Assembly: GCA_963734545.1 (NCBI GenBank)
Contig: CAVTHO010000007.1
Location: 1 to 64,000, forward strand
Origin: an uncultured Spirochaetota bacterium
GTDB lineage: Bacteria; Spirochaetota; Spirochaetia; SZUA-6; Fen-1364
Length of the DNA stretch: 64,000 nucleotides
Reading direction: 5' to 3'
The translations under genes and the position numbers were made by a program. Positions 1 to 64,000 of this stretch are shown here, in pieces. A model generated the notes under the pieces. The model saw only the letters and a program-made list of their open reading frames with translations. It was not told where the DNA came from and searched no databases. Within the stretch, counting starts at the first letter, position 1. Each line of letters opens with the position of its first letter.

Positions 1-2
1 TC

Positions 3-245
3 AAGAAGACCAAGGGTCCCGAGAAACCCCGCAGGAACGAGGGGGAGGATTCGATCCACGTGTCCGAAGAGGCCCGCTCCAAGGCGGAGGTCTACCAGGC
101 CACCGAGCTCGCCAAGGGCGCGCCGGCGATCCGCTGGGAGCTGGTCGAGGAGGTCAAGAAGCGCCTCCAGGACCCCAACTATATTTCCGATAAGGTGCTC
201 GACAGCGTGGCGCAGCGGCTCATGGAGTACTTCGAGATCACCTGA
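3..245 (+). CDS. flgM: Anti-sigma28 factor FlgM, 5'-truncated by the window edge
   Basis: Open frame from base 3. DSIHVSEEAR...R.ELVEEVKKRLQDPNYI matches the FlgM C-terminal pattern D.v.iS...R.ekV.eik..i..g.Y. Confidence 0.7.
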   Translation, partial: KKTKGPEKPRRNEGEDSIHVSEEARSKAEVYQATELAKGAPAIRWELVEEVKKRLQDPNYISDKVLDSVAQRLMEYFEIT

Positions 246-342
246 ACATGCGATAGCATGCGGCGTGTCGGAAGCAGGCAGGCGGAGGGTCCGGACGGGT
301 CTTCCGCCTTTTCTTTCTGAAGAGTCCCCCAAGGAGCAGGTC

Positions 343-1494
343 ATGCCGGACATAGGCTTTAGCGTTCCCACGGATATCAGGTTCGGGCTGGACGTGGCCA
401 ACCGGATCGCCGCCGTGGTGAGCGAGTACGGGGAGAGGGTCCTGCTGGTGACCGAGGCCATCCTGTACGAGGGCAAGGTCATCGAACGGGTGCAGGCTCT
501 TCTGGAGAAGAAGGGCCTCCAGCACATCGTGTACGACGAGGTGGTGCCCAACGCCACCAGCTCGGTGGTGGACGAGGGGGTCAAGCTGGCCCGGGGCGCC
601 CACGCGGACGTGGTCGTTGGCCTCGGCGGCGTGCGCACCCTGTCCGTGGGCAAGTGCATCGCCATGGTCGCCGCAGGGCAGGCCGAGATGGACGACTACC
701 TGTCCGGCGTGCAGCCCAAGGGCGCGAGCCTGCCCTATGTCGCGCTGCCCACCACCTGCCGCGACCCCTTCCTGCTGACCAACGAGTACCTGGTGACCGA
801 CTCCCGAGACCGCATGGCCAAGCTCGGCAGGGTCCCGGCCGGGCCCGCCCGCGCGGTGATCATCGATCCCCGCCTGAGCGCCACGCTGCCCCCCAAGTTC
901 ACGGCCGCGACCACCCTGATGGACACCCTTCTGGCGGGGGTCGAGGGCTACCTGAGCTCGCGGAACAACTTCCTTTCGGAGACCTTCTTCCTGCCGGCCC
1001 TGGAGCAGATCGGCAGGACCGTGGGCCCGCTGCGCGACGCGCCCGACGACCTGCGCGTGCGCATGCACGCCTCCACGGCGGGCCTCCTGGTCGCGCTGGG
1101 CCTGGTCGTGAGCCGCACGGGCGTGGGCGCGGCGCTGGCCTACGCCATCAACAGCCGCTTCATGGTGCCGAAGTCATGGATTTCCTCGATCCTGCTGCCC
1201 CACGTGCTGGAGTTCTACGCCGGGGTGGCGGCCGAGAAGCTGTCCACGGTCGCCGCCTTCCTGGGCGAGGAGGCCGCCGGGGGGTCGCCCGCCGAAGGGG
1301 CCGCCCGGGCGGTGGAGGCCGTGCGCCGCATCCTGGGCTCCCTGGGCCTTCCGGCTCGCCTGCGCGACTTCGACCTGAACCTGGACGACATGGTGGAGGC
1401 GGCAAGCACGGCTCGCGCCCTGGACATGATGAACTACCTGCCCCGCTCCGTCTCGGCCGAGGACCTGTACGAGCTGCTGAAGTCGGCCTACTGA
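343..1494 (+). CDS. Iron-containing alcohol dehydrogenase-fold protein with degenerate metal ligands
   Basis: PTDIRFG, VVGLGG, PTT and IIDP.L motifs of the Fe-ADH family. AAGGAG RBS before ATG 343. Confidence 0.85.
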   Translation: MPDIGFSVPTDIRFGLDVANRIAAVVSEYGERVLLVTEAILYEGKVIERVQALLEKKGLQHIVYDEVVPNATSSVVDEGVKLARGAHADVVVGLGGVRTLSVGKCIAMVAAGQAEMDDYLSGVQPKGASLPYVALPTTCRDPFLLTNEYLVTDSRDRMAKLGRVPAGPARAVIIDPRLSATLPPKFTAATTLMDTLLAGVEGYLSSRNNFLSETFFLPALEQIGRTVGPLRDAPDDLRVRMHASTAGLLVALGLVVSRTGVGAALAYAINSRFMVPKSWISSILLPHVLEFYAGVAAEKLSTVAAFLGEEAAGGSPAEGAARAVEAVRRILGSLGLPARLRDFDLNLDDMVEAASTARALDMMNYLPRSVSAEDLYELLKSAY

Positions 1495-1510
1495 GCGCCG
1501 GCGCCCGGCC

Positions 1511-2300
1511 GTGATCACCCTCGCAAAGCTGGCCAGCCTCCCGCCGCGAACCCGCCTGCGCAAGATCGCCCTGCTCCTGCAGCGCGCGGAGCTGGAGCTG
1601 GAACGCGGCGAGCGGGGGCGACCCGGAGCACTGGCGCGGCCTGGCGCGCCTGCTGGCCTTCGGACGTCAAGGCGGCCGCGGAGGTCCGCGCGCAGGCCGA
1701 GGCCCTGGCCGCTGCCGCGCTTCCCGGCTCGCCGACTCAGAGCCTGCGGCGCGCGCTCAACCGCACCCGGCACGCGCTGCTTTCCTCCCTCGGGGCTGAG
1801 CCGGCCGAGTGGGACCTCCTCGCCTCGGAGGGCGGCCTGGACGGTCGGCTCGCCGGGTGGTGCCCGTGAGCGTGTACCTGGAGGAGGTCCGCTCTCCCTT
1901 CAACGTGGGCGCCATGTTCCGCACGGCGGAAGCCTTCGGCGTGGAGCGCCTGCTGCTTTCCCCCCAGACCGCCTCGCCCCTGCACCCCCGCGCGGTCAAG
2001 ACGGCCCGCGGCGCCGCGGAGGTGCTGCCGTGGGAGGTGGCCGGCCTGGAGGCCCTGTCGGCGCGCGCCGGGATCGTCGCCCTGGAGCTGAACGGAGTGC
2101 CTCTGGAGCGCTTCCGGTTCCCGAATCGGGGCGTGCTCCTGGTGGGCTCCGAGGAGCTCGGACTGAGCCCGGAGGCGCTGGCTCTGGCGGATGCGGGCAG
2201 GGTCTCCATCCCCATGGCCGGCGCCAAGCGCTCCCTGAACGTGGCGGTGGCCTTCGGGATCGTGCTTCAGGCCTGGGTGGCCCGTCTGCCGCGAGCATAG
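1511..2300 (+). CDS. TrmH/SpoU RNA methyltransferase (frameshifted in this sequence)
   Basis: C-terminal frame has LEEVRSPFNVGAMFRTAEAFG, VGSEELGL and IPMAGAKRSLNVAVA. The N-terminus is in another frame. Confidence 0.85.
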
Positions 2301-2335
2301 ACTGTCAGGTGCGCCGCGATGCCTGCGGGCAGCCC

Positions 2336-2645
2336 TCAGGCGAAACGCACCGCCCGCCAGGGGAGAAACGATGCGTAGCCGCGGTCGCGGTAGCGCCACA
2401 CCCGAACCTGCCTGCCCGTCACCAGGCGGGCGAGCATCGGCTCGATGGTGGACAGGAGCTCCGGAGGAACCTGCCGCGCCGTCCCGGCCAGAATCGAGCG
2501 GGGCAGCAGCGCGGCCAGCTCGCGGTCCGGCAGCCAGGCCTCCAGGCTCTCGCCGGACTCCGCGGTGACCCGCAGGCGGGCCTTCAGGCGTTCGTTCTCT
2601 AGAACCGGGCAGGGCCTCCTCGACCCTGCCCATCACGTTTTTCAT
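2336..2645 (-). CDS. Hypothetical protein of about 100 aa, one apparent frameshift
   Basis: MKNVMGRVEEALP joins a frame reading LENERLKARLRVTAESGESLEAWLPDRELAALLPRSIL...FLPWRAVRFA with GC3-rich codons. Confidence 0.55.
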
Positions 2646-2731
2646 GGTTTACCCCCGACAGGAACAACGGGGGCAGGAGGCGGGCCGCTTGGCGTCCGGG
2701 TGTCGGGCGTCAGGCGTTCAGGCGGGATCCA

Positions 2732-3154
2732 TCAGGCGGGGTTCAGCACGACCTCGTGGGTGACTTCGGCGCTCTTGGAAAGCATGGCGTTCACGGCGCA
2801 GTATTTCTGCAGCGAAAGGGCGATGGCCTTGTCGATCTTCTCCCGGTCCAGCTCGGAGCCCTTCAGGATGTAGCGGATGAGGATGCGCTTGTAGACCTGG
2901 GGGTGCTCCTCGACGCTCTCCCCCTCCACCTCGACGGCGAGGGAATCGAAGGGCATCTTCATCTTCTGAAACAGCGAGACCAGGTCCATGCCCGTGCAGC
3001 CGCCCAGCGCGCTCAAGACGAGGGGCTTGGGGCGGGGGCCCTGGTTCTTGCCGCCGAACCTGGGGTCCGCGTCCACGGTGAAGCGGTGGCCCTGCAGGTC
3101 CACCGTGAAGCTCATGTCGCCTCTCCACTCCAGGGTCGTCTTCGTTGCCGCCAA
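2732..3154 (-). CDS. OsmC family protein
   Basis: GPRPKPLVLSALGGCTGMD and SLQKYCAV two-Cys OsmC motifs. Confidence 0.9.
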   Translation of the reverse strand: MAATKTTLEWRGDMSFTVDLQGHRFTVDADPRFGGKNQGPRPKPLVLSALGGCTGMDLVSLFQKMKMPFDSLAVEVEGESVEEHPQVYKRILIRYILKGSELDREKIDKAIALSLQKYCAVNAMLSKSAEVTHEVVLNPA

Positions 3155-3176
3155 GGTTTTCCTCCGGCCGGCGCTT

Positions 3177-3407
3177 TCAGCGCTTGAGGGCGCGCTCGAT
3201 CTCCGGCTGATTGAAACCTACAATGACTTTGCCGTGGATATCAATCACGGGTACGCCCATCTGGTGGGACTTGCGGACCATCTCCTCGGCTTTCCGCGGA
3301 TCGGCCGCGACGTTGTACTCGGTGAACGGGATGTGGCGCTCGCGGAAAAAGTTCTTCGCCTTGGTGCAGAAGCCGCAGCTCGGCGTGCTGTACAAGGTAA
3401 CGGACAT
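3177..3407 (-). CDS. NrdH-like glutaredoxin
   Basis: YSTPSCGFC, GVPVI and GFN motifs. GGAGGAG RBS. Confidence 0.9.
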   Translation of the reverse strand: MSVTLYSTPSCGFCTKAKNFFRERHIPFTEYNVAADPRKAEEMVRKSHQMGVPVIDIHGKVIVGFNQPEIERALKR

Positions 3408-3429
3408 ATCTCAACTCCTCCTTGTTTGA

Positions 3430-3451
3430 TATATATGAAAACTAATATATA
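3430..3451. promoter_or_regulatory. Candidate repressor operator overlapping the glutaredoxin-osmC promoter
   Basis: TATATAT-N8-ATATATA dyad in a very GC-rich background. A minus-strand TTGACA lies at 3462-3467. Confidence 0.45.
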
Positions 3452-3463
3452 AAGCTCGTCCTG

Positions 3464-3772
3464 TCAAGCCCCTGCGGCCGGGCTGCACGGATCGCCGTCT
3501 CGGGTGCGGTGTATGGCGGCCGAAGGCCCAGGCAGCGCAGGCTCCGGCCGGTGGACCCGCTCCAGCAGCGCCGAGCCGAGCGCGGCGAGGCCGAAGGTGG
3601 TGATGACCAGCAGGAACCGCCCGGCGGCAGCCTCCCCGAAGCCCAGCTTCTGCGTCAGGAACAGCGTCAGGAAGGGGAAGATGAAGCTGCCGGCGGAGTT
3701 GATCACCCGGGAGGCGAACAGGAAGTATACGGGACGACTCAACCCGGAGTAGGTCGAAAAGATCCCTCTCAT
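3464..3772 (-). pseudogene. Internally deleted MFS transporter remnant
   Basis: MRGIFSTYSGLSRPVYFLFASRVINSAGSFIFPFLTLFLTQKLGFG is an MFS TM1 region, but the ORF is only about 100 aa. Confidence 0.65.
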
Positions 3773-3801
3773 GCCCGCCACGGCGGCCGCGCCGCCCGGC
3801 C

Positions 3802-5290
3802 TCAGAAGCGGGAGGTCTGCTGGTCGAAAACGCCGGCCAGGCGGCCCTGGATGCGGTCCAGCTGCCCGTCGTCGGTGATGCCGAAATCCAGGAGCACCCG
3901 CGAGTCGACCTGGTCGTGGACGATGCGTTCGCGCTCCAGGTCGGCGATGCTGTTGGCCAGGTACACGCTGAACACCACGTCGCGGTGCTCCTCGGGGCAC
4001 TCCATCGGGGAATGGTGGAAGCGGATGGCGGCCACCAGCTGCTCCGGGAAGTTCCATTTCTTGGCGATCAGCGCGCCGACCTCGGCGTGGTTCAGGCCCA
4101 TGGAGAAGCTCTCCAGCATCTTGCTGGGGATCTCCTTTTCCTTGCAGAACTTCTTGATGTTCTCCAGCAGGTCGGGCCGCAGGCTGGCGATGATGATCTG
4201 GCCCAGGTCGTGCAGGATGCCGCCGACGTACACGTCGTCCAGGATGTCCCTGCGCCTGCGGAAGCTCTTGGCCAGGTTGTAGGCGTAGAAGGCCGTGCGG
4301 TAGGCGTGCTGCCACATGGAGCTCATCTCGGTGTACTTGGTGCCCAGGATCTTCTGCGTCCCGTGCGTGTACAACAGGTTGCGCAGGCCCTTCATCCCCA
4401 CCAACTGGACCGCCTGCACGATGTTGTCCACGCGCTTGGGCAGCATGAACTGCGCCGAGTTCACGAGCCTGAGCAGGTCGGCGGTGAGGGCGGGGTCGGT
4501 GGAGATCTGGCGGGCGATGTCGCTGAGCTCCGATTTGGGGTCGGAGATCAACTTCTGCAGTAGCATGATGTTGTCCGGAAACTGCGGGAGGTTTTCCACC
4601 TCGCGGATGATCTGCTGGGTGAGCAGGTCCATCTTCTGGATCCTGCACCTCGGAGAAGGGAATGGCCAGGGAAGCGACCGTCTCGCCGTTCTCCACCTCG
4701 ATGCGGAAGGCATCCTCGTCCAGCCCGATCTTCTTGAGCATCAGGATCAGGATGACGATCCCCAGGCCTGCGCCCTCCGAGGTGTCCAGCACCGTGGCGA
4801 AAGCCTCCTCCATGGAGCTGAAGGCCCGCGAGCGGGCGATGCGGTCGAAGATGCGGATCTGCTCGGTCTTGGTCATCTCCACGTTGTTGCGCACGGAGAT
4901 GGTGAAGTTGCGCTCCTTGGCGTGGAACACCACCTTGATGTAGAGGCCCTGCTCCTTCTGCCTCTGGAGGTAGTGCTGGATGTTCTCCAGCGTGTCCTCC
5001 TTGAAGGTCTTCATCCCCAGCGTGTAGTGCGAGGGGTTGTTCAGGTCCAGGCCCTTCTCCGAGAAGTAGGCCCTCTTGGTGTTGGCCTTCTTGGCGTTGA
5101 CGGCCAGCTCCCGCAGGCAGTAGGCCAGCTGATCCTTGACCTCCACGTTGCCCAGCTCGGCCAGCAGCGCGGTCAGAACCTCTTCCAGGTACTCCTCGGT
5201 TTCATGGGGAAGCGTGAAGGTCTTGAAGGTCAGCGGGGTGGCGCTGTGGGCAGCGCGTTTGATTTGTTCAGTGTCGATCTGCGGCGCCAT
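3802..5290 (-). CDS. HATPase-like + HDOD domain signalling protein (frameshift near 4645)
   Basis: N-terminal RELAVNAKKAN and GAGLG boxes. C-terminal LPQFP, ISTDPALTADLLRLVNSA, GILHDLG and KWNFP HDOD motifs. Confidence 0.85.
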
Positions 5291-5304
5291 CGAGATTGCC
5301 CTTG

Positions 5305-5333
5305 AGAATACCTGTCATGGGCTGGGTTGTCAA
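5305..5333 (-). promoter_or_regulatory. Sigma70 promoter for the HDOD gene
   Basis: TTGACA-17-TATTCT on the minus strand. Confidence 0.6.
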
Positions 5334-5412
5334 GTTGCTTCGCGGGGTCTCGTGCCTGCAGCTGAGGGCCCGCCGCGTGCGGCTGAGAATCGACAGGACC
5401 TTCCCCATTTCA

Positions 5413-5441
5413 TTGACTTCCGGCCTTGGAATACCTATAAT
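5413..5441 (+). promoter_or_regulatory. Sigma70 promoter for the SDR gene
   Basis: TTGACT-17-TATAAT. Confidence 0.7.
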
Positions 5442-5508
5442 TCCCGATCTACAAGCCATTCCGGACCGAGCGACGGCGCGCCCGGGTCGGTAACAAGGAG
5501 CACAGCGA

Positions 5509-6298
5509 ATGGACTTCAAACTCCATGACAAGGTTGCATTGGTCACTGCCTCGACCGGGGGAATCGGACTGGCGATCGCCCGCACCCTCGCCCAGGAAAA
5601 AGCCACCGTGATCGTCAATGGGAGGACGGCGGACTCCGTATCACGCGCTTGTGAAAGAATCAAAAGGCGCTGATCCGGACGCCAGGCTGCAGCAATTGGT
5701 CGCGGACAACGGCACCGCTGCCGGATGCGAAAAGACCATCAAGACTTACCCGGACGTCGACATTCTCGTGAACAATCTCGGAATCTACGAATCCGTCGAT
5801 TTTTTCGACTGCACCGATTCCCAGTGGCAGCACCTCTTCGAGGTGAACATATTCAGCGGCCTTCGGCTGGGAAGGCACTATTTACAGCGCATGCTGAAGC
5901 GCAACAGCGGGCGCATCGTGTTCATATCTTCCGAATCCGCAGTCAATCCGGCGCCCGAGATGGCGCATTACAACGCGACCAAGCTCATGCAGCTCTCCCT
6001 CTCCCGCAGCATGGCGGAGCTCACCAAGGGAACCAACGTCACGGTCAATTCCGTGCTGCCGGGTCCGACCAGGACCGAAGGGGTCGAGAAATTCATCAAG
6101 AGCCTTTTCCCCGACATGGAGTACGAAGCTGCCGAGAAACGCTTCATGAAGGAAAACAGGCCGACCTCCCTCCTCGCCCGGCTCATCAGGCCCGAGGAGC
6201 TGGCGGCGGCGGTGGCCTTCCTGTGCAGCCCTCTGGGGTCCGCGGTCAACGGTGAGAGCATGAGGGTCGACGGGGGAATGATCCGAAGCGTGGTGTAA
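5509..6298 (+). CDS. SDR oxidoreductase (frameshift near 5660)
   Basis: [11 protein letters not shown] after ATG 5509, then [13 protein letters not shown] and VDGG in the second frame. Confidence 0.85.
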
Positions 6299-6306
6299 AC
6301 GCCAGG

Positions 6307-6333
6307 GCGGCCGGCGGCACGCCTGCCGGCCGC
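6307..6333. terminator. GC hairpin between convergent genes
   Basis: GCGGCCGGC...GCCGGCCGC inverted repeat with no U-tract. Confidence 0.35.
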
Positions 6334-6342
6334 GCCGCAAGC

Positions 6343-7322
6343 TCACTTCACCATCAGCCGCGTCAGCTTCCCGCGCTCGGTGGTGGCGACGGCCATGATG
6401 ATGGCGATGACGCCCAGGATCACGAACTGGATTTCGCGCCCCAGACCCATCATGAGCAGTCCGGATTGGATCCAGGTGATGATGATCACGCCCAGCAGCG
6501 TTCTCTGCGGGCCGCCGATTCCGCCCCTGAGGGAGGTTCCGCCGGCGACGACGCTGGCGAACAGGGGGATCATCATTTGCCCGCCGATCTCCATCGACCA
6601 TCCGCCCTGCTGGGATACGTACAACACCCCGGCCAGCCCCGCCAGGAAGCTGCTCAGCACGAACACGATGATCCGATGCCTGTCGACGTTGATGCTGGAC
6701 AGCGCGGCGGCCCTGGGGTTGCCGCCGATCGCGAAGACCCGTCTTCCAAAGGGCGTTGTCAGCCGACAGCACCGTGCACAGGAGCCAGATGCCGAGGGCC
6801 CAGTAGAAAATCGACGGCAGGCCTGCGATGAACGTGACCGAGAGGCTGCGGAACCTTTCATGCTCCAGCAGGTGAAGGAATCCCCTCGAAGAGAGCAGCG
6901 AGATCCCATCGAGGACCACCGAGATGCCGAGCGTGGCCATGAACGAAGGCACCTTCAGCTTGGCGAACAGGACGCCGTTGATGAACCCGATGGCGGCGCT
7001 CACGGCCAGCGCGAGCGGAATGACCAGGAGCCCTATCTTCTCGATGTAAAGGACGCACAGCAGCGCCGACAGCTTCATGACGCTCACGACCGAGAAATCG
7101 AAGGAACCCATCATGATGACGAGGGTCAGGCCGCAGGCGGCAATGAGGAAGTAGGACATGGCGTACACGATGGTCACGATGCCCTGGTAGCTCAGGAAGG
7201 AAGGATTCAGTATCTGGAAGATGCCGATGACCACGATGGTGGTCACGATGGGCATGATCGTGGTCGTCTTCAGCCGCCTGCGAAGACGGGACGGGCGTCG
7301 GCGCGGCGCACGGTTCGCTCAT
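6343..7322 (-). CDS. CUT2 (RbsC-like) sugar ABC permease, frameshifted
   Basis: GSFDFSV, VPSFMATLG, TPFGRRVFAIGGNPRAAALS and VVAGGTSLRGG.GG motifs spread over different frames. Confidence 0.85.
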
Positions 7323-8295
7323 GTGATATCCACCCCCTTCATCCGCGTACCCTTGGAGCTGATTATGACGGACAGGATGAGCACGATTCCCACGACCAGA
7401 TCGATGACCTCCGGTCGGAGCGGCGAGAGGTGCAAGCCGCGATACAGGATGGAGAAGGTGAACACCCCGAGGATCGTCCGGTGAGGACCGCCGCTTCCGC
7501 CCACCAGCGGAGTCCCGCCCAGGATGATGGCCACGAGGGGCCTGACCACGTTGTTCATGTTGAAATCGACCGGCGCCGAGCCCCCCAGGTGCCCGAAGAG
7601 AATGATGGACCCGATCCCCGTGAAGGTCCCGCTCAGCGTGAAGGCGATGATCTTGTACCGGTCCACGTCGATGCCCGCGAGCCTCGCCCCCTCTTCGTTC
7701 GAGCCGATGGCGCAGAAATAGGCGCCGAGCCGGGTGCGCAGCACGACGATGATGGCGGCCACGATGATGGGGATGGACCAGCAGGAAAGGGGTCGGAACG
7801 CGCGGGAGGATCGACGCCGTTATCCATCCGAAGCCCTTCACCGGCCGAGGGTACCCTCCCGAAAGCACCACGGTCAGCCCCCAGTAGGTGATGAGGATGG
7901 CGCAGCGTCAGGATGAAGGACGGTATCCTTCCTTTGGTGTGGACCACGCCGACGATGAGCCCGGTCGCCAGCCCCAGGAGCGGAAAAACCAGCAGGGCCG
8001 CGGGACCGATGACGGGCGTGAGTATCCAGAGCAGGACGCTCCCCAGCATCCAGACGCCGATGAAGGACAGGTCCATGGAGCCGAGAAGCATCACGATGGA
8101 AGGCCCGAGGGAGAACAGCATGAGGGTGACAAACTGCCGCAGCGTGGCCGTGAAATTGACGGGTGAGAGAAAGCGCTTCGTGTACAGGGCCGAGAAGATG
8201 ACCACCAGCCCTACCACGATGAAAATCACCGGGTAATTCTTCGTCGCTTCCCACGCGCCGCGAAGGCCTGTTTTATGCTTGGTTGTATGGTTCAC
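7319..8295 (-). CDS. CUT2 sugar ABC permease, frameshifted
   Basis: GSMDLS, IPSFILTL, RTRLGAYFCAIGSNEEGARLAG and ILGGTPLVGGSGG motifs. Confidence 0.85.
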
Positions 8296-9827
8296 GTTTT
8301 CAGCACCTCGCTGAGCTGTTCTGCGCTGATGCGTTCCGCCACCCTTCCCTGCTTCATGAGCAGGACCCTGTCGCACAGCGTGGAATACTCCTTCAAGTCG
8401 TCGCTGACGAGGATCATGGACATGCCTGCTCTTTTCATCGACAGGACGGCCTGATAGATGTCCTCCCTCGAGCCGACGTCTATGCCGATGGTCGGGTCTT
8501 CCAGCAGCAGGATTGCCGGGTTCTTCTCGAACCACTTCCCGACGGTGACCTTCTGCTTGCTGCCTCCGCTCAAGGAGCTGATGAGCGTGTTGACGTCCGG
8601 GGTCGTGATGCGAAGCTGTTCCACGATTCTGGCGGCCAGGGCCTTTTCTGCCTTGAAACGCAGAAAGCGCAGGAATTTCCCCACCACCTTGCTGATGTTC
8701 AGAATCGATATGTTTTTCGTGATCGGCCAATCGTGAAGAAGCTCATTCGCGGTATCGCCGGAAAAATATCCGACTCCCCTCGAGAGCCTTTTGTGCGCCG
8801 GTTCATTCTGCCTGGCTTCCCGGCCCTGCAGCAGCAGCGTGCCCGAATCGTGGCTTCTCAGCCCGGCGATGGTTTTGATGATTTCGCTCTTTCCCGACCC
8901 GGCCGGTCCGAACAACCCTATGCACTCGCCGCGGTGAAGGTCGAAAGAGATGTCGTAGAAGCAGCCGCGCGTCGTCAAATCCTTCGCGGAAAGCACCACT
9001 TCGCCGCCTTCGGCCGCGTGCGGCCCTTTTTCGTGCGGCTGCGCCAGGATTTCTCTGCCCACGATGGCCCTGCTGAGGTCGTCTTCGGTGGCTTTCTGCG
9101 CGGACATGTCGAAGTAGCCCACCCGTTTCCCGTCGCGGAGCACCACCACCTCGTCCATGTATTCCATCACTTCCTGCATGATGTGGGTCACGTACACGAA
9201 GGAGGTGTTGCTCTTCATCCGCAGGATTTCACCCAGCATTCCGCGGCGCTCCTCGATCGTGAGCGGCGCGGTCGGTTCGTCCAGAATGATGACCGAATCG
9301 GTCGTGTCCCTGTTCTGCTCGAGGCGTATCCTCAGGACCGCCTTGGCTATTTCCACCATCTTCTGTGTGGAGAGGGGCAGATCGTACATGAAATCCTCGA
9401 TATCGCACTGGACGTGGAACTCTTCGAGGATCTCACGGGCGTGCTGTTTCATCTTGCCGATCTGCAGACCCCATCCCCTCTCGTGTTTCTCCTCATTGCC
9501 GAGAAACAGGAACTGGTACACCTTGATGCTGGGGATGACGCCCTTCTCCTGGTACACGATGGAGATGCCCTTCCGGGCGGCTTCCTTCGGATTCCTGGGA
9601 AACGGCACGACGACGCCGTTGTGCTCCCATTCGCCACGATCCGGCGCGTGAATGCCGACCAGGATCTTCATGAGGGTGGTCTTCCCCGCGCCGTTCTCCC
9701 CGACGACGCCGACGATTTCGTTCGGGTAGACCTCCAGGCTTACATCGTCCAGGGCGCAAACGACCCCTCCGAAGGTCTTCGATACGTTCTTGACACGCAG
9801 AATCGGGGCGCCCGTTTTGTTCACCAT
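8292..9827 (-). CDS. Sugar ABC ATP-binding protein with tandem ABC domains (RbsA-like)
   Basis: GENGAGKTT Walker A, ILDEPT, LSGGSKQK and DPTIGIDVG. Confidence 0.93.
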   Translation of the reverse strand: MVNKTGAPILRVKNVSKTFGGVVCALDDVSLEVYPNEIVGVVGENGAGKTTLMKILVGIHAPDRGEWEHNGVVVPFPRNPKEAARKGISIVYQEKGVIPSIKVYQFLFLGNEEKHERGWGLQIGKMKQHAREILEEFHVQCDIEDFMYDLPLSTQKMVEIAKAVLRIRLEQNRDTTDSVIILDEPTAPLTIEERRGMLGEILRMKSNTSFVYVTHIMQEVMEYMDEVVVLRDGKRVGYFDMSAQKATEDDLSRAIVGREILAQPHEKGPHAAEGGEVVLSAKDLTTRGCFYDISFDLHRGECIGLFGPAGSGKSEIIKTIAGLRSHDSGTLLLQGREARQNEPAHKRLSRGVGYFSGDTANELLHDWPITKNISILNISKVVGKFLRFLRFKAEKALAARIVEQLRITTPDVNTLISSLSGGSKQKVTVGKWFEKNPAILLLEDPTIGIDVGSREDIYQAVLSMKRAGMSMILVSDDLKEYSTLCDRVLLMKQGRVAERISAEQLSEVLKT

Positions 9828-9896
9828 GTCCAACCGCCTCCAGCTCCCCCAGACACCAATCTCCTGCAGACAAACTTTATACAACCCTTTTTGAGA

Positions 9897-9937
9897 AGGA
9901 GCGCAGCCTTTCTCCGCGAGGAGAAGGTTGCGCTCCT
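9897..9937 (-). terminator. Intercistronic stem-loop downstream of the SBP gene
   Basis: AGGAGCGCAGCCTT(T)CTCC-GCGA-GGAGAAGGTTGCGCTCCT long stem. Confidence 0.55.
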
Positions 9938-9982
9938 GTTTGTCATCCGCTCGGCTCGCTAGCCGAAGCAATAGCTCGGACT

Positions 9983-11365
9983 CTACTGCCAGTTCGGTTC
10001 CACCTTCAACTCCGGCGGGAACCGCTTCGCGTACTCCTTCGCCGCTTTCAGATCCGTCATCCAGCTGATGTCGAGGAAGTACTTGTAAAGCACTTTCAGG
10101 TGCTTCCGGACGGCCTCGATGCTGCCGCCGAACTTCTTCGTCTTGGCGATGAAGTAGTAGTCGTGGGAGCCGAGGAAGGTCCCCCCACCCGCGTGCCGGT
10201 CGTATTTCAGGCCCAGCTCCTTGCACTTCGAAAGGGAGAGCAGCCTGAAATCGTAGGGGTAGTTGGGCGGAGTCGCCTTCATCTGCGCGAGGATCTGCTC
10301 CATGTTCTCCTTGAGGGGACCAGGGCGGAAGCTCGGGTGCTTGTCGATGCCGGCCTCCTTGGCCAGTTTTTCCAGCTCGCCGGGCCTCCCGTAGAGATCC
10401 AGGGTGCCGGTCTGCAGCATCTCGTCCGGTGCGGGATACCACTCGCCCACGCACATGTCGTAGAGCATCGGGACCAGCCGTCCGCCGAAATAGGGGATCG
10501 CGAACCCGGAGGTGCACAGGAAGTTGCCCTTCATGATCTCCTGGGCGGTGGTCAGCTCCATGTCCCGGGAAGCGGAGAACGCGCCGATGTTCAGGCCCCT
10601 GTCCTTGAGTGCCTTGAGCGCGCCCATGGTCTGGCCGTCGTTGGCGCCCCACATCCCTTGATAATCTTTGGACACCGCCAGGGAGGCTTCGGCGGCAGCC
10701 CTGCCGGGCTCGAAGCCCCATTCACCGTACTGGAACCCGGACAGCTTCATCTCGGGATAGTTCTGCAGGGCCTGGTAGACGCCCAGGTTGATGTACACGG
10801 TGGAAACCGTCGCGGCGGATTTGCTGGCCTGGTGGATCAGCAGCTTGGTTTTTCCCGCGTCCTTCATCTTTTGCATGAGCAAGGTGAGCGGGATGTAGGT
10901 CTGCTCATCGGAGAAGGGCGTGTTGTCGATGACCCAATACGGGCCCAAGTCGCCGGGGAAGATATCGGCCGTGTACCCGAAGTAGGTGGCGAGGAAGACG
11001 TGGTTCTCGTTCGCGATGTCAGTGAGTTGCTTCATGACCGCCATGTTGGGAACGTTGTAGATGATGGCCTTGGCTCCGGCGGCGATCATGCTCTCCGTGA
11101 GCTCGATCTAGTCCGACTCCGTGCTGGCCACGGCGCCCCGGAACTTCAACCCCATCTGCTTCGCGGCCTGCTCGACGGCCTGGTACACCATGATGGCGTA
11201 CTCCTGCCCGAGCCACCAGGTGATGCAGCCGACCGTGAAGCTTTCACCCGGGTTGGCGTTTCGGTATTTTTGCGCCAGTTGTCTTGTGGTTTGCCCTGCG
11301 ACAAGGCCTCCGCCAATAAGGAGCAGAATCAGCAGGACAGCGAGAATACGCAATCCCTTTCTCAT
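9983..11365 (-). CDS. Sugar ABC substrate-binding protein with an in-frame TAG at 11108-11110
   Basis: Signal peptide and Peripla_BP_4-like segments (QAAKQMGL, IAAGAKAII, WGANDGQTMGA). The two ORFs are in the same frame across TESD*IELTESM. Confidence 0.8.
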
Positions 11366-11602
11366 CTTTCTACCTCCTCATATTTTTATGCCCCTTACGA
11401 GGCATAGTTGCTCCACTTGCCTTGAGTTATTTGAATCAATGCACGATGCTTTTTTACCATCATGAATACTGATTGTCAAGGTTTATTTCAGCTATTCGGG
11501 AATAAATTCACTACTACTCTGAAGATTTCTGCTATTTAGCCGTCAATATGGTGAATTACTGAGTATTTCGAGAATACAATTACGTATCATCCACTTTAGC
11601 CT

Positions 11603-11631
11603 TTGACATACCCTGTCTTGAATGTTAGAAT
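11603..11631 (+). promoter_or_regulatory. Sigma70 promoter for the deoR operon
   Basis: TTGACA-17-TAGAAT in an AT-rich divergent intergenic region. A minus-strand TTGACA at 11474-11479 faces the SBP gene. Confidence 0.65.
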
Positions 11632-11686
11632 AGCAATCAAGCGTGATACTGGATACACTATCATGCGTTCTTAGGGGGGTACTTTC

Positions 11687-12466
11687 GTGGAGAAGAGGCA
11701 AAGAGTAAACGAGATCATCCTCCTGCTGCGAAGAAAAAGCGTTGTAAGCATCAAGGAGCTCAAAGACAAGTTCCAGATATCCGAGATGACGGCGCGGAGG
11801 GACCTGTCAGTGCTGGCGCAGAGCAGCGTCATCGAGCTGATTCCGGGCGGTGCGATTTTCAAATCCCCTCACAAGGCCGAACCCGAGGATGAGGAGAAGT
11901 ATTTTGTTTCTCAGGAAGAAAATGTCCGCACCGTCGAGAAGCTGAAGGTCGGGCAAAGAGCCGCTCTCCTTATTGAGCCCGGCGATACCATAATCATCGA
12001 CATCGGTTCGACGACCGAATACATCGCGAAGTTCATCCGGGAAGACATACCCGTGACAACGCTTTGCTGCACGATCAACGCCCTGGTGGAGCTCTACAGA
12101 AAGAAGAATTGCACGATCATCTTCGCGGGCGGATACTTTCACGACGAGACAATGATGTTTGAGAGCCCGGAAGGCACCGAGCTCATCTCCCGCACGCGCG
12201 CCGACAAGGTCTTCGTCTCTGCTGCGGGTGTTCACCCCGAGCTGGGTGTCACCACCGTGTATCCCTACGAGCTGCAGACGAAGCGCACCATCCTCAGCTC
12301 GGCCAAGAAGAGAATCCTCGTGGTCGATTCGTCCAAATTCGGCAAGACGAAAAGCGTGTACTTCGCGGATCTGAAGAGCTTTCACGCCGTCGTCACGAAC
12401 TCTGACATACCCGATAACTTCCGACATTCGATCCTGGATCTGGGCATCGAGCTCATCACCGTATAA
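11687..12466 (+). CDS. DeoR/GlpR family transcriptional regulator
   Basis: ISEMTARRDL HTH, IIDIGSTT and VDSSKFG. Confidence 0.93.
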   Translation: MEKRQRVNEIILLLRRKSVVSIKELKDKFQISEMTARRDLSVLAQSSVIELIPGGAIFKSPHKAEPEDEEKYFVSQEENVRTVEKLKVGQRAALLIEPGDTIIIDIGSTTEYIAKFIREDIPVTTLCCTINALVELYRKKNCTIIFAGGYFHDETMMFESPEGTELISRTRADKVFVSAAGVHPELGVTTVYPYELQTKRTILSSAKKRILVVDSSKFGKTKSVYFADLKSFHAVVTNSDIPDNFRHSILDLGIELITV

Positions 12467-12521
12467 TCAGCGCACGGCGACGGGGTCCCCTGATTGAGAG
12501 GACGGAAGGGAGAAAGACTGG

Positions 12522-13274
12522 ATGAGTGCTCGGTTTGCAGGCAGGGTAGCGATCATTACAGGCGCTGCCAAGGGGATGGGGCTCGCGACCGCCGCCGAGA
12601 TGGCGCGCGACGGCGCGGCCGTTGTGATGACGGACATCGATGCCGCAGGACTCGAGGAAGCCGCCGCACAGGTGAGGTCCCCGGGGGGAAGGGTGCTGAC
12701 GATCGCCTGTGACATACAGGAGCGGAAGCAGGTGGATGGATTGATCCAGCGAACGAATAAGGAGCTGGGTCGCGTCGACATCCTCGTGAACAATGCAGGG
12801 TTACTCCTCCCGGGCACGATCGAGGAAACCACTGACGATATCATCGACAGGACGCTGAACATCAACGTGAAGGGGATTCTCTACGCGATCCGCGAAGTGA
12901 CGCCGCTCATGAAGGCGCAGAAGTACGGCCGCATCGTCAATGTCTCTTCCATCACCGGCAAGAACGGTGACAACTCGACGGTCTTCGTCTACGGAGCGAG
13001 CAAGGGGGCCGTGATCAGCCTCACGCGCTCCGTGGCCCGGCAGCTCGGCCCGTTCGGGGTCACCTGCAACGCGGTTGCCCCGCATGCCGTGATGACCGAA
13101 ATGATGAAGTACTGGACCGACGAGAAGAAGCAGAAGGCAGCCGATGCCATCCCCGTGCGCAGGCTGGGCACCGTGGAGGACATCGCCCACCTCATCTGTT
13201 TCCTCTCCTCGGACGATTCCGCCTTCATCAACGGGGAGACGGTCAACATCAACGGCGGCTACTACATGGATTGA
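12522..13274 (+). CDS. SDR oxidoreductase
   Basis: TGAAKGMG, NNAG, YGASK. Confidence 0.92.
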   Translation: MSARFAGRVAIITGAAKGMGLATAAEMARDGAAVVMTDIDAAGLEEAAAQVRSPGGRVLTIACDIQERKQVDGLIQRTNKELGRVDILVNNAGLLLPGTIEETTDDIIDRTLNINVKGILYAIREVTPLMKAQKYGRIVNVSSITGKNGDNSTVFVYGASKGAVISLTRSVARQLGPFGVTCNAVAPHAVMTEMMKYWTDEKKQKAADAIPVRRLGTVEDIAHLICFLSSDDSAFINGETVNINGGYYMD

Positions 13275-13372
13275 CGTGCGCCGGCCTCGCCACGGGCGGC
13301 GCGTTGGTGTTTTTCCGGGAAAAGGGCTGAATGAACCGCAGAGGCGGGAATCGAACGGAGGAGGGTAGAAAA

Positions 13373-14122
13373 ATGAGGCTTGAGGGAAAGGTTGCGGTGG
13401 TCACGGGCGGCGCGAAGGGCATCGGGGAGGCGTACAGCCTCGGCTTGGCCGAAGAAGGAGCGCGCGTGGTGATCGCGGATCTGGACGAGGCCGCGGGAAA
13501 AAAGATCGCCCAGCAGGTCGAAAAGACGGGAGGCAAGGCGCGCTTCGTACGGACGGATGTGAGCAGGAAGGGCGATGTGGAGGCGCTGATCGCCGAGACG
13601 GTGAAGACGTTCGGCAGGATCGACATCCTCGTCAACAATGCCGGAATACTTTTCACCGCTCCGGTGCAGGACACCACCGAAGCGATGTGGGACTCTCTTC
13701 TGGCCGTGAACGTCAAAGGGCTTTTCTTCTGCGCCCAGGCGGCCGCAAAGGAGATGAAGAAGCAGAAAAGCGGCAAGATCATCAATATCTCCTCCATCGC
13801 GGCTGTGGGCGGTCAGGCGGGCCTTTGCGCCTACAGTTCGACCAAGGGTGCCGTGCTGCCCCTGACGCGCGTTTTCGCCCTGGAGCTCGCGGAGAGCAAT
13901 ATCCAGGTGAACGCAATCCTGCCCGGCACGACGGATACGGGAATGGCGAAGGCAGCCATGGCCGATCCTGAGTGGACCCGGCAGATCACCGCCGGAATCC
14001 CCATGAAGCGGCTCGGCAGGACGCGGGACCTTCTGGGGGCCGTCCTGTACTTCGCCTCCGCGGATTCGGACTACTGCACAGGGCAGACGCTCATTGTCGA
14101 CGGCGGCTATTCGATGATTTGA
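13373..14122 (+). CDS. SDR oxidoreductase
   Basis: TGGAKGIG, NNAG, YSSTK, VDGG. Confidence 0.92.
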   Translation: MRLEGKVAVVTGGAKGIGEAYSLGLAEEGARVVIADLDEAAGKKIAQQVEKTGGKARFVRTDVSRKGDVEALIAETVKTFGRIDILVNNAGILFTAPVQDTTEAMWDSLLAVNVKGLFFCAQAAAKEMKKQKSGKIINISSIAAVGGQAGLCAYSSTKGAVLPLTRVFALELAESNIQVNAILPGTTDTGMAKAAMADPEWTRQITAGIPMKRLGRTRDLLGAVLYFASADSDYCTGQTLIVDGGYSMI

Positions 14123-14133
14123 GGAGGGAAAAC

Positions 14134-15213
14134 GTGGATCATCATCATGGACATGCGGGAGCGCTCCTGGAATCAATGAATGCATACGTGTATGTCGCGC
14201 CACGTGAGCTTCGCGTCACGAAGGTCCCCCGCCCCTCTGCCCGTGAAGACAGCGCCGTTTTGAAGGTCTCCATCTCGTCGATCTGCGGGACGGATGTCAG
14301 GACGTACCGGTTCGGAAACGAGAACCTTCTTTCCCCTCGAACGATCGGGCACGAGGCATGCGGCGTGATCTGTGAAAAAGGCAAGCGCGTGCAGGGATTC
14401 GAGGAGGGCGACCGGGTGTTCGTCGTGCCGGCAATCGGGTGCGGCGCCTGCCGGAGCTGCCGCAGCGGACATACAAACATGTGCGAGAATCTGCGGACGA
14501 TCGGTTTTGAATTCGACGGAACGTTCGCCCAGTACATGGAGATTCCTCCGCAGGCCTTCGCCATGGGCAACGTGGTCGCCGTTCCGCCGTCGCTCAGCGA
14601 CGCGGAGGCGTCACTCATCGAACCGGTGGCCTGCTGTCTCAATGGCCAGAGCTTTCTCCGTCTCGAGCCTGAGGATACGGTGTGCATCTTCGGGGCGGGA
14701 TTCATCGGGTGCATGCATGCCCTTCTCGCCTCGGAAACAGGCTGTGCGCGGATTATCGTCGCCGACGTGTCCCCGGCGAGGATCAGTGCCGTCTCGCGCC
14801 TCCTTCCGCGAGTCGAGCTCCTCGACTCTTCGCGGACGGACTTTGTCCCGCACATCATGGAGATCACGGGCGGCAGGGGGGTGGACGTCGTCATCACGGC
14901 CTGCGCAGTCGGGGCGACACATCGAACCGCCATGGAAATCACCGCGCGGAGGGCACGGATCAGCCTTTTTGGAGGCCTGCCCGGTGATGCCACGGGGTTC
15001 CTGAACAGCAATGCGATCCACTACAAGGAGCTTTCGGTCTTTGGCTCCCATGCGTCCACCGTGGAAGAAAACCGCCACATTCTCGGTCTCGTATCGAGAA
15101 GAGAGATCGATATCGCGAAGTTCGCCAGCAAGACATATGCCCTGGAGCAGATCGAGCACGCGTTCGAGGCGCTCAAAAGCGAAAGCATTCTCAAGGTTCT
15201 CGTTGCTCCGTGA
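14134..15213 (+). CDS. Zn-dependent (sorbitol/iditol-type) alcohol dehydrogenase
   Basis: ICGTD, GHE, CGACRSC...C structural Zn site, EP.AC and GAGFIG. Confidence 0.9.
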   Translation: MDHHHGHAGALLESMNAYVYVAPRELRVTKVPRPSAREDSAVLKVSISSICGTDVRTYRFGNENLLSPRTIGHEACGVICEKGKRVQGFEEGDRVFVVPAIGCGACRSCRSGHTNMCENLRTIGFEFDGTFAQYMEIPPQAFAMGNVVAVPPSLSDAEASLIEPVACCLNGQSFLRLEPEDTVCIFGAGFIGCMHALLASETGCARIIVADVSPARISAVSRLLPRVELLDSSRTDFVPHIMEITGGRGVDVVITACAVGATHRTAMEITARRARISLFGGLPGDATGFLNSNAIHYKELSVFGSHASTVEENRHILGLVSRREIDIAKFASKTYALEQIEHAFEALKSESILKVLVAP

Positions 15214-15241
15214 CGACCGCTCGCAGCCAGGAGGAAGAAGC

Positions 15242-16741
15242 ATGGGGAAAAAGAACTACGTTCTTGCAATCGATCAAGGTACGACCGGGACCCGGGTCAT
15301 TCTGTTCGATCGGAAGGCTGAAATCCATTCGATGGCCTACCGCGAGCTGCGCCAGATCTATCCCCACCCTGGGTGGGTGGAGCACGATCCGGTCGAAATA
15401 TGGGAATCCGTGGCCGCCTGCATGGCCGAGGCCCTGAAGAAGGGGAATACTTCGGCATCCGAGATCGCCGCGATCGGCATCACAAACCAGCGAGAAAGCA
15501 CGATCCTTTGGAACAGCGACACCGGCGCGCCCCTCTACAACGCGATCTGCTGGCAATGCCGCCGAACCGCGGAAATGTGCGATCAGATCAAGCAGGCCGG
15601 GCACGAACCTGCGATTCGTGAGAAAACCGGTCTCGTCGTGGATGCCTATTTCTCCGGCACGAAGATAAAATGGATCATAGACACCGTGCCGGGCGTGGAT
15701 GCCCTCATTGCCCAGGACAAGGTGCTCATGGGCAACATCGACAGTTGGATCATCTGGAACCTCACGCGGGGAAAGCGCCACGTCACGGACCTCTCCAACG
15801 CATCGCGGACCCTCCTTTTCAACGTCCACACCTGCGCGTGGGACGAGGAGATCCTGGGATGGCTCGGCATACCGAAAAGCATCCTTCCGACACCGCTGCC
15901 CTCCAGCGGCGTCATGGGTACAACGGATCGCGCCGTGTTCTTTGGCGAGGAGGTTCCGATTGCGGGCGACGCCGGGGACCAGCAGGCGGCGACCTTCGGC
16001 CAGGCGTGCTTTCGTCCGGGGATGGCCAAGAACACCTATGGAACCGCACTTGCGATGATGATGAACATCGGGGAAACCTTCCGGTTGTCCAGGAACGGTC
16101 TCACGACCGACCTCGCATGGAAGGTCGGCGACAGGATCGAGTATGCATTCGAGGGAGTCAACTTCATCGGTGGCGCGGCCATAGAGTGGCTTTGCAGCGG
16201 CCTGAAAATCATCAAGGACGCGGGTGAATGCAGCAGGCTCGCTTCGAGAGTCCCGGACACGGGCGGCGTCTATCTCGTTCCCGCGTTCACGGGATTGTGT
16301 GCTCCCTACTGGGACATGTATGCTCGGGGAATGATCATCGGAATCACGCGGGGTACCAGCGTCGAGCACATCGCCCGCAGCGCCCTGGAGTCCATCGCTT
16401 ACCAGACACGGGACGTGCTCCTGGCCATGGAGGCGGACTCCGGCAGCAAGGCGACCTCCCTGCGGGTGGACGGCGGCGCGACGAAGAGCGAGTTCCTCAT
16501 GCAATTCCAGGCCGATATCCTCGGCATCCAGGTACAGCGCCCGATGATCACTGAGATGGCGGCGCTCGGGGCGGCATATCTCGCCGGCCTGGGCGTCGGG
16601 TTCTGGAGCAGCACCGACGAGCTGGAGAAGAACTGGCGCGTGGAGAAGGCATTCGAGCCCCGCATGAGCAGCGGCCAGAGAGACGACCTGTATGCCCGCT
16701 GGAAACGCGCGGTGGAAAGGACGCTGAACTGGGCCAAGTGA
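15242..16741 (+). CDS. glpK: Glycerol kinase (FGGY family)
   Basis: DQGTTG, ITNQREST, DAYFSGTKIKW, GDQQAA, KNTYGT, VPAFTGL.APYWD and LRVDGGA. Confidence 0.88.
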   Translation: MGKKNYVLAIDQGTTGTRVILFDRKAEIHSMAYRELRQIYPHPGWVEHDPVEIWESVAACMAEALKKGNTSASEIAAIGITNQRESTILWNSDTGAPLYNAICWQCRRTAEMCDQIKQAGHEPAIREKTGLVVDAYFSGTKIKWIIDTVPGVDALIAQDKVLMGNIDSWIIWNLTRGKRHVTDLSNASRTLLFNVHTCAWDEEILGWLGIPKSILPTPLPSSGVMGTTDRAVFFGEEVPIAGDAGDQQAATFGQACFRPGMAKNTYGTALAMMMNIGETFRLSRNGLTTDLAWKVGDRIEYAFEGVNFIGGAAIEWLCSGLKIIKDAGECSRLASRVPDTGGVYLVPAFTGLCAPYWDMYARGMIIGITRGTSVEHIARSALESIAYQTRDVLLAMEADSGSKATSLRVDGGATKSEFLMQFQADILGIQVQRPMITEMAALGAAYLAGLGVGFWSSTDELEKNWRVEKAFEPRMSSGQRDDLYARWKRAVERTLNWAK

Positions 16742-16807
16742 ACGGCACGCGAGGAAGCCGCGTAAAGCTCGTTTCAATGCCCAAAGCCTGCCCGCCGGAT
16801 CTGCATC

Positions 16808-17656
16808 ATGCGGGCGATGGAAAGGGAGCAGCAATTGGAAAACCAAGGAACGAGACTTGAAGGCAAGGTCGCCATCATCACGGGTGGCGCTTCGGGAATC
16901 GGCGAAGCAGTCGCGAAGATATATGCCGCCAACGCCTGCAGGGTCCTCATCGTCGATGTCAACGCAGAGCGGCTGAAAAGCGTTTCGGAGGACATCACGG
17001 CCCACCAGGGTATCTGCCGGAGCGTCTGTGCAGACGTCACCGTGGAAGACCAGGTGATCACGTTCTTTCACGAAACGGTGCGCGAGTGGGGCAAGATCGA
17101 CATCCTGGTAAACAGCGCCGGCCGGGACTCCCTGGCGCCCCCGATCAGCCAGGTGACTCTCGAGGAATGGAACAAGACCATCGGCCCCAACCTGACGGCG
17201 GTTTTCCTCTGCTGCCGCGAAGCCTTCCGCGTCATGGAAAAGCAGGTGACCGGGGGGAGGATTATCAACATGGGTTCCTCTTCCGCGCGCGTTGCCTCCG
17301 GCCCCGGGCACAGCCCCTACCGGGCCTCCAAGCACGGAATGATGGGTCTCAGCAAGAACATTCTCCTCGAGGGCATGCATAAGAAGATCGGCGTGACGGT
17401 CATCAATCCATCGCACGTGAAGACCCCCATGACCGAGATCATTGACAAGGGGCTGTACGACGGCACGATTCCCGCGTACCTCGATGGGTGGCTTGACGAA
17501 AAAGAGCGCAAAGAGGGCATCTACGCGAGCTGCATCGACGTCGACAACGTCGCGGAGATAGCGCTGTACGTGGCGACGCGGGCGCCGGAGGTGACGATCC
17601 CGCAGATTGCGCTCTACCCGACGCACAAGGCGCACCGCTATGGCATGGAAGTCTGA
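16808..17656 (+). CDS. SDR oxidoreductase
   Basis: TGGASGIG, NSAG, YRASK. Confidence 0.9.
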   Translation: MRAMEREQQLENQGTRLEGKVAIITGGASGIGEAVAKIYAANACRVLIVDVNAERLKSVSEDITAHQGICRSVCADVTVEDQVITFFHETVREWGKIDILVNSAGRDSLAPPISQVTLEEWNKTIGPNLTAVFLCCREAFRVMEKQVTGGRIINMGSSSARVASGPGHSPYRASKHGMMGLSKNILLEGMHKKIGVTVINPSHVKTPMTEIIDKGLYDGTIPAYLDGWLDEKERKEGIYASCIDVDNVAEIALYVATRAPEVTIPQIALYPTHKAHRYGMEV

Positions 17657-17671
17657 CCGAGGCGAAGAGGG

Positions 17672-17755
17672 ATGGACATCCACGTGAAAGGAAAATACGT
17701 CGAGGCATTCGACAGCGGGACAACGAGCCGCAGGACAATTCTCTTCGATCATTAG
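17672..17755 (+). pseudogene. N-terminal remnant of a second FGGY/glycerol kinase
   Basis: Reads MDIHVKGKYVEAFDSGTTSRRTILFDH*, which matches the FGGY N-terminal KY..aiDxGTTS.R.ilFD motif. Confidence 0.65.
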
Positions 17756-17771
17756 GCTTGACCATGTTTTT

Positions 17772-17880
17772 CTTCGTTCCGAGGGTTTGCGCAGCAAACC
17801 CGAGCCCGGCAGGCGTTGGAGGTCCGAAGGACCGAAACGCCGAGAGGGCGAAGTGCAGACACGCGCGGCCGCAAGGCTGT
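17772..17880. repeat. Nested-hairpin palindromic element (REP/MITE-like or structured ncRNA)
   Basis: GGGTTTGC/GCAAACCC; GCCC..GGCGTT..GGTCC-GAA-GGACC..AACGCC..GGGC; GCGGCC-GCAA-GGCTGT. Confidence 0.5.
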
Positions 17881-17976
17881 ACGGACCAGTCGTTCAGGGA
17901 TTCAAAGCGCTTGATCCGTTCCAGAGCGCCGCAACCCCCGGGCCATTGAGCTTCATTCGGTAGCCAAAAGCGTGGA

Positions 17977-20079
17977 ATGATGAGCCAGAAGTGGTTTGAG
18001 CAGTGCCTGCGGCGCAACCTGATCGACATGCACATCGAGGACTGGGACGGGAGCTTCCTCTCCGACTTCGATCCCGGCACGTACATTGCCATGCTCAGGA
18101 AGGCGCAGGTGCAGGCCGCCATGGTCTATGCCAACTCCCACGTCGGGTACTGCTACTGGCCGACGCGCTCGGGCACGATGCACCGGGGACTGAAGGGACG
18201 GGACATCTTCGGCGAGGTCGTCCGCTTGTGCCGGGCCGACGGACTGAGCGTCGTCGCCTACTACACGTTGATCTATGACAACTGGGCGTACGACCACGAC
18301 CCCTCATGGCGTCAGATCGATGCGGACGGCAAAAGCTCCCGGGAGTGCGGCAATCGCACGCTCTCGAGCGGACGATACGGCATCTGCTGCCCGAACTCCG
18401 CCGGCTACAGGGAGTTCGTGCGCGCGCAACTTGCGGACCTCGGTGCGCGCTACGACTTCCAGGGTGTCTTCCTGGATATGACATTCTGGCCAATGGTCTG
18501 CTATTGCACCAGCTGCACGGAGCGATACGCGCGTGAAGTCGGGCGGCCCATTCCCCGCACAATCGCATGGCGGGACCCGCAGTGGATCGAGTTCCAGGAG
18601 AAGCGGGAGGAATGGCTGTCCGAGTTCGCCCAGTTCGCCACGGCCTGCGTCAAGGAAGCGAAGCCCGAGGCGACGGTGAACCATCAGTTCTCCACGTCCC
18701 TGCACTCCTGGGTCCGGGGAAGCACGGAAGCCATCGCGAAAGCGAGCGACTACTGCGGCGGAGACTTCTACGGCGGCTTTTTCCAGCAATCGTTCATCTG
18801 CAAGCTCTTCTCCAGCCTGTCCCGCAACAAGCCCTTCGAGTACCACACCTCCCGATGCTACCCCAGTCTCTTCGACCACACGACGACGAAGACACCGCAG
18901 ATGCTGGAAATGCACGCGAGCATCTGCATGGCCCACTATGGGGCGTTCCTCTTCATCGATGCGATCGATCCCGTCGGCACGCTGAACCCGCGCGTCTACG
19001 AGACTCTCGGCCGGGTCTTCACCGCCATGAAGCCATTCGATTCCTATCTGGGCGGGGATCTGGTCCAGGACGTCGCGATATACTTCAGCTTCACTTCGAA
19101 AATGGACTTCGCGGACAACGGCAGGCCTGTGCCGGGCGTGTGCGCCACTCCCTCGAACGTCGAAGCCATCATTCGCGAGGGATCTCCGATTCCCCACCTG
19201 GACGCGGCCCTTGGCGCGGCGCGGATCCTCAAATCCGCCCACGTGCCCTTCGGCGTCATCAGCAAGAGCAATCTCGGGGAGGCGCGGCGGTTCGCGGCCA
19301 TCATCCTCCCGGATGTTCTCTTTCTCGACCCGGAGGAAAAGCTGGCCCTCGAGGACTACGTTGCCGCAGGCGGAAGCCTGTACGCCAGCGGCGCGGAGGT
19401 GTGCGGGCTTCTGCCCGAGCTGCTCGGCGTGACGCGTGTCGGCACGTTCTCCGAGCAGCTCTCCTACATTGCCCCGACGCCGGCAGGAGAGCACCTCTTC
19501 CCCGACATCCAGGCGCGGTATCCCCTGGCGATCTTCGGCTCCCAGCCGCGTGTCGAGGCGCATGACGCCTCCGAGACCGTCGCAACGGTCACACTCCCCT
19601 ACACGGAGCCGTTCGACGTGACACGGTTCGCCTCCATCCATTCAGATCCGCCGGGCCGGCCGACGAAGCACCCGGCCGCCGTGCGGCGGACGCACCGGAA
19701 GGGTCGCGTGGTGTGGATTTCCGCTCCCATCGAGAAAGCGGTCCAGCCGCCCCACCATCGATGCTTCGTGCGGATGATCCGCGAGCTCGTCCCACGGGAG
19801 CTCTTCTTCGAGGCGGACGCGCCGCCCGTCGTGGAGATAACCGCCTTCCGGCAGCCCGACCGGGGCCGCACCATCCTTCACCTGGTGAACATGCAGGAGG
19901 AACTTCCGCCTGTGCCCGTGGCGAGCGTAAAGGTCAGGATCCGAACGGAAGGAAGGAAGGCTCACCGTGTCTTCTCTCCCAATGGCCCAGCAACGGCCTG
20001 GCATGAGCGCGGAGAGATTCTCGAGATCGACGTGCCCGGATTCGACATCTATCGGATGATCGTCGTGGAGTTCTCATGA
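17977..20079 (+). CDS. GHL6-type glycoside hydrolase (alpha-L-fucosidase-like) with a beta-galactosidase trimerisation-like domain
   Basis: RRNLIDMHIEDWD, SHVGYCYWPT, CPNS..YREF, FLDMTFWPMVCYC..C and IILPDVLFL...YVAAGG. Confidence 0.75.
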   Translation: MMSQKWFEQCLRRNLIDMHIEDWDGSFLSDFDPGTYIAMLRKAQVQAAMVYANSHVGYCYWPTRSGTMHRGLKGRDIFGEVVRLCRADGLSVVAYYTLIYDNWAYDHDPSWRQIDADGKSSRECGNRTLSSGRYGICCPNSAGYREFVRAQLADLGARYDFQGVFLDMTFWPMVCYCTSCTERYAREVGRPIPRTIAWRDPQWIEFQEKREEWLSEFAQFATACVKEAKPEATVNHQFSTSLHSWVRGSTEAIAKASDYCGGDFYGGFFQQSFICKLFSSLSRNKPFEYHTSRCYPSLFDHTTTKTPQMLEMHASICMAHYGAFLFIDAIDPVGTLNPRVYETLGRVFTAMKPFDSYLGGDLVQDVAIYFSFTSKMDFADNGRPVPGVCATPSNVEAIIREGSPIPHLDAALGAARILKSAHVPFGVISKSNLGEARRFAAIILPDVLFLDPEEKLALEDYVAAGGSLYASGAEVCGLLPELLGVTRVGTFSEQLSYIAPTPAGEHLFPDIQARYPLAIFGSQPRVEAHDASETVATVTLPYTEPFDVTRFASIHSDPPGRPTKHPAAVRRTHRKGRVVWISAPIEKAVQPPHHRCFVRMIRELVPRELFFEADAPPVVEITAFRQPDRGRTILHLVNMQEELPPVPVASVKVRIRTEGRKAHRVFSPNGPATAWHERGEILEIDVPGFDIYRMIVVEFS

Positions 20080-20095
20080 GGGAGGGACCGCGCTG

Positions 20096-21154
20096 ATGAG
20101 GCCGGAGTCCGGGGAGAACAGGACGTTCACCGCCGCGGCGAGGGTGCTCCTCGTCATCTTCGCCGTCGTCTCCGTCTATCCCTTCTTCTGGATGTGCATG
20201 AGCGCGCTCAAGGAGACGAGGGAGATCTTCCTGAGCCCGACAAGCCTCCCGAGCAGGATCGATCTGCGTCTCTTCGCCCGAACGTGGCAGACGGCCAACC
20301 TCGGAATGGCCTTCTTCAACAGCCTTCTCTCGACTGCCGTGGCCGTTTCGGTCGTGGTGCTCACGTCATCGTTTGCAGCTTTTGCCCTCGCGCGAATGCG
20401 CTTCAGGGGGAAGAGACTCCTCCTCGGCGTCTTCGTCAGCGGACAGATAGTTTCTGCGCAGATAGTCCTCGTTCCCCTCTTCGCCCTCTACATCCGCCTC
20501 CAGTGGTTCGACACGCTGGCCTCCCTCGTGTCCGCGTGCATCGCCTTCGGGATAGGTCTGGGAGTCCTCGCCTGGGCGGGCATCGGCAACTTCCGCCGCC
20601 TGTTCGCAGACCCTGTCTTCTGGCACTCCCTGAAAAACACGCTGATCTGGGTGGTGATGTCGGGCACCGTACTTTCTGTTTCCGGCCTTCTGCTGGCGTT
20701 CCTCGTGGAATACGGGACGAAGGCGAAGTGGCTGTCCAGCATTTCCCGCACCGTCCTCTTCATGCCCATGATGATGTCCCTCGTTTCGGTGGGGCTCCTG
20801 TGGACGCTGATCTACAACCCGATGCTCGGACTGCTCTCGAACCTCCTGTCCGCCCTGCACCTCGCTGACAAGGCCAATCCACTCGATTTTCTTGGAACGC
20901 CGAAAGCGGCGTTGTACTTCGCTTTTGTCCCCGCGATCTGGCAATGGTCGGGCTTCGGCATGGTGGTCTTCTCCGCCGCGCTCCAGGGCATCCCGCAGGA
21001 GCTCTTCGACGCATCGGCCATCGATGGCGCGAGCACCGCGCGGCAACTCCGGCACATCACGCTCCCGCTGCTGTACCCCGCGATAGCAGGGGAAGCGTTC
21101 GTTCGGGCATGCGGTGCGCCACTCGTGCGCATCGCATGCTCTCTTGCAGATTGA
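20096..21154 (+). pseudogene. Chimeric and truncated CUT1 ABC permease (MalG-like N-half fused to a MalF-like middle)
   Basis: YPFFWM..SALK...FFNS..S...AAFALAR (MalG-type), then AGIGNFRRLF.DP.FW.SLKNT (MalF-type). Similarity ends just after the EAA motif. Confidence 0.65.
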
Positions 21155-21272
21155 TTGGCGATTGCCGAGCAGGACACGGCCCCGCACACAAGACTCGCAA
21201 CGCCGCCAGTGCACGGGGCAAGGAGCTCGGCCTCACGGAGGACGAGCTCCATTCAGCCCAAACCGCCACCCT

Positions 21273-21668
21273 TCATGCTGACTGCGGCTGCCCTCCGGCG
21301 GCCTTGATACCAATGCCCGCGTAAGGGGACATTTCTCGGATCTCTGTTTCCATGGCGTAGGAAGGCCCCATGATCTTCGCGTGGACTTCCAAGAACTCAC
21401 GGGCGAGCTCAAGCGCCTGCTCGCGCGACTTCACTTCTACCAGGGCGTAGCCTCCGACCAGCTCCTTGGACTCGGCGAAAGGTCCGTCGATCACCCGGAC
21501 CTTGCCCCTGGCCAGGGACAGCGCCGTCACACCCATCTCCATCCCGCCGGTCTGCAGCATGACACCTGCTTTCATGGTCTTCTCCGTGAGCGCCCCGATA
21601 GCTGCCATCAGCTCGGGGGTGGGCGGGGTCTGGCTGCGATCACTCTTCACGGTCATCAGAAACTGCAT
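21273..21668 (-). CDS. YciI/DGPF family protein
   Basis: VIDGPFAESKELVGGYALV. Confidence 0.9.
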   Translation of the reverse strand: MQFLMTVKSDRSQTPPTPELMAAIGALTEKTMKAGVMLQTGGMEMGVTALSLARGKVRVIDGPFAESKELVGGYALVEVKSREQALELAREFLEVHAKIMGPSYAMETEIREMSPYAGIGIKAAGGQPQSA

Positions 21669-21691
21669 GTCTTTGTCTCCTTCGTACGATC

Positions 21692-21718
21692 GACGAACAG
21701 TCGTCCCGGAAATCGACA
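21692..21718 (-). promoter_or_regulatory. ECF42-type sigma factor promoter
   Basis: TGTCGA-N17-CGTC immediately upstream of a DGPF gene. Confidence 0.6.
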
Positions 21719-21848
21719 TGGTACAGAGTTTTTCTTGTCAAATCTCACTATGGTCGGCGACGTGATACGGGCAATACCCCGGTGATGACGGCCTTTTTCG
21801 ATCCACCGGGGATAGCGCTGCGTAGATACAGGGTAAAGGAGGACGTAA

Positions 21849-22232
21849 ATGAAGACCCTTCGGTATCTTCTCATTCTAATCCCGCTGGCCTTTGCCGGCT
21901 GCGCCAGTGTTCCGACAACCAGGGCGGAGGCGACGCCCGGGTCCGGGACTCTCGCCATGAAGGCAGGCAACTTCGATTTTGATCCGAACATTGTGTCTAT
22001 CACCGGAACGGGAACACTGACGCTGACAATCACAAACATAACGAGCACCGGGCACAGCATCGTCATAAAGGATCCAGGTGGAAAGGTCCTCGACAGCGCC
22101 GACTTGCCGCCGAACGGGATCGTCACGACGCTGGTCACATTCCCTGCTCCGGGTGACTACTACTTCTATTGCAGCCATCCCTTTCACGAGGGCTTTGGCA
22201 TGAAGGGACACTTCATCGTCACCGGAGGCTGA
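21849..22232 (+). CDS. Cupredoxin (type-1 copper) lipoprotein
   Basis: Lipobox LAFAGC, upstream His (GHS) and C-terminal CSHPFHEGFGM ligand loop. Confidence 0.85.
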   Translation: MKTLRYLLILIPLAFAGCASVPTTRAEATPGSGTLAMKAGNFDFDPNIVSITGTGTLTLTITNITSTGHSIVIKDPGGKVLDSADLPPNGIVTTLVTFPAPGDYYFYCSHPFHEGFGMKGHFIVTGG

Positions 22233-22272
22233 TCATTTGCCTCGGACACATTGCCAAGGTACTCATTCCAGC

Positions 22273-23589
22273 TCACGGAGCAGCGCTGACCGTCAGGGTG
22301 AGCTGGTAGCTCACGTCGGTGCCGTCCTTCGGGAGGACGGACACGAGGTAGTCCCGGTTGCTCGAGGGCGCAAGCTCGAGCCGATCAGAGGCCGCCTCGC
22401 CGGAAAGGTCGTTGACGGCAACGACGTCGCTCCCGGAGATGAGGCCGATGGTCTTGAGACTTGCGCCGTTCCCCGTCGACTCGAGCGATACCTTGACCTT
22501 CCAACCTGCCAGTGCCCGAACGATGTAATCGACTGGGAGGCCCGCTGGAGTCGAACCACTGCGCGTTACGGTTCCCCCACCGGGCCGGGGCCTCACGAGC
22601 GCAGGGACCATCACGGAAAGCTCATAGCTCGCAGCCATACCCCGGTTTTTCTCCTGCACAAGGAGCTCCTGCGACTTCGAGAGGACGGTGGTCCAGACCG
22701 ATCTCTCGAGGGAACCGGGTTGAAGCACTGTACCGTCGGGGAGCGAGGTGATGACCAGCGATGGGTCGTTCCCGGCCTGTCCGAGGGCGGTGAGCACGAC
22801 CAGTTGGCCGGCCTCTGCGCCAAGGACGTAACTTCCGCTGGCCCCGGCGGCGAGGCTGCCTTTCACCAGGATGCGGGTCGCTCCCCGGGCAAACTTGAGG
22901 GTCACCGCGTCGAAGGGTACCACCGCCTGAGACACAGCCGCCTCCGGCGGCGCGTCCGTGAAACGGATGGAGCGCGCGATTGTTCCCGCTTGGTCGTAGT
23001 AGGCCTGCAGTTGATCGTGTGAAAGCCCCGGCAGGGTGTTCTCGTCCCGATAGCTCGAGCCATACTCGGCCTGTTCCACCGCGTAGCAGGCGCCGTTGTG
23101 GATGATGCGGTAGCTCGTGACAACGGTGTACTTCATCATCCCGGCGTCGCTCGTGGTCCCCACCTTGAACGGAAGGCCTCCAATGGTCACGTCCCTTGGG
23201 GTGTAATTGTTCGGTTCGGCCTGGATGTCCTCGTAGCAGTCGGCGGTGTCGGGAGAGACGCCCACTGAGACCCACGCGGTGAAGAAGAGGGGATAGGGGT
23301 AGGGCTTCGTGCTGTCGTGATCGATGTTGACCACCGGAATGGTGACGATTGCAGTCCCCGCCTCGGATCCTCCGTTGGCAGACGCCGCAGCGCTCCAGGT
23401 CTCGCCGCCCTCCGCCGGGGATAGATCCGCCGGGTACTGGAGGGTGAAGGAGTAATCTTGATTCCTGTAGGTGGCGAGCGCTCCGCCTGACGGAGACGGT
23501 GCCCCCTGCGCGAAGAGCGCACTGGCTCCGGGCAGCGCCAGGAAAGCAAGGACGCAAGACACTGACAGCAGCCCCTGAGCACGGTTCAT
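22273..23589 (-). CDS. Secreted protein with two C-terminal PliG/PPC-like beta-sandwich repeats
   Basis: Signal peptide. Repeats LKFARGA...VKGSL...SYVLGAEAGQ and VRPRPGG...RSGS...DYIVRALAGW. Confidence 0.6.
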   Translation of the reverse strand: MNRAQGLLSVSCVLAFLALPGASALFAQGAPSPSGGALATYRNQDYSFTLQYPADLSPAEGGETWSAAASANGGSEAGTAIVTIPVVNIDHDSTKPYPYPLFFTAWVSVGVSPDTADCYEDIQAEPNNYTPRDVTIGGLPFKVGTTSDAGMMKYTVVTSYRIIHNGACYAVEQAEYGSSYRDENTLPGLSHDQLQAYYDQAGTIARSIRFTDAPPEAAVSQAVVPFDAVTLKFARGATRILVKGSLAAGASGSYVLGAEAGQLVVLTALGQAGNDPSLVITSLPDGTVLQPGSLERSVWTTVLSKSQELLVQEKNRGMAASYELSVMVPALVRPRPGGGTVTRSGSTPAGLPVDYIVRALAGWKVKVSLESTGNGASLKTIGLISGSDVVAVNDLSGEAASDRLELAPSSNRDYLVSVLPKDGTDVSYQLTLTVSAAP

Positions 23590-23826
23590 GCTCGCCGCCT
23601 TTCCATTGCCCACCGGGGCAGGCGCCCTGCCCGAAACTGCGCAGTCTGACGCGAACCCGGTGACGGTTTCCCATTCAATATCCGGCTGGGATCCTGGAAG
23701 GTCAACGGATCGGCCTTTGTGGGTGATTTCCGTCAAAAAGCATATCTCCGGGCCGCGCGTCGGCGTTCAGGCTGTGTCGAGGAGGAGCCATTTCTCTCGG
23801 CAGGCGTACGCTGCCGCATCTTTCAG

Positions 23827-23855
23827 TTGACGCGTGGGCGTCCATCGGCCATAAT
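23827..23855 (+). promoter_or_regulatory. Sigma70 promoter of the beta-propeller operon
   Basis: TTGACG-17-CATAAT, then an AAGGAG RBS. Confidence 0.6.
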
Positions 23856-23893
23856 CGGAGGCGAAAACCTTCCATAACATAAAGGAGCTTGTC

Positions 23894-25114
23894 ATGCGCC
23901 GCTTCGTCCTCGTTCTGCTGGCCGTTGTCTCCTGCTGGTCACTGTTCGCGAGTGATTCAACGCCATCCGATATGTCGGGCCCGTCGTGGCCCACATGGCG
24001 GGGGCCAAACGGCAACGGCATTGTTGCGCTTTCGGCGTCTCCCGCGGCGGTTACCAAGGGCAATATTCTCTGGACCGCATCCGTGGGAGAGGGTTACAGC
24101 GCGACGTGCGTTGCCGGCAATTACGTGTTTACCGCGGGCAGAGTGGCCAGGAACGACACCGTCGTTTGCCTGGATGCGAAGACCGGCAACACGGTGTGGA
24201 GCACCGGTGTGGAGAGCACCTCCGGCGAGATGCCGGGCACGCGTTTCATGCCGGTATTCAGTGAGGGCAAGCTCTACTGCATCACCCGGGACGGCAAGGC
24301 GTTCTGCCTCAATGCCATCGACGGCGCTCTCTTGTGGAAGACCGACATTGCCAAAGAAGCAGGCGCGAGGATGCCGCGGTGGGGATTTGCCGCCTCAGCT
24401 GTCTTCTGGAGAGACCTCATCCTGTACAACGTCGGCGAGTGGGGAAGCGCGGTACGGAAGGATGACGGCAAGCTTGTGTGGAAAAGCCCTCCCACCGCGT
24501 CCGGATACTCGCCGCTCGTCCCTTTTACCTGGAAGGACAAGAGCTACGCGGCCGTGTTCGGCTCCGACAAGCTGTACGTCGCGGACCTGGAGACCGGTGC
24601 CAAAATCGCCTCTACGGAATGGTACACGGGCTATAACGTAAACGTTGCAGATCCGCTTGTCGTTGGAAACCGCATCTTTGTCACGTCGGACTACGGAAAA
24701 GGCGCTGGCTTGTTCGAGTTTGACGGCAAGGACCTGAAGCAGGTCTGGCAAAACGAGCTGCTCAAGAGCCACTTCTCCTCCGTGGTTTACCTGGACGGCT
24801 TCATCTATGGAAACGACGGGGACGCGAACGCCGCGACCGGAGACTTTGTGTGCCTGGATTTCGACACCGGCAAGGAGATGTGGCGCCATACCAGCAACGT
24901 GGGCAGTCTCATCGCGGTGAAGAACGGACTTCTCACTCTGAATCAATTCGCCCAGCTGACTCTTGTGAGTGCGGATCCCAGGAAGTACAGGGAGCTGGCG
25001 TCGAACAAGAAGATCTCCCGGGGTTTCTTCTGGCCTGCACCGACCCTGGCGGGAGGAAGGCTCTATCTGAGGTCCAACTCCGGCGATGTCGTGTGCGTGG
25101 AGATGCCGGAGTAA
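23894..25114 (+). CDS. PQQ-like beta-propeller repeat protein 1 (Sec signal)
   Basis: WPTWRGPNGNG and repeated CLDA.TG..VW blades. Confidence 0.88.
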   Translation: MRRFVLVLLAVVSCWSLFASDSTPSDMSGPSWPTWRGPNGNGIVALSASPAAVTKGNILWTASVGEGYSATCVAGNYVFTAGRVARNDTVVCLDAKTGNTVWSTGVESTSGEMPGTRFMPVFSEGKLYCITRDGKAFCLNAIDGALLWKTDIAKEAGARMPRWGFAASAVFWRDLILYNVGEWGSAVRKDDGKLVWKSPPTASGYSPLVPFTWKDKSYAAVFGSDKLYVADLETGAKIASTEWYTGYNVNVADPLVVGNRIFVTSDYGKGAGLFEFDGKDLKQVWQNELLKSHFSSVVYLDGFIYGNDGDANAATGDFVCLDFDTGKEMWRHTSNVGSLIAVKNGLLTLNQFAQLTLVSADPRKYRELASNKKISRGFFWPAPTLAGGRLYLRSNSGDVVCVEMPE

Positions 25115-25127
25115 GCTTCCGCATGAC

Positions 25128-26550
25128 GTGAAGACTCGCATCGCATTTTCCGCCGGGCTGGCTCTCTTCTGCGCGGTGGCCGTGACAGTGTTCGTTTCCT
25201 GGGACGCGCCCCGGCGCACGCTTGCCCTGCGGGAGCCCGGAGCGGACAAGCCCGGCTGACGGCGGGGGCGCACGGAGCGAACCGAGCTCAGGCCTATCCA
25301 TTGGAAGGGACTTCAGCTTCTTCCGAACCCTTGGCGCGACCGTTCCCGGATTCTGGCCGGGATTCCGCGGGCCCAACAAAGACAATATTGCGCCCTTGGA
25401 GAGCAGGCTTTCGGACCTGCAGGATTTTGGTCCTGGGCGCATCCTCTGGTCGGTCACCGCGCTGGGAGAGGGTCACGCGGGCGCGGCGGTCTCGGACGGC
25501 CGCGTGTATCTGCTCGACTACGATGAGACACACAAGGCAGAGGCGCTGCGCTGCCTGTCCCTGGATGACGGAAGCGAGCTATGGCGGCGGACCTATCCGG
25601 CGCGGATGAAGAGGAACCACGGCTATTCGCGCACGGTTCCCGCGATCTGGGACCGCTACGTGGTCACCATCGGCCCGCTGTGTGACGTGATGTGCGTTGA
25701 CCGCGTTACGGGAGATCTCATCTGGACGCTGGATGCGGCAAAAACCTACGGCTCCACGGTCCCCCTTTGGTACGCGGGGCAGTGTCCGTTCATAGAAGAC
25801 GGCACGCTGATCCTCAACGTGGGCGGAAGCATCCTTGTGGCCTGCATCGACGTGGCAACGGGACAAGCGCTCTGGACCGTGCCCAATCCGGACAAGGCAC
25901 TTCTGACTCATGCCTCGGTTGCGCGGATGCTGTACGGCGGCAAGACCATTTATCTCTGTGTCTTCTCCACGGGGCTGTTCGGCATCCGTCCGCCTGTTGC
26001 GGGAACACGCCAGGGGGCCATCGCTTTCACAGTCCCCGGCTGGAGACCGCAGGTCGAGGTGCCGACTCCGATCGCGCTGCCGGACAACCGCATTTACCTC
26101 ACGGCTGGTTTTGGAGCTGGCAACATCCTGGTGCAGATCTCTTCGGCAGGGGCAACAGTGATTGCGCAGCACCCGCCGGGGGAAGGACTCTCCTCAGAGC
26201 AACAGACGCCCATTCTCCGGGACGGACTCCTGTACGGGGTTGAAACCGCGGACTCGGGGGAGTTGCACGATCAGCTCGTGTGCGCGCGGCCCGGCGGTGC
26301 TATTGTATGGGCAAGCGGAAAGGCCGCGAGGTTCGGCCTGGGTCCGTATCTCCTTGCGGACGGGAAGCTCTTTCTCTTGAGTGAAACGGGTACCCTGACC
26401 GTGGTGGAGGCGACACCGGCCGGATATCGCGAGCTTTCCAGAAACCGCGTGCTTCAGGGGGTAGACGCCTGGGGCCCCATGGCGGTTGCCGGGACCCGGC
26501 TCTTGCTCAGGGATTCCCGGAGGCTTCTTTGCATCGATATCAAGGGGTAG
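25128..26550 (+). CDS. PQQ-like beta-propeller repeat protein 2 with N-terminal TM (frameshift near 25225)
   Basis: GTG 25128 gives MKTRIAFSAGLALFCAVAVTVF. Second frame has WPGFRGPNKDN, LGEGHAGAAV.DGRVYLLDYD and RNHGYSRTVPA. Confidence 0.82.
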
Positions 26551-26552
26551 GT

Positions 26553-27593
26553 GTGGGCAAGATGGGTCAGAAGCTTGGATGGGCGGTCGTGGGCGCCCTG
26601 GCAGGGGCTATGCTCTGCGTTGCCGCTGCGGTTATTTTTCTGGTCATGCCGACTGCGCGGGCAAAGGCGCAGCCGCCCGTTGCCAGGGCGCCGTCGCTTC
26701 CCGCGACACTGAGAAACTATGCGCGCACCGGAGGCTTTGCATTTGCTGATGGCACCGGGGCAATCGACATCGCAGTCGGGCCGAGGGGGCTCTATGTCAC
26801 CTGCGCAAAGGGCTATCAGGTGTGGACCTTCGACGGCCTCTCCGCGCCAGCGGGCGCCTCTCCTGCAATGACGCAGTCAGTCTCCACCTCGATCCAGCCC
26901 TGGGGCCTTGCGGTCGATTCGGATGGGACCGTGTACCTCGGCATGGACCGTCACATCGAGGTCAGGGACAGAGAAGGCGCCGTAATCCAGGAGTGGGCGG
27001 AGCTGGGAAGGGACGCGCGCATCCAGGCGCTCGCCGTGGACGCACGGTTCGTGTATGCAACCGACGGCCAGGAGAAAAGCGTTTATCAGTTCACAAAGCG
27101 AGGTCAGCTGGTTCGCCGTATCGGAGACAGGAACGCGGCCGCTGGCATTCCCGCCTTCGTGGTGCCGGGAATCCACTTCGATCTTCTCTCTACGAACGCT
27201 GCGGACGCCACACTCATCATTGTCTCAAACCCCGGCAGGCACAGCGTTGAGTATTTCAGACCTGACGGCACTCTTGCCTCTTTGTGGACGCGCACAAGCG
27301 ACGACTGGGACGGGTTCACCGGCTGCTGCAATCCCGGGTCAATCGCCTTCTTACGGGGGGGAACCGGAGGCGCTTTAACCGACCTCCTGTTCACTGCAGA
27401 AAAGGGAATACCCCGAGTGAAGGCGTACCGGCTGGACGGCAGGCTCGAATCCGTAGTTGAAGGTCCGGAGGACTTCCTTCCCGACGTGGACGGTGTGGAG
27501 ATCGCGGTCACGCCTGACGGACGTGTTCTTGTGCTGGACCCGGACCGGCAGGAGCTTCGGATCTTCAGCCGCCTGCAGGGGACGGGCGCATGA
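26553..27593 (+). CDS. Membrane-anchored NHL-like beta-propeller with a GCCNP motif
   Basis: N-terminal TM. PWGLAVDSDGTVYL and IAVTPDGRVLVLD blades; FTGCCNPG. Confidence 0.75.
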   Translation: MGKMGQKLGWAVVGALAGAMLCVAAAVIFLVMPTARAKAQPPVARAPSLPATLRNYARTGGFAFADGTGAIDIAVGPRGLYVTCAKGYQVWTFDGLSAPAGASPAMTQSVSTSIQPWGLAVDSDGTVYLGMDRHIEVRDREGAVIQEWAELGRDARIQALAVDARFVYATDGQEKSVYQFTKRGQLVRRIGDRNAAAGIPAFVVPGIHFDLLSTNAADATLIIVSNPGRHSVEYFRPDGTLASLWTRTSDDWDGFTGCCNPGSIAFLRGGTGGALTDLLFTAEKGIPRVKAYRLDGRLESVVEGPEDFLPDVDGVEIAVTPDGRVLVLDPDRQELRIFSRLQGTGA

Positions 27594-27799
27594 ACCGCCG
27601 CGAGTTCTTTGCCACACTGGGGCGCATCGCGGCTGCCGGCGCCCTGGCCGCGGTCGGAGTGAAGGTCGCGCGGAAGGCCGGAAACTCCGCGGCAAGCGCC
27701 GCGTGCCGCAACGAGGGTTGGTGCGCGCCCTGCCAGATTGCCGCAACCTGCGGCCTTCCGCGCGCCCTGTCCTTCCGCCAGAAAGGGGATACCTCATGA
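27590..27799 (+). CDS. Small Tat-signal four-Cys protein
   Basis: MNRREFF twin-arginine motif, C-x5-C-x2-C-x5-C, ATGA overlaps at both ends. Confidence 0.7.
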   Translation: MNRREFFATLGRIAAAGALAAVGVKVARKAGNSAASAACRNEGWCAPCQIAATCGLPRALSFRQKGDTS

Positions 27800-28374
27800 A
27801 CCGCCGCCGCTTCCTGGGTCTGATAGGGAGGGCGGGGGCTGTCGCGGCTGCGGCCTGGATTGGCTTTCGGGCCTTTGGCGCGGATCTCTTCAGACCGACG
27901 CCCTCCACGGTATGGCAGATCGATCCGGATCTGTGCATCGGTTGTGACCGATGTCGGACCGCCTGCGTTCTTCTGCCTTCCGCGGTGAAATGCGTCCAGG
28001 CCTATTCCCAGTGCGGATACTGCGATCTTTGCGGCGCGTACTTCCAGCCCAAGACAAAGGAGCGCACCACGGGGGCGGAGAACCAGATCTGTCCTACCGG
28101 TGCCATCAAGAGAACTTTTGTGGAGGATCCCTACTTCGAGTACAAGATTGTGGAGGACCTGTGCGTTGCGTGCGCGAAGTGCGTCGTAGGGTGTGCTGCA
28201 TTCGGAAATGCCTCCCTGTTCCTCCAGATCAAGCATGACCGATGCACCGGCTGCAACGAATGCGCGATTGCGCGCGTCTGCCCTGCGAAGGCCATAACCC
28301 GAGTGCCCAGAAGCCAGCCATACAAGCTCCGCCAACATTCCGTGGCTGCGGGTCGGGGAGTTGACCGTGCCTGA
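27796..28374 (+). CDS. Tat-exported polyferredoxin (up to four 4Fe-4S clusters; NapG/MauM-like architecture)
   Basis: MNRRRFL. CIGCDRCRTAC, CGYCDLC...CP, CVACAKCVVGC and CTGCNEC....VCP. Confidence 0.88.
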   Translation: MNRRRFLGLIGRAGAVAAAAWIGFRAFGADLFRPTPSTVWQIDPDLCIGCDRCRTACVLLPSAVKCVQAYSQCGYCDLCGAYFQPKTKERTTGAENQICPTGAIKRTFVEDPYFEYKIVEDLCVACAKCVVGCAAFGNASLFLQIKHDRCTGCNECAIARVCPAKAITRVPRSQPYKLRQHSVAAGRGVDRA

Positions 28375-29476
28375 CATAGTCCAGAACCGTTTCCCGAGAC
28401 CCGAGTTTGAGGGAAACTACACGATTCCCCAGGTTCAGGTCCCGGTTCCGCGCTCGGATTGGTGGCTCGCTGCGGACGTTCTGGTCCTGGCCGCGGCGCT
28501 CGGGCTTTCAATCCTTGCGATCTTCAAGTGGAAAAGCCGCAGGGCGCAGGTCCTGATCGGAGCGGGAAGCGTGGCGTATTTCGGCTTCTTCCGCAGGGGC
28601 TGCATCTGCCCCGTGGGAAGCGTCCAGAATGTCGCGCAGGCCCTTGCGGATCCTTTGTTCGTCCTGCCGGTCCTCGCGCTTCTTTTCTTCCTCCTGCCCT
28701 TGGCCGCAGCGCTGTGGAAGGGGAGGGCCTTCTGCGGCTCTGTCTGTCCCTTTGGAGCGCTCCAGGAGCTGGTCCACGTGCGCACAATCCGGGTTCCTCC
28801 TGTCGTGGACGCGGCGCTCAGACCCCTGCCCGCCGTGTATCTGGCAACCGCGGTTCTTGCCGCCACTACGGGGATCGGATACCTGATATGCCGGATAGAT
28901 CCCTTTGTCGGTGTGTTCCGGCTGAGCGCGCCGCTGGTGCCGGCCCTGCTCGGCGTCCTGGTGTTCGGTGCAGGGCTCGTGGTCTATCGACCCTATTGTC
29001 GTTATGTCTGCCCCTATGGATGGCTCCTGGGCTGCGCTTCGCTTCTGGCGGCGCAGCCGCCGCGCATTGGAGAGGCGAAGTGCACTCAGTGCGGCGCCTG
29101 CGCGCGTGTATGTCTGGCGGATGCAATACAGGTACCGGGGAAAAGGCTGGCGGCGGAGCGGCGGCCGCCATGGCGCACAGCGGCAAGCGCGGCGGGCTTC
29201 CTGGCAGCCGGCGCGGCAGCCGGTCTTTCGGTCGGGCCTTTTTTTGCCGGCCTCTCCGCGGGCGCGCAGTTGCGGGCACCGGTAGTCCGCCTGGCTGCCC
29301 TGATGTGGGGCTTGTTCCTGGGCCTTGTGTTCTTCGGCTATCATCATGCCTCCGTCATGCGGTCTGCCCGCGGGGAATCGAACCGATATCAGATCATGCC
29401 GAACAGGTGCGTGCATTGCGGGAGATGCATGACGGCGTGCCCGTTCCCTCGTGCGGCGCGCAAGGGGGAAATGTGA
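28361..29476 (+). CDS. Integral-membrane 4Fe-4S protein (NapH/MauN/YccM-like)
   Basis: Several TM helices. GCICP, FCGSVCP and YCRYVCP, plus CTQCGACARVC and CVHCGRCMTACP. Confidence 0.88.
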   Translation: MTVPDIVQNRFPRPEFEGNYTIPQVQVPVPRSDWWLAADVLVLAAALGLSILAIFKWKSRRAQVLIGAGSVAYFGFFRRGCICPVGSVQNVAQALADPLFVLPVLALLFFLLPLAAALWKGRAFCGSVCPFGALQELVHVRTIRVPPVVDAALRPLPAVYLATAVLAATTGIGYLICRIDPFVGVFRLSAPLVPALLGVLVFGAGLVVYRPYCRYVCPYGWLLGCASLLAAQPPRIGEAKCTQCGACARVCLADAIQVPGKRLAAERRPPWRTAASAAGFLAAGAAAGLSVGPFFAGLSAGAQLRAPVVRLAALMWGLFLGLVFFGYHHASVMRSARGESNRYQIMPNRCVHCGRCMTACPFPRAARKGEM

Positions 29477-31158
29477 GGAAGAGCCCCGTGCTTCAATCCG
29501 TGCTGAAGGCGCTTGCCCTCGTTTCCGGCGTGTTTGGCATCGTGGTGGCGGCTTTTGTTCTTGTCACAAGCCTCAGGCTTTCCTCGGTCGATCCCCTTAC
29601 CTCGCAGGCAATCTCCTCCTTGAAGCAGCGCGTCGGAGAGCAGGGAGCGGACGAATCGCTGTATGCGGACATCAGGAACCTGGACCTGCTGGCTCGCCAG
29701 GCCTACTTCACGAGCCAGGACCGGCTTACCGCCGGCGTGGTGCTCTTCCTGTGTGCCTGGGCAATCAGCGTGGGCTCACTCCAGACACTGAAGATGCTTT
29801 CCGGAGCAAAACCTCCCGCGATCCCTCGCGTGACCGCCAACCAGGAGGCGCACACGGAGCGCAGGATCAGAACCGCGGTGGTTGCCGTGGGCGGGTTGCT
29901 TGCCGCTGCCTGCGTGGCAAGCCTGGCGCTGGTCCCCAAGGCCGCGTTTGAGCCGGGCGGAACGGCCGCTGCAGCCCCGGGAGTCTCGCCGCCGGCAGTC
30001 CGGCCGCCGGTGGACCCTGAGTCGGAGTGGCCGGCATTCCGCGGACCGCGCGCCGGGATCGCCACAGAGAACGCGGACCCCGCATGGGACTCGGGAAAAC
30101 TGGTGGTGCTCTGGAAGACCCCCGTGCCGCTCAAGGGCTTCGGCTCTCCGGTGGTGTGGGAAGACACGATCTATCTGAGCGCGGCAGATGAAGCGCACCA
30201 GGTTGTCATGGCCTTTGATGCGGCCACCGGCAAAATGAGGTGGCGCACGGAGGTCTCCGGCGGCGGGGGAGCACCGGAGATATCGCCCAACTCGAGCTTT
30301 GCCACACCCACGATGGCGTGCAACGCGAAAGGAGCTTATGCGCTTTTTGCCACGGGCCGCGTGGTGTGCCTGGATCCGGGCGGCGCCATCCTCTGGAAAC
30401 GTGATCTGGGCCGGCCGGACAATCCCTACGGCCTTGCCTCTTCCCTTTGTGCGAGCGATTCCATGCTCTTTGTGCAATTCGATCAGACCGAGAATCCTGC
30501 CCTGGTTGCACTGGATGCGGCAACCGGCCGCAACGCGTGGACCGCGGCACGGCAGGGAAACGCCTCCTGGTCTTCACCGATCTTCATCAGGACGTCCAAG
30601 GGGCCTCTTCTTGTCGTTGCCGGGAATCCCGACGTCGAGGGCTTTGACCCCGGCACAGGCAAGAGCCTTTGGCGCGTGAAGCTCCTGGCCGGGGACGTTG
30701 TGACGAGTCCGGCGTTCTATGGTGATACCGTGTACATCGCAAGCCAGTACGCGGCAGCAGCCGCAATCCCGCTTTCCCTTCCCCAGACCCTCTGGGAATC
30801 GCAAGACTACCTCCCTGACATCTCGAGCCCGCTGGCAACAGCGAAAGGTTTGTACCTCTGCATGACGCGCGGAAAGCTGACCTGCCTGGATCCGAAAACC
30901 GGGGAGCCGCGCTGGACGTCCGACATAAAGAGCGAAGTCAACGCATCGCTTATCCTCCTGGGAGATCTTGTGATCGTCGTCGCGAAGAGCGGAACCCTGC
31001 ACGCGTTTTCGGAGCGGCCGGCAGGCACCCCGGTGAAGCCCGCATGGAGCTTCAAAATCGACGGGACAGTCGTGGCCACGCCCGCCTATAGACAGGGCCG
31101 CATGTACGTGCGGTCCGACACGGCGCTCCTGTGCCTGGCGCCAGAGGCAATCAAATGA
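29473..31158 (+). CDS. PQQ-like beta-propeller protein 3 with an N-terminal multi-TM region
   Basis: Three hydrophobic segments, IRNLDLLARQAYF, WPAFRGP and GFGSPVVWED.IYL. GTGA overlap. Confidence 0.85.
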   Translation: MRKSPVLQSVLKALALVSGVFGIVVAAFVLVTSLRLSSVDPLTSQAISSLKQRVGEQGADESLYADIRNLDLLARQAYFTSQDRLTAGVVLFLCAWAISVGSLQTLKMLSGAKPPAIPRVTANQEAHTERRIRTAVVAVGGLLAAACVASLALVPKAAFEPGGTAAAAPGVSPPAVRPPVDPESEWPAFRGPRAGIATENADPAWDSGKLVVLWKTPVPLKGFGSPVVWEDTIYLSAADEAHQVVMAFDAATGKMRWRTEVSGGGGAPEISPNSSFATPTMACNAKGAYALFATGRVVCLDPGGAILWKRDLGRPDNPYGLASSLCASDSMLFVQFDQTENPALVALDAATGRNAWTAARQGNASWSSPIFIRTSKGPLLVVAGNPDVEGFDPGTGKSLWRVKLLAGDVVTSPAFYGDTVYIASQYAAAAAIPLSLPQTLWESQDYLPDISSPLATAKGLYLCMTRGKLTCLDPKTGEPRWTSDIKSEVNASLILLGDLVIVVAKSGTLHAFSERPAGTPVKPAWSFKIDGTVVATPAYRQGRMYVRSDTALLCLAPEAIK

Positions 31159-32264
31159 GATGGGTCTGCGCGTGCGTTCTGGCCGTGTCCGTCTCTGGGG
31201 TTCCGTGCGCCGCGCAGGACTGGCCCTGCGGCCGAGGGGATGCTTTGTTGAGCGGGTACAGACCAGGCGCGCTGGCATTGCCTCTTACGCTCGCGTGGAG
31301 CTTTGACACGGGAGACGACATCGGAGGCGCGCCCGCCTGCGTGGGGGGAAGGCTCTACGTAGGCTGCATTAACGGGAGCGTGTGGTGCTTGAACGCGCAG
31401 ACCGGTGCAAGGCTGTGGAGCAGGAGCGTGGGCACTGCCGTGGAGGCAGCACCTCTTGTCGCCATCGGAAGGCTTTTCTTCGGGGATTCCCGCGGTGACT
31501 TTCACTGCCTGCGCGCCGACACGGGTCAAGAGGTGTGGCGATTCGAGGCCGAAGCCAAGATCGCCGGCGGCGCAACCCTGGCGGCGGTCAAGGGAAGGGC
31601 TGCCGTGGTATTCGGAAGCTATGACCGGAACCTCTACTGCCTTGACGCGGAGACCGGCAAGAAGCTCTGGAGCTTCCTTGCGGGTAACTACATCAACGGC
31701 TCTCCGGCGGTAGACTCCGGCAGGGTCGTGTTTGGCGGCTGTGACGGCAAGGTGCGCGTTCTCTCCCTGGATACCGGGAGCCTGCTCTTCGAGATCGATG
31801 CGGGCTCCTATGTGCCGGGGTCTCCCGCAATTCGCGGAAAAACCGCATACGCGGTCACGTACGCGGGTGAAGTGCTTGCTTTTGACACCCAATCCGGCAG
31901 ACGCCTGTGGGCGCACAAGTATCCCGCGGAAAACGGCGTTGTGAGCGCTCCCGCGGTCGGGCCCGATGCGGTTGTCGTTGGAAACCGGGACGGGAAGATC
32001 CTCTGCCTGGACTCCCGCACCGGCAGACAGCGATGGATGTTCGCAACAGGCGGCCGCGTAGATTCATCAGCAGTTATCGCTGGCAAGACGGTGCTGTGCG
32101 CTTCCACGGACGGGTGGCTGTACCTCCTTGATCTCACACGCGGCAAGGAGCTCTGGAGCTATGAGGTGGGCGGCGAGCTTGTCGCATCGCCCATCGTGGC
32201 AGGCATGGTGTTTCTGGGCACGCCGGACGGGGTGGTATGTGCGTGGAGGACGCCGGCGCGGTGA
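31155..32264 (+). CDS. PQQ-like (BamB-like) beta-propeller protein 4
   Basis: Signal peptide, DWPCGRGD and regular GSYD.NLYCLDA.TG..LW repeats. Confidence 0.88.
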   Translation: MRWVCACVLAVSVSGVPCAAQDWPCGRGDALLSGYRPGALALPLTLAWSFDTGDDIGGAPACVGGRLYVGCINGSVWCLNAQTGARLWSRSVGTAVEAAPLVAIGRLFFGDSRGDFHCLRADTGQEVWRFEAEAKIAGGATLAAVKGRAAVVFGSYDRNLYCLDAETGKKLWSFLAGNYINGSPAVDSGRVVFGGCDGKVRVLSLDTGSLLFEIDAGSYVPGSPAIRGKTAYAVTYAGEVLAFDTQSGRRLWAHKYPAENGVVSAPAVGPDAVVVGNRDGKILCLDSRTGRQRWMFATGGRVDSSAVIAGKTVLCASTDGWLYLLDLTRGKELWSYEVGGELVASPIVAGMVFLGTPDGVVCAWRTPAR

Positions 32265-33541
32265 GGATTGCCTACCTTGTTCCGGGAAACGGGGCCGCCT
32301 TCTACTGCGAAAACTGCGTGCGGGACGCGGCCCAGATCCGTGCGCTGAGTGCCGCCGGGCACGAGGTGCTGGCCGTGCCGCTGTACCTGCCGCTCGACTT
32401 CCCAAGCACTCGCGTCGCAAGCCCGGTGTTTTTCGGCGCCGTGTCCTTCTTCCTCCAGGAGACGATGCCGGCTCTGGGGCGCCTTCCGAAGTGGCTCCGC
32501 CGTCTCACGGACTCTCGGGCGGCTCTTCGCCTGGCAGCCGGTCTTGCGGGCTCCACCTCGGCGCGCGGCCGGGAGGCACTGACGTTGTCCATGCTCTCCG
32601 GCGACGACGCCGTCTTCCGCAGGGAGAACGGTCGAGTGGCGGATTGGCTTTCTGCAAACTTCAGACCTGAAGTGATCCACCTTTCGAATCTCCTGTTGAT
32701 CGGAATGGCCCAGGATCTGAAAAAGAGGTTCTGCCGGCCGGTCTTTGTCACGCTCCAGGATGAGCATACGTGGCTGGACTCGCTCTCGGAGCCGGCCCGT
32801 GCGGCTGCCTGGGAAACGGTGAGGAATCGCGCCGGGGCCGTGGATGCTTTTCTCCCCGTCAGCAACTACTACCGACGCTTCATGATGCAGCGCCTCGGTG
32901 TTTCCGCGGATCTTCTGCGCACCGTACGGCCAGGGGTTGAAATGCGTCATCCGGTTCCGAGACCGCTTCCTCCGCGCCGCGCCATCGGTTTTCTCTCCCG
33001 CTGGTCGAAACCCATGGGGCTCGGGCTCCTGGCGGAGGCCTTCTGCCTGCTCAAAGAGGATCAACGCTACAAGGATGTTCAGCTTCTGCTGTGCGGCGGA
33101 GGCACGGGAGAAGATCGCCGCTTCCTCAGGGCGTTGCGCGCCCGGTTCCGGCGTGCGGGTGTCACCAGGGATGTGGCCTTCATGCCCGGCTTTTCCGGTA
33201 AGGATCGTCACCGGTTCTTCAATCGCATCTGGGCTCTCTCCGTGCCCTCCTTCGGGGGTGAGGCCTTTGGAACCTTTGTCGTGGAAGCGCTGGCCGCGGG
33301 CGTTCCCGTGGTGCAGCCCGATGCGGGCGGCTATGCCGAGCTGGTTGACGGTGCGGGAATCCTGGTTCCTCCGGGAGATGCTGCCAGCCTGGCCGGAGCG
33401 CTCTGCCGTCTGCTGGATTCCCCTGGGTTGACGACGGAGTTGGGCCAGAGAGGGCACGACACGGCGCGGAGCTCATTCTCATTCTCCTGCTACGCCCAGT
33501 CGCTGACTGATGCCTACCGCCAGCTTGGAAGCTCCTCATGA
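32261..33541 (+). CDS. Glycosyltransferase family 4 with an N-terminal CxxC
   Basis: PGNGAAFYCENCVRD; EAFGTFVVEALAAGVPVV Ex7E motif. Confidence 0.9.
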   Translation: MRIAYLVPGNGAAFYCENCVRDAAQIRALSAAGHEVLAVPLYLPLDFPSTRVASPVFFGAVSFFLQETMPALGRLPKWLRRLTDSRAALRLAAGLAGSTSARGREALTLSMLSGDDAVFRRENGRVADWLSANFRPEVIHLSNLLLIGMAQDLKKRFCRPVFVTLQDEHTWLDSLSEPARAAAWETVRNRAGAVDAFLPVSNYYRRFMMQRLGVSADLLRTVRPGVEMRHPVPRPLPPRRAIGFLSRWSKPMGLGLLAEAFCLLKEDQRYKDVQLLLCGGGTGEDRRFLRALRARFRRAGVTRDVAFMPGFSGKDRHRFFNRIWALSVPSFGGEAFGTFVVEALAAGVPVVQPDAGGYAELVDGAGILVPPGDAASLAGALCRLLDSPGLTTELGQRGHDTARSSFSFSCYAQSLTDAYRQLGSSS

Positions 33542-34224
33542 CATTAGAAGCCCAGGGCGCCTCCAGGGATTTCGGTACGGCGGGCGGTCCCGTGCGCCGC
33601 GTGCTGGACAGCGTGGATCTTCTGATACATGCAGGAGAGAGAATCGTAATCCAGGGACCAAGCGGAGCCGGCAAGAGCACGCTCCTGAACCTGCTCGGAG
33701 GGATCTCCGCTCCCAGCGCCGGCAGGATCCTTGTGGATGGATGCGACCTTGGAGGCTTCTCCGAGCGCGAGGCTTCCGCCTTCCGCAATCTCCGCGTGGG
33801 ATTTGTGTTCCAGCTTCACCATCTTCTGCCGCAGTTCACGCTCCTGGAAAACGTGCTGCTCCCGGTGCTGGGAAAGGGAGAGGCGTGGCGTGAAGCCGTG
33901 GAGCGCGCGCGTTCCTGGTTCCAGATCGCGGGGCTTTCACACCGCAAAGACGCTTACCCGTTTGAGGTCTCCGTGGGGGAAAGCCAGCGGGCTGCCATCC
34001 TTCGCGCGCTCGTGAACCAGCCCGCAGTGCTTTTTGCGGATGAGCCCACGGGGAGTCTGGACAGGGATACTTCCGACAGGATTGTGGACTTCATCCTGGA
34101 GTGGCAGGAGCGTGTTGCGGCCGCGCTGGTCACGGTGACACACGACAGCGCTGTGGCGGAGCGCAGCGCATCAGGCGGCAGGCTTCTTCGCCTGGTGGAC
34201 GGCAGGCTGCATGCGGCTTCTTAG
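33538..34224 (+). CDS. LolD/MacB-type ABC ATP-binding protein
   Basis: GPSGAGKST, GFVFQLHHLL and ADEPTGSLD. Confidence 0.93.
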   Translation: MTLEAQGASRDFGTAGGPVRRVLDSVDLLIHAGERIVIQGPSGAGKSTLLNLLGGISAPSAGRILVDGCDLGGFSEREASAFRNLRVGFVFQLHHLLPQFTLLENVLLPVLGKGEAWREAVERARSWFQIAGLSHRKDAYPFEVSVGESQRAAILRALVNQPAVLFADEPTGSLDRDTSDRIVDFILEWQERVAAALVTVTHDSAVAERSASGGRLLRLVDGRLHAAS

Positions 34225-37200
34225 TGCGGCGCTGAAAAGCACGCGGCTCTACTACAAGACTGCCGCCGCCCTTGCCGGCTCCGCCGCGCTCTGCGGCCTT
34301 GTTCTCTCCGGCGCGCTCGCAACGGGGGACGCCGTTCGCCAGAGCCTCACCGCACGAGCCCGGATGCGTCTGGGGCCCGTGGAAAGCATCGTCTATCAGC
34401 CGGAGCGAAGCTTCGGCTCGGACCTCGGGGATCGACTTCGCGCGGCAGGGTTTGCCCGTGCTGCCGGTACCGCGGTGTATCTCCGTGCGGTTCTTGCACA
34501 CGGAGACAAGCGCGCGCCGGCCGCCCATGTGCTCGGTGTTTCTCCCGGGCCTGCATCCCCGGCTGCGGGAGAGGTTTGGCTCAATCCATGGACAGCCGGT
34601 CTGCTGGGCGCAGCACTGGGTGACACGATCCTGATCCAGACACAGAAGCCCAGTCTCCTTCCCGCGGAAGCGCCCATGGGTATGCAGCCGACCATCGTGG
34701 CGCTGCGCGTGAAGGTGGCGCGCATCACGGATAAGTACCCGTTGTGTTTTGACCCCAATGCGAACCAGGAGCTGCCCTTCCTTGCCGTTGTTGACCGTGA
34801 CTCGTTGGCCGATCGCGTCGGGTGGGAGGGCAGGGCCAACCTCCTGCTCATCGAGACCGGCACCCAGGGGAGCACGAGCGGGGTCACGCGGCAAACTTCC
34901 GTGCGCCAGGCTCTGGATCAGGCGTGGAATCTTTCCGATGCCGGCTATGAGGTTGAGTCCGCGCCGCACGGCCTGGCAATCCTGGACACGCAGCGTGTCT
35001 TCATTGAGCCCTCGGTTGCACGCGCTGCATCCGGACCCGATGTCTCAGGTTACTTCGGCTATTTTGTGGACACGGTGAGAAAACGGGACGCTGCGATTCA
35101 GGCCCCCTACGTGTTTGTTGCCGCCGGGGAGAAAGATCCCGTGCCGGTTCCACCGGCCGGAGGGGCTGTTATCACAGAATGGCTGGCCAGGGATATTCGT
35201 GCGAGTGCCGGGGATACCATTGAGCTCCGGTTTCGCATTCCGAATGATGTGGGACAACTGGAGCAAAGACATGCCGAGCTCACCGTGGCCGGAGTAATCC
35301 CCGTTCCGGCAAGCCCTCTTATCCGCGCCCTCACGCCGCGTTTTCCCGGGCTGTCGGACATGGTGTCATGTCGCGACTGGAGACCGGGCATGCCCCTTGA
35401 TCTCTCCCGCATCACACCTCGCGACGAGGCATACTGGAGGCTCTACCAGGCAACCCCGCGCCTGTTTCTCAATTTCAGCGATGCGGACCGAATCTTTGCC
35501 AATCCGTTTGGAAACAGGACCGCCCTTTGCTTTGCGGGCTCAGAGCGACAGCCGCGGCTCACGCCAGAGGTCTCGGGGTTTGTCCTTGACGAGGTGAGAC
35601 GCACCGGTCTCATCTCCGCGGCAGAAGGCACGGATTTTTCAGGTCTTTTTGTCGGTCTCAGCTCCCTTGTGGTCCTGGCCGGGCTCCTGTTGGGATCCCT
35701 TACCCTTGGCCTGTCATTGCGTCGCAGGGCCGGAGAAAGGGAGACGTTGCGGGCCCTGGGCTGGCCGCCCGGCAGGATCAGGGCCGCAGTGGTTGTGGAG
35801 GTCCTGGCGGTTGTGCTACCGGCATCCATTCCAGGCGCGGCGCTCGGGCTTTTCTATGACAGGCTGGCCATTTACTGGCTCAACAAGATCTGGGCATCCG
35901 CGTCCGCGGGTCCTCTGCTTCAGGCGCGTTTCTCACTGGCTTCCGCGGCAGAGGCTGTTGCAGCGACCCTGGCCTTGTTTGTCGTCATTGCGATCTGGCA
36001 TGCGCACGCATCCGGACGCCGGACGCAGCGCAGGGCCCGCACGTCCAGCGGCGTACCGGCAGCTCTTGCCGTTGCGGCCGCCCTGGCCGCGGTAGCGTGT
36101 GCAGCCGCGCCGACAAACGTCGACCAATCGATTCGCTGGTTCGGGGTCGGGCTTCTTGCGCTTGCCTGCTGCATCTGCGGGTTCTGGTGGTTCCTGTCGA
36201 AGGCCGGGCGCCTGGACTACAGACGCCCCAGGCCCCTTCTTCGATGGATGCATCGGAGAAGAGGCCGCTGCGTGGGAGAGGCGGCGCTTCTCTCTGTGGG
36301 AGTTTTTCTGGTGCTGGGCATCGGCGGGTATGTTCCGCGTGTGCCGGATGCCGCAGATCCTCATTCGGGAACCGGGGGATTTTCCTGGCTCCTGCAGACT
36401 TCGCTTCCCGTGACTGCGCAGGAGGTCTCTTCCTTGCCTGATGCCGTGGGCATCAGGGTCAGGGAGGGGGCGGATGCAAGCTGCCTCAACCTGAACAGGT
36501 CCAAGGTGCCACCGGTCTGGGGCGTGGACCCCGGGGCTTTTTTCGGCCGTTTCGGCATGGACTGGTCGATCCTGGACAGACCGCTTGAGGACGGCTCAAT
36601 CCCCGCGGTTTCCGATACGTCTGTCATCACGTGGGGCCTGGCCAGGCGTGTGGGGGACTCGCTGGACTACGTCGATGAAAGCGGAAGGGCCGTGCGCGTG
36701 ACGCTGGTGGCCGGCATGCCGGATTCCATATTTCAAGGCGCGCTCCTGGTTTCAGAGAAAAGCTTCAAGCGCCTGTATCCCTCCGAGCCCGGCTACCGCA
36801 GGCTGCTCGTCACACGGACGGACATGTCCGACATGGAGAGGGCTCTCCGGAGCCGTGGCCTTGCGGCCGAGACGACGTCGCAGAGGTTGTCCCGGTTCAT
36901 GTCGGTGGAAGCCACGTATCTTTCAATCTTCGTTGTGCTGGGCGGGCTGGGCGTGGCGCTGGGCAGCATTGGATTTGCGCTTCTCTGTTTTCGGACGCTC
37001 ACCGAAGAGGCCCGAAGCATCGCCATCCTTTCTGCGCTGGGCTGGCCGCGAAGAAGGCTTCTTGCGGCAAGCTGGGGAGAACACGTCATGGCGTGGCTGT
37101 GGGGAGCCGCAGCAGGAACCCTGGCCGCGGCAACGGCCCTGGTGCCGCAGGCAGCTCGAGTCAACTGGCGGCCGTGGGCCGCAATGGCACTCCTGATCTG

Positions 37201-37279
37201 GGCCTGCGGAGCGGCGGCGTTGTTCCTGGCCGCGGCGTTGAAGCCTCAACCGGACGCGGATCTCCTTCGCCCTGAGTAG
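34211..37279 (+). CDS. Large double FtsX-like ABC permease
   Basis: 1022 aa with two FtsX modules (RRRAGERETLRALGW and EEARSIAILSALGW) and large extracytoplasmic loops. Confidence 0.85.
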   Translation: MRLLSAALKSTRLYYKTAAALAGSAALCGLVLSGALATGDAVRQSLTARARMRLGPVESIVYQPERSFGSDLGDRLRAAGFARAAGTAVYLRAVLAHGDKRAPAAHVLGVSPGPASPAAGEVWLNPWTAGLLGAALGDTILIQTQKPSLLPAEAPMGMQPTIVALRVKVARITDKYPLCFDPNANQELPFLAVVDRDSLADRVGWEGRANLLLIETGTQGSTSGVTRQTSVRQALDQAWNLSDAGYEVESAPHGLAILDTQRVFIEPSVARAASGPDVSGYFGYFVDTVRKRDAAIQAPYVFVAAGEKDPVPVPPAGGAVITEWLARDIRASAGDTIELRFRIPNDVGQLEQRHAELTVAGVIPVPASPLIRALTPRFPGLSDMVSCRDWRPGMPLDLSRITPRDEAYWRLYQATPRLFLNFSDADRIFANPFGNRTALCFAGSERQPRLTPEVSGFVLDEVRRTGLISAAEGTDFSGLFVGLSSLVVLAGLLLGSLTLGLSLRRRAGERETLRALGWPPGRIRAAVVVEVLAVVLPASIPGAALGLFYDRLAIYWLNKIWASASAGPLLQARFSLASAAEAVAATLALFVVIAIWHAHASGRRTQRRARTSSGVPAALAVAAALAAVACAAAPTNVDQSIRWFGVGLLALACCICGFWWFLSKAGRLDYRRPRPLLRWMHRRRGRCVGEAALLSVGVFLVLGIGGYVPRVPDAADPHSGTGGFSWLLQTSLPVTAQEVSSLPDAVGIRVREGADASCLNLNRSKVPPVWGVDPGAFFGRFGMDWSILDRPLEDGSIPAVSDTSVITWGLARRVGDSLDYVDESGRAVRVTLVAGMPDSIFQGALLVSEKSFKRLYPSEPGYRRLLVTRTDMSDMERALRSRGLAAETTSQRLSRFMSVEATYLSIFVVLGGLGVALGSIGFALLCFRTLTEEARSIAILSALGWPRRRLLAASWGEHVMAWLWGAAAGTLAAATALVPQAARVNWRPWAAMALLIWACGAAALFLAAALKPQPDADLLRPE

Positions 37280-37370
37280 CCGCCGACAGTACGATGGCGC
37301 TGCAGTGCCAGCTCAGCGGCTTGCGCGGGCATGGAGTCTGGGATATGGTCAGCAGCAAGGAACGATTTTC

Positions 37371-37577
37371 ATGTTTGGCATTGGACTGCCTGAGCTGCTC
37401 ATCATTGGCGTTCTGATCCTTCTTTTCATGAACCCGAAAGACATGCCATCGATGTTCAGAAAGATCGGAAGGGCCGTGAACGAAATGAAAAAGATGCGCG
37501 AGAGCTTCCTCGAGAGCTTGCGGGATCTTGACGCCAGGGAAAAAGGGTCCAAGAATAGATCACGCTCAAGGACCTGA
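37371..37577 (+). CDS. tatB: TatB/TatA family translocase subunit
   Basis: MFGIGLPELLII...NPKDMP..FRKIGR. Confidence 0.75.
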   Translation: MFGIGLPELLIIGVLILLFMNPKDMPSMFRKIGRAVNEMKKMRESFLESLRDLDAREKGSKNRSRSRT

Positions 37578-37598
37578 CCGATAGAGTGAGGTGAAAGT

Positions 37599-37787
37599 AT
37601 GATAGGCACCGTGGAGATACTGATCATCTGTGCGGTCGTGCTGGTCCTGTTTGGCGCAGCCGCTATTCCCAAGTTCGCGCGGTCCCTCGGGAGAGCACGG
37701 AAAGAGTTCGAAGAGGGGCTGAAAGAGGGAACAAAAGACACATCCACTCCCGGGAAGAAGGACCGTGAGGAAAAAAGAAAGGCCTAG
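37599..37787 (+). CDS. tatA: TatA/E family translocase subunit
   Basis: EILII..VVLVLFG...IPKFARSLGRARKEFEEG. Confidence 0.88.
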   Translation: MIGTVEILIICAVVLVLFGAAAIPKFARSLGRARKEFEEGLKEGTKDTSTPGKKDREEKRKA

Positions 37788-38515
37788 GTCTGTCCAGGTT
37801 TCCTCTGAGCAATCGCGGCCAGGAGTATGCTGAAGAAGAAGAGCGCCACCATCGGAAGCGCCACCAGCATCATGTTGAAAGCGTCCACCGTAGGGGTGAT
37901 CACTGCCGCGACCCCCGTGATTGCGACGATCGCTATGCGCCAGCCCTTGAGAAGCATTCCCGCGGTCACAATTCGAAGCTTGGCAAGCATGAAGACCACG
38001 AGGGGAAGCTCGAAGAACAACCCAACCCAGAATAGCAGCGAAGTCACGAACGGATAGAAACGTTCGGACGTCCATTGTGTCTTGAAAACATCCGGAAGGA
38101 AACCTGAGAGGAACCGGACGGCAACGGGAACCAGCACAAACCAGGCGAATGCGGTCCCTGTGAGGAAGAGGGCAATCGCAGAAGGAATCACTGCATAGGC
38201 GTAGCGCCGCTCCTGGGGATGAAGACCGGGAGAGATGAATCTCCACAGCTCGACCAGGACAACCGGCATGGCCAGTATGGCTCCGACGGTGAAAGCAATT
38301 CGCATGTAGACCGAAAAACCCTCCGTGGGACCGATTACAATCAGCTGGTTGCCGTACGGACTGAAAAGGTACTTCAATATCGAAGGGGCAAAAAACAGGC
38401 TCGCGCTTCCGCAGAGAACGAACGCGACGACAATGCGAATCAGATGCTTCCGAAACTCAGCGAGATGATCAAAGAAGGTCATCCCGCCCTCCGAGCCGTC
38501 AGGATCCTTCTTCAT
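37784..38515 (-). CDS. tatC: Tat translocase subunit TatC
   Basis: MTFFDHLAEFRKHL, WRFISPGLHPQER, FELP and AAVITPT.D. Confidence 0.93.
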   Translation of the reverse strand: MKKDPDGSEGGMTFFDHLAEFRKHLIRIVVAFVLCGSASLFFAPSILKYLFSPYGNQLIVIGPTEGFSVYMRIAFTVGAILAMPVVLVELWRFISPGLHPQERRYAYAVIPSAIALFLTGTAFAWFVLVPVAVRFLSGFLPDVFKTQWTSERFYPFVTSLLFWVGLFFELPLVVFMLAKLRIVTAGMLLKGWRIAIVAITGVAAVITPTVDAFNMMLVALPMVALFFFSILLAAIAQRKPGQT

Positions 38516-38594
38516 GGTGCCGAGCCTATTGGCGAGATGCGGAGGTGTCAAGTTGCTGTGGCGCACGCCGCCCTGCCGACAATGGCATGCGACA

Positions 38595-38623
38595 TTGACA
38601 GGTGGAGGCGCAGCCCCTATACT
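38595..38623 (+). promoter_or_regulatory. Sigma70 promoter of the protease gene, back-to-back with a tatC promoter
   Basis: TTGACA-17-TATACT on the plus strand. TTGACA(38546-38551)-17-TAGGCT on the minus strand. Confidence 0.7.
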
Positions 38624-38633
38624 TCGACTCATT

Positions 38634-39575
38634 ATGAAAATACATGACAACATGAGGATTTTCAGCGGAGCCTTCGGATCAGCCGCGCTGATCCTTGTGC
38701 TGCTGCTTGCTTCAATCAGCGCCTACGCCGAGGAACTGTCAGGCGACAACGCGTATCTTCAAAAGAAAGATTCCGTTTTCCTTGTCAACCAATCCGTTTT
38801 CATCGACGCAAAAAAAATATCGAACCAGGAGCTGTTCAAGAAGCTTGAAACGGCCATGGGTCGAAAAATACTGGACGAATACATACCCATCGTCTATGGA
38901 ACCGCGTTCCTTATCAATCCCGACGGGCATATGGTAACGGCCTTGCACGTGGTGAAATACGTGACGGTGGATTCGCGCAGAAAATGGGCGCTTTACAGCT
39001 TCCTTCACTACATCTCCAAGTACATAATCCCCGGTTACCTGTCCACGCGGGAGCTGAACGCCGTCTGCACCGAGTTCAAGAGAGTCATTGCAGGGTCCTC
39101 GGACATCACGATTACCATGAAATCCAGCGTGAACAACAAAGTATACGCGGCGCAGGTGATCGCTCAGAGCGATGCCCTGGATCTCGCGCTATTGAAAATC
39201 ACCCTGGACCAGAAGATCGCGCCAATCGCGCTGGGCGACAGCGCGGGCATCAAAGTAGGAGATCCGGTGATGACGATCGGCTATCCGCTGCAATCCATCA
39301 TGGACCAGTTCCTGGACGATTTCAAACCGACGGTTACAAACGGGATAGTCTCCGCGCTCAGGACCGACAATTGGGACATCCAGCATACCGCGTCCATAAA
39401 CAGCGGGAATTCCGGCGGACCATTGCTCACCAAGGATGGCAGGCTCGTCGGAGTGAATGTGGGCACTATCACGAAAGCCAATAATATATATTTTTCCACA
39501 AACTCGAATAAGCTCCGCAATTGGCTGAAAGAGATAGGCAAATCCGGTCTTGTTGCCGATTCGGAGAAACAATAA
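38634..39575 (+). CDS. Secreted trypsin-like (S1C) serine protease without PDZ
   Basis: TALHVV, DLALLK and INSGNSGGPL catalytic triad; signal peptide. Confidence 0.88.
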   Translation: MKIHDNMRIFSGAFGSAALILVLLLASISAYAEELSGDNAYLQKKDSVFLVNQSVFIDAKKISNQELFKKLETAMGRKILDEYIPIVYGTAFLINPDGHMVTALHVVKYVTVDSRRKWALYSFLHYISKYIIPGYLSTRELNAVCTEFKRVIAGSSDITITMKSSVNNKVYAAQVIAQSDALDLALLKITLDQKIAPIALGDSAGIKVGDPVMTIGYPLQSIMDQFLDDFKPTVTNGIVSALRTDNWDIQHTASINSGNSGGPLLTKDGRLVGVNVGTITKANNIYFSTNSNKLRNWLKEIGKSGLVADSEKQ

Positions 39576-40111
39576 TGGGTAATAAAAGAATAGTCTGTTC
39601 GCTTTCATGTATTGTCGCGGTGGTATTGCTTTCCAGCTGCGCCGGATTCCCGAAGCCTGCCTCGGCGGACGATACGCTGCTGGTGGTTCCCGTCGTCGTC
39701 ATCGACGCCCAATATGCGGGGTTCCAAGGCACATTCGGTTATAATATCAGAATGGAGCAGGTAGACACCGGGACAACCCGGACCGTCACGATCATGTCCT
39801 CGACGGGCGTGGGGTACGCGTACTTCCAGGGACTCCCGGAAGGCAAGTATATATTGAAAGAATACACGACCATCGGCTTGTCCGGCTCCTCGGTTCGTCC
39901 CATCGAAACGCAAAAATATCTGGTTTTAGAAAAAGGCAAGGTCTCCATCTTTCCGATCAAGATAGTCATGACGATTTTCGATGCGGAAGACAGGGACAGA
40001 TATACCGGCACTATATATACCGATTTCATTGAGATAGACGAACGGCAAGCGGCGCGCATGCTTGACTACATCGGCGGCAAAGAAGAGAACTTTTCGTCCT
40101 GGAAGAGATAG
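39575..40111 (+). CDS. Hypothetical lipoprotein
   Basis: Lipobox LLSSC. TAATG coupling to the protease gene. Confidence 0.75.
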   Translation: MGNKRIVCSLSCIVAVVLLSSCAGFPKPASADDTLLVVPVVVIDAQYAGFQGTFGYNIRMEQVDTGTTRTVTIMSSTGVGYAYFQGLPEGKYILKEYTTIGLSGSSVRPIETQKYLVLEKGKVSIFPIKIVMTIFDAEDRDRYTGTIYTDFIEIDERQAARMLDYIGGKEENFSSWKR

Positions 40112-40173
40112 ACGCATGGAGACGCACCGGCGTCCGCTTCTCTTGCACTGACGCCGGCCGACCGTGCGCAATG

Positions 40174-40279
40174 TCAGCGCGGAAGCTGCTTGTAATCTCG
40201 AGGAGGCACCCCGAGGTACTTTTTGAAGTTCGCGGAGAAGTTCTTGTAGTCGCTGAACCCCACGCGTTCTGCGATTAAA
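40174..40279 (-). pseudogene. C-terminal remnant of an AraC-family regulator
   Basis: [29 protein letters not shown] is the second AraC HTH. Confidence 0.75.
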
Positions 40280-40798
40280 GGCGTCGACATCCTGATCAAC
40301 AATGCCGGCATTTCGTCCCGCGGTCCTGCCGAGAGCCTCGAGGAAGCGGATTGGGACAGGGTCATCGATGTGAACCTGAAGGGGCCCTTCCTCTGCTCAC
40401 AGGCCGCGGGCCGTGTCATGATCCGGCAGAAGCACGGCGCCATCGTCAATATCGCATCGGTCGTCGGGCAGCGTGGGCTCCTGCATCGGCACGACCTCGC
40501 CGTTGCCTACTGCTGCAGCAAGGGGGGATTGATCCAGCTGACACGAGCTCTCGCCGCCGAATGGGCGGGCTATGGCATTCGCGTCAATGCAGTGGCCCCC
40601 ACCTACCTTCAGACGGACCTCACGCGCCACTTGTTTGCAGATCCGGACTTCGAGCGTTTCGTGCTCGGAAAGATTCCCCTGGGAAGGCTGCCTGCTCCGG
40701 AGGAAGTGGTCCCCGCCGTGGTCTACCTGGCCTCGGACGCGGCACGCATGGTAACCGGCCACGTTCTCGATATCGACGGAGGCTGGCTGGCTGTGTGA
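40280..40798 (+). pseudogene. 5'-truncated SDR oxidoreductase
   Basis: Begins at [10 protein letters not shown] with YCCSK and IDGG present, but the TGxxxGxG N-terminus is missing. Confidence 0.75.
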
Positions 40799-40813
40799 GG
40801 AGCCTGGAAAGCC

Positions 40814-40842
40814 TTGACAGACTGCTTAACATATGTTACCCT
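40814..40842 (+). promoter_or_regulatory. Sigma70 promoter of imuA containing a palindromic candidate SOS box
   Basis: TTGACA-17-TACCCT with an extended -10 TG. Perfect palindrome TAACATATGTTA at 40827-40838. Confidence 0.65.
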
Positions 40843-40847
40843 GTTGA

Positions 40848-41477
40848 GTGATGTCGTCCTTTGCGAACCTTCCGATAGTTCGCGCGTCGCACCTGAAGGC
40901 AGCACACCTGGAGGCGGCCAGCGGCGGTGGATCATGGCGATTCGACAATCTGGTCGGGGTCCTGGCAGAGGTCTCGGAAGAGGTGCCGTCAGGGGCCGTC
41001 AGCTTTGCCGCCGAGATTATCGCCCAAGCCCAGACACAGAGAGAGCCTGTTGCATGGGTCACGGGGACGGAATCCGTCTTTTTTCCCCCTGACCTTCACA
41101 ACCGGGGTATCGACCTCTCCGCCGTCGCCGTCATCAGGGTGGAAGAAGAAACCGACTCCCTGATGGCTGCGGAATGGCTTGTAAGGTCAGGGGCCATGGG
41201 ACTCGTGGTCGTGGACCTTGATGCGCATGGGAACATCACTGATGCCTCCCTGGGAAGGCTCCTGAAGCTTGCTGAGCGGAACCTTTGCGCGGTCCTCTTT
41301 CTCACACGCAAGCGTGGCCAGGACCCCTCCCTCGGCTCCAGGATCTCACTGCGGGGCTGCATCACCCGGACAGGCAACGGGCCCTTTGTCATCGACATTC
41401 GTACGACCAAGGACAAGCGCTCCAACTTCAGCTCCCGGCAAAGCAGGCGGTACCATGGCCCTTCTGGGATGCATTAG
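40848..41477 (+). CDS. imuA: ImuA / RecA-like protein
   Basis: REPVAWV...FFPPDL..RGIDL and LVRSGAMGLVVVDL. First gene of the cassette. Confidence 0.8.
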   Translation: MMSSFANLPIVRASHLKAAHLEAASGGGSWRFDNLVGVLAEVSEEVPSGAVSFAAEIIAQAQTQREPVAWVTGTESVFFPPDLHNRGIDLSAVAVIRVEEETDSLMAAEWLVRSGAMGLVVVDLDAHGNITDASLGRLLKLAERNLCAVLFLTRKRGQDPSLGSRISLRGCITRTGNGPFVIDIRTTKDKRSNFSSRQSRRYHGPSGMH

Positions 41478-42930
41478 CATAGACTGCCTGCCCCTGCAGA
41501 TTCTTCTGAAAGACAACCCCGCGTGGAAAGGAACGCCTGTCGCCGTAACGAAAGATGAGAGGCCGCAGAGCCCCATTCTCGCCTTGAATCGCCAGGCCCG
41601 GGAGAAGGGACTGGCAGCCGGCATGTCATACGCGAGCGCCCTTTCGCTCGTTCCGGACCTGCGGGCTCGGGCAGTTCCTCAAGGCCGGGTCGTGGAGGCT
41701 CGGGAGCGTGTTGTCAGCCTGCTCTCGGCCTTCACCCCGGACATCGAGCCTTGTCCCTTCGACACGGATGCGCTCTGGGTGTCCGTGGATGGGCTTCGAT
41801 CTCTGTTTGCCTCCGAGTCCCTCTGGATCGAGAAGGTATGCGGCGTCCTTGCCGCAGAGGGCTTCCCGGCAAGCGTGGTGCTCGGGTTCACCCGTTTCGG
41901 GACCTACGCAATTGCCCGCGCAAGGTCGCGCTCCATGGCGTTCGCATCCCCGAAAGAGGAATACGCGCTCATGAGCCGGTCCTCAATAGACATCCTTCCT
42001 CTCTCGCACAAGGCAAGGAGCACGCTCCGCAAGCTCGAGGTCCGCACCGTGCAGCAGTTCGTATCGCTTCCGGAGGGAGAGACCATGCGGCGCTTCGGGA
42101 AGGAAGCGGCGCGTCTCCGCCAGGCCATCCTCTCGGATGACCTGCTCCCCATACAGCCGCTCGCCATGAAGGAGACGGCGCCCTGCAAGCGGCACCTCGA
42201 TGCTCCTCTATCGGATCTCAACCTGCTCATGCCGCACATCGACGAGCTTCTCACTATAGAGGCAGGGCGCGTGGAGAAAGAGAGGGCTGTGATCTCCGGT
42301 CTCACCCTCATTCTGCGCACGGAGGAAGGAGAGATCAGCACCGACGTTATCCGTCCCGCCGTGCCCACGCTTAGGACCCATCTCCTGCGGCGTCTCATCC
42401 AGCTTCGGCTCTCCGCGCGGCAGATTTCATCGGGAGTGGAGGATATCGAGCTCCGCTCCGACCGGGCGGTGCCGTCGCGGGGGCAGGAGGAACTATTCAC
42501 TGTTCGGGCCCGTGACCTGCGGGCGGGCGCCCATGCGTTTGCCGCAATCAGGGCGCGCTTCGGCAATGACGCGGTGAGCTGCGCACAACTCACCGATTCT
42601 CATCTTCCTGAGAGCTCTTTCAGATGGGTGCCTCTCCAACGGCCCGCCCTGCCCGCGCCGGGCAGGGAGATGTCCGCGCCAGAGCACGTCGCTTCTGATT
42701 GCCCCACGGCAGTTCGAAGGATACTTTTCGCCCCCAGACAGGCAAAGGGCCTCCATGGGCCGGGTGACATGGCTGAGCCGTTCATCGTGTCCGGTTCCTG
42801 GTGGGGCACGGGAGAAAAGGATGCTCCCTTTCTCCGGCACTACTACTTCCGCGGCTCCCCGGCCGGCATTCTCTGGCTGTTTGTCGACAGGCTCACAGAC
42901 ACCCTCTGGGTGCAGGGCGCCATCGACTGA
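41455..42930 (+). CDS. imuB: ImuB, inactive Y-family polymerase
   Basis: N.QAREKGLAAGM..ASALSL.PDL, FTPDIE, LPEGETMRRFG and C-terminal SGSWWG...RHYYF...LWLF. Confidence 0.85.
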   Translation: MALLGCISIDCLPLQILLKDNPAWKGTPVAVTKDERPQSPILALNRQAREKGLAAGMSYASALSLVPDLRARAVPQGRVVEARERVVSLLSAFTPDIEPCPFDTDALWVSVDGLRSLFASESLWIEKVCGVLAAEGFPASVVLGFTRFGTYAIARARSRSMAFASPKEEYALMSRSSIDILPLSHKARSTLRKLEVRTVQQFVSLPEGETMRRFGKEAARLRQAILSDDLLPIQPLAMKETAPCKRHLDAPLSDLNLLMPHIDELLTIEAGRVEKERAVISGLTLILRTEEGEISTDVIRPAVPTLRTHLLRRLIQLRLSARQISSGVEDIELRSDRAVPSRGQEELFTVRARDLRAGAHAFAAIRARFGNDAVSCAQLTDSHLPESSFRWVPLQRPALPAPGREMSAPEHVASDCPTAVRRILFAPRQAKGLHGPGDMAEPFIVSGSWWGTGEKDAPFLRHYYFRGSPAGILWLFVDRLTDTLWVQGAID

Positions 42931-42944
42931 ATCCGGTGAAGCCC

Positions 42945-45900
42945 ATGTATGCTCCGCTGTGGTGCAAGAGCAATTTCTCCTTTCTGGAGGGAGCCAGCCA
43001 TCCCGAGGAGCTCGTGGAAACGGCCGCCCGGCTCGGACTTCCCGCCATCGCCATCACGGATCGTAACGGCGTCTATGGGATGGTCAGAGCGTTCGAAGCA
43101 GCCCGGCAGAGCAAAGTGAAGCTCATCACGGGATCGCAGGTTTCCATCGATGATGGCTCATCCGTAGTCCTCCTGGCCCAGGACCGGGCCGGGTATGGCA
43201 GCCTGTGCCGCCTCATATCCCGCGGCCACCTCAGGAGTCCCAAGCCCACGTGCACCGTCTCATGGAAAGAGGTGGCAGAGAGTGCCCGCGGTACCGTCGC
43301 GCTATGGCCCAACGATCCCGTGGACGCGGCCGCTCCTGGCGGCATTCCTCCCTCACAGCGGGAGTCTGGTCTGGGCATTCTGAAGGAAGCATTCGGAGAC
43401 AGGCTCTACGCTGTCGTAGGGCGGCACCGATGGGTGGATGACACAGCCAGAGAGCGCGCCACGAGGGACAGCGCGGCCCGGTTTTCAATACCCCTGGTTG
43501 CGGCCGTCGAAGTCCTGTACCACGTGCCCGACCGGCGGAAGCTTCAGGACGTCCTGGTGTGCATCAGGACCGGGACTACCTTGAGGGAGGCGGGGACAAA
43601 GCTTTGCCCGAACGACGAACATGCCCTCAAGTCTGCGCCATCGTTCCAAGCCCTTTACCGCCAATCCCCCGAGCTGGTCGAGACTTCCCTGGAAGTGGCT
43701 GATCGGTGCCGCTTTTCGTTTGAAGAGCTGGTCTACAAATACCCCGATGAAACCGTCCCGGATGGCTTCACCACGTCAGCCTGGCTCAGGCACCTCACCT
43801 GGGAGGGCGCGAAGAATCGATACCGAGGCGGCATTCCGGAGAGCGCAAAGGCCCTGCTGGAAAAGGAGCTCGCGCTCATCGATGAGCTGGGCTACTGCGG
43901 GTACTTCCTCACGATGTGGGAGCTTGTCCGATTCTGCCGGGAGAAGGGCATCATCTGCCAGGGGAGAGGATCAGCGGCAAACTCCGTTGTCTGCTACTGC
44001 CTGGGGGTCACATCGGTTGACCCCGTGCAGATGAACCTGCTCTTCGAGCGTTTTCTGTCCCGCGAGAGGGCAGAGCCTCCCGACATCGACCTCGACATCG
44101 AGCACAATCGGCGGGAAGAGGTCATCCAGCACATGTACCGGAAGTATGGCAGGGACCGGGCCGCCATGGTGGCGAACGTGGTTCGCTATCGCAAGAGGTC
44201 CGCGGTCAGGGAAGTGGGAAAAGTATTCGGAATTCCCGAGACCGCGCTTGACCATTGCGCCAGGCTTCTGCCGCACTGGGACGGCAACCTGGAAGCGGTG
44301 TTCACGGAAGCGGGGCTGGACCTTCCCGAGGGCCTTCTTGGACACATGGTTGCGCTGACAAAGGAGATCGTGGGCTTTCCTCGCCACCTGTCCATCCATC
44401 CGGGCGGCTTCCTCCTCGGCAGCGAGCCGGTGGATACCATCGTGCCCATAGAGAACGCCACCATGCAGGACCGCACCGTTATTCAGTGGGACAAGACGGA
44501 TATCGAGACCATGAACCTCTTCAAGGTCGATCTTCTCGGCCTCGGCGCGCTGACCCATCTCGACTACGCCTTCCGATTGTTGAAGAGCCACTACGGCACG
44601 GATCTTTCCCTGGCCACAATCCCGCCGGATGACCCCGCCGTGTTCGACATGACCTGCCGCGCCGACACGGTCGGCGTGTTCCAGATCGAAAGCAGGGCGC
44701 AGATGGCGATGCTTCCTCGCCTGAGGCCGCGCAACTACTACGACCTCGTCATCGAGGTCAGTCTCGTTCGTCCCGGTCCGATCACGGGAGGCATGGTGCA
44801 TCCCTACCTCAGGAGGCGCGCGGGGAAGGAGGCGGTCACCTACGCGCATCCGAGCCTCGAGCCGGTTCTCAAGAAGACGCTGGGCATCCCCTTGTTCCAG
44901 GAGCAGGTGATGAAGCTCGCAGTCGTAGCGGCGGACTACACTCCCGGCGAGGCGGACCAGCTTCGCCGGGACATGGCGGCATGGAAGCAGCGCGGCAGGA
45001 TCGAGCAGCATCATGACCGCCTCGTCACCCGCATGGTTGCCAAGGGCATCGAGCCCGAGTTCGCCGAAAGGGTCTTCAGCCAGATCCTCGGGTTCGGCGA
45101 GTACGGGTTTCCCGAGTCGCACGCCGCGAGCTTCGCCCTGATTGCTTATGCAACGGCCTACGTCAAGCACCACTTTCCCGTCGTGTTCGCATGCGCGCTG
45201 CTGAACGCGTGGCCGTTCGGGTTCTATTCTCCTGCCACCGTGATCGACGACTCGAAGCGTCACAAGGTAAGATTCCTTCCCATCGACATTCTTCGAAGCG
45301 AATGGGACTGCACGCTGGAGCGGCTGCCGGGGATGTCCGATTGCGCACGTGAGTACGGCGTTCGCGCCGAACGGGTACGGCCTTCGGGCCGAGCGCGTAC
45401 TCGCGCACTCCCGTATGCCGTTCGTATCGGCCTGCGCTACGTCAAAGGGCTCGGAGAGGGAGACTGGGCGCGCATCCAGGCATGGCGCGTCAGCGGGCGC
45501 ATCTCCACCTTGTCGGACTTCACGTCCCTGTGCAGGCTCCCCGTTGATTCCATGGAGCGCCTCGCGGAGGTGGGAGCCTTTGACTGCCTTGACCGGGAAC
45601 GCCGTGAAGCGCTCTGGGGGGTGCTGGATCGGACTGAGCACCCCACGAGCCTGCTCGTGGGAGATTTCGAGCAGATGCCGTCATTTCGCTCGCTGAGCGC
45701 TGCAGAGGAAGTCTCGTGGGACTACCTTGCATCGGACCAGAGCCCGCGAGGGCACTTGATGGAGCAGTTCCGCCCGTCTCTGGAAAAGCAGGGTCTTCCA
45801 GACGCCGCCGCCGTTTCCCGGATGAAGCACGGCAGGAAGGTTTCTCTTGCCGGATGTGCCATATGCCGGCAGATGCCCGGCACCGCTGCCGGCGTGCTCT

Positions 45901-46121
45901 TCATGACGCTGGAGGATGAATCGGGTTTCGCCAATCTCGTGGTCTGGGAGAAGGTCTTCAAGGAGTACCGCACGTTGATTCTGACCAGCTGGCTGCTGGG
46001 GGTCACGGGACGACTGCAGGCAGCGGAGGGAGTGGTCCACATAATCGCGGAGTCCTTCTGGAGACCTGACTTCGCTTCGGAGGAACGGAGAATCACTCCC
46101 TCAAGCCACGATTTCAGGTAG
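42945..46121 (+). CDS. dnaE2: Error-prone DNA polymerase DnaE2 (ImuC)
   Basis: [57 protein letters not shown] and C-terminal SHDFR. Confidence 0.96.
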
Positions 46122-46809
46122 GGCCATTCTCCCGTTCCCGGGGCAGACCTTTCAGACCAGCAAGCGCCTCACCGCAGGCGGACGCGAGCCCTGCGGCCCC
46201 TGTGACGGTCATGCGCAGGTCCCGCAGGAGTCCATCGCTGATCGCGTAGATCCAGGCATGGACCGAAAGGACCTGACCCCGGTCCCATGCCTGCTGGACA
46301 ACGGTGGTCTGCGCCGCGTTCATTGCCTGCTCGATCACGTTCAGCTCGCAGAGGCGGCGAAGCCGCTCCTCCGGGTCCTTGTGAGCAGCCATGAGAGCGC
46401 CGTGCTTTTTCTCCACATCCTGGATGTGCCTGAGCCAGTTGTCGATCAACCCCAGCGTGCGGTTGGCGTGGGCCGCTGCCACGCCGCCGCAGCCATAGTG
46501 ACCGCAGATGATCACGTGCTCGACACGCAGCTCGTCCACGGCGTACTGGAGCACGGACAGGCAGTTGAGGTCGGTGTGGATCACCATGTTGGCCACATTG
46601 CGATGGACGAAAAGCTCTCCCGGCCGCAGTCCCACGATCTCATTTGCAGGGACACGGCTGTCCGAGCAGCCTATCCACAGGTAGCGCGGGCGCTGCTGAA
46701 GGGCAAGAGACGAAAAGAAGGAAGGGTCTTCTGCCGTGATCCGGGCTGCCCATTCCCGATTGTTACTGAGGAGATCATCCATTTCAGCCATGCTCTTGAA
46801 TGTAGTCAT
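46114..46809 (-). CDS. can: Beta-class carbonic anhydrase
   Basis: [18 protein letters not shown] and CGHYGCGGV. Confidence 0.95.
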
Positions 46810-46856
46810 GGCCCGGCGCGCGGGCTACGACCATGCTATACTCCCGGCATCCGCCT

Positions 46857-47840
46857 ATGACCCTCCTGGACGAGTTTTCAGCAGCAATCGAGTCCCCTGA
46901 CTTCATCAAGCCATTTCTGCATTTCTTCGCGACGCAGGAAGAGATGAAGCTCGTGGTCCGGATAGGGCGGGCGGGGGGGCGTTCGGCACCCTCGACCGTC
47001 GAGGAGGCTTTGCTGGATCGGGTGTACAAGCGGCATCTGCTGGACAGGGAAGGGAGCGACGGCTCCTTCTCCTATAAGGCAGGCGATTTTTACGATATCT
47101 TGAAGCACTTCGCGCTTTTCGGCAACTATCATGTCATCCCCCAGCCCGTGCGGCGGCAGCTCGATGCCTGGGATTTTGCAGAATATCTGGGACGAAACGA
47201 CAACTTCAGGAAGGTCATCGATACACGTCCCGATTACGACGCCTGTCACAACGAATGGGTGCTCCTCGCGAGCGAAGTGGAGGAGATGATCGACGCGGCC
47301 ACGGCAATCCGGCTCCTCCCCTGTGACTGCAAGATGCTGGCGGACAACTGCACCCATTCTCGCGAGATCTGCCTCATCCTCGACCGACGGCTCATCTCCG
47401 ACCGCACCGGCGGAAGAGATCTCGGCCGGCATGAGGCAAAGCAGCTCATCAGCAGCCTGGAGAAGGAAGGCTTGATGCACACCGGTGGGCCGCCGAACTG
47501 GAGGGAGGCCGGTCCCAGCGTCGTCTGCAACTGCTGCGGGTGCTGCTGCTACCCCTTCAAGGCTTCCCGCCTGCTGGGCGCCAAGGGGAAATGGCCGCGG
47601 TCGCGCTACGTTGCATCGCATGACGCCGCTCTCTGCTCTTCCTGCGGCACGTGCGTGAAGAGATGCTATTTCGGTGCCTTCAGCTTCTCATCAGACACTG
47701 CCGAAGCGGCAGCCGGACGTCGCGTCACCTTCGATCCTCGGCTCTGCTGGGGCTGCGGCATCTGCGCGAGCGCCTGCCCTGCTCACGCAATTCGCATGGC
47801 GGCAATCCCCGCGTTCGGCAGTCCGCCCGTCGTGGCGTGA
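46857..47840 (+). CDS. 4Fe-4S dicluster domain protein
   Basis: CDCK, CNCCGCCC, CSSCGTCVKRC and CWGCGICASACP. Confidence 0.85.
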   Translation: MTLLDEFSAAIESPDFIKPFLHFFATQEEMKLVVRIGRAGGRSAPSTVEEALLDRVYKRHLLDREGSDGSFSYKAGDFYDILKHFALFGNYHVIPQPVRRQLDAWDFAEYLGRNDNFRKVIDTRPDYDACHNEWVLLASEVEEMIDAATAIRLLPCDCKMLADNCTHSREICLILDRRLISDRTGGRDLGRHEAKQLISSLEKEGLMHTGGPPNWREAGPSVVCNCCGCCCYPFKASRLLGAKGKWPRSRYVASHDAALCSSCGTCVKRCYFGAFSFSSDTAEAAAGRRVTFDPRLCWGCGICASACPAHAIRMAAIPAFGSPPVVA

Positions 47841-47868
47841 GCTCCGTCATTCCCGCGTTGCGCGTGCG

Positions 47869-47897
47869 TTGACTGAAACTCCCTGCCCATGTATGGT
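47869..47897 (+). promoter_or_regulatory. Sigma70 promoter of the sugar-nucleotide cassette
   Basis: TTGACT-17-TATGGT. Confidence 0.5.
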
Positions 47898-47956
47898 GGG
47901 GCAAACCGAGCCGCCCGGCACGCGCGCCAGAGGATTTCGAAGGAGAACATGACCGA

Positions 47957-49177
47957 ATGAGCACTTGTCTGATATGCAGGAACCCGATGGATCCTTTCAT
48001 GTCCTTCGGCAGGATGCCGATTGCGAACGGTTTCCTGAAGGAGCCTGATTTCCCCACGGAGTTCTTCTTCGAGCTCAAGGTCGGCCACTGCCCGTCGTGC
48101 CACATGGTGCAGCTCACGGAGCTCGTCGACCCGTCAAAGCTTTTCCACGAAAACTACGCGTATTTCTCATCGATCTCCACCCGCATGGCGAATCATTTCA
48201 GGGATTTCGCCGCGGACGTGAAGGCCCGCTATCTTCCCTCCCCCGACCCCCTGGTCGCAGAGATCGGCAGCAACGATGGGATCATGCTGAAGCATTTCGC
48301 TTCGGACGGGATCAGGCACGTCGGAATCGAGCCGTCCGCCAACGTGGCCAAGGCGGCAATCGACCAGGGGACCAGGACTGTGGTCAGGTTTTTCGACGAG
48401 CAGGCGGGCATCGATTTGGCGCGCGAGTACGGCCAGGCGGACGCCTTTCTGGGCGCGAACGTAATCTGCCATGTCCCCGACATCCATTCCGTGATTCGGG
48501 GCATCCTGCATTTCCTGAAGGACGACGGCGTCTTCATCTTCCAGGAGCCGTACCTTGGAGATATCCTCGAAAAGACCTCCTATGACCAGATCTATGACGA
48601 GCACTACTTCTACTTCTCGCTGACTTCGCTGGAGAGCCTTTTCGGCCGCTACGAAATGGAGATCGTCGATATCTCCCACCAGAACGTCCACGGCGGCTCG
48701 ATGAGATACGTCGTGGCTCGAAAAGGCAGACGCGAAGTGAGCCAGGCGGTGCGGAACCAGATGCGTCGTGAAACGGATCTCGGCATGCAGAAGCCCGAAG
48801 CCTACGACAATCTGAAGAAGAACATCATGAGGTCCCGTGACGAGCTGGTTGCGCTTCTGAAAAGGCTGAAGAGCTCGGGCAGGCGCGTGACGGGATACGG
48901 AGCTACCTCGAAGAGCACAACGGTGACCAACTTCTGCGGGATCGGCCCCGACCTCATCGAGTTCATCAGCGACACGACGCCGGGAAAACAGGGGACCTGG
49001 AGCCCGGGAGCGCATATTCCCGTGGTGCCGTACCAAAGATTCCAGGAGCGCTATCCCGACTACGCCCTCCTCTTCGCCTGGAACCATGGCGAAGAGATCA
49101 TGGAAAAGGAAGCTGCATTCAAGAAGGCCGGCGGGAAGTTCATCGTGTACGTCCCGAAGGTGAAGATTGCGGAGTAG
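47957..49177 (+). CDS. NDP-hexose 3-C-methyltransferase (TcaB9/EvaC-like)
   Basis: CLIC...CPSC Zn site, EIGSNDG, DQIYDEH, HGGS.RY, GYGATSKS and LLFAWNH. Confidence 0.9.
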   Translation: MSTCLICRNPMDPFMSFGRMPIANGFLKEPDFPTEFFFELKVGHCPSCHMVQLTELVDPSKLFHENYAYFSSISTRMANHFRDFAADVKARYLPSPDPLVAEIGSNDGIMLKHFASDGIRHVGIEPSANVAKAAIDQGTRTVVRFFDEQAGIDLAREYGQADAFLGANVICHVPDIHSVIRGILHFLKDDGVFIFQEPYLGDILEKTSYDQIYDEHYFYFSLTSLESLFGRYEMEIVDISHQNVHGGSMRYVVARKGRREVSQAVRNQMRRETDLGMQKPEAYDNLKKNIMRSRDELVALLKRLKSSGRRVTGYGATSKSTTVTNFCGIGPDLIEFISDTTPGKQGTWSPGAHIPVVPYQRFQERYPDYALLFAWNHGEEIMEKEAAFKKAGGKFIVYVPKVKIAE

Positions 49178-49183
49178 CGCGGA

Positions 49184-50291
49184 ATGATTCTCTGCAGCAA
49201 CCCGAAGGCCCAGTATCTCTCGCACAAAGAAGAGATCGATTCCCGAATCCTCTCCATCCTCGACGGGGGTTCCTACATCAATGGGGGGGAAGTGAGGGCT
49301 TTCGAAAACGAGTTTGCCGGCTGACATAGGGTGCACCTTCGGGATCGGGTGTGGAAACGGGACCGACGCCCTGTGCCTGGCAATTGCGGCGTGCGGCATC
49401 GGACCCGGAGATGAGGTGATCACCGTCTCCCACACGGCGGTGGCAACAGTGGCCGCGATCGAGATGGCGGGTGCGACGCCGGTCCTTGTCGACATAGACC
49501 GCTCCTCGTTCACGATGAGCGTTGAGCGCCTCGAGGACGCGGTGACAGCAAGAACGAAAGCCGTGATCCCTGTGCATCTCTACGGGCAACCGGCGGATCT
49601 CGACGCCCTCGTCGCCTTTGCCAGGAGGCACGGCATCCGTCTGATAGAGGATTGCGCGCAGGCCCACGGGGCCGTGTACAAGGGCAGGCGGGTCGGCGCT
49701 TTCGGCGATGCCTCCTGCTTCAGCTTCTACCCGACGAAGAACCTCGGCGCTCTTGGAGACGGCGGGATGGTCGTCACGAGTGATGCCGCGCTCGCGGAGA
49801 AGGCGCGCGCGCTGCGCGAATACGGCTGGCGGCAGAGATACGTGAGCGAGATTCCCGGCAGGAACTCCCGCCTGGACGAGGTCCAGGCCGGAGTCCTGAG
49901 GGTCAAGCTGCAGTACCTTGACCAGGACAATGAACGGCGGAGAGGGGTCGCATCGCAGTATGCGAACGACCTGCAGGACAACGGGTTGGTTCTGCCCGCT
50001 GCGGGAGCGGGCACGACACCCGTGTACCATCTCTACGTGGTCCGCTCTGCGCGGAGGGACCAGCTTCAGGCGCACCTTCGCGAACGCTCCTGCCTGCCGC
50101 TCGTCCACTACCCCGTTCCCATCCACCTCCAGCCCGCGTATCGAGGGAAGCTTGCGGGGAGCGACCGGCTTCCGGAGACGGAACGCGCGGCGGCGGAAGT
50201 TCTTTCTCTGCCGATGTATCCGGAGCTCGACCCGCAGGAGATCCGGCAGGTAATCGACAGCGTCCGGCTTTTTGGAAGAGGGCGCGGATGA
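49184..50291 (+). CDS. DegT/DnrJ sugar aminotransferase (frameshift near 49320)
   Basis: NGTDAL, VHLYGQ, EDCAQAHGA, SFYPTKNLGALGDGG and NSRLDEVQA. Confidence 0.92.
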
Positions 50292-50743
50292 TCGACGGTG
50301 TCCTGTTCAAGGAACTGACGACGCACGCGGATGATCGGGGTTTCTTCCGGGAAATCCTCCGACACACGGACGGGTTCTTCGCCGAAGGTTTTGGTCAGGC
50401 CAGCCAATCGCTCGTGTACCAGGGAGTCGTGAAGGCCTGGCACCTGCACAATGTGCAAAGCCAGTGGACCTGCGTGATCAGCGGGCTCCTGAAGGTCGCG
50501 CTGCACGATACCCGCCGCCAATCTCCCACCTTCCGCGAGACAATGGAGTTTCTCACCGGCGACAACCAGCCCCCGCTCGTCTACAAGTTCCCCCCGGGCG
50601 TCGCCCACGGCTACGTCTGCCTCAACGGGCCGGCACATGTTCTCTATTTCACGTCGGGTGTCTATGACCTGTCGGACGAGGTACGGCTCAGCCACGACGA
50701 CCCCTCCATTGGCTACGACTGGCTGAAAAAGGTCATCCGCTGA
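50288..50743 (+). CDS. dTDP-4-keto-sugar 3,5-epimerase family (RmlC-like cupin)
   Basis: DDRGFFRE, KAWHLH and PPGVAHG. Confidence 0.88.
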   Translation: MIDGVLFKELTTHADDRGFFREILRHTDGFFAEGFGQASQSLVYQGVVKAWHLHNVQSQWTCVISGLLKVALHDTRRQSPTFRETMEFLTGDNQPPLVYKFPPGVAHGYVCLNGPAHVLYFTSGVYDLSDEVRLSHDDPSIGYDWLKKVIR

Positions 50744-50769
50744 GGAAGGGCGGTGAGAAACGAATAGTC

Positions 50770-51760
50770 ATGACTGACCATCAGGGCCTCCGCGGCAGGA
50801 GAATTCTCATTACCGGCGGCGCCGGGTATCTCGCGACGACCATTGTTTCGGTGCTCAAGGACGTGAAATGCACCGTGGTGCGGCTGGACCGCGCGGAGGG
50901 AAAGTTCCCCGGCGTTGAGGGAGAGGCGGAAACAGTCGACATCACGGCCGACATTCGCGAGGGAAACACCTGGAACGATGTACTGCGAGGTGTCGACATC
51001 GTTCTCCACCTTGCCGCCCAGACAAGCGTGTACACGGCGAAAAATGACCCGATCCAGGATTGGGGGATCAACGTTCAACCCATGATCTCCCTGCTCGAGG
51101 CCTGCCGGGCACACGATCACCATCCCGTCGTCGTCTTCGCGGGAACAGCAACCGAATGGGGAATTCCGCAGAAATTACCGGTGGACGAGTCGGCCCCCGA
51201 TTCTCCGCTGACCGTGTACGATGTCCACAAGTGCCACGCGGAGTCTTACCTGCGCTACTATGCGCAGAAGGGCGTCGTGAGCGGGATCACCCTTCGCCTT
51301 GCCAACGTCTATGGTCCCGGCCCCAAGACCACGGGCAAGGAGAGAGGGGTGATCAACATGATGGTCGGCAGGGCCCTCCGGGGAGAGGCGCTGACGCTGT
51401 ATGAGGGCGGCCGCTTCATCCGGGACTACGTCTACGTGCGGGATGTGGCCGAGGCTTTCGTCCAGGCTGCCCTATCGAACCGCATCCACCGAGGGGAAAA
51501 ATACGTGATCGGCCGGGGAGAGGGGAACACCATCGGGGACGCGGCACGGTACATCGCCGAGGAAGCAATGAAACGAACGGGGAAAAGCGTCGCTCTCCAT
51601 TCCGTGCCGTCCCCTGCCGGCCTCGAGGAGATCGAGAAGCGGGATTTCGTCTCGGATCCCCGGGCTTTCTCCTCACTCACCGGTCTGGCATGCCGAGACC
51701 GGCCTGAGGGACGGAATCGTGAAGACGATCGAATACTACCTCGGTGACGATCCGTCATGA
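50770..51760 (+). CDS. NAD-dependent epimerase/4-ketoreductase (frameshift near 51685)
   Basis: TGGAGYLA, YDVHK and LRLANVYGPG. The alternate frame WHAETGLRDGIVKTIEYYL ends in an ATGA overlap at 51757-51760. Confidence 0.85.
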
Positions 51761-52752
51761 GCGTCTCGAGAATGAAAGGAACACACGTTCTCATCACGGG
51801 AGGGTGTGGCTTCATCGGCAGCAACCTCGCCAGGAGGTGCCGCGACGAAGGCGCCGTCGTGACCATCTGCGATGCAATGATACCGGATTCCGGTGCGAAT
51901 CTGCACAATATCGCCGACCTGCGGGGGGATGTGGAGATTCTCGCAACCGATATCCGTGACCGTGAAAGGATGAAAGAGGCTGTCAGCGCCAAGGATGTCA
52001 TCTTCCACTGCGCCGCCCATACCTCGCACATGCAGTCCATGATGAACCCCTTTCTCAATACCGATATCAATTGCAACGGCACTCTCAGCCTGCTGGAGGC
52101 GGTGAGACAGGCGGATGTTCGGGCAAAGGTGGTGCATGTGGGAACCAGCACGCAGGTCGGCCGGATGCTTCATTCGCCGGTTGACGAGACGCACGTGGAG
52201 TTCCCTCTTGATATGTATTCCGCCAACAAGACCGCGGCGGAGAAGTACGTGCACCTGTACGGACACGCGTACGGCATCAGGACCGCAGTCGTAAGGCTGC
52301 CGAATGTATACGGTCCACGCGCGTACATCAAGGGCCCGACGCTCGGCTTCATGAACTATTTCATCGGCCTTGCTCTCCAGGGCAGGGATATTCCGGTGTA
52401 CGGGGACGGAATGCAGAAAAGGAGCGTTCTGTTCGTCGATGACGCGGTTGCCGCGCTGATGGGGGCGGCTGCCGACGAGCAGAGCGATGGGGAGGTATTC
52501 TTCGCGGCTTCGGATCATCACGTGAGCGTGAAGGACGTCGCCCTTGCGATTTCCGAGAGCATTGGCGGAAAAGTCTGTACCGTTCCCTGGACGGCGGATC
52601 GAAAAGGGGTCGAGATTGGAGACGCGGTGATCAGCAATTCCAAGATATCCAGGATGCTGGGTTGGAAGCCCCTTACCGACCTCGAGACGGGATTGAAGAA
52701 GACGAGGGATTTCTACAGCAGCTGTCTGGACAAGTATCTGGACCTTCGATAG
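51757..52752 (+). CDS. NAD-dependent epimerase/dehydratase
   Basis: TGGCGFIGS, YSANK and RLPNVYGP. Confidence 0.9.
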   Translation: MSVSRMKGTHVLITGGCGFIGSNLARRCRDEGAVVTICDAMIPDSGANLHNIADLRGDVEILATDIRDRERMKEAVSAKDVIFHCAAHTSHMQSMMNPFLNTDINCNGTLSLLEAVRQADVRAKVVHVGTSTQVGRMLHSPVDETHVEFPLDMYSANKTAAEKYVHLYGHAYGIRTAVVRLPNVYGPRAYIKGPTLGFMNYFIGLALQGRDIPVYGDGMQKRSVLFVDDAVAALMGAAADEQSDGEVFFAASDHHVSVKDVALAISESIGGKVCTVPWTADRKGVEIGDAVISNSKISRMLGWKPLTDLETGLKKTRDFYSSCLDKYLDLR

Positions 52753-52798
52753 CGAAACAGGTCTCGTGGCAACGACACAGGCGAGCCGGAGGAATGGC

Positions 52799-53728
52799 AT
52801 GGGGAAGCTTCTCATTACCGGGGCATTGGGGCACATCGGATCGCGGTTGATACGCGGGATCGGAAAGGACCGTTTCGAAGAGGTGATCCTCCTGGACAAC
52901 CTCTCTACGCAGAGATACTGCTCCCTTTTCAATCTCCCGGAGGGGGTTCCCTTCCGGTTCGTGGAGGGCGATATCCTGGATGTGAACCTGAATGAGCTCC
53001 TCGCAGGCGTCACAATGGTGATCCACCTGGCGGCAATCACCAATGCAGCGGACAGCTTCGCAATGGGAGATGCGGTAGAGAGGGTCAACTTCGAGGGGAC
53101 AAAGAGGATCGCCGAGGCGTGCATGAAGCGCGGCATCAAGATGATCTTCTCTTCCACCACCAGCGTGTACGGCGTGCAGGAAGAGGTGGTAGACGAGGAC
53201 TGCTCCGAGGAAGGTCTCCAGCCGCAAAGCCCCTACGCCACCAGCAAGCTCAAGGCCGAGAAGCTCCTCCAGGAATACGGCCGGGTGGGCGGGCTCCGTT
53301 TTGTCCTCTGCCGCTTCGGCACCATCTTCGGCACGTCGATCGGGATGAGGTTCCACACGGCGGTGAACAAGTTCTGCTGGCAGGCGTGCATGGGGCAGCC
53401 CATCACCGTGTGGAAAACCGCCCTGAATCAGAGGCGGCCGTATCTCGACCTCACGGACTGCGTGCGGGCGATATGGTTCATCATCGATTCGGACAGGTTC
53501 GACGGGCAGATCTACAATGTTCTCACGACCAACACGACGGTTGGAGAAATCGTGGAGGCGATACGAAAACACGTCCCGGATCTCAAGGTCACGTATGTCG
53601 AATCCCAGATCATGAACCAGCTCTCCTACACGGTTCGCACGGATAAGTTCAAGGCCCTCGGCTTCACCTACGAAGGAGAACTCGCCCGGGGGATCGAGGA
53701 GACGATCAGGCTTCTGAAAGGCACCTGA
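52799..53728 (+). CDS. NAD-dependent epimerase/dehydratase
   Basis: TGALGHIGS, YATSK and RFGTIFG. Confidence 0.9.
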   Translation: MGKLLITGALGHIGSRLIRGIGKDRFEEVILLDNLSTQRYCSLFNLPEGVPFRFVEGDILDVNLNELLAGVTMVIHLAAITNAADSFAMGDAVERVNFEGTKRIAEACMKRGIKMIFSSTTSVYGVQEEVVDEDCSEEGLQPQSPYATSKLKAEKLLQEYGRVGGLRFVLCRFGTIFGTSIGMRFHTAVNKFCWQACMGQPITVWKTALNQRRPYLDLTDCVRAIWFIIDSDRFDGQIYNVLTTNTTVGEIVEAIRKHVPDLKVTYVESQIMNQLSYTVRTDKFKALGFTYEGELARGIEETIRLLKGT

Positions 53729-53739
53729 GGGGAGCGCCC

Positions 53740-54855
53740 ATGGAGGAGATGGAAATCTCTGTAATCGGGGCCGGTGTCGTGGGGCTCGCCATAGCCGAAA
53801 GGCTGTCGAGGAAGTTCCGAAGCGTCATCGTCCTGGAAAGGAACGGCGCCTTCGGCCGGGAGACCAGCAGCAGGAACAGCGAGGTCATCCACTGCGGCAT
53901 TTACTACCCGAAAAACTCGCTGAAGGCCCGGCTCTGCGTCACGGGGGCACCGCGTCTCTACGAGCTGTGCGCGCGGTTCGATATCGGCCACAAGAGGGTG
54001 GGGAAGCTGATCGTCGCCACGGAAGACAATGAGCGGGAAGGCCTTCGCGCCCTGTATGCTCATGGACTGGGCAACGAGGTCGAGGGGCTGCGGCTGATCG
54101 ACGGCCAGGAGGCGCGATCTCTCGAGCCGACCGTGTGTGCCCGGGCGGCGATCCATTCCGCGAACACGGGAATCGTCAACTCGCACGAGCTCATGAAGCT
54201 CCTTCATGGCACCGCGCAGAACGCAGGCGCCATGTTCGCGTTCGGACAGAAGGTGAACCTCATCGACCGGCGGCCGGACGGTTATGTGATCGGCGTTGAG
54301 GGCGACGACTTCAAATTCAAATCGCGCGTCGTGGTGAATGCCGCCGGGCTGTGGGCCGACACCGTCGCCGGCCTCGCCGGAATCGACATCGAACGTTTCA
54401 GGTATCGCCTGAAGTACTGCAAAGGCTCCTATTTCTCATACTCGCGTCGATCTCCGATCTCACGCCTTGTCTACCCGCTGCCGGAGGAGAGCTTGAGGGG
54501 CCTGGGGGTGCACGCAACCGTGGACCTGGCGGGAAGGCTGAAATTCGGGCCCGACACGGAGTATGTCGAGGGACTCGAGTATTCGGTGGACAAAGGCAAG
54601 AGAAAGAGATTCTTCGAGTCTGCGGCGAAGATTATCGCGGGCCTCGACGCAGAATCGTTTGCGCCGGACATGGCCGGGGTGAGACCGAAGCTCAGCGGTC
54701 CGGGAGAAAGCGAAAGAGACTTCGTGATTGAAGAGGAGAGCGCGAAGGGCCTGCCAGGATTCATAAATCTTGTGGGAATCGAGTCTCCCGGTCTGACGGC
54801 CTCGCTTGCCATCGCCGAGCTCGTGGCGGGGATGGCGGAGGACGTCCTTGGCTGA
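53740..54855 (+). CDS. FAD-dependent oxidoreductase, L-2-hydroxyglutarate oxidase (LhgO)-like
   Basis: IGAGVVG, TSSRNSEVIH.GIYY, LGVH.T and GIESPGLTAS. Confidence 0.88.
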   Translation: MEEMEISVIGAGVVGLAIAERLSRKFRSVIVLERNGAFGRETSSRNSEVIHCGIYYPKNSLKARLCVTGAPRLYELCARFDIGHKRVGKLIVATEDNEREGLRALYAHGLGNEVEGLRLIDGQEARSLEPTVCARAAIHSANTGIVNSHELMKLLHGTAQNAGAMFAFGQKVNLIDRRPDGYVIGVEGDDFKFKSRVVVNAAGLWADTVAGLAGIDIERFRYRLKYCKGSYFSYSRRSPISRLVYPLPEESLRGLGVHATVDLAGRLKFGPDTEYVEGLEYSVDKGKRKRFFESAAKIIAGLDAESFAPDMAGVRPKLSGPGESERDFVIEEESAKGLPGFINLVGIESPGLTASLAIAELVAGMAEDVLG

Positions 54856-55084
54856 ATAGCTCCCTGTCGAACGGCAGGCAATCGAGTTTTTGCTCGTCCC
54901 GTGGGCTTCAGCTCGGGGGAATTGTTCCATGGAACGGTTGTGCTCCAAAAAGGAACGGCGCATGGAACGGTACCGGGCCCTGACCGCGCCCACGGGCGGA
55001 GAATCTGGCAGCCGGTTCGCAGATCGGGGCAGTTTCAGGCCTGAAAGCCTCTCGTTTTATTTACTTTACCGTATATAGCGGCGA

Positions 55085-55100
55085 TGGCATGAAAAATGCA
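55085..55100 (+). promoter_or_regulatory. Sigma54 (-24/-12) promoter
   Basis: TGGCATGAAAAATGCA (GG-N10-GC), with an upstream AT tract and palindromic UAS candidates. Confidence 0.6.
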
Positions 55101-55173
55101 TAACATAACCGTGTTGTCCAACATGTCTTGAGATTTCAGGACTGTGATATCAGTCCCCTATGGGAGGCGTTCC

Positions 55174-56628
55174 ATGATCACGAACGGCACGAGGATCGAG
55201 AAGACGCTCGGACTCATGAATGAGGGCGAGCTGGGTTTGGCGAATGATCTCGTCAACGGGATCAGGAGCGGCGTCGCCATCGGGATGAAAGCGCTCCTCT
55301 CCCGCCTGCTCGCGCAGAGGGGAGGCGTGAGCAGCCTGGTGAAAGAGATTTTCCTCATCGCCACCAAGCTGAGCGCGTTCGATCTCCGGCTCGGACTTGC
55401 GAGCGACGAGATGAGTCGCACGTCGGCAGAGCTGGAGACCAGAAGCGGGTCGATCAGCGATTCCATGGGAGAGACGAACAGTGCCATAGCGGAGATCGCC
55501 GCGTCCAACAATGACCTGTCCACCGCCTTGAACGGCATTTCCCAGGAATCTCGCGTGGTAAGCGAGAACACGCGCAGAAGTCAGGACAGTCTCGAGGAAA
55601 TGAAGGCGCACAACGCCAAACTCCTTGGAGCGTCCGGCGCCATGCAGTCGGATCTCGCGAATCTGGTAACGCTCCTCGACGGGATCAAGGTGACCATAGA
55701 AGGGATCTTCGACATCTCAGACCAGACGAATATGCTCGCCCTCAACGCGTCGATCGAGGCTGCGCGCGCCGGCGAGGCGGGAAGGGGATTCGCCGTGGTG
55801 GCGGACGAGGTCAGGCGGCTTTCGGAATCCACGAGGACCCGGGTGAAGTCCATCAATGACACTCTTCAGCGGGTGCACGTCGCCTCCACCAAGAGCACCG
55901 AAAGCGCCGGGGAAACGGTGCGCGCGGTGAGCGCAATCAACAGCGTGATCGAGTCGGTCTCCCGGTCTTTCACCGAGAATTCGAGCGCGGTCACAAGGAT
56001 CGCCGATGATCTGGCCACCATATCTGCGCGCAATGAGGAGCTGAACGCCGCCCTGGAAGAGATGACCGCCACCCTCTCCACCATCTTCCAGGAGAGCAAG
56101 GGCTTGAGCGAGCTCGGCCACCACACCGCGGCAGCCGGCGGGTCCATCCGTGAAACCGCGGAGCAGATGAAGAAGATCGAGGCCGACTTCACCCAGCTTG
56201 CGCAGAATGCCGGGGCGCTCGTCGTCGACCCGATTTTCCGCTTGTCGAACGACGATCTCATCACGGCGGTCGATGCGGCGGTCTCGGCGCACACGAAATG
56301 GCTGGCGGACCTTCGATCCATTGTCGATACCCAGACATTGAAGCCGCTGCAGCTCGATGACCACAAGTGCGGGTTCGGGCATTTCTACCATTCTGTGCGG
56401 CCCACCTCGACCAGGGCGCGGGCTATCTGGGAAGCGGTGGGAGTACATCATCAGGCGCTTCATCGCAAAGGCGGGGAAGTCATTCAGAGTGTCATGCGGC
56501 ACAACAAGACGTCCGCGGAGAGCGGTTGCCATGAGGCGACTGTGTTGTCGAAAAAGATCATTGCGGCGCTTCAGGAGCTGAAGACGCTGGCGGAAGAGTT
56601 GAACCAGAGGAACGAGTGCATCCTCTGA
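55174..56628 (+). CDS. Soluble methyl-accepting chemotaxis protein with a C-terminal CZB domain
   Basis: [31 protein letters not shown], no TM segment, and H..W...[10 protein letters not shown]...HHQALH CZB ligands. Confidence 0.92.
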
Positions 56629-56712
56629 GCCAGCCGCGGCGCCGGCCCGGACGGAGGCGGCAGCAATCCTTCGCGCGTCGATTCTCCAGGAAAGCAGTCC
56701 GCACGCTACCCG

Positions 56713-57750
56713 TCAGGGCGCGCCGTCTTCCTCTGCCGGCCGCGCGCGGCCCGTGGATTCTCTTACCGCAAGCTCCGGGGCAAAGACCACCCGGCGCGGC
56801 TCGAGGTCGCGCTTTTCAACGCCTTGAAGAAGGAGGTCGGCCGCGGCCTCCCCGACGGCCCGCATCTTCAGGTCCACCGAGGTAAGGCGGACCCGACCGG
56901 AAAGAGCCAGGATGGTATTGTCGTGTCCGACCACGGAAAGGCTCCCCGGGACGTCGATCCCGTTGCGCAGGGCGGCGTTCATGACCCCAACGGCCATGAG
57001 ATCGTTGCAGGCAAAGACTGCCTGGGGCACGCGCCGCCGGCCGATAAGCTCCATCATGGCCTCCTCGGCGAGCCCGAGCGCCTCCTCAGTGTTTCCCCGT
57101 TCGACGACGAGAAGGGAGTGAGGAGCGGGGACGACGCCCCGATCGACGAGATACTTTCTCCAGGCCTCCTCCTTGATGTCGTAGGAGTAGCCGATCTTCC
57201 CCCGAACAAAGGCGATGTCACGATGACCCTGGCTCCATAGATGGTCCATGACCTTGCGCATTCCCATGGTCTGATCGATGACGATCGAGTTGATGTCCAC
57301 GATCTCGGGATTTGAATGGACGAGCACGAGGGACATGCTCCGTCCAAGCCGCTGAAAAAAGCCGTTCTCCCAGTTCTCGAGGGAGCAGTCCACGACCACG
57401 GCGCCTTCCATGCCCCGCAGCGAATAGTTCTCCAGGTACCTTCTCTCCATTTCCCAGGACCCGGAGGTGGATCCGAGAAGAAGCGTGTAGCCTTGATCGC
57501 GAAGCTTTCCCTCGAATGCCTCGGCGATCTCCAGGTAATAGTTGTTGGTCATGCTCGTGATGAGAAGGCCCGCCGCCCTGAAGCCTTTGCGCATGAGGCC
57601 GCGGGCGTGGAAATTGGGGACGTAGCGAAAGCGGGCGATAGTCTTCTCGACCCGGTCCCTGTTTCCTGCCCGGACTGCTTTTCCGTTCAAGACTCGGGAC
57701 ACGGTGGAGATGGATACCCCTGCCGCCCGCGCGATGTCCTCAATCGTCAT
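56713..57750 (-). CDS. LacI family transcriptional regulator
   Basis: TIEDIARAAGVSISTVSRVLN, AVFACNDLMA and SVVGHDN. Confidence 0.94.
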   Translation of the reverse strand: MTIEDIARAAGVSISTVSRVLNGKAVRAGNRDRVEKTIARFRYVPNFHARGLMRKGFRAAGLLITSMTNNYYLEIAEAFEGKLRDQGYTLLLGSTSGSWEMERRYLENYSLRGMEGAVVVDCSLENWENGFFQRLGRSMSLVLVHSNPEIVDINSIVIDQTMGMRKVMDHLWSQGHRDIAFVRGKIGYSYDIKEEAWRKYLVDRGVVPAPHSLLVVERGNTEEALGLAEEAMMELIGRRRVPQAVFACNDLMAVGVMNAALRNGIDVPGSLSVVGHDNTILALSGRVRLTSVDLKMRAVGEAAADLLLQGVEKRDLEPRRVVFAPELAVRESTGRARPAEEDGAP

Positions 57751-57797
57751 GGCGCATATGTTCTCCCGCCTTGTTCCATATGTCAAGTTAGTGATTG

Positions 57798-57811
57798 CAC
57801 AAGCGCTTTCA
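57798..57811. promoter_or_regulatory. LacI-type operator
   Basis: CACAAGCGCTTTCA, near-identical to the sites at 63834 and 63956. Confidence 0.6.
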
Positions 57812-57885
57812 CTTATTAAATGTTTACATAATAATTAATTATAGCATAATGATTATTGCTATTAGAAATCTTTTGCACATTTTTA

Positions 57886-57914
57886 TTGACGGCACGTCAG
57901 AAGGCTGGTAAAGT
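57886..57914 (+). promoter_or_regulatory. Sigma70 promoter of the hydrolase gene
   Basis: TTGACG-17-TAAAGT. Confidence 0.55.
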
Positions 57915-57940
57915 AGCAGCTAAAATGGAGGGTTCAAAAA

Positions 57941-59305
57941 ATGCAGCAACGGATCCTCTCTCTCCTGCCGGTGGCAGTATGCGCCGCGCTTCTCTTCGGC
58001 CTGGGGGGATTGCCCCGGATTGCCGCCGCACCCGCTGACGCAGGAGGCCAGGCGCTGGTTCCCGGCGGTTTCGTCTACGGAGACAAGCTTCCCGACGCCC
58101 CTGAGCTGGCGGCCCGCGGCCCTTACGGCGTCGGAGTGCGCACCATGAAAGTGGTGAACCCGAATCAGCTCGACATCCTCAAATTCCAGGCCGGGAAGAA
58201 CGAGAATCCACGCTATGATCGTCCTCTCACACTCGAGATATGGTATCCGGCGATCATTCCATCAGGCAGGCAGGAAAGGGTCATCTACAACGACATGCTG
58301 GGCCTTTCCAATGATCCGAAACGCCCCAACGCGGCGTTCAGATTCCCCGGCCGCGCCCTGAGGGATGCGGCGCCATTCGGCAAAGACGGTCCTTACCCGC
58401 TCCTGATCGTCTCGCACGGCTATCCCGGTTCTCGCTTCATGATGAGCTACCTGACAGAGAACCTCGCGTCCAAGGGGTATGTGGTCGTGGCGATAGATCA
58501 CACGGAGTCCACATTCGGGAACGTGGGCGGCTTTGCCAGCACGCTCCTCAACCGCTCACTCGATCAGCTCTTCGTCATCGCACAGATGGCTCTGAAGGCA
58601 GAAGACGCCAAAAGCTTCCTGCACCGCCTCGTGGATGCGGACAACACCGCGATCATAGGCTATTCAATGGGAGGCTTCGGTGCGCTCAATGCGGCGGGCG
58701 CGGGCTACAACCCGGGCGGCGCCATCTATTCATGGGTTCCGGGAGGAAAGCTCGCTGCGCGTTCCGAGGGCAATCCCGAATATGTCGCCTCCATCGATGC
58801 GCGCATCAAGGCTGTCGTGTGTCTCGCTCCCTGGGGCCAGGGCTCGATGGGCGGAAATGCCCTCCAGACCTGGACCTCCTCCGCGCTGGCCAACATCAAG
58901 GTCCCTTCGCTGTTCATAGTCGGCAGCCAGGATGATGTCGCCCTCTACGATGCGCAGGGCTGGGGCGTCCGGCGCATCTTCGAGGAGACGGTCAATTCCG
59001 ACCGCTACATGCTGGTATACGAGAACGCATCGCACAACATTGCCCCCAATCCGCCGCCCGTGGATTCATGGAAGCTCTGGCCGGAGTACGAGCGCTACTC
59101 CGAGCCCGCGTGGAGCTCCCCCCGTATCAACAATATCAACCAGCACTTCATCACCGCGTTTTTGGATATGCACCTGAAGGGGAGGGACGACGCGAGCTAC
59201 CTCAATGTGACTCCCCAGTCCAACGACGGCGTCTGGGACACCAACTACTGGAAAGGCTTCGTGAACCGCACGGCGCGCGGCTTGGAGATGTACCACATGC
59301 CATGA
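57941..59305 (+). CDS. Secreted alpha/beta hydrolase (dienelactone/PAF-AH-like)
   Basis: Signal peptide, VSHGYPG, LASKGYVVVAIDH and GYSMGG nucleophile. Confidence 0.85.
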   Translation: MQQRILSLLPVAVCAALLFGLGGLPRIAAAPADAGGQALVPGGFVYGDKLPDAPELAARGPYGVGVRTMKVVNPNQLDILKFQAGKNENPRYDRPLTLEIWYPAIIPSGRQERVIYNDMLGLSNDPKRPNAAFRFPGRALRDAAPFGKDGPYPLLIVSHGYPGSRFMMSYLTENLASKGYVVVAIDHTESTFGNVGGFASTLLNRSLDQLFVIAQMALKAEDAKSFLHRLVDADNTAIIGYSMGGFGALNAAGAGYNPGGAIYSWVPGGKLAARSEGNPEYVASIDARIKAVVCLAPWGQGSMGGNALQTWTSSALANIKVPSLFIVGSQDDVALYDAQGWGVRRIFEETVNSDRYMLVYENASHNIAPNPPPVDSWKLWPEYERYSEPAWSSPRINNINQHFITAFLDMHLKGRDDASYLNVTPQSNDGVWDTNYWKGFVNRTARGLEMYHMP

Positions 59306-59346
59306 GAGCCCGGTCCGAGCAGCGCGCGCGGCCTGACGGAACCGAC

Positions 59347-60597
59347 CTACAGCTTCATCTCCACCACGCCATCCACGACCCGGCACTCGTGCACCGCGAA
59401 GCGGTCTGCAAGGGCAGGGTAGGCGCGGGGATACGCCGTCTGGACAGCCTTGCGAAGGGCCGCGACCGAGCCTGCTTTCACCAGCGCTCCGGAGGCGCCC
59501 TTGTCTCCGCCTCCCAGCATCCGTTCACCCAGCACGCCGGGCACCGTGCGCGCGATGTCGCACATGGCCTCCAGCTCAGGGCCGGAGATCTTGTACAGGT
59601 CACGGAGGCCCACACCGTCGGCGCGGAAGATCGCCCCGACATCCTCGATATCGCCTGCCCGCCACGCCTTGAGCATCCGGGAGAACCTGGCCTGGGCTTC
59701 GAAGATGTAGCTCAGCCGATCACAGAGATCAGGATGGGATGCGGAAAACCTGTCCTTGATTGCCCGGTAGAGCTTCCTGTCCCGCACATCGGCAAGGGCG
59801 CGGATTCCGAACTCGCTCGACGCCATTTCCACGAGCTTCTCGCACTCGGCCCGCCGGACACGGTACGTGGACTTCTCCAGTCCGGGCCGGACCGTCCCCG
59901 TGTCCAGGCTCACGATGCGGAAATCCGCTGCCTCCAGTCCAAGGGGGACATACCTGATCGATCGATGGGAAGGATCGTAATGCGTTCCCATACCGGCCTT
60001 TGCAAAGTAGATCATGATCTGGTCGAGCTGCCCGCAGGGGGACCCGATATAGTCGTTCTCCACGGCCTGGGCCAGGTCGATAATCCGCATCCGGTCCTTG
60101 CCGAGTGAAAGACCGTTTGCCTCCAGCACGGTGAGCATGAGGTTGAGCGTCAGCGAGGCGGACCGCGACATGCCCCCGCCGGGGATATTGCCGATGAGCA
60201 CCGCGTCGAAGCCTTTCGCCGGTGTCATGCCTTCGCGGCGGAGGATGGCGTCTACCCCGTAGGGAAACCGGGCCCAGGTGTCGGCGATCTCGGGGGAGCG
60301 CGGCCCCGGCGTGAGGCCGCTTTTAAAGCTCACCACCCCATCGCGCGGGAAGTTGCCGCTGAACAGGCGGATCCTGTCCGTCTGGTTCGGTTTCCAGCCC
60401 AGCCAGATGAATCGGTCGGTGCCGACGCCGAAGAGCTCGGTTCCATTGTAGTCGCCGTGCTCCACGCCGAGGCAGAACCGTGACGAGGTGCGCCGCAGTC
60501 TTCCGCCCGTGACATCGAGGCCGCTCTCCTCTGCCAGGCGGAGGATCTCCGATCTCGCCTGCGCATCGTTTTGAGGTGTGTGCATCGTGGTTGTCAT
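59347..60597 (-). CDS. Galactokinase-like GHMP sugar kinase
   Basis: EHGDYNG, IPGGGMSRSAS, G.PCGQLDQ and GERMLGGG. Confidence 0.8.
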   Translation of the reverse strand: MTTTMHTPQNDAQARSEILRLAEESGLDVTGGRLRRTSSRFCLGVEHGDYNGTELFGVGTDRFIWLGWKPNQTDRIRLFSGNFPRDGVVSFKSGLTPGPRSPEIADTWARFPYGVDAILRREGMTPAKGFDAVLIGNIPGGGMSRSASLTLNLMLTVLEANGLSLGKDRMRIIDLAQAVENDYIGSPCGQLDQIMIYFAKAGMGTHYDPSHRSIRYVPLGLEAADFRIVSLDTGTVRPGLEKSTYRVRRAECEKLVEMASSEFGIRALADVRDRKLYRAIKDRFSASHPDLCDRLSYIFEAQARFSRMLKAWRAGDIEDVGAIFRADGVGLRDLYKISGPELEAMCDIARTVPGVLGERMLGGGDKGASGALVKAGSVAALRKAVQTAYPRAYPALADRFAVHECRVVDGVVEMKL

Positions 60598-60672
60598 GCT
60601 GTGTGCGCAACAGGATAGTACGATCGAAGTTCAGGCGTCTACGGGACGGGGCACAGGCGCATGCGGCAGGGC

Positions 60673-61470
60673 TCAGCCCTTCACCGCTCCGGTTGTCATG
60701 CCTTCCCCTAGCTGATCCTGCAGGAAAAGATAGACCAGGACTGAAGGTACTGCCATGATCACCAGGCAGGCGAAAACCACCTCAGGCCGGGCGCCGTAGA
60801 TCGAGGATGTCAGGGAAACGACTGCCATTGGCAGCGTCCGCATGCTGTCGGTTCGGGAAAACAGCAGTGGATTGAGGTAGTCGTTCCACGAGGTGATGAA
60901 GCCCAGGACAATGACGTTGATGATCGCCGGTTTGCTGATGGGCGCATAGACCTTGAGCCATGCCGTGAAAAAGCCGCCGCCTTCCATGGTCGTGGCCTCG
61001 AGCAGTTCCCTTCCCAGAGAATCGAAGTAGTTCTTGAGTATGAGGATCGCCACCGGCATCCAATACGTCGCCGCGGGCAGCACCAGGGCCTGGTAGGAGT
61101 TCATCCACCCCAGCGCCTTCATGGTCTGGAACAGCGGCGTGATGAAACAGAGCATCGAGATGGACATGGTCAGCATGATGACCATGTAGATCAGGCCGCG
61201 GCCCGGGAAACGGATCTTCGAGAAGGCGAATGCGGCGGGGGAGGCGACGGCAACTATCAAAGCCACCTGCAGGATGGATACCACGAAGCTGTTGAAGATC
61301 ATGCGCGCGATAGGGAACCCCGAGGTGAACAGGTAAGCGTAGTTGCCGATCCCCGCTCGGGCGAAAGAGGAGATCCCGACGTTGGCCAGCGGGATGATGT
61401 ACAGGACTCCCAGGAGGCACAGCAGGAGCTCGATCCCGACCTTTTGGCCGATGGAAAGCTTCCTGAACAT
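60673..61470 (-). CDS. CUT1 ABC permease (MalG-like)
   Basis: ELLEATTMEG EAA motif and SWNDYLNPL. Confidence 0.92.
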   Translation of the reverse strand: MFRKLSIGQKVGIELLLCLLGVLYIIPLANVGISSFARAGIGNYAYLFTSGFPIARMIFNSFVVSILQVALIVAVASPAAFAFSKIRFPGRGLIYMVIMLTMSISMLCFITPLFQTMKALGWMNSYQALVLPAATYWMPVAILILKNYFDSLGRELLEATTMEGGGFFTAWLKVYAPISKPAIINVIVLGFITSWNDYLNPLLFSRTDSMRTLPMAVVSLTSSIYGARPEVVFACLVIMAVPSVLVYLFLQDQLGEGMTTGAVKG

Positions 61471-61471
61471 G

Positions 61472-62383
61472 TCAGGCCTCCTGCTTCCGCCTGTTGAAGG
61501 AGATCTGGATGGCGGAGAGGGCCACGCTCAGGAAAATCATCACGACGCTGATGGACGCGCCATAGCCTGCCTGGGAATTCTGGGAAACAGCCTGGTACAA
61601 CAAGGTGGCGGGGAACTGGGTGGCATTCCCCGGCCCGCCGCCGGTGAGAAGCCACACGATGTCGAATGTTTTGATCGCGCCGACCATGCCGAGGATGATG
61701 ACCGTTGTATGGGTAGGCCAGAGGCCGGGCCACACGACGCTGCGCAGGGTCCTCCAGAAGCCGGCGCCATCGATCTGCGCGGCCTCGTAAATCTCGTCCT
61801 TGATGGTGGTGAGGCCGGCGATGTAGAAGACCATCTGGGCGCCCATCCACTGGAAGATGTTGGTGAGTACGATGCAGCCAAGGGCGGTCCGCGGATCGCC
61901 CAGCCAGGCCCGGACCAGGCTGGACAGCCCGAGGGACTTCAGCGTCGTATTGATCACCCCGAAATTGGGCTCGTAGAGTCCCATGAAGGTGCGGGCAATG
62001 ACCGTCGTCGAAAGGGCCACGGGAATGTAGAACAATGCCTTGAAGAAGCGGCTCCCGAAGAGCCGCGGCCGAAGCAGGAGCGCCACGCAGAGGCCCACGA
62101 ACATCTGGACAGTGACGGTGAAGAACATGAAGATCATGACGTTGGCCAGAGCCCTCAGGGACAAGGGATCGGAAAAGAGCACCCGGTAATTCCTCAGGCC
62201 GCGGAAAACCATTGTCGCAGGATCGAAGCCGTCCCATTTGTAGAGGCTGAGCCGGAGAACGTAGGAAAGCCCGTAAAAAACGAAGAGACCCATGAGGGCA
62301 AGAACCGGAGCGAGAAAGAGGTAGCCGGAAACGGTTTCGGTTGTTCTCATCCGCGGAAAGGAGCCGGGTCTTGGTCGGTCCAT
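61472..62383 (-). CDS. CUT1 ABC permease (MalF-like)
   Basis: GLRNY..LF.D, IYEAAQIDGAGFW and LTGGGPG. Confidence 0.93.
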   Translation of the reverse strand: MDRPRPGSFPRMRTTETVSGYLFLAPVLALMGLFVFYGLSYVLRLSLYKWDGFDPATMVFRGLRNYRVLFSDPLSLRALANVMIFMFFTVTVQMFVGLCVALLLRPRLFGSRFFKALFYIPVALSTTVIARTFMGLYEPNFGVINTTLKSLGLSSLVRAWLGDPRTALGCIVLTNIFQWMGAQMVFYIAGLTTIKDEIYEAAQIDGAGFWRTLRSVVWPGLWPTHTTVIILGMVGAIKTFDIVWLLTGGGPGNATQFPATLLYQAVSQNSQAGYGASISVVMIFLSVALSAIQISFNRRKQEA

Positions 62384-62404
62384 GTCGAGCTCCCGTATAA
62401 TAAA

Positions 62405-62431
62405 ACGGCTGGCCTTGCTCCGGCCAGCCGT
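62405..62431 (-). terminator. Intercistronic stem-loop after the SBP gene
   Basis: ACGGCTGGCC-7-GGCCAGCCGT perfect 10-bp stem. Confidence 0.5.
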
Positions 62432-62451
62432 GCGAATCGAGCTTCGTTCCC

Positions 62452-63768
62452 CTATTCTTTTTCGGCCACAGCCTGCAGGGCGTCCAGCTCGGCCTTGATG
62501 TCCTTGCCGGCAACAACGTTCTGGACCGCGACGCCCATCTGGTTGAAGACCGCGGGGCTGGAAACGCCGCGCGGCCCGGCCATGTTGTTGTTGGTGGTGT
62601 TGACGATGGCATCCACGCCGTCGGATGAGGCCTTGTCCTGGTAGATGCTCTTGTCCAGGGAAACTCCCTTGAGCGAGGGAATCAGGCCCGCGCCGGGGCG
62701 TCCCGTCTGGTATGTGCGGCCGTCGCCGACCAGCATGTAGTCGAGCAGCTTGAGCGCGGCGTCCAGCCTGGCACGGTCCCTGGACAGGTTCTTGTTGAGA
62801 GCGATCCCGGTGTCGATACCGCCAAGGACCACTGGCGCGCCTCCGGCAAAATTCGGAACCGGGAAGGCGCCGAAGACATCATTGTCTGTTGCGCGGCCGC
62901 CGCGGCGGTCGGCATAGGGCTTGCCCTCGGCGTTGACGTTCTTTGGATTGGACAACATGCCGATGGCCCAGCCGCCGTTGATATGCATGGCTGCTTTCCC
63001 GTCCGCCCACATCCCGATGGAATCTTCGTACACGGAGACGCCAAGGGAGTTCTTATCGATGACGCCCTGGTCGACCAGGCTCCGAAGGAGAGTCATGGCC
63101 TTGACGAACTGCGGGGCGTTCCATTTCACCTTGCCCTGGTCTGCCTTCTCGGTGATTCCTTTCTCGACCATGTTGGCGAAGAGAGAGAAGACGTCGCCGT
63201 TGAACCAGCCATCCTTCAATCCGATCGTGAGGGGAAGCTTGTCGGGAAAGGCTTTCTTGAGCCTTGCAATGGCGTCTTTCAAGCTTGCCAGGTCGGTCGG
63301 CAGCCTGGTGATGCCGGCCTTCTGGAAATAGGTGGCGTTGTAGTAAATGAACATGGTAGCCGCTGAGCCGAGAGGCGCAATGGCGATCATGTTGCCGCCT
63401 GAGCGGACCCTTGCGTCCGCGACGACCGCCGGAACGAGCTTGTCGAGGGTGGGCTTGGCGATCGTGGTCAGGTCAAGCGCAAAAGCCTTGTACTGCGACA
63501 GAAGGGGCCCGGGCTGCACGGAAAAGATATCCGGGCCGGCCCCTGACGAGAACTCGGCCTGCAGCTTGGCTTTGTAGTCGTCCATCTGGTTCACGCTGGA
63601 CTGCAGCTCGATGCCGGGATACCTGGCCTCGAATCCCTTCTTGATCACGACGAAGTCCTCGACGGTCGGAAGGGACCACGTCCACCAGGTCAGAACGACC
63701 TTGTCTGCCGCGGACAGCGTGAAAGCGAGCACGACGCACAGAACAAGGGAGACGCCGAATTTCTTCAT
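62452..63768 (-). CDS. CUT1 ABC sugar substrate-binding protein
   Basis: Signal peptide, FEARYPGIE, GPDIF, IYYN..YF and GKAAM.ING.W. Confidence 0.92.
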   Translation of the reverse strand: MKKFGVSLVLCVVLAFTLSAADKVVLTWWTWSLPTVEDFVVIKKGFEARYPGIELQSSVNQMDDYKAKLQAEFSSGAGPDIFSVQPGPLLSQYKAFALDLTTIAKPTLDKLVPAVVADARVRSGGNMIAIAPLGSAATMFIYYNATYFQKAGITRLPTDLASLKDAIARLKKAFPDKLPLTIGLKDGWFNGDVFSLFANMVEKGITEKADQGKVKWNAPQFVKAMTLLRSLVDQGVIDKNSLGVSVYEDSIGMWADGKAAMHINGGWAIGMLSNPKNVNAEGKPYADRRGGRATDNDVFGAFPVPNFAGGAPVVLGGIDTGIALNKNLSRDRARLDAALKLLDYMLVGDGRTYQTGRPGAGLIPSLKGVSLDKSIYQDKASSDGVDAIVNTTNNNMAGPRGVSSPAVFNQMGVAVQNVVAGKDIKAELDALQAVAEKE

Positions 63769-63833
63769 ACCTCTTTCTCCTTTCATCAAATCCCTGGATT
63801 TCAAGACATAGTAGATCATAGCTTCCTTGAATC

Positions 63834-63847
63834 TGCAAGCGCTTTCA
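63834..63847. promoter_or_regulatory. LacI-type operator
   Basis: TGCAAGCGCTTTCA near-palindrome upstream of the SBP operon. Confidence 0.65.
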
Positions 63848-63955
63848 GTATATTTTCTACTCGTTTACAGTTATGAAAACCCGTTCTTTCCTGCATAAGT
63901 GAGAATCTGGAAGAACATGGCACTTGACAGCATATGCAACGAAAGGTTAGTAGAT

Positions 63956-63969
63956 GGTAAGCGTTTTCA
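63956..63969. promoter_or_regulatory. LacI-type operator (third copy)
   Basis: GGTAAGCGTTTTCA, just downstream of a plus-strand TTGACA at 63924. Confidence 0.5.
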
Positions 63970-64000
63970 GCATCTCCTGGCCGGCTGGGAAGGATCGACA

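Follow-up and report, generated by a model that had tools for sequence, protein, structure and literature searches.

A syntenic set of propeller and iron-sulfur protein genes, a candidate envelope redox system, in divergent short form in an uncultured Spirochaetota bacterium

In clade II nos clusters, NosZ is encoded together with NosG/NosH and with the NosDFY-NosL assembly ABC system, and the mau and qhp clusters encode an exported subunit that is small and rich in Cys, another that is a propeller, and accessories that are NapGH-like (MauM/N) or of the ABC type (QhpF). DevBCA is the exporter of heterocyst glycolipids, which are made with a glycosyltransferase. A survey of NapH-like modules (Meheust et al. 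2021, eLife, PMC8238504) lists 172 genomes in which they stand beside ExaA-type alcohol oxidases, and regards the conduit as bidirectional; neither ‘propeller’ nor ‘PQQ’ occurs in its main text. Here we analyze an operon in which propellers and a NapGH-like pair are encoded together, a gene set of which no description was found in the literature searched.

The operon lies in the first 64,000 nt (the window) of contig CAVTHO010000007.1 (assembly GCA_963734545.1). As the first-pass annotation of this DNA had reported, it has eleven genes, here g1 to g11, all present on the + strand and all of the families described there. Our results suggest that these genes form one functional unit, the short-form member of a widespread and so far undescribed envelope redox system, a reading to which we assign a probability of about 0.5.

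The first gene, g1 (23894-25114), encodes a secreted 8-bladed propeller of the PQQ_2/BamB type (406 aa; PF13360, E 9e-26), whose N-terminal hydrophobic segment ends, by inspection, in a lipobox-like VVSC. It is followed by g2, present as an N-terminal membrane-anchor fragment of 42 codons closed by a TGA (25128-25256) and, in another frame, a propeller body (25222-26550; PF13360 PQQ_2, E 2.9e-18). The g3 product (26562-27593) is an NHL propeller of six blades with a TM anchor, in which the motifs GF.GCCNP and T.EK..R.K are invariant, g4 (27590-27799) encodes a membrane-anchored miniprotein of 69 aa with a Tat motif (RR) and an invariant C-x5-C-x2-C-x5-C, and g5 (27796-28374) a Tat-exported polyferredoxin with an RR signal, 17 Cys and four CxxCxxC(xxxC)-type groups. 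Next to it, g6 (28361-29476) encodes a NapH/NosH/MauN-like membrane iron-sulfur protein with six hydrophobic segments (PF12801 Fer4_5, 43 bits, cut-off 22), in which two CxxxCP and two CxxCxxCxxxCP motifs are invariant among relatives. Two more propellers follow: g7 (29473-31158; PQQ_2, PF13360, E 6.1e-34), which carries a conserved N-terminal domain with three hydrophobic segments, and the secreted g8 (31155-32264; PF13360, E 3.2e-48), which of the four comes closest to BamB (TIGR03300, 184.8 bits, below the cut-off of 285.2). Finally, g9 (32261-33541) encodes a cytoplasmic GT4 glycosyltransferase with FYCENC, part of an invariant PG.GG.FYC.NC.RD near the N-terminus; its start is either the GTG at 32261 (GTGA overlap) or an ATG at 32237. 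The operon ends with an ABC pair: g10 (33538-34224) encodes the ATPase, which belongs to the LolD/MacB/DevA group and scores 211 bits against the LolD model (cut-off 308), and g11 (34211-37279) a MacB-type permease, a chain of 1022 aa in which the FtsX domain is duplicated, with about 9-10 TM segments and two large domains outside the cytoplasm. No protein of the operon reached a curated family cut-off.

Most joins had been described as ATGA or GTGA overlaps, and 6/10 junctions are of this type: ATGA at g3/g4, g4/g5, g7/g8 and g9/g10, and GTGA at g6/g7 and g8/g9. The remainder are 14-nt overlaps (g5/g6 and g10/g11) and gaps of 13 nt (g1/g2) and 11 nt (g2/g3). The predicted sigma-70 promoter was recovered as a candidate, TTGACG-17-CATAAT (23827-23855, + strand), 39 nt 5' of the g1 ATG; it is a consensus match only (10/12), and the region holds six such promoter-like sites versus 2.4 expected. 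Also in agreement with the first-pass annotation, CxxCH is absent from all 14 proteins of the region, and a family profile search found no molybdo-, flavo- or pqq family matches in the cluster.

The same annotation had ended the stretch at 38515 and listed tatB, tatA and tatC after the eleven genes. The tatB-like gene (37371-37577) and tatA (37599-37787) are indeed co-oriented with the operon; tatC (37784-38653), the only TatC gene found in the genome, has the opposite orientation, on the minus strand and converging with tatA, and contains position 38515. Tat genes occurred at 0/160 related loci: they are neighbours of the operon and not a conserved part of the proposed redox system.

Many phyla share this gene set, in conserved order. 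Counting g2-baited loci only when at least 3 kb of sequence lay downstream, g3 and g5 directly followed g2 in 98/114 (67/71 genome loci and 31/43 metagenome loci). Bacteroidota, Planctomycetota, Spirochaetota, KSB1, Aminicenantes and Nitrospirota are represented, as are gut metagenomes; cultured carriers include Mariniphaga anaerophila, Sunxiuqinia elliptica, Gaoshiqia sediminis and Maribellus, and carriers were also found in Victivallales, Verrucomicrobiota, Phycisphaerae and Nitrospiraceae. The first-pass annotation had mentioned similar unannotated gene sets in Bacteroidota and Planctomycetota and proposed a neighbourhood search; both phyla were recovered, with many more, the genes were syntenic, and neither family models nor the literature searched yielded a named or characterised pathway. 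Within the order of the window's genome, g3-g5-g6 adjacency is kept in six genomes, five of which have g2 upstream.

Around this core the operon varies. The g1 position is occupied in related loci by 1-4 copies of paralogous propellers, with 4-8 propeller paralogues per system. A fused NuoE-NuoF (2Fe-2S_thioredx, Complex1_51K, NADH_4Fe-4S and 2x[4Fe-4S]) and its neighbour, an NfnA/GltD-like flavoprotein (Fer2_4, Fer4_20 and FAD/NAD), stand between g7 and g8 in 68/74 loci with room for them; among solved structures, their best matches are to 9bov_A, 8oh5_C and NfnA 9n5u_A. Two same-order genomes (G019 and G025) continue with g7, NuoEF, the GltD-like gene, g8, g10 and g11, and have no GT4. A GT4-ABC-2xFtsX arrangement follows g8 in M. 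anaerophila and in a Spirochaetota metagenome-assembled genome (L092), and FYC.NC is invariant in 3/3 GT4 sequences. The GT4 and ABC genes are thus recurrent and non-universal; moreover, six loci end after g7, and so the accessories may be loosely coupled. No other family stands beside the operon in more than 16/120 loci.

Among the system's proteins that have no known cofactor motif, g2 is the best conserved (62% mean column identity; invariant KRNHG.SR, GEG, DY and four Cys; 28 sequences). The solved folds nearest to its AF2 model (pLDDT 87) are YxaL (Z 32.9), BamB (31.5), Rv3035 (31.1) and tetrathionate hydrolase (28.7), with an rmsd of 3.1-3.3 Å over 320-349 residues and 15-17% identity for BamB, YxaL and Rv3035. 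These are mostly cofactor-less scaffolds, tetrathionate hydrolase being the sole enzyme among them.

A g3 profile matched 1,892 representative clusters at E<=1e-30; the protein itself matches generic NHL domains only, and GCCNP is invariant among its relatives. Note that a g3 of the window's kind, which enters by Sec and has a plain anchor, is unable to carry a cytoplasmically inserted cluster itself. In g4 the invariant positions are R3 and the four Cys, and it has no conserved Trp or Tyr suitable for a quinone cofactor. Under a strict pattern, 64/108 loci have a g4-like ORF between g3 and g5, and 5/13 of the misses inspected have RK variants; in some loci (L092, L134 and L076) none was seen. 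In another (L127), the g4-type Cys knot forms an in-frame fusion with g5, at the N-terminus of the latter, and six loci have no separate g4 but a g3 that begins with a Tat-like N-terminus and ends in a CxxCxxxCP tail. Across phyla, g5 is 52-65% identical and has 16-17 Cys in four groups.

From domains and synteny we infer the following electron flow, its direction and its cofactors. A haem-free conduit akin to NapGH, made of g6 and g5, would bring electrons to the outer face of the inner membrane. The first-pass annotation had coupled the complex to the quinone pool. For the window this is a possible input, with menaquinol as the likely feed; in most other lineages the NuoE-NuoF and NfnA/GltD-like module encoded within the operon suggests feeding by cytoplasmic NAD(P)H instead. 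The miniprotein g4, probably bearing one more Fe-S or metal site, may then hand electrons to g3. The leading candidate for a redox-active site is the invariant vicinal Cys-Cys of g3, and g3 and g4 together would be the likely redox centre. The likely role of g2 is that of a substrate-binding or second catalytic subunit, and the BamB-like g1, g7 and g8 may scaffold the complex. As accessories, g9 and g10/g11 would most likely serve to synthesise and extract a glycosylated lipid or envelope component, one that the complex either requires or uses as a substrate. Overall, the system would most likely be a periplasmic reductase, serving as an electron sink or in a thiol- or sulfur-type reduction in anaerobic heterotrophs.

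The window copy is a divergent short form of this system, and it may be decaying. The anchor frame of g2 (GTG 25128 to TGA 25254-25256) differs from the propeller frame because of a one-base insertion, overlooked in the first-pass annotation: there is one extra G at about 25255, at a spot that is a Tyr codon in a relative (P0002, 84% identical). With one G deleted in silico, a frame of 473 aa is open, and g2 orthologues have 472-488 aa, anchor included. Moreover, both genes of the NAD(P)H module are absent from the window, and about 40 aa are gone from the g6 loop between the last two TM segments, leaving a motif spacing of 109 aa versus 147-151 in 74/74 related loci. The frameshift, the missing module and the unique g6 deletion together make it possible that the window copy is inactive. 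Such a copy would be a decaying remnant of a divergent form acquired horizontally, which we consider doubtful, though it is the best placed of the alternatives. In support of it, the broken frame is in the core's most conserved non-ferredoxin protein, a quick tree groups the window g2 on a long stem (0.91; SH-aLRT 100) with four metagenome proteins and apart from the copies of its own genus and family, and g3 gave one strong case only among 20 genomes of the genus. However, the ten other genes are intact with all checked invariant motifs, tight translational coupling is retained, g2 is full-length and intact in P0002 and P0003 (71%), and short forms lacking the NAD(P)H module also occur elsewhere (6/74). 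The single-base insertion could also be an assembly error, at a site beyond the reach of public contigs.

If the accessories were the centre of the system, the operon would serve the biogenesis and export of an envelope lipid or glycolipid: the GT4 would glycosylate a (terpenoid) lipid, the MacB-type ABC would extract it, the BamB-like propellers would be periplasmic assembly scaffolds and the Fe-S chain would perform or support just one periplasmic modification step. The recurrence of GT4, LolD/DevA-like ATPase and duplicated FtsX beside propellers in three phyla is consistent with this, as are the scaffold proteins among the closest folds of g2. In addition, in 13-16/120 loci the place of the g1-like propellers, just upstream of g2, is taken by an operon of a Fer4 protein, a radical SAM/SPASM protein, polyprenyl synthetase plus DUF116 and two alpha/alpha-toroid proteins, and one toroid protein has a squalene-hopene-cyclase-type DADDT motif and no signal peptide. 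Nevertheless, the invariant core genes g2, g3, g5, g6 and g7 are found without GT4 or ABC in several loci, the query used found no such cyclase-like gene in the window's genome (89% complete), and a four-cluster ferredoxin with a NapH-like protein and an Nfn-type module is costly for a side reaction. We judge this explanation unlikely.

Less probable still is that the system oxidises, with the propellers or partner dehydrogenases acting on a periplasmic sugar, alcohol or sulfur compound and g5 and g6 conducting the electrons inward, either to menaquinone or, through the NuoEF/NfnA-like module, to NAD(P)+. PQQ-type 8-bladed propellers do include dehydrogenases, and PedH and XoxF-type MDH appear in the g2 fold search at Z ~26. 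Tat-signal GFO/IDH/MocA oxidoreductases adjoin the operon in 8/120 loci, which would fit inward electron flow too, as would the ExaA-linked modules and the bidirectional view of the conduit in the survey above (PMC8238504). Against this, no propeller reached the quinoprotein cut-off (TIGR03075, best 84 bits vs 480), the periplasmic part has neither haem nor flavin, and NAD(P)+ reduction is uphill from most periplasmic donors. In the 89%-complete genome no pqqE scored above the cut-off and pqqC had no match, the latter a weak test, since its control matched nowhere. Finally, that unrelated envelope genes are neighbours by chance is contradicted by the conserved synteny, with the order repeated in 98/114 independently baited loci of many phyla, and by the overlapping start and stop codons, and has next to no chance of being right.

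Compared with known systems, the proposed redox system encodes periplasmic propellers, a NapGH-type electron supply and an ABC together, as clade II nos does, but family matches to NosZ, NosD and NosL are absent, its ABC is of the FtsX/MacB and not the ABC-2 type, and its propellers, of the 8-bladed PQQ_2 and 6-bladed NHL kinds, lack a cupredoxin domain. With mau/qhp it shares a small Cys-rich exported protein, propellers and NapGH-like or ABC accessory genes; it differs in having no MauA/MauB or QhpA/C/D family matches, no dihaem protein, no radical SAM gene in the window and no quinone-cofactor Trp/Tyr in g4. PF13360 in g1, g2, g7 and g8 and the g2 fold (Z 31-33) recall the cofactor-less 8-bladed PQQ_2 proteins BamB, YxaL and Rv3035; however, no propeller meets the BamB equivalog cut-off (the g8 score is the best), and g2 and g7, which have TM helices as inner-membrane anchors, are embedded in a redox operon. 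As in MacB, LolCDE and DevBCA, a LolD/DevA-like ATPase is paired with an FtsX permease that has a MacB-like periplasmic domain, but here the permease is a single duplicated chain (1022-1087 aa), and no membrane-fusion or TolC partner is encoded. The g11 scores against ADOP and LolC/E are weak (58 and 50 bits vs cut-offs of 622 and 362), and no solved relative was found by sequence.

The related loci, though not the window, encode a fused NuoE and NuoF with an NfnA-like 2Fe-2S and GltD-type FAD/NADPH subunit, like the Bfu-family NAD(P)H-ferredoxin flavoenzymes NfnABC/Stn (PDB 9n5u, 8oh5; PMC11829005, PMC12018979). Their A-subunit is about 520-540 aa long and matches only the N-terminal ~300 residues of the solved chains of 963-1178 aa, and a membrane polyferredoxin would take the place of soluble ferredoxin as the third partner. 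The NapGH pair (with NosG/NosH and MauM/MauN) is matched in layout, but g6 and g5 score far below the curated NapH/NapG models (47.5 vs 213 bits and 22 vs 269), the six hydrophobic segments of g6 include two extra TM segments ahead of its second cluster motif, no NapA/B/C, NosZ or MauA/B partner is encoded, and in most loci the cytoplasmic-side partner is an NAD(P)H flavoprotein module. What is shared is a Tat-exported ferredoxin with four [4Fe-4S]-type motifs beside a polytopic PF12801 protein, haem-free, in side-by-side genes, with two CxxxCP and two CxxCxxCxxxCP motifs in the membrane protein. The operon carries none of the ApbE/FMN-binding flavinylation genes by which the clusters of Meheust et al. 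are defined in that paper (PMC8238504), but it resembles the systems described there in joining a NapH-like conduit to varied periplasmic oxidoreductases in a modular way, with reactions that are mostly unassigned.

The operon consists of eleven plus-strand genes (g1 to g11, 23894-37279) with almost no intergenic space. PQQ_2 propellers are encoded by g1 (23894-25114; PF13360, E 9e-26, Pfam) and g2 (25222-26550; E 2.9e-18, Pfam), and g3 (26562-27593) encodes an NHL-repeat protein with a single N-terminal hydrophobic helix and a GCCNP motif. The 69-residue product of g4 (27590-27799) begins MNRREFF, has the cysteine spacing C-x5-C-x2-C-x5-C and matches no family, and that of g5 (27796-28374) begins MNRRRFLGL and holds four ferredoxin-type groups with 17 cysteines. 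These are followed by g6 (28361-29476), a Fer4_5 protein with six hydrophobic segments; g7 (29473-31158), three hydrophobic segments and then a PQQ_2 propeller (E 6.1e-34); and g8 (31155-32264), a propeller with a signal peptide (PQQ_2, E 3.2e-48; Beta-prop_ACSF4, E 9.5e-57). The row ends with a GT4 protein containing FYCENC (g9, starting at 32261 or 32237 and ending at 33541), an ABC_tran protein (g10, 33538-34224) and a 1022-residue protein with two FtsX stretches and about 9-10 hydrophobic segments (g11, 34211-37279). The first-pass annotation had described most genes as joined by start-stop overlaps, and this was borne out: ATGA or GTGA is found at 6 of the 10 junctions, the remainder being two 14-nt overlaps and two gaps of 11-13 nt. 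Its statement that no heme CxxCH protein is present also held, as this motif occurs in none of the operon proteins. A candidate promoter, recognised by its match to the consensus (TTGACG-17-CATAAT, 23827-23855), lies upstream of g1, and the GC content over the cluster (0.616-0.643) is unremarkable for the window.

The tat genes had been described as following the operon. One of them, tatC (37784-38653), runs in the opposite direction on the minus strand and converges with tatA; no other TatC was found in the genome. The proposal that the Tat genes are part of the system was rejected, tatA, tatB or tatC matches being found in 0 of 160 related loci (E<=1e-8), a count in which short TatA or TatB could escape detection and TatC would not. 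Two more promoter-like sites (37528-37603) are located directly upstream of tatA, so tatB and tatA may have their own transcript, separate from the operon. Further along, a trypsin-like gene with an HtrA/DegP-type protease domain and no PDZ match (38514-39575) overlaps the tatC start on the opposite strand, in a stretch of low G+C (0.527 over 38001-40000, vs about 0.62 around it). At 40848-42930, a RecA-like fragment protein (PF00154, E 9e-6, slightly under the cut-off) precedes an impB/mucB/samB (IMS) family protein, a pair that we take to resemble an imuA-imuB type mutagenesis cassette.

We then asked how widely the unit occurs. With g3 as query, strong matches were obtained in 9 of 40 related genomes of the same order (E 1e-27 to 9e-41), one of the nine being among the 20 genomes of the same genus. 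In all six same-order loci that were fetched g3, g5 and g6 are adjacent; g2 lies upstream in five, and the row runs on into g7 in five, the remaining contig stopping within g6. In two genomes of the order (G019 and G025) the row reaches g8, g10 and g11, the ABC genes being present and the GT4 absent. A genome scan queried with an alignment of g2 alone (one genome per species) returned 592 g2 relatives, and a metagenome scan 123, from which 80 genome and 80 metagenome loci were kept. Where at least 3 kb was available downstream, g3 and g5 follow g2 immediately in 67/71 genome loci and 31/43 metagenome loci. The exceptions are a lone g2-like gene (12 metagenome and 2 genome loci), one locus without a g3 match (L026) and one with permuted order (L092). 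The gene set and its order thus recur across many phyla, in support of the first-pass treatment of these genes as one unit. Carriers include the cultured Bacteroidota Mariniphaga anaerophila DSM 26910, Sunxiuqinia elliptica, Gaoshiqia sediminis and Maribellus, together with MAGs labelled on deposition as KSB1, Aminicenantes, Victivallales, Verrucomicrobiota, Phycisphaerae, Spirochaetota, Nitrospiraceae and Chloroflexi, and gut metagenome contigs. On a larger scale, a search of 1.84 billion representatives with the g3 profile gave 1,892 clusters (50% identity) with E<=1e-30, the best 150 being nearly all full-length (about 320-350 aa), and at least 4,798 of the 8,000 candidates scored were g2 relatives. 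Of 201 genomes sampled evenly from the phylum of the window, 6 matched the g3 profile, the window's genome among them, which indicates that the system is patchy and accessory.

The core consists of g2, g3, g5, g6 and g7, which stay together even where loci end after g7. The small g4 is a real conserved component as well. Under a strict pattern it lies between g3 and g5 in 64/108 loci, and 5 of 13 misses that were inspected have a g4 in which R-K replaces R-R. Across 31 aligned sequences R3 and the four cysteines are invariant, and R4 and F6 are at least 90% conserved. In L127 (like the other L-numbers, a locus found with g2 as bait) the Tat signal and Cys knot are joined in frame to the N-terminus of g5. 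Six loci (L173, L159, L161, L165, L170 and L176) have no separate g4, and their g3 has a Tat-like S/D-R-R/K-x-F-L start and a CxxCxxxCP tail; in L117 and L179 this tail is found on a g3 with a plain anchor. These natural rearrangements tie g4 to both of its neighbours. In g3 itself, GF.GCCNP and T.EK..R.K are invariant. The GT4 and ABC pair recurs downstream of g8 in M. anaerophila and in the Spirochaetota MAG locus L092, with PG.GG.FYC.NC.RD invariant in all three GT4s. Clustering of 635 unassigned ORFs gave no further recurring family or missed catalytic subunit in more than 16 of 120 loci. Individual loci carry additional genes: an esterase gene of the GxDLY/SGNH (GDSL-like) kind, which separates the NuoEF and NfnA-like genes described below (L183:1778-2860 in M. 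anaerophila, and likewise in 8 other Prolixibacteraceae loci); a Thioredoxin_7/DsbH-like protein after g6 in a single locus that has no g7 or NuoEF downstream (L074:14655-15149); and a TonB-dependent receptor gene inserted between g6 and g7 in a KSB1 MAG (L033:15117-17249).

Most related loci have two extra genes between g7 and g8. The first is a fusion of 795-833 aa that combines NuoE-like (2Fe-2S_thioredx) and NuoF-like (Complex1_51K, NADH_4Fe-4S) parts with 2x[4Fe-4S]. The second (about 520-540 aa) has Fer2_4, Fer4_20 and an FAD/NAD(P) Rossmann domain; its top solved relatives by sequence are the N-terminal ~300 residues of 9bov_A, 8oh5_C and NfnA 9n5u_A (E 2e-84 to 9e-67), and at this level it matches the NAD(P)H-handling part of Nfn-Bfu/Stn-type flavoenzymes. 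In 74 related loci g6 is complete and followed by 4.5 kb or more; the NuoEF gene is present in 68 of them and absent in 6, where unrelated genes follow (TonB receptor, phosphorylase, GFO/ThuA, GT2 and TPR proteins). The window belongs to the minority without NuoEF. Its genome has several NuoEF-type loci elsewhere, none with an evident tie to the operon. One of these, outside the window (G000:C8:395922-400168), has a NuoE/NuoF-like gene and then a GltD-like gene, 56% and 40% identical to the operon versions of G025; this pair may be an ordinary Nfn/Bfu enzyme. The window's g6 differs as well: 109 residues separate its two [4Fe-4S] motifs, vs 147-151 in 74/74 relatives, a deletion of about 40 residues from the conserved loop that joins the final two membrane segments. 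We considered whether this deletion is coupled to the loss of NuoEF and rejected the idea, since the 149-aa spacing is unchanged in the six other loci that have no NuoEF; there is no simple connection between the two losses. A quick maximum-likelihood tree was built from 90 g2 sequences (those under 350 residues or containing stops being excluded). In it, the window's g2 falls into one clade with four metagenome proteins (P0002-P0005; SH-aLRT 100), at the end of a long stem (0.91) and separate from the copies of G019 (same genus) and G022 (same family). Together, the missing module and the tree position mark the window operon as a short form that has diverged and was probably acquired independently of the version in its relatives.

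A break in g2 had escaped the first-pass annotation; in the assembled sequence this gene is interrupted. Orthologues have 472-488 aa with a membrane anchor at the N-terminus. In the window, the anchor starts at the GTG at 25128 and runs for 42 codons to a TGA (25254-25256), and the propeller resumes in a different frame. The metagenome relative P0002 (84% identical) has Tyr at the window's T-G-A-C, and omitting one G in silico opens a 473-aa g2 frame; the extra base may be either a real mutation or an assembly error. Read-through of the TGA was rejected as an explanation, the extended frame having no likeness to the orthologues. No public contig bridging 25258-25452 was found, and one stops at 25257; public sequencing runs share at most 0.24 of the words and are wetland and freshwater-sediment metagenomes, and no RNA run among those listed contains these words. 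The break in g2, the lack of the NuoEF and NfnA-like genes and the g6 loop deletion are three departures that would fit decay of the window's copy, a possible, if less probable, reading of this locus; the last two are the departures that proved not simply linked, and the missing module is also a feature of the divergent short form. Across loci, no protein lacking a known cofactor motif is better conserved than g2 (62% mean column identity), with KRNHG.SR, GEG, DY and four cysteines invariant, and g7 carries a similar motif, PDNHYGHSSS.

Next, the operon proteins were compared with known families. Among the models listed, curated NCBIfam cut-offs were reached by 0 of the 11. Note that g6 belongs to the NapH-like superfamily (PF12801 Fer4_5, 43 bits vs gathering 22), and it falls well below NapH/MauN (TIGR02163, 47.5 bits vs a cut-off of 213.05) and NapH (NF007013, 26.8 vs 234); its motifs C125xxxC129P, C213xxxC217P and two CxxCxxCxxxCP are invariant in 16/16 sequences. 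Although g5 has a Tat motif and four Cys groups, no match to NapG (NF007012) was listed for it; that model weakly matches g6 instead (22.3 vs 269), and Pfam reveals no napA-like gene within the cluster. Tat substrate motifs (S/T-R-R-x-F-L-K-type plus a hydrophobic stretch) predict export of g4 (MNRREFFATLGRIAAAG) and g5 (MNRRRFLGLIGRAGAV). The propellers do not reach BamB (TIGR03300/NF008351; top g8, 184.8 vs 285.2, then g7 85.1, g1 48.4 and g2 18.9) or the PQQ-dependent dehydrogenases (TIGR03075, TIGR03074; top 84.2 for g8 vs 480). Public records name the g2 relatives just 'BamB' or 'PQQ-binding-like beta-propeller repeat protein', and for the operon propellers the first name is a systematic mis-annotation. 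In the window's own genome the top pqqE score is 60.5 against a cut-off of 381, and pqqC has no match there, a control that was silent in every genome scanned. The transporter is not LolCDE: g10 scores 211.4 vs 307.75 for LolD, g11 has no NCBIfam match, and the Mariniphaga g11 orthologue scores 49.8 vs 362 with the LolC/E model. It is instead a MacB-type (FtsX, type VII) ABC system, g10 matching PF00005 (E 4.5e-30) and g11 PF02687 twice, with extracytoplasmic stretches of about 440 and 200 aa and a MacB_PCD in the Mariniphaga orthologue. The GT4 assignment of g9 is supported by PF13692, PF00534 and PF13439 (77.9, 65.3 and 33.3 bits, each over its cut-off), and none of the specific NCBIfam equivalogs was reached (top 69.8 vs 409). 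No Pfam or NCBIfam match to the Nos cluster (NosZ CuA/CuZ, NosD, NosF/NosY ABC-2) appeared among the 11 proteins at E<=0.01, the sole Nos-related match being NosR to g6 (25.7 bits vs 1000). The NuoE-, NuoF- and NfnA-like subunits that together define an Nfn-Bfu/Stn flavoenzyme are absent from the window operon.

AlphaFold2 models of g2 and g3, built from alignments made for this analysis, are confident (pLDDT 87.1 and 87.8). That of g2 is a PQQ_2-type propeller with eight blades, whose closest folds are YxaL (Z 32.9), BamB (31.5), Rv3035 (31.1) and tetrathionate hydrolase (28.7), at 15-17% identity, the quinoprotein alcohol dehydrogenases being farther away (Z about 26); that of g3 is an NHL propeller with six blades, the TRIM/Thin NHL domains being its closest matches (Foldseek E 4e-13). 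These searches returned generic propeller matches and no enzyme-specific relative, and a shared fold does not show function. By sequence against solved structures, g5 matched generic Fe-S subunits alone (E 2e-5), g6 ferredoxin-motif matches alone (E 1.5e-3) and g11 none. Prediction of a complex of g3 (45-343), a 4Fe-4S cluster and g4 (28-69) scored 0.00 with a mark of 0.32, the partner fold being uncertain, and counts neither for nor against their association.

NapG and NapH form a haem-free quinol-oxidising pair that supplies periplasmic reductases, and g5 and g6 resemble them. Domains, Tat and Cys motifs, synteny and fusions lead us to propose, with a probability of roughly one half, that the operon encodes a system for carrying electrons outward to an anchored propeller complex. 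Long-form loci would supply NAD(P)H electrons to the clusters on the cytoplasmic side of g6 through their NuoEF and NfnA-like proteins; for the short form found in the window, the electron source left would be the quinol pool or an unlinked donor. On the outer face, g4 would sit between g5 and g3, since the fusions place it there, and its four cysteines and Tat routing suggest that a cofactor may be loaded in the cytoplasm. The most plausible candidate for the electron end point is the invariant vicinal Cys pair of g3. Chemistry from Fe-S to disulfide occurs in ferredoxin:thioredoxin reductase and at the Cys-Cys-Gly sites of HdrB. Finally, a role in substrate binding or as a second catalytic subunit is probable for g2; g1, g7 and g8 would act as scaffold, and the GT4 and MacB-type ABC proteins would make and extract a glycosylated lipid or envelope component.

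Two other directions for the whole machine were weighed. One is lipid or glycolipid biogenesis. In support of it, 13-16 of 120 loci have a five-gene module directly upstream of g2 on the same strand, replacing the g1-like propellers (L173:3882-9989; also L079, L084, L100, L161, L165, L166, L170, L172, L174-L177 and L182). It encodes a Fer4 protein, a radical SAM/SPASM enzyme (NirJ/Ahb-like, far under the cut-offs), a polyprenyl synthetase+DUF116 fusion and two cytoplasmic alpha/alpha toroids, of 290 aa (prenyltransferase-type) and 572 aa (SHC-like, with a cyclase-type DADDT and no signal peptide); genes for a LytS-type kinase and a LytTR regulator often precede it, and several of the contigs come from gut metagenomes. 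A search of the window's own genome (89% complete) with the SHC-like protein P0122, run with no positive control, did not find this terpenoid module. We regard lipid biogenesis as unlikely. The other is an oxidising system with inward electron flow, which we hold to be quite improbable. In its favour, Tat-signal GFO/IDH/MocA oxidoreductases adjoin the operon in 8/120 loci (for example L063:5550-7013 and L127:7240-8613, with Tat signals SNRRDFLRKAAAG and SRRAFLKASAAG, and ThuA after the one in L127), and may hint at a periplasmic sugar-oxidoreductase partner. A chance neighbourhood of unrelated genes is excluded by the synteny.

Outward electron delivery is the reading that we favour. A more specific version of it, a new class of periplasmic reductase in which the Cys-Cys centre of an NHL propeller is served by a putative iron-sulfur g4 with four cysteines, delivered by Tat, is doubtful. 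In most lineages, a haem-free, flavin-free NapH-like conduit would then receive its electrons from an NfnABC-like NAD(P)H module that is flavin-based and possibly bifurcating. If this were true, a multi-propeller complex would receive low-potential electrons exported by anaerobic heterotrophs across many phyla, and the substrate would be a disulfide, a polysulfide or lipid-linked, handled by no known respiratory enzyme. The operon is common: its carriers are anaerobes of sediments, wetlands and guts from 10 or more phyla, cultivable Bacteroidota included, and these cultured carriers are now named as tractable hosts for functional tests. If the outward reading is right, the system would add a new terminal module to the few haem-free electron routes across the inner membrane, may be the first link of an Nfn/Bfu-type NAD(P)H flavoenzyme to the periplasm, and would be relevant to the disposal of reducing equivalents by fermentative Bacteroidota, Planctomycetota and Spirochaetota.

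No published description of the gene set was found in the full-text literature, whose coverage stops short of subscription journals and the supplementary tables of PMC8238504. NapH-like proteins are treated by Meheust et al. (PMC8238504) as modular conduits through the membrane, leading to reductases or from oxidases. The electron-input parts of the operon are of known kinds, NapGH-like and Nfn-Bfu-like. The periplasmic part, with its anchored NHL-CC propeller, 4-Cys Tat miniprotein and at least four BamB-like propellers, has no characterised counterpart, and neither does its combination with a GT4 and a duplicated FtsX ABC. The doubtful g3-g4 reductase would be analogous to ferredoxin:thioredoxin reductase and to the Cys-Cys-Gly sites of HdrB, but extracytoplasmic. 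The system as a whole is best placed among the NapH-type extracytoplasmic electron-transfer systems, as a variant whose terminal chemistry could turn out to be categorically new.
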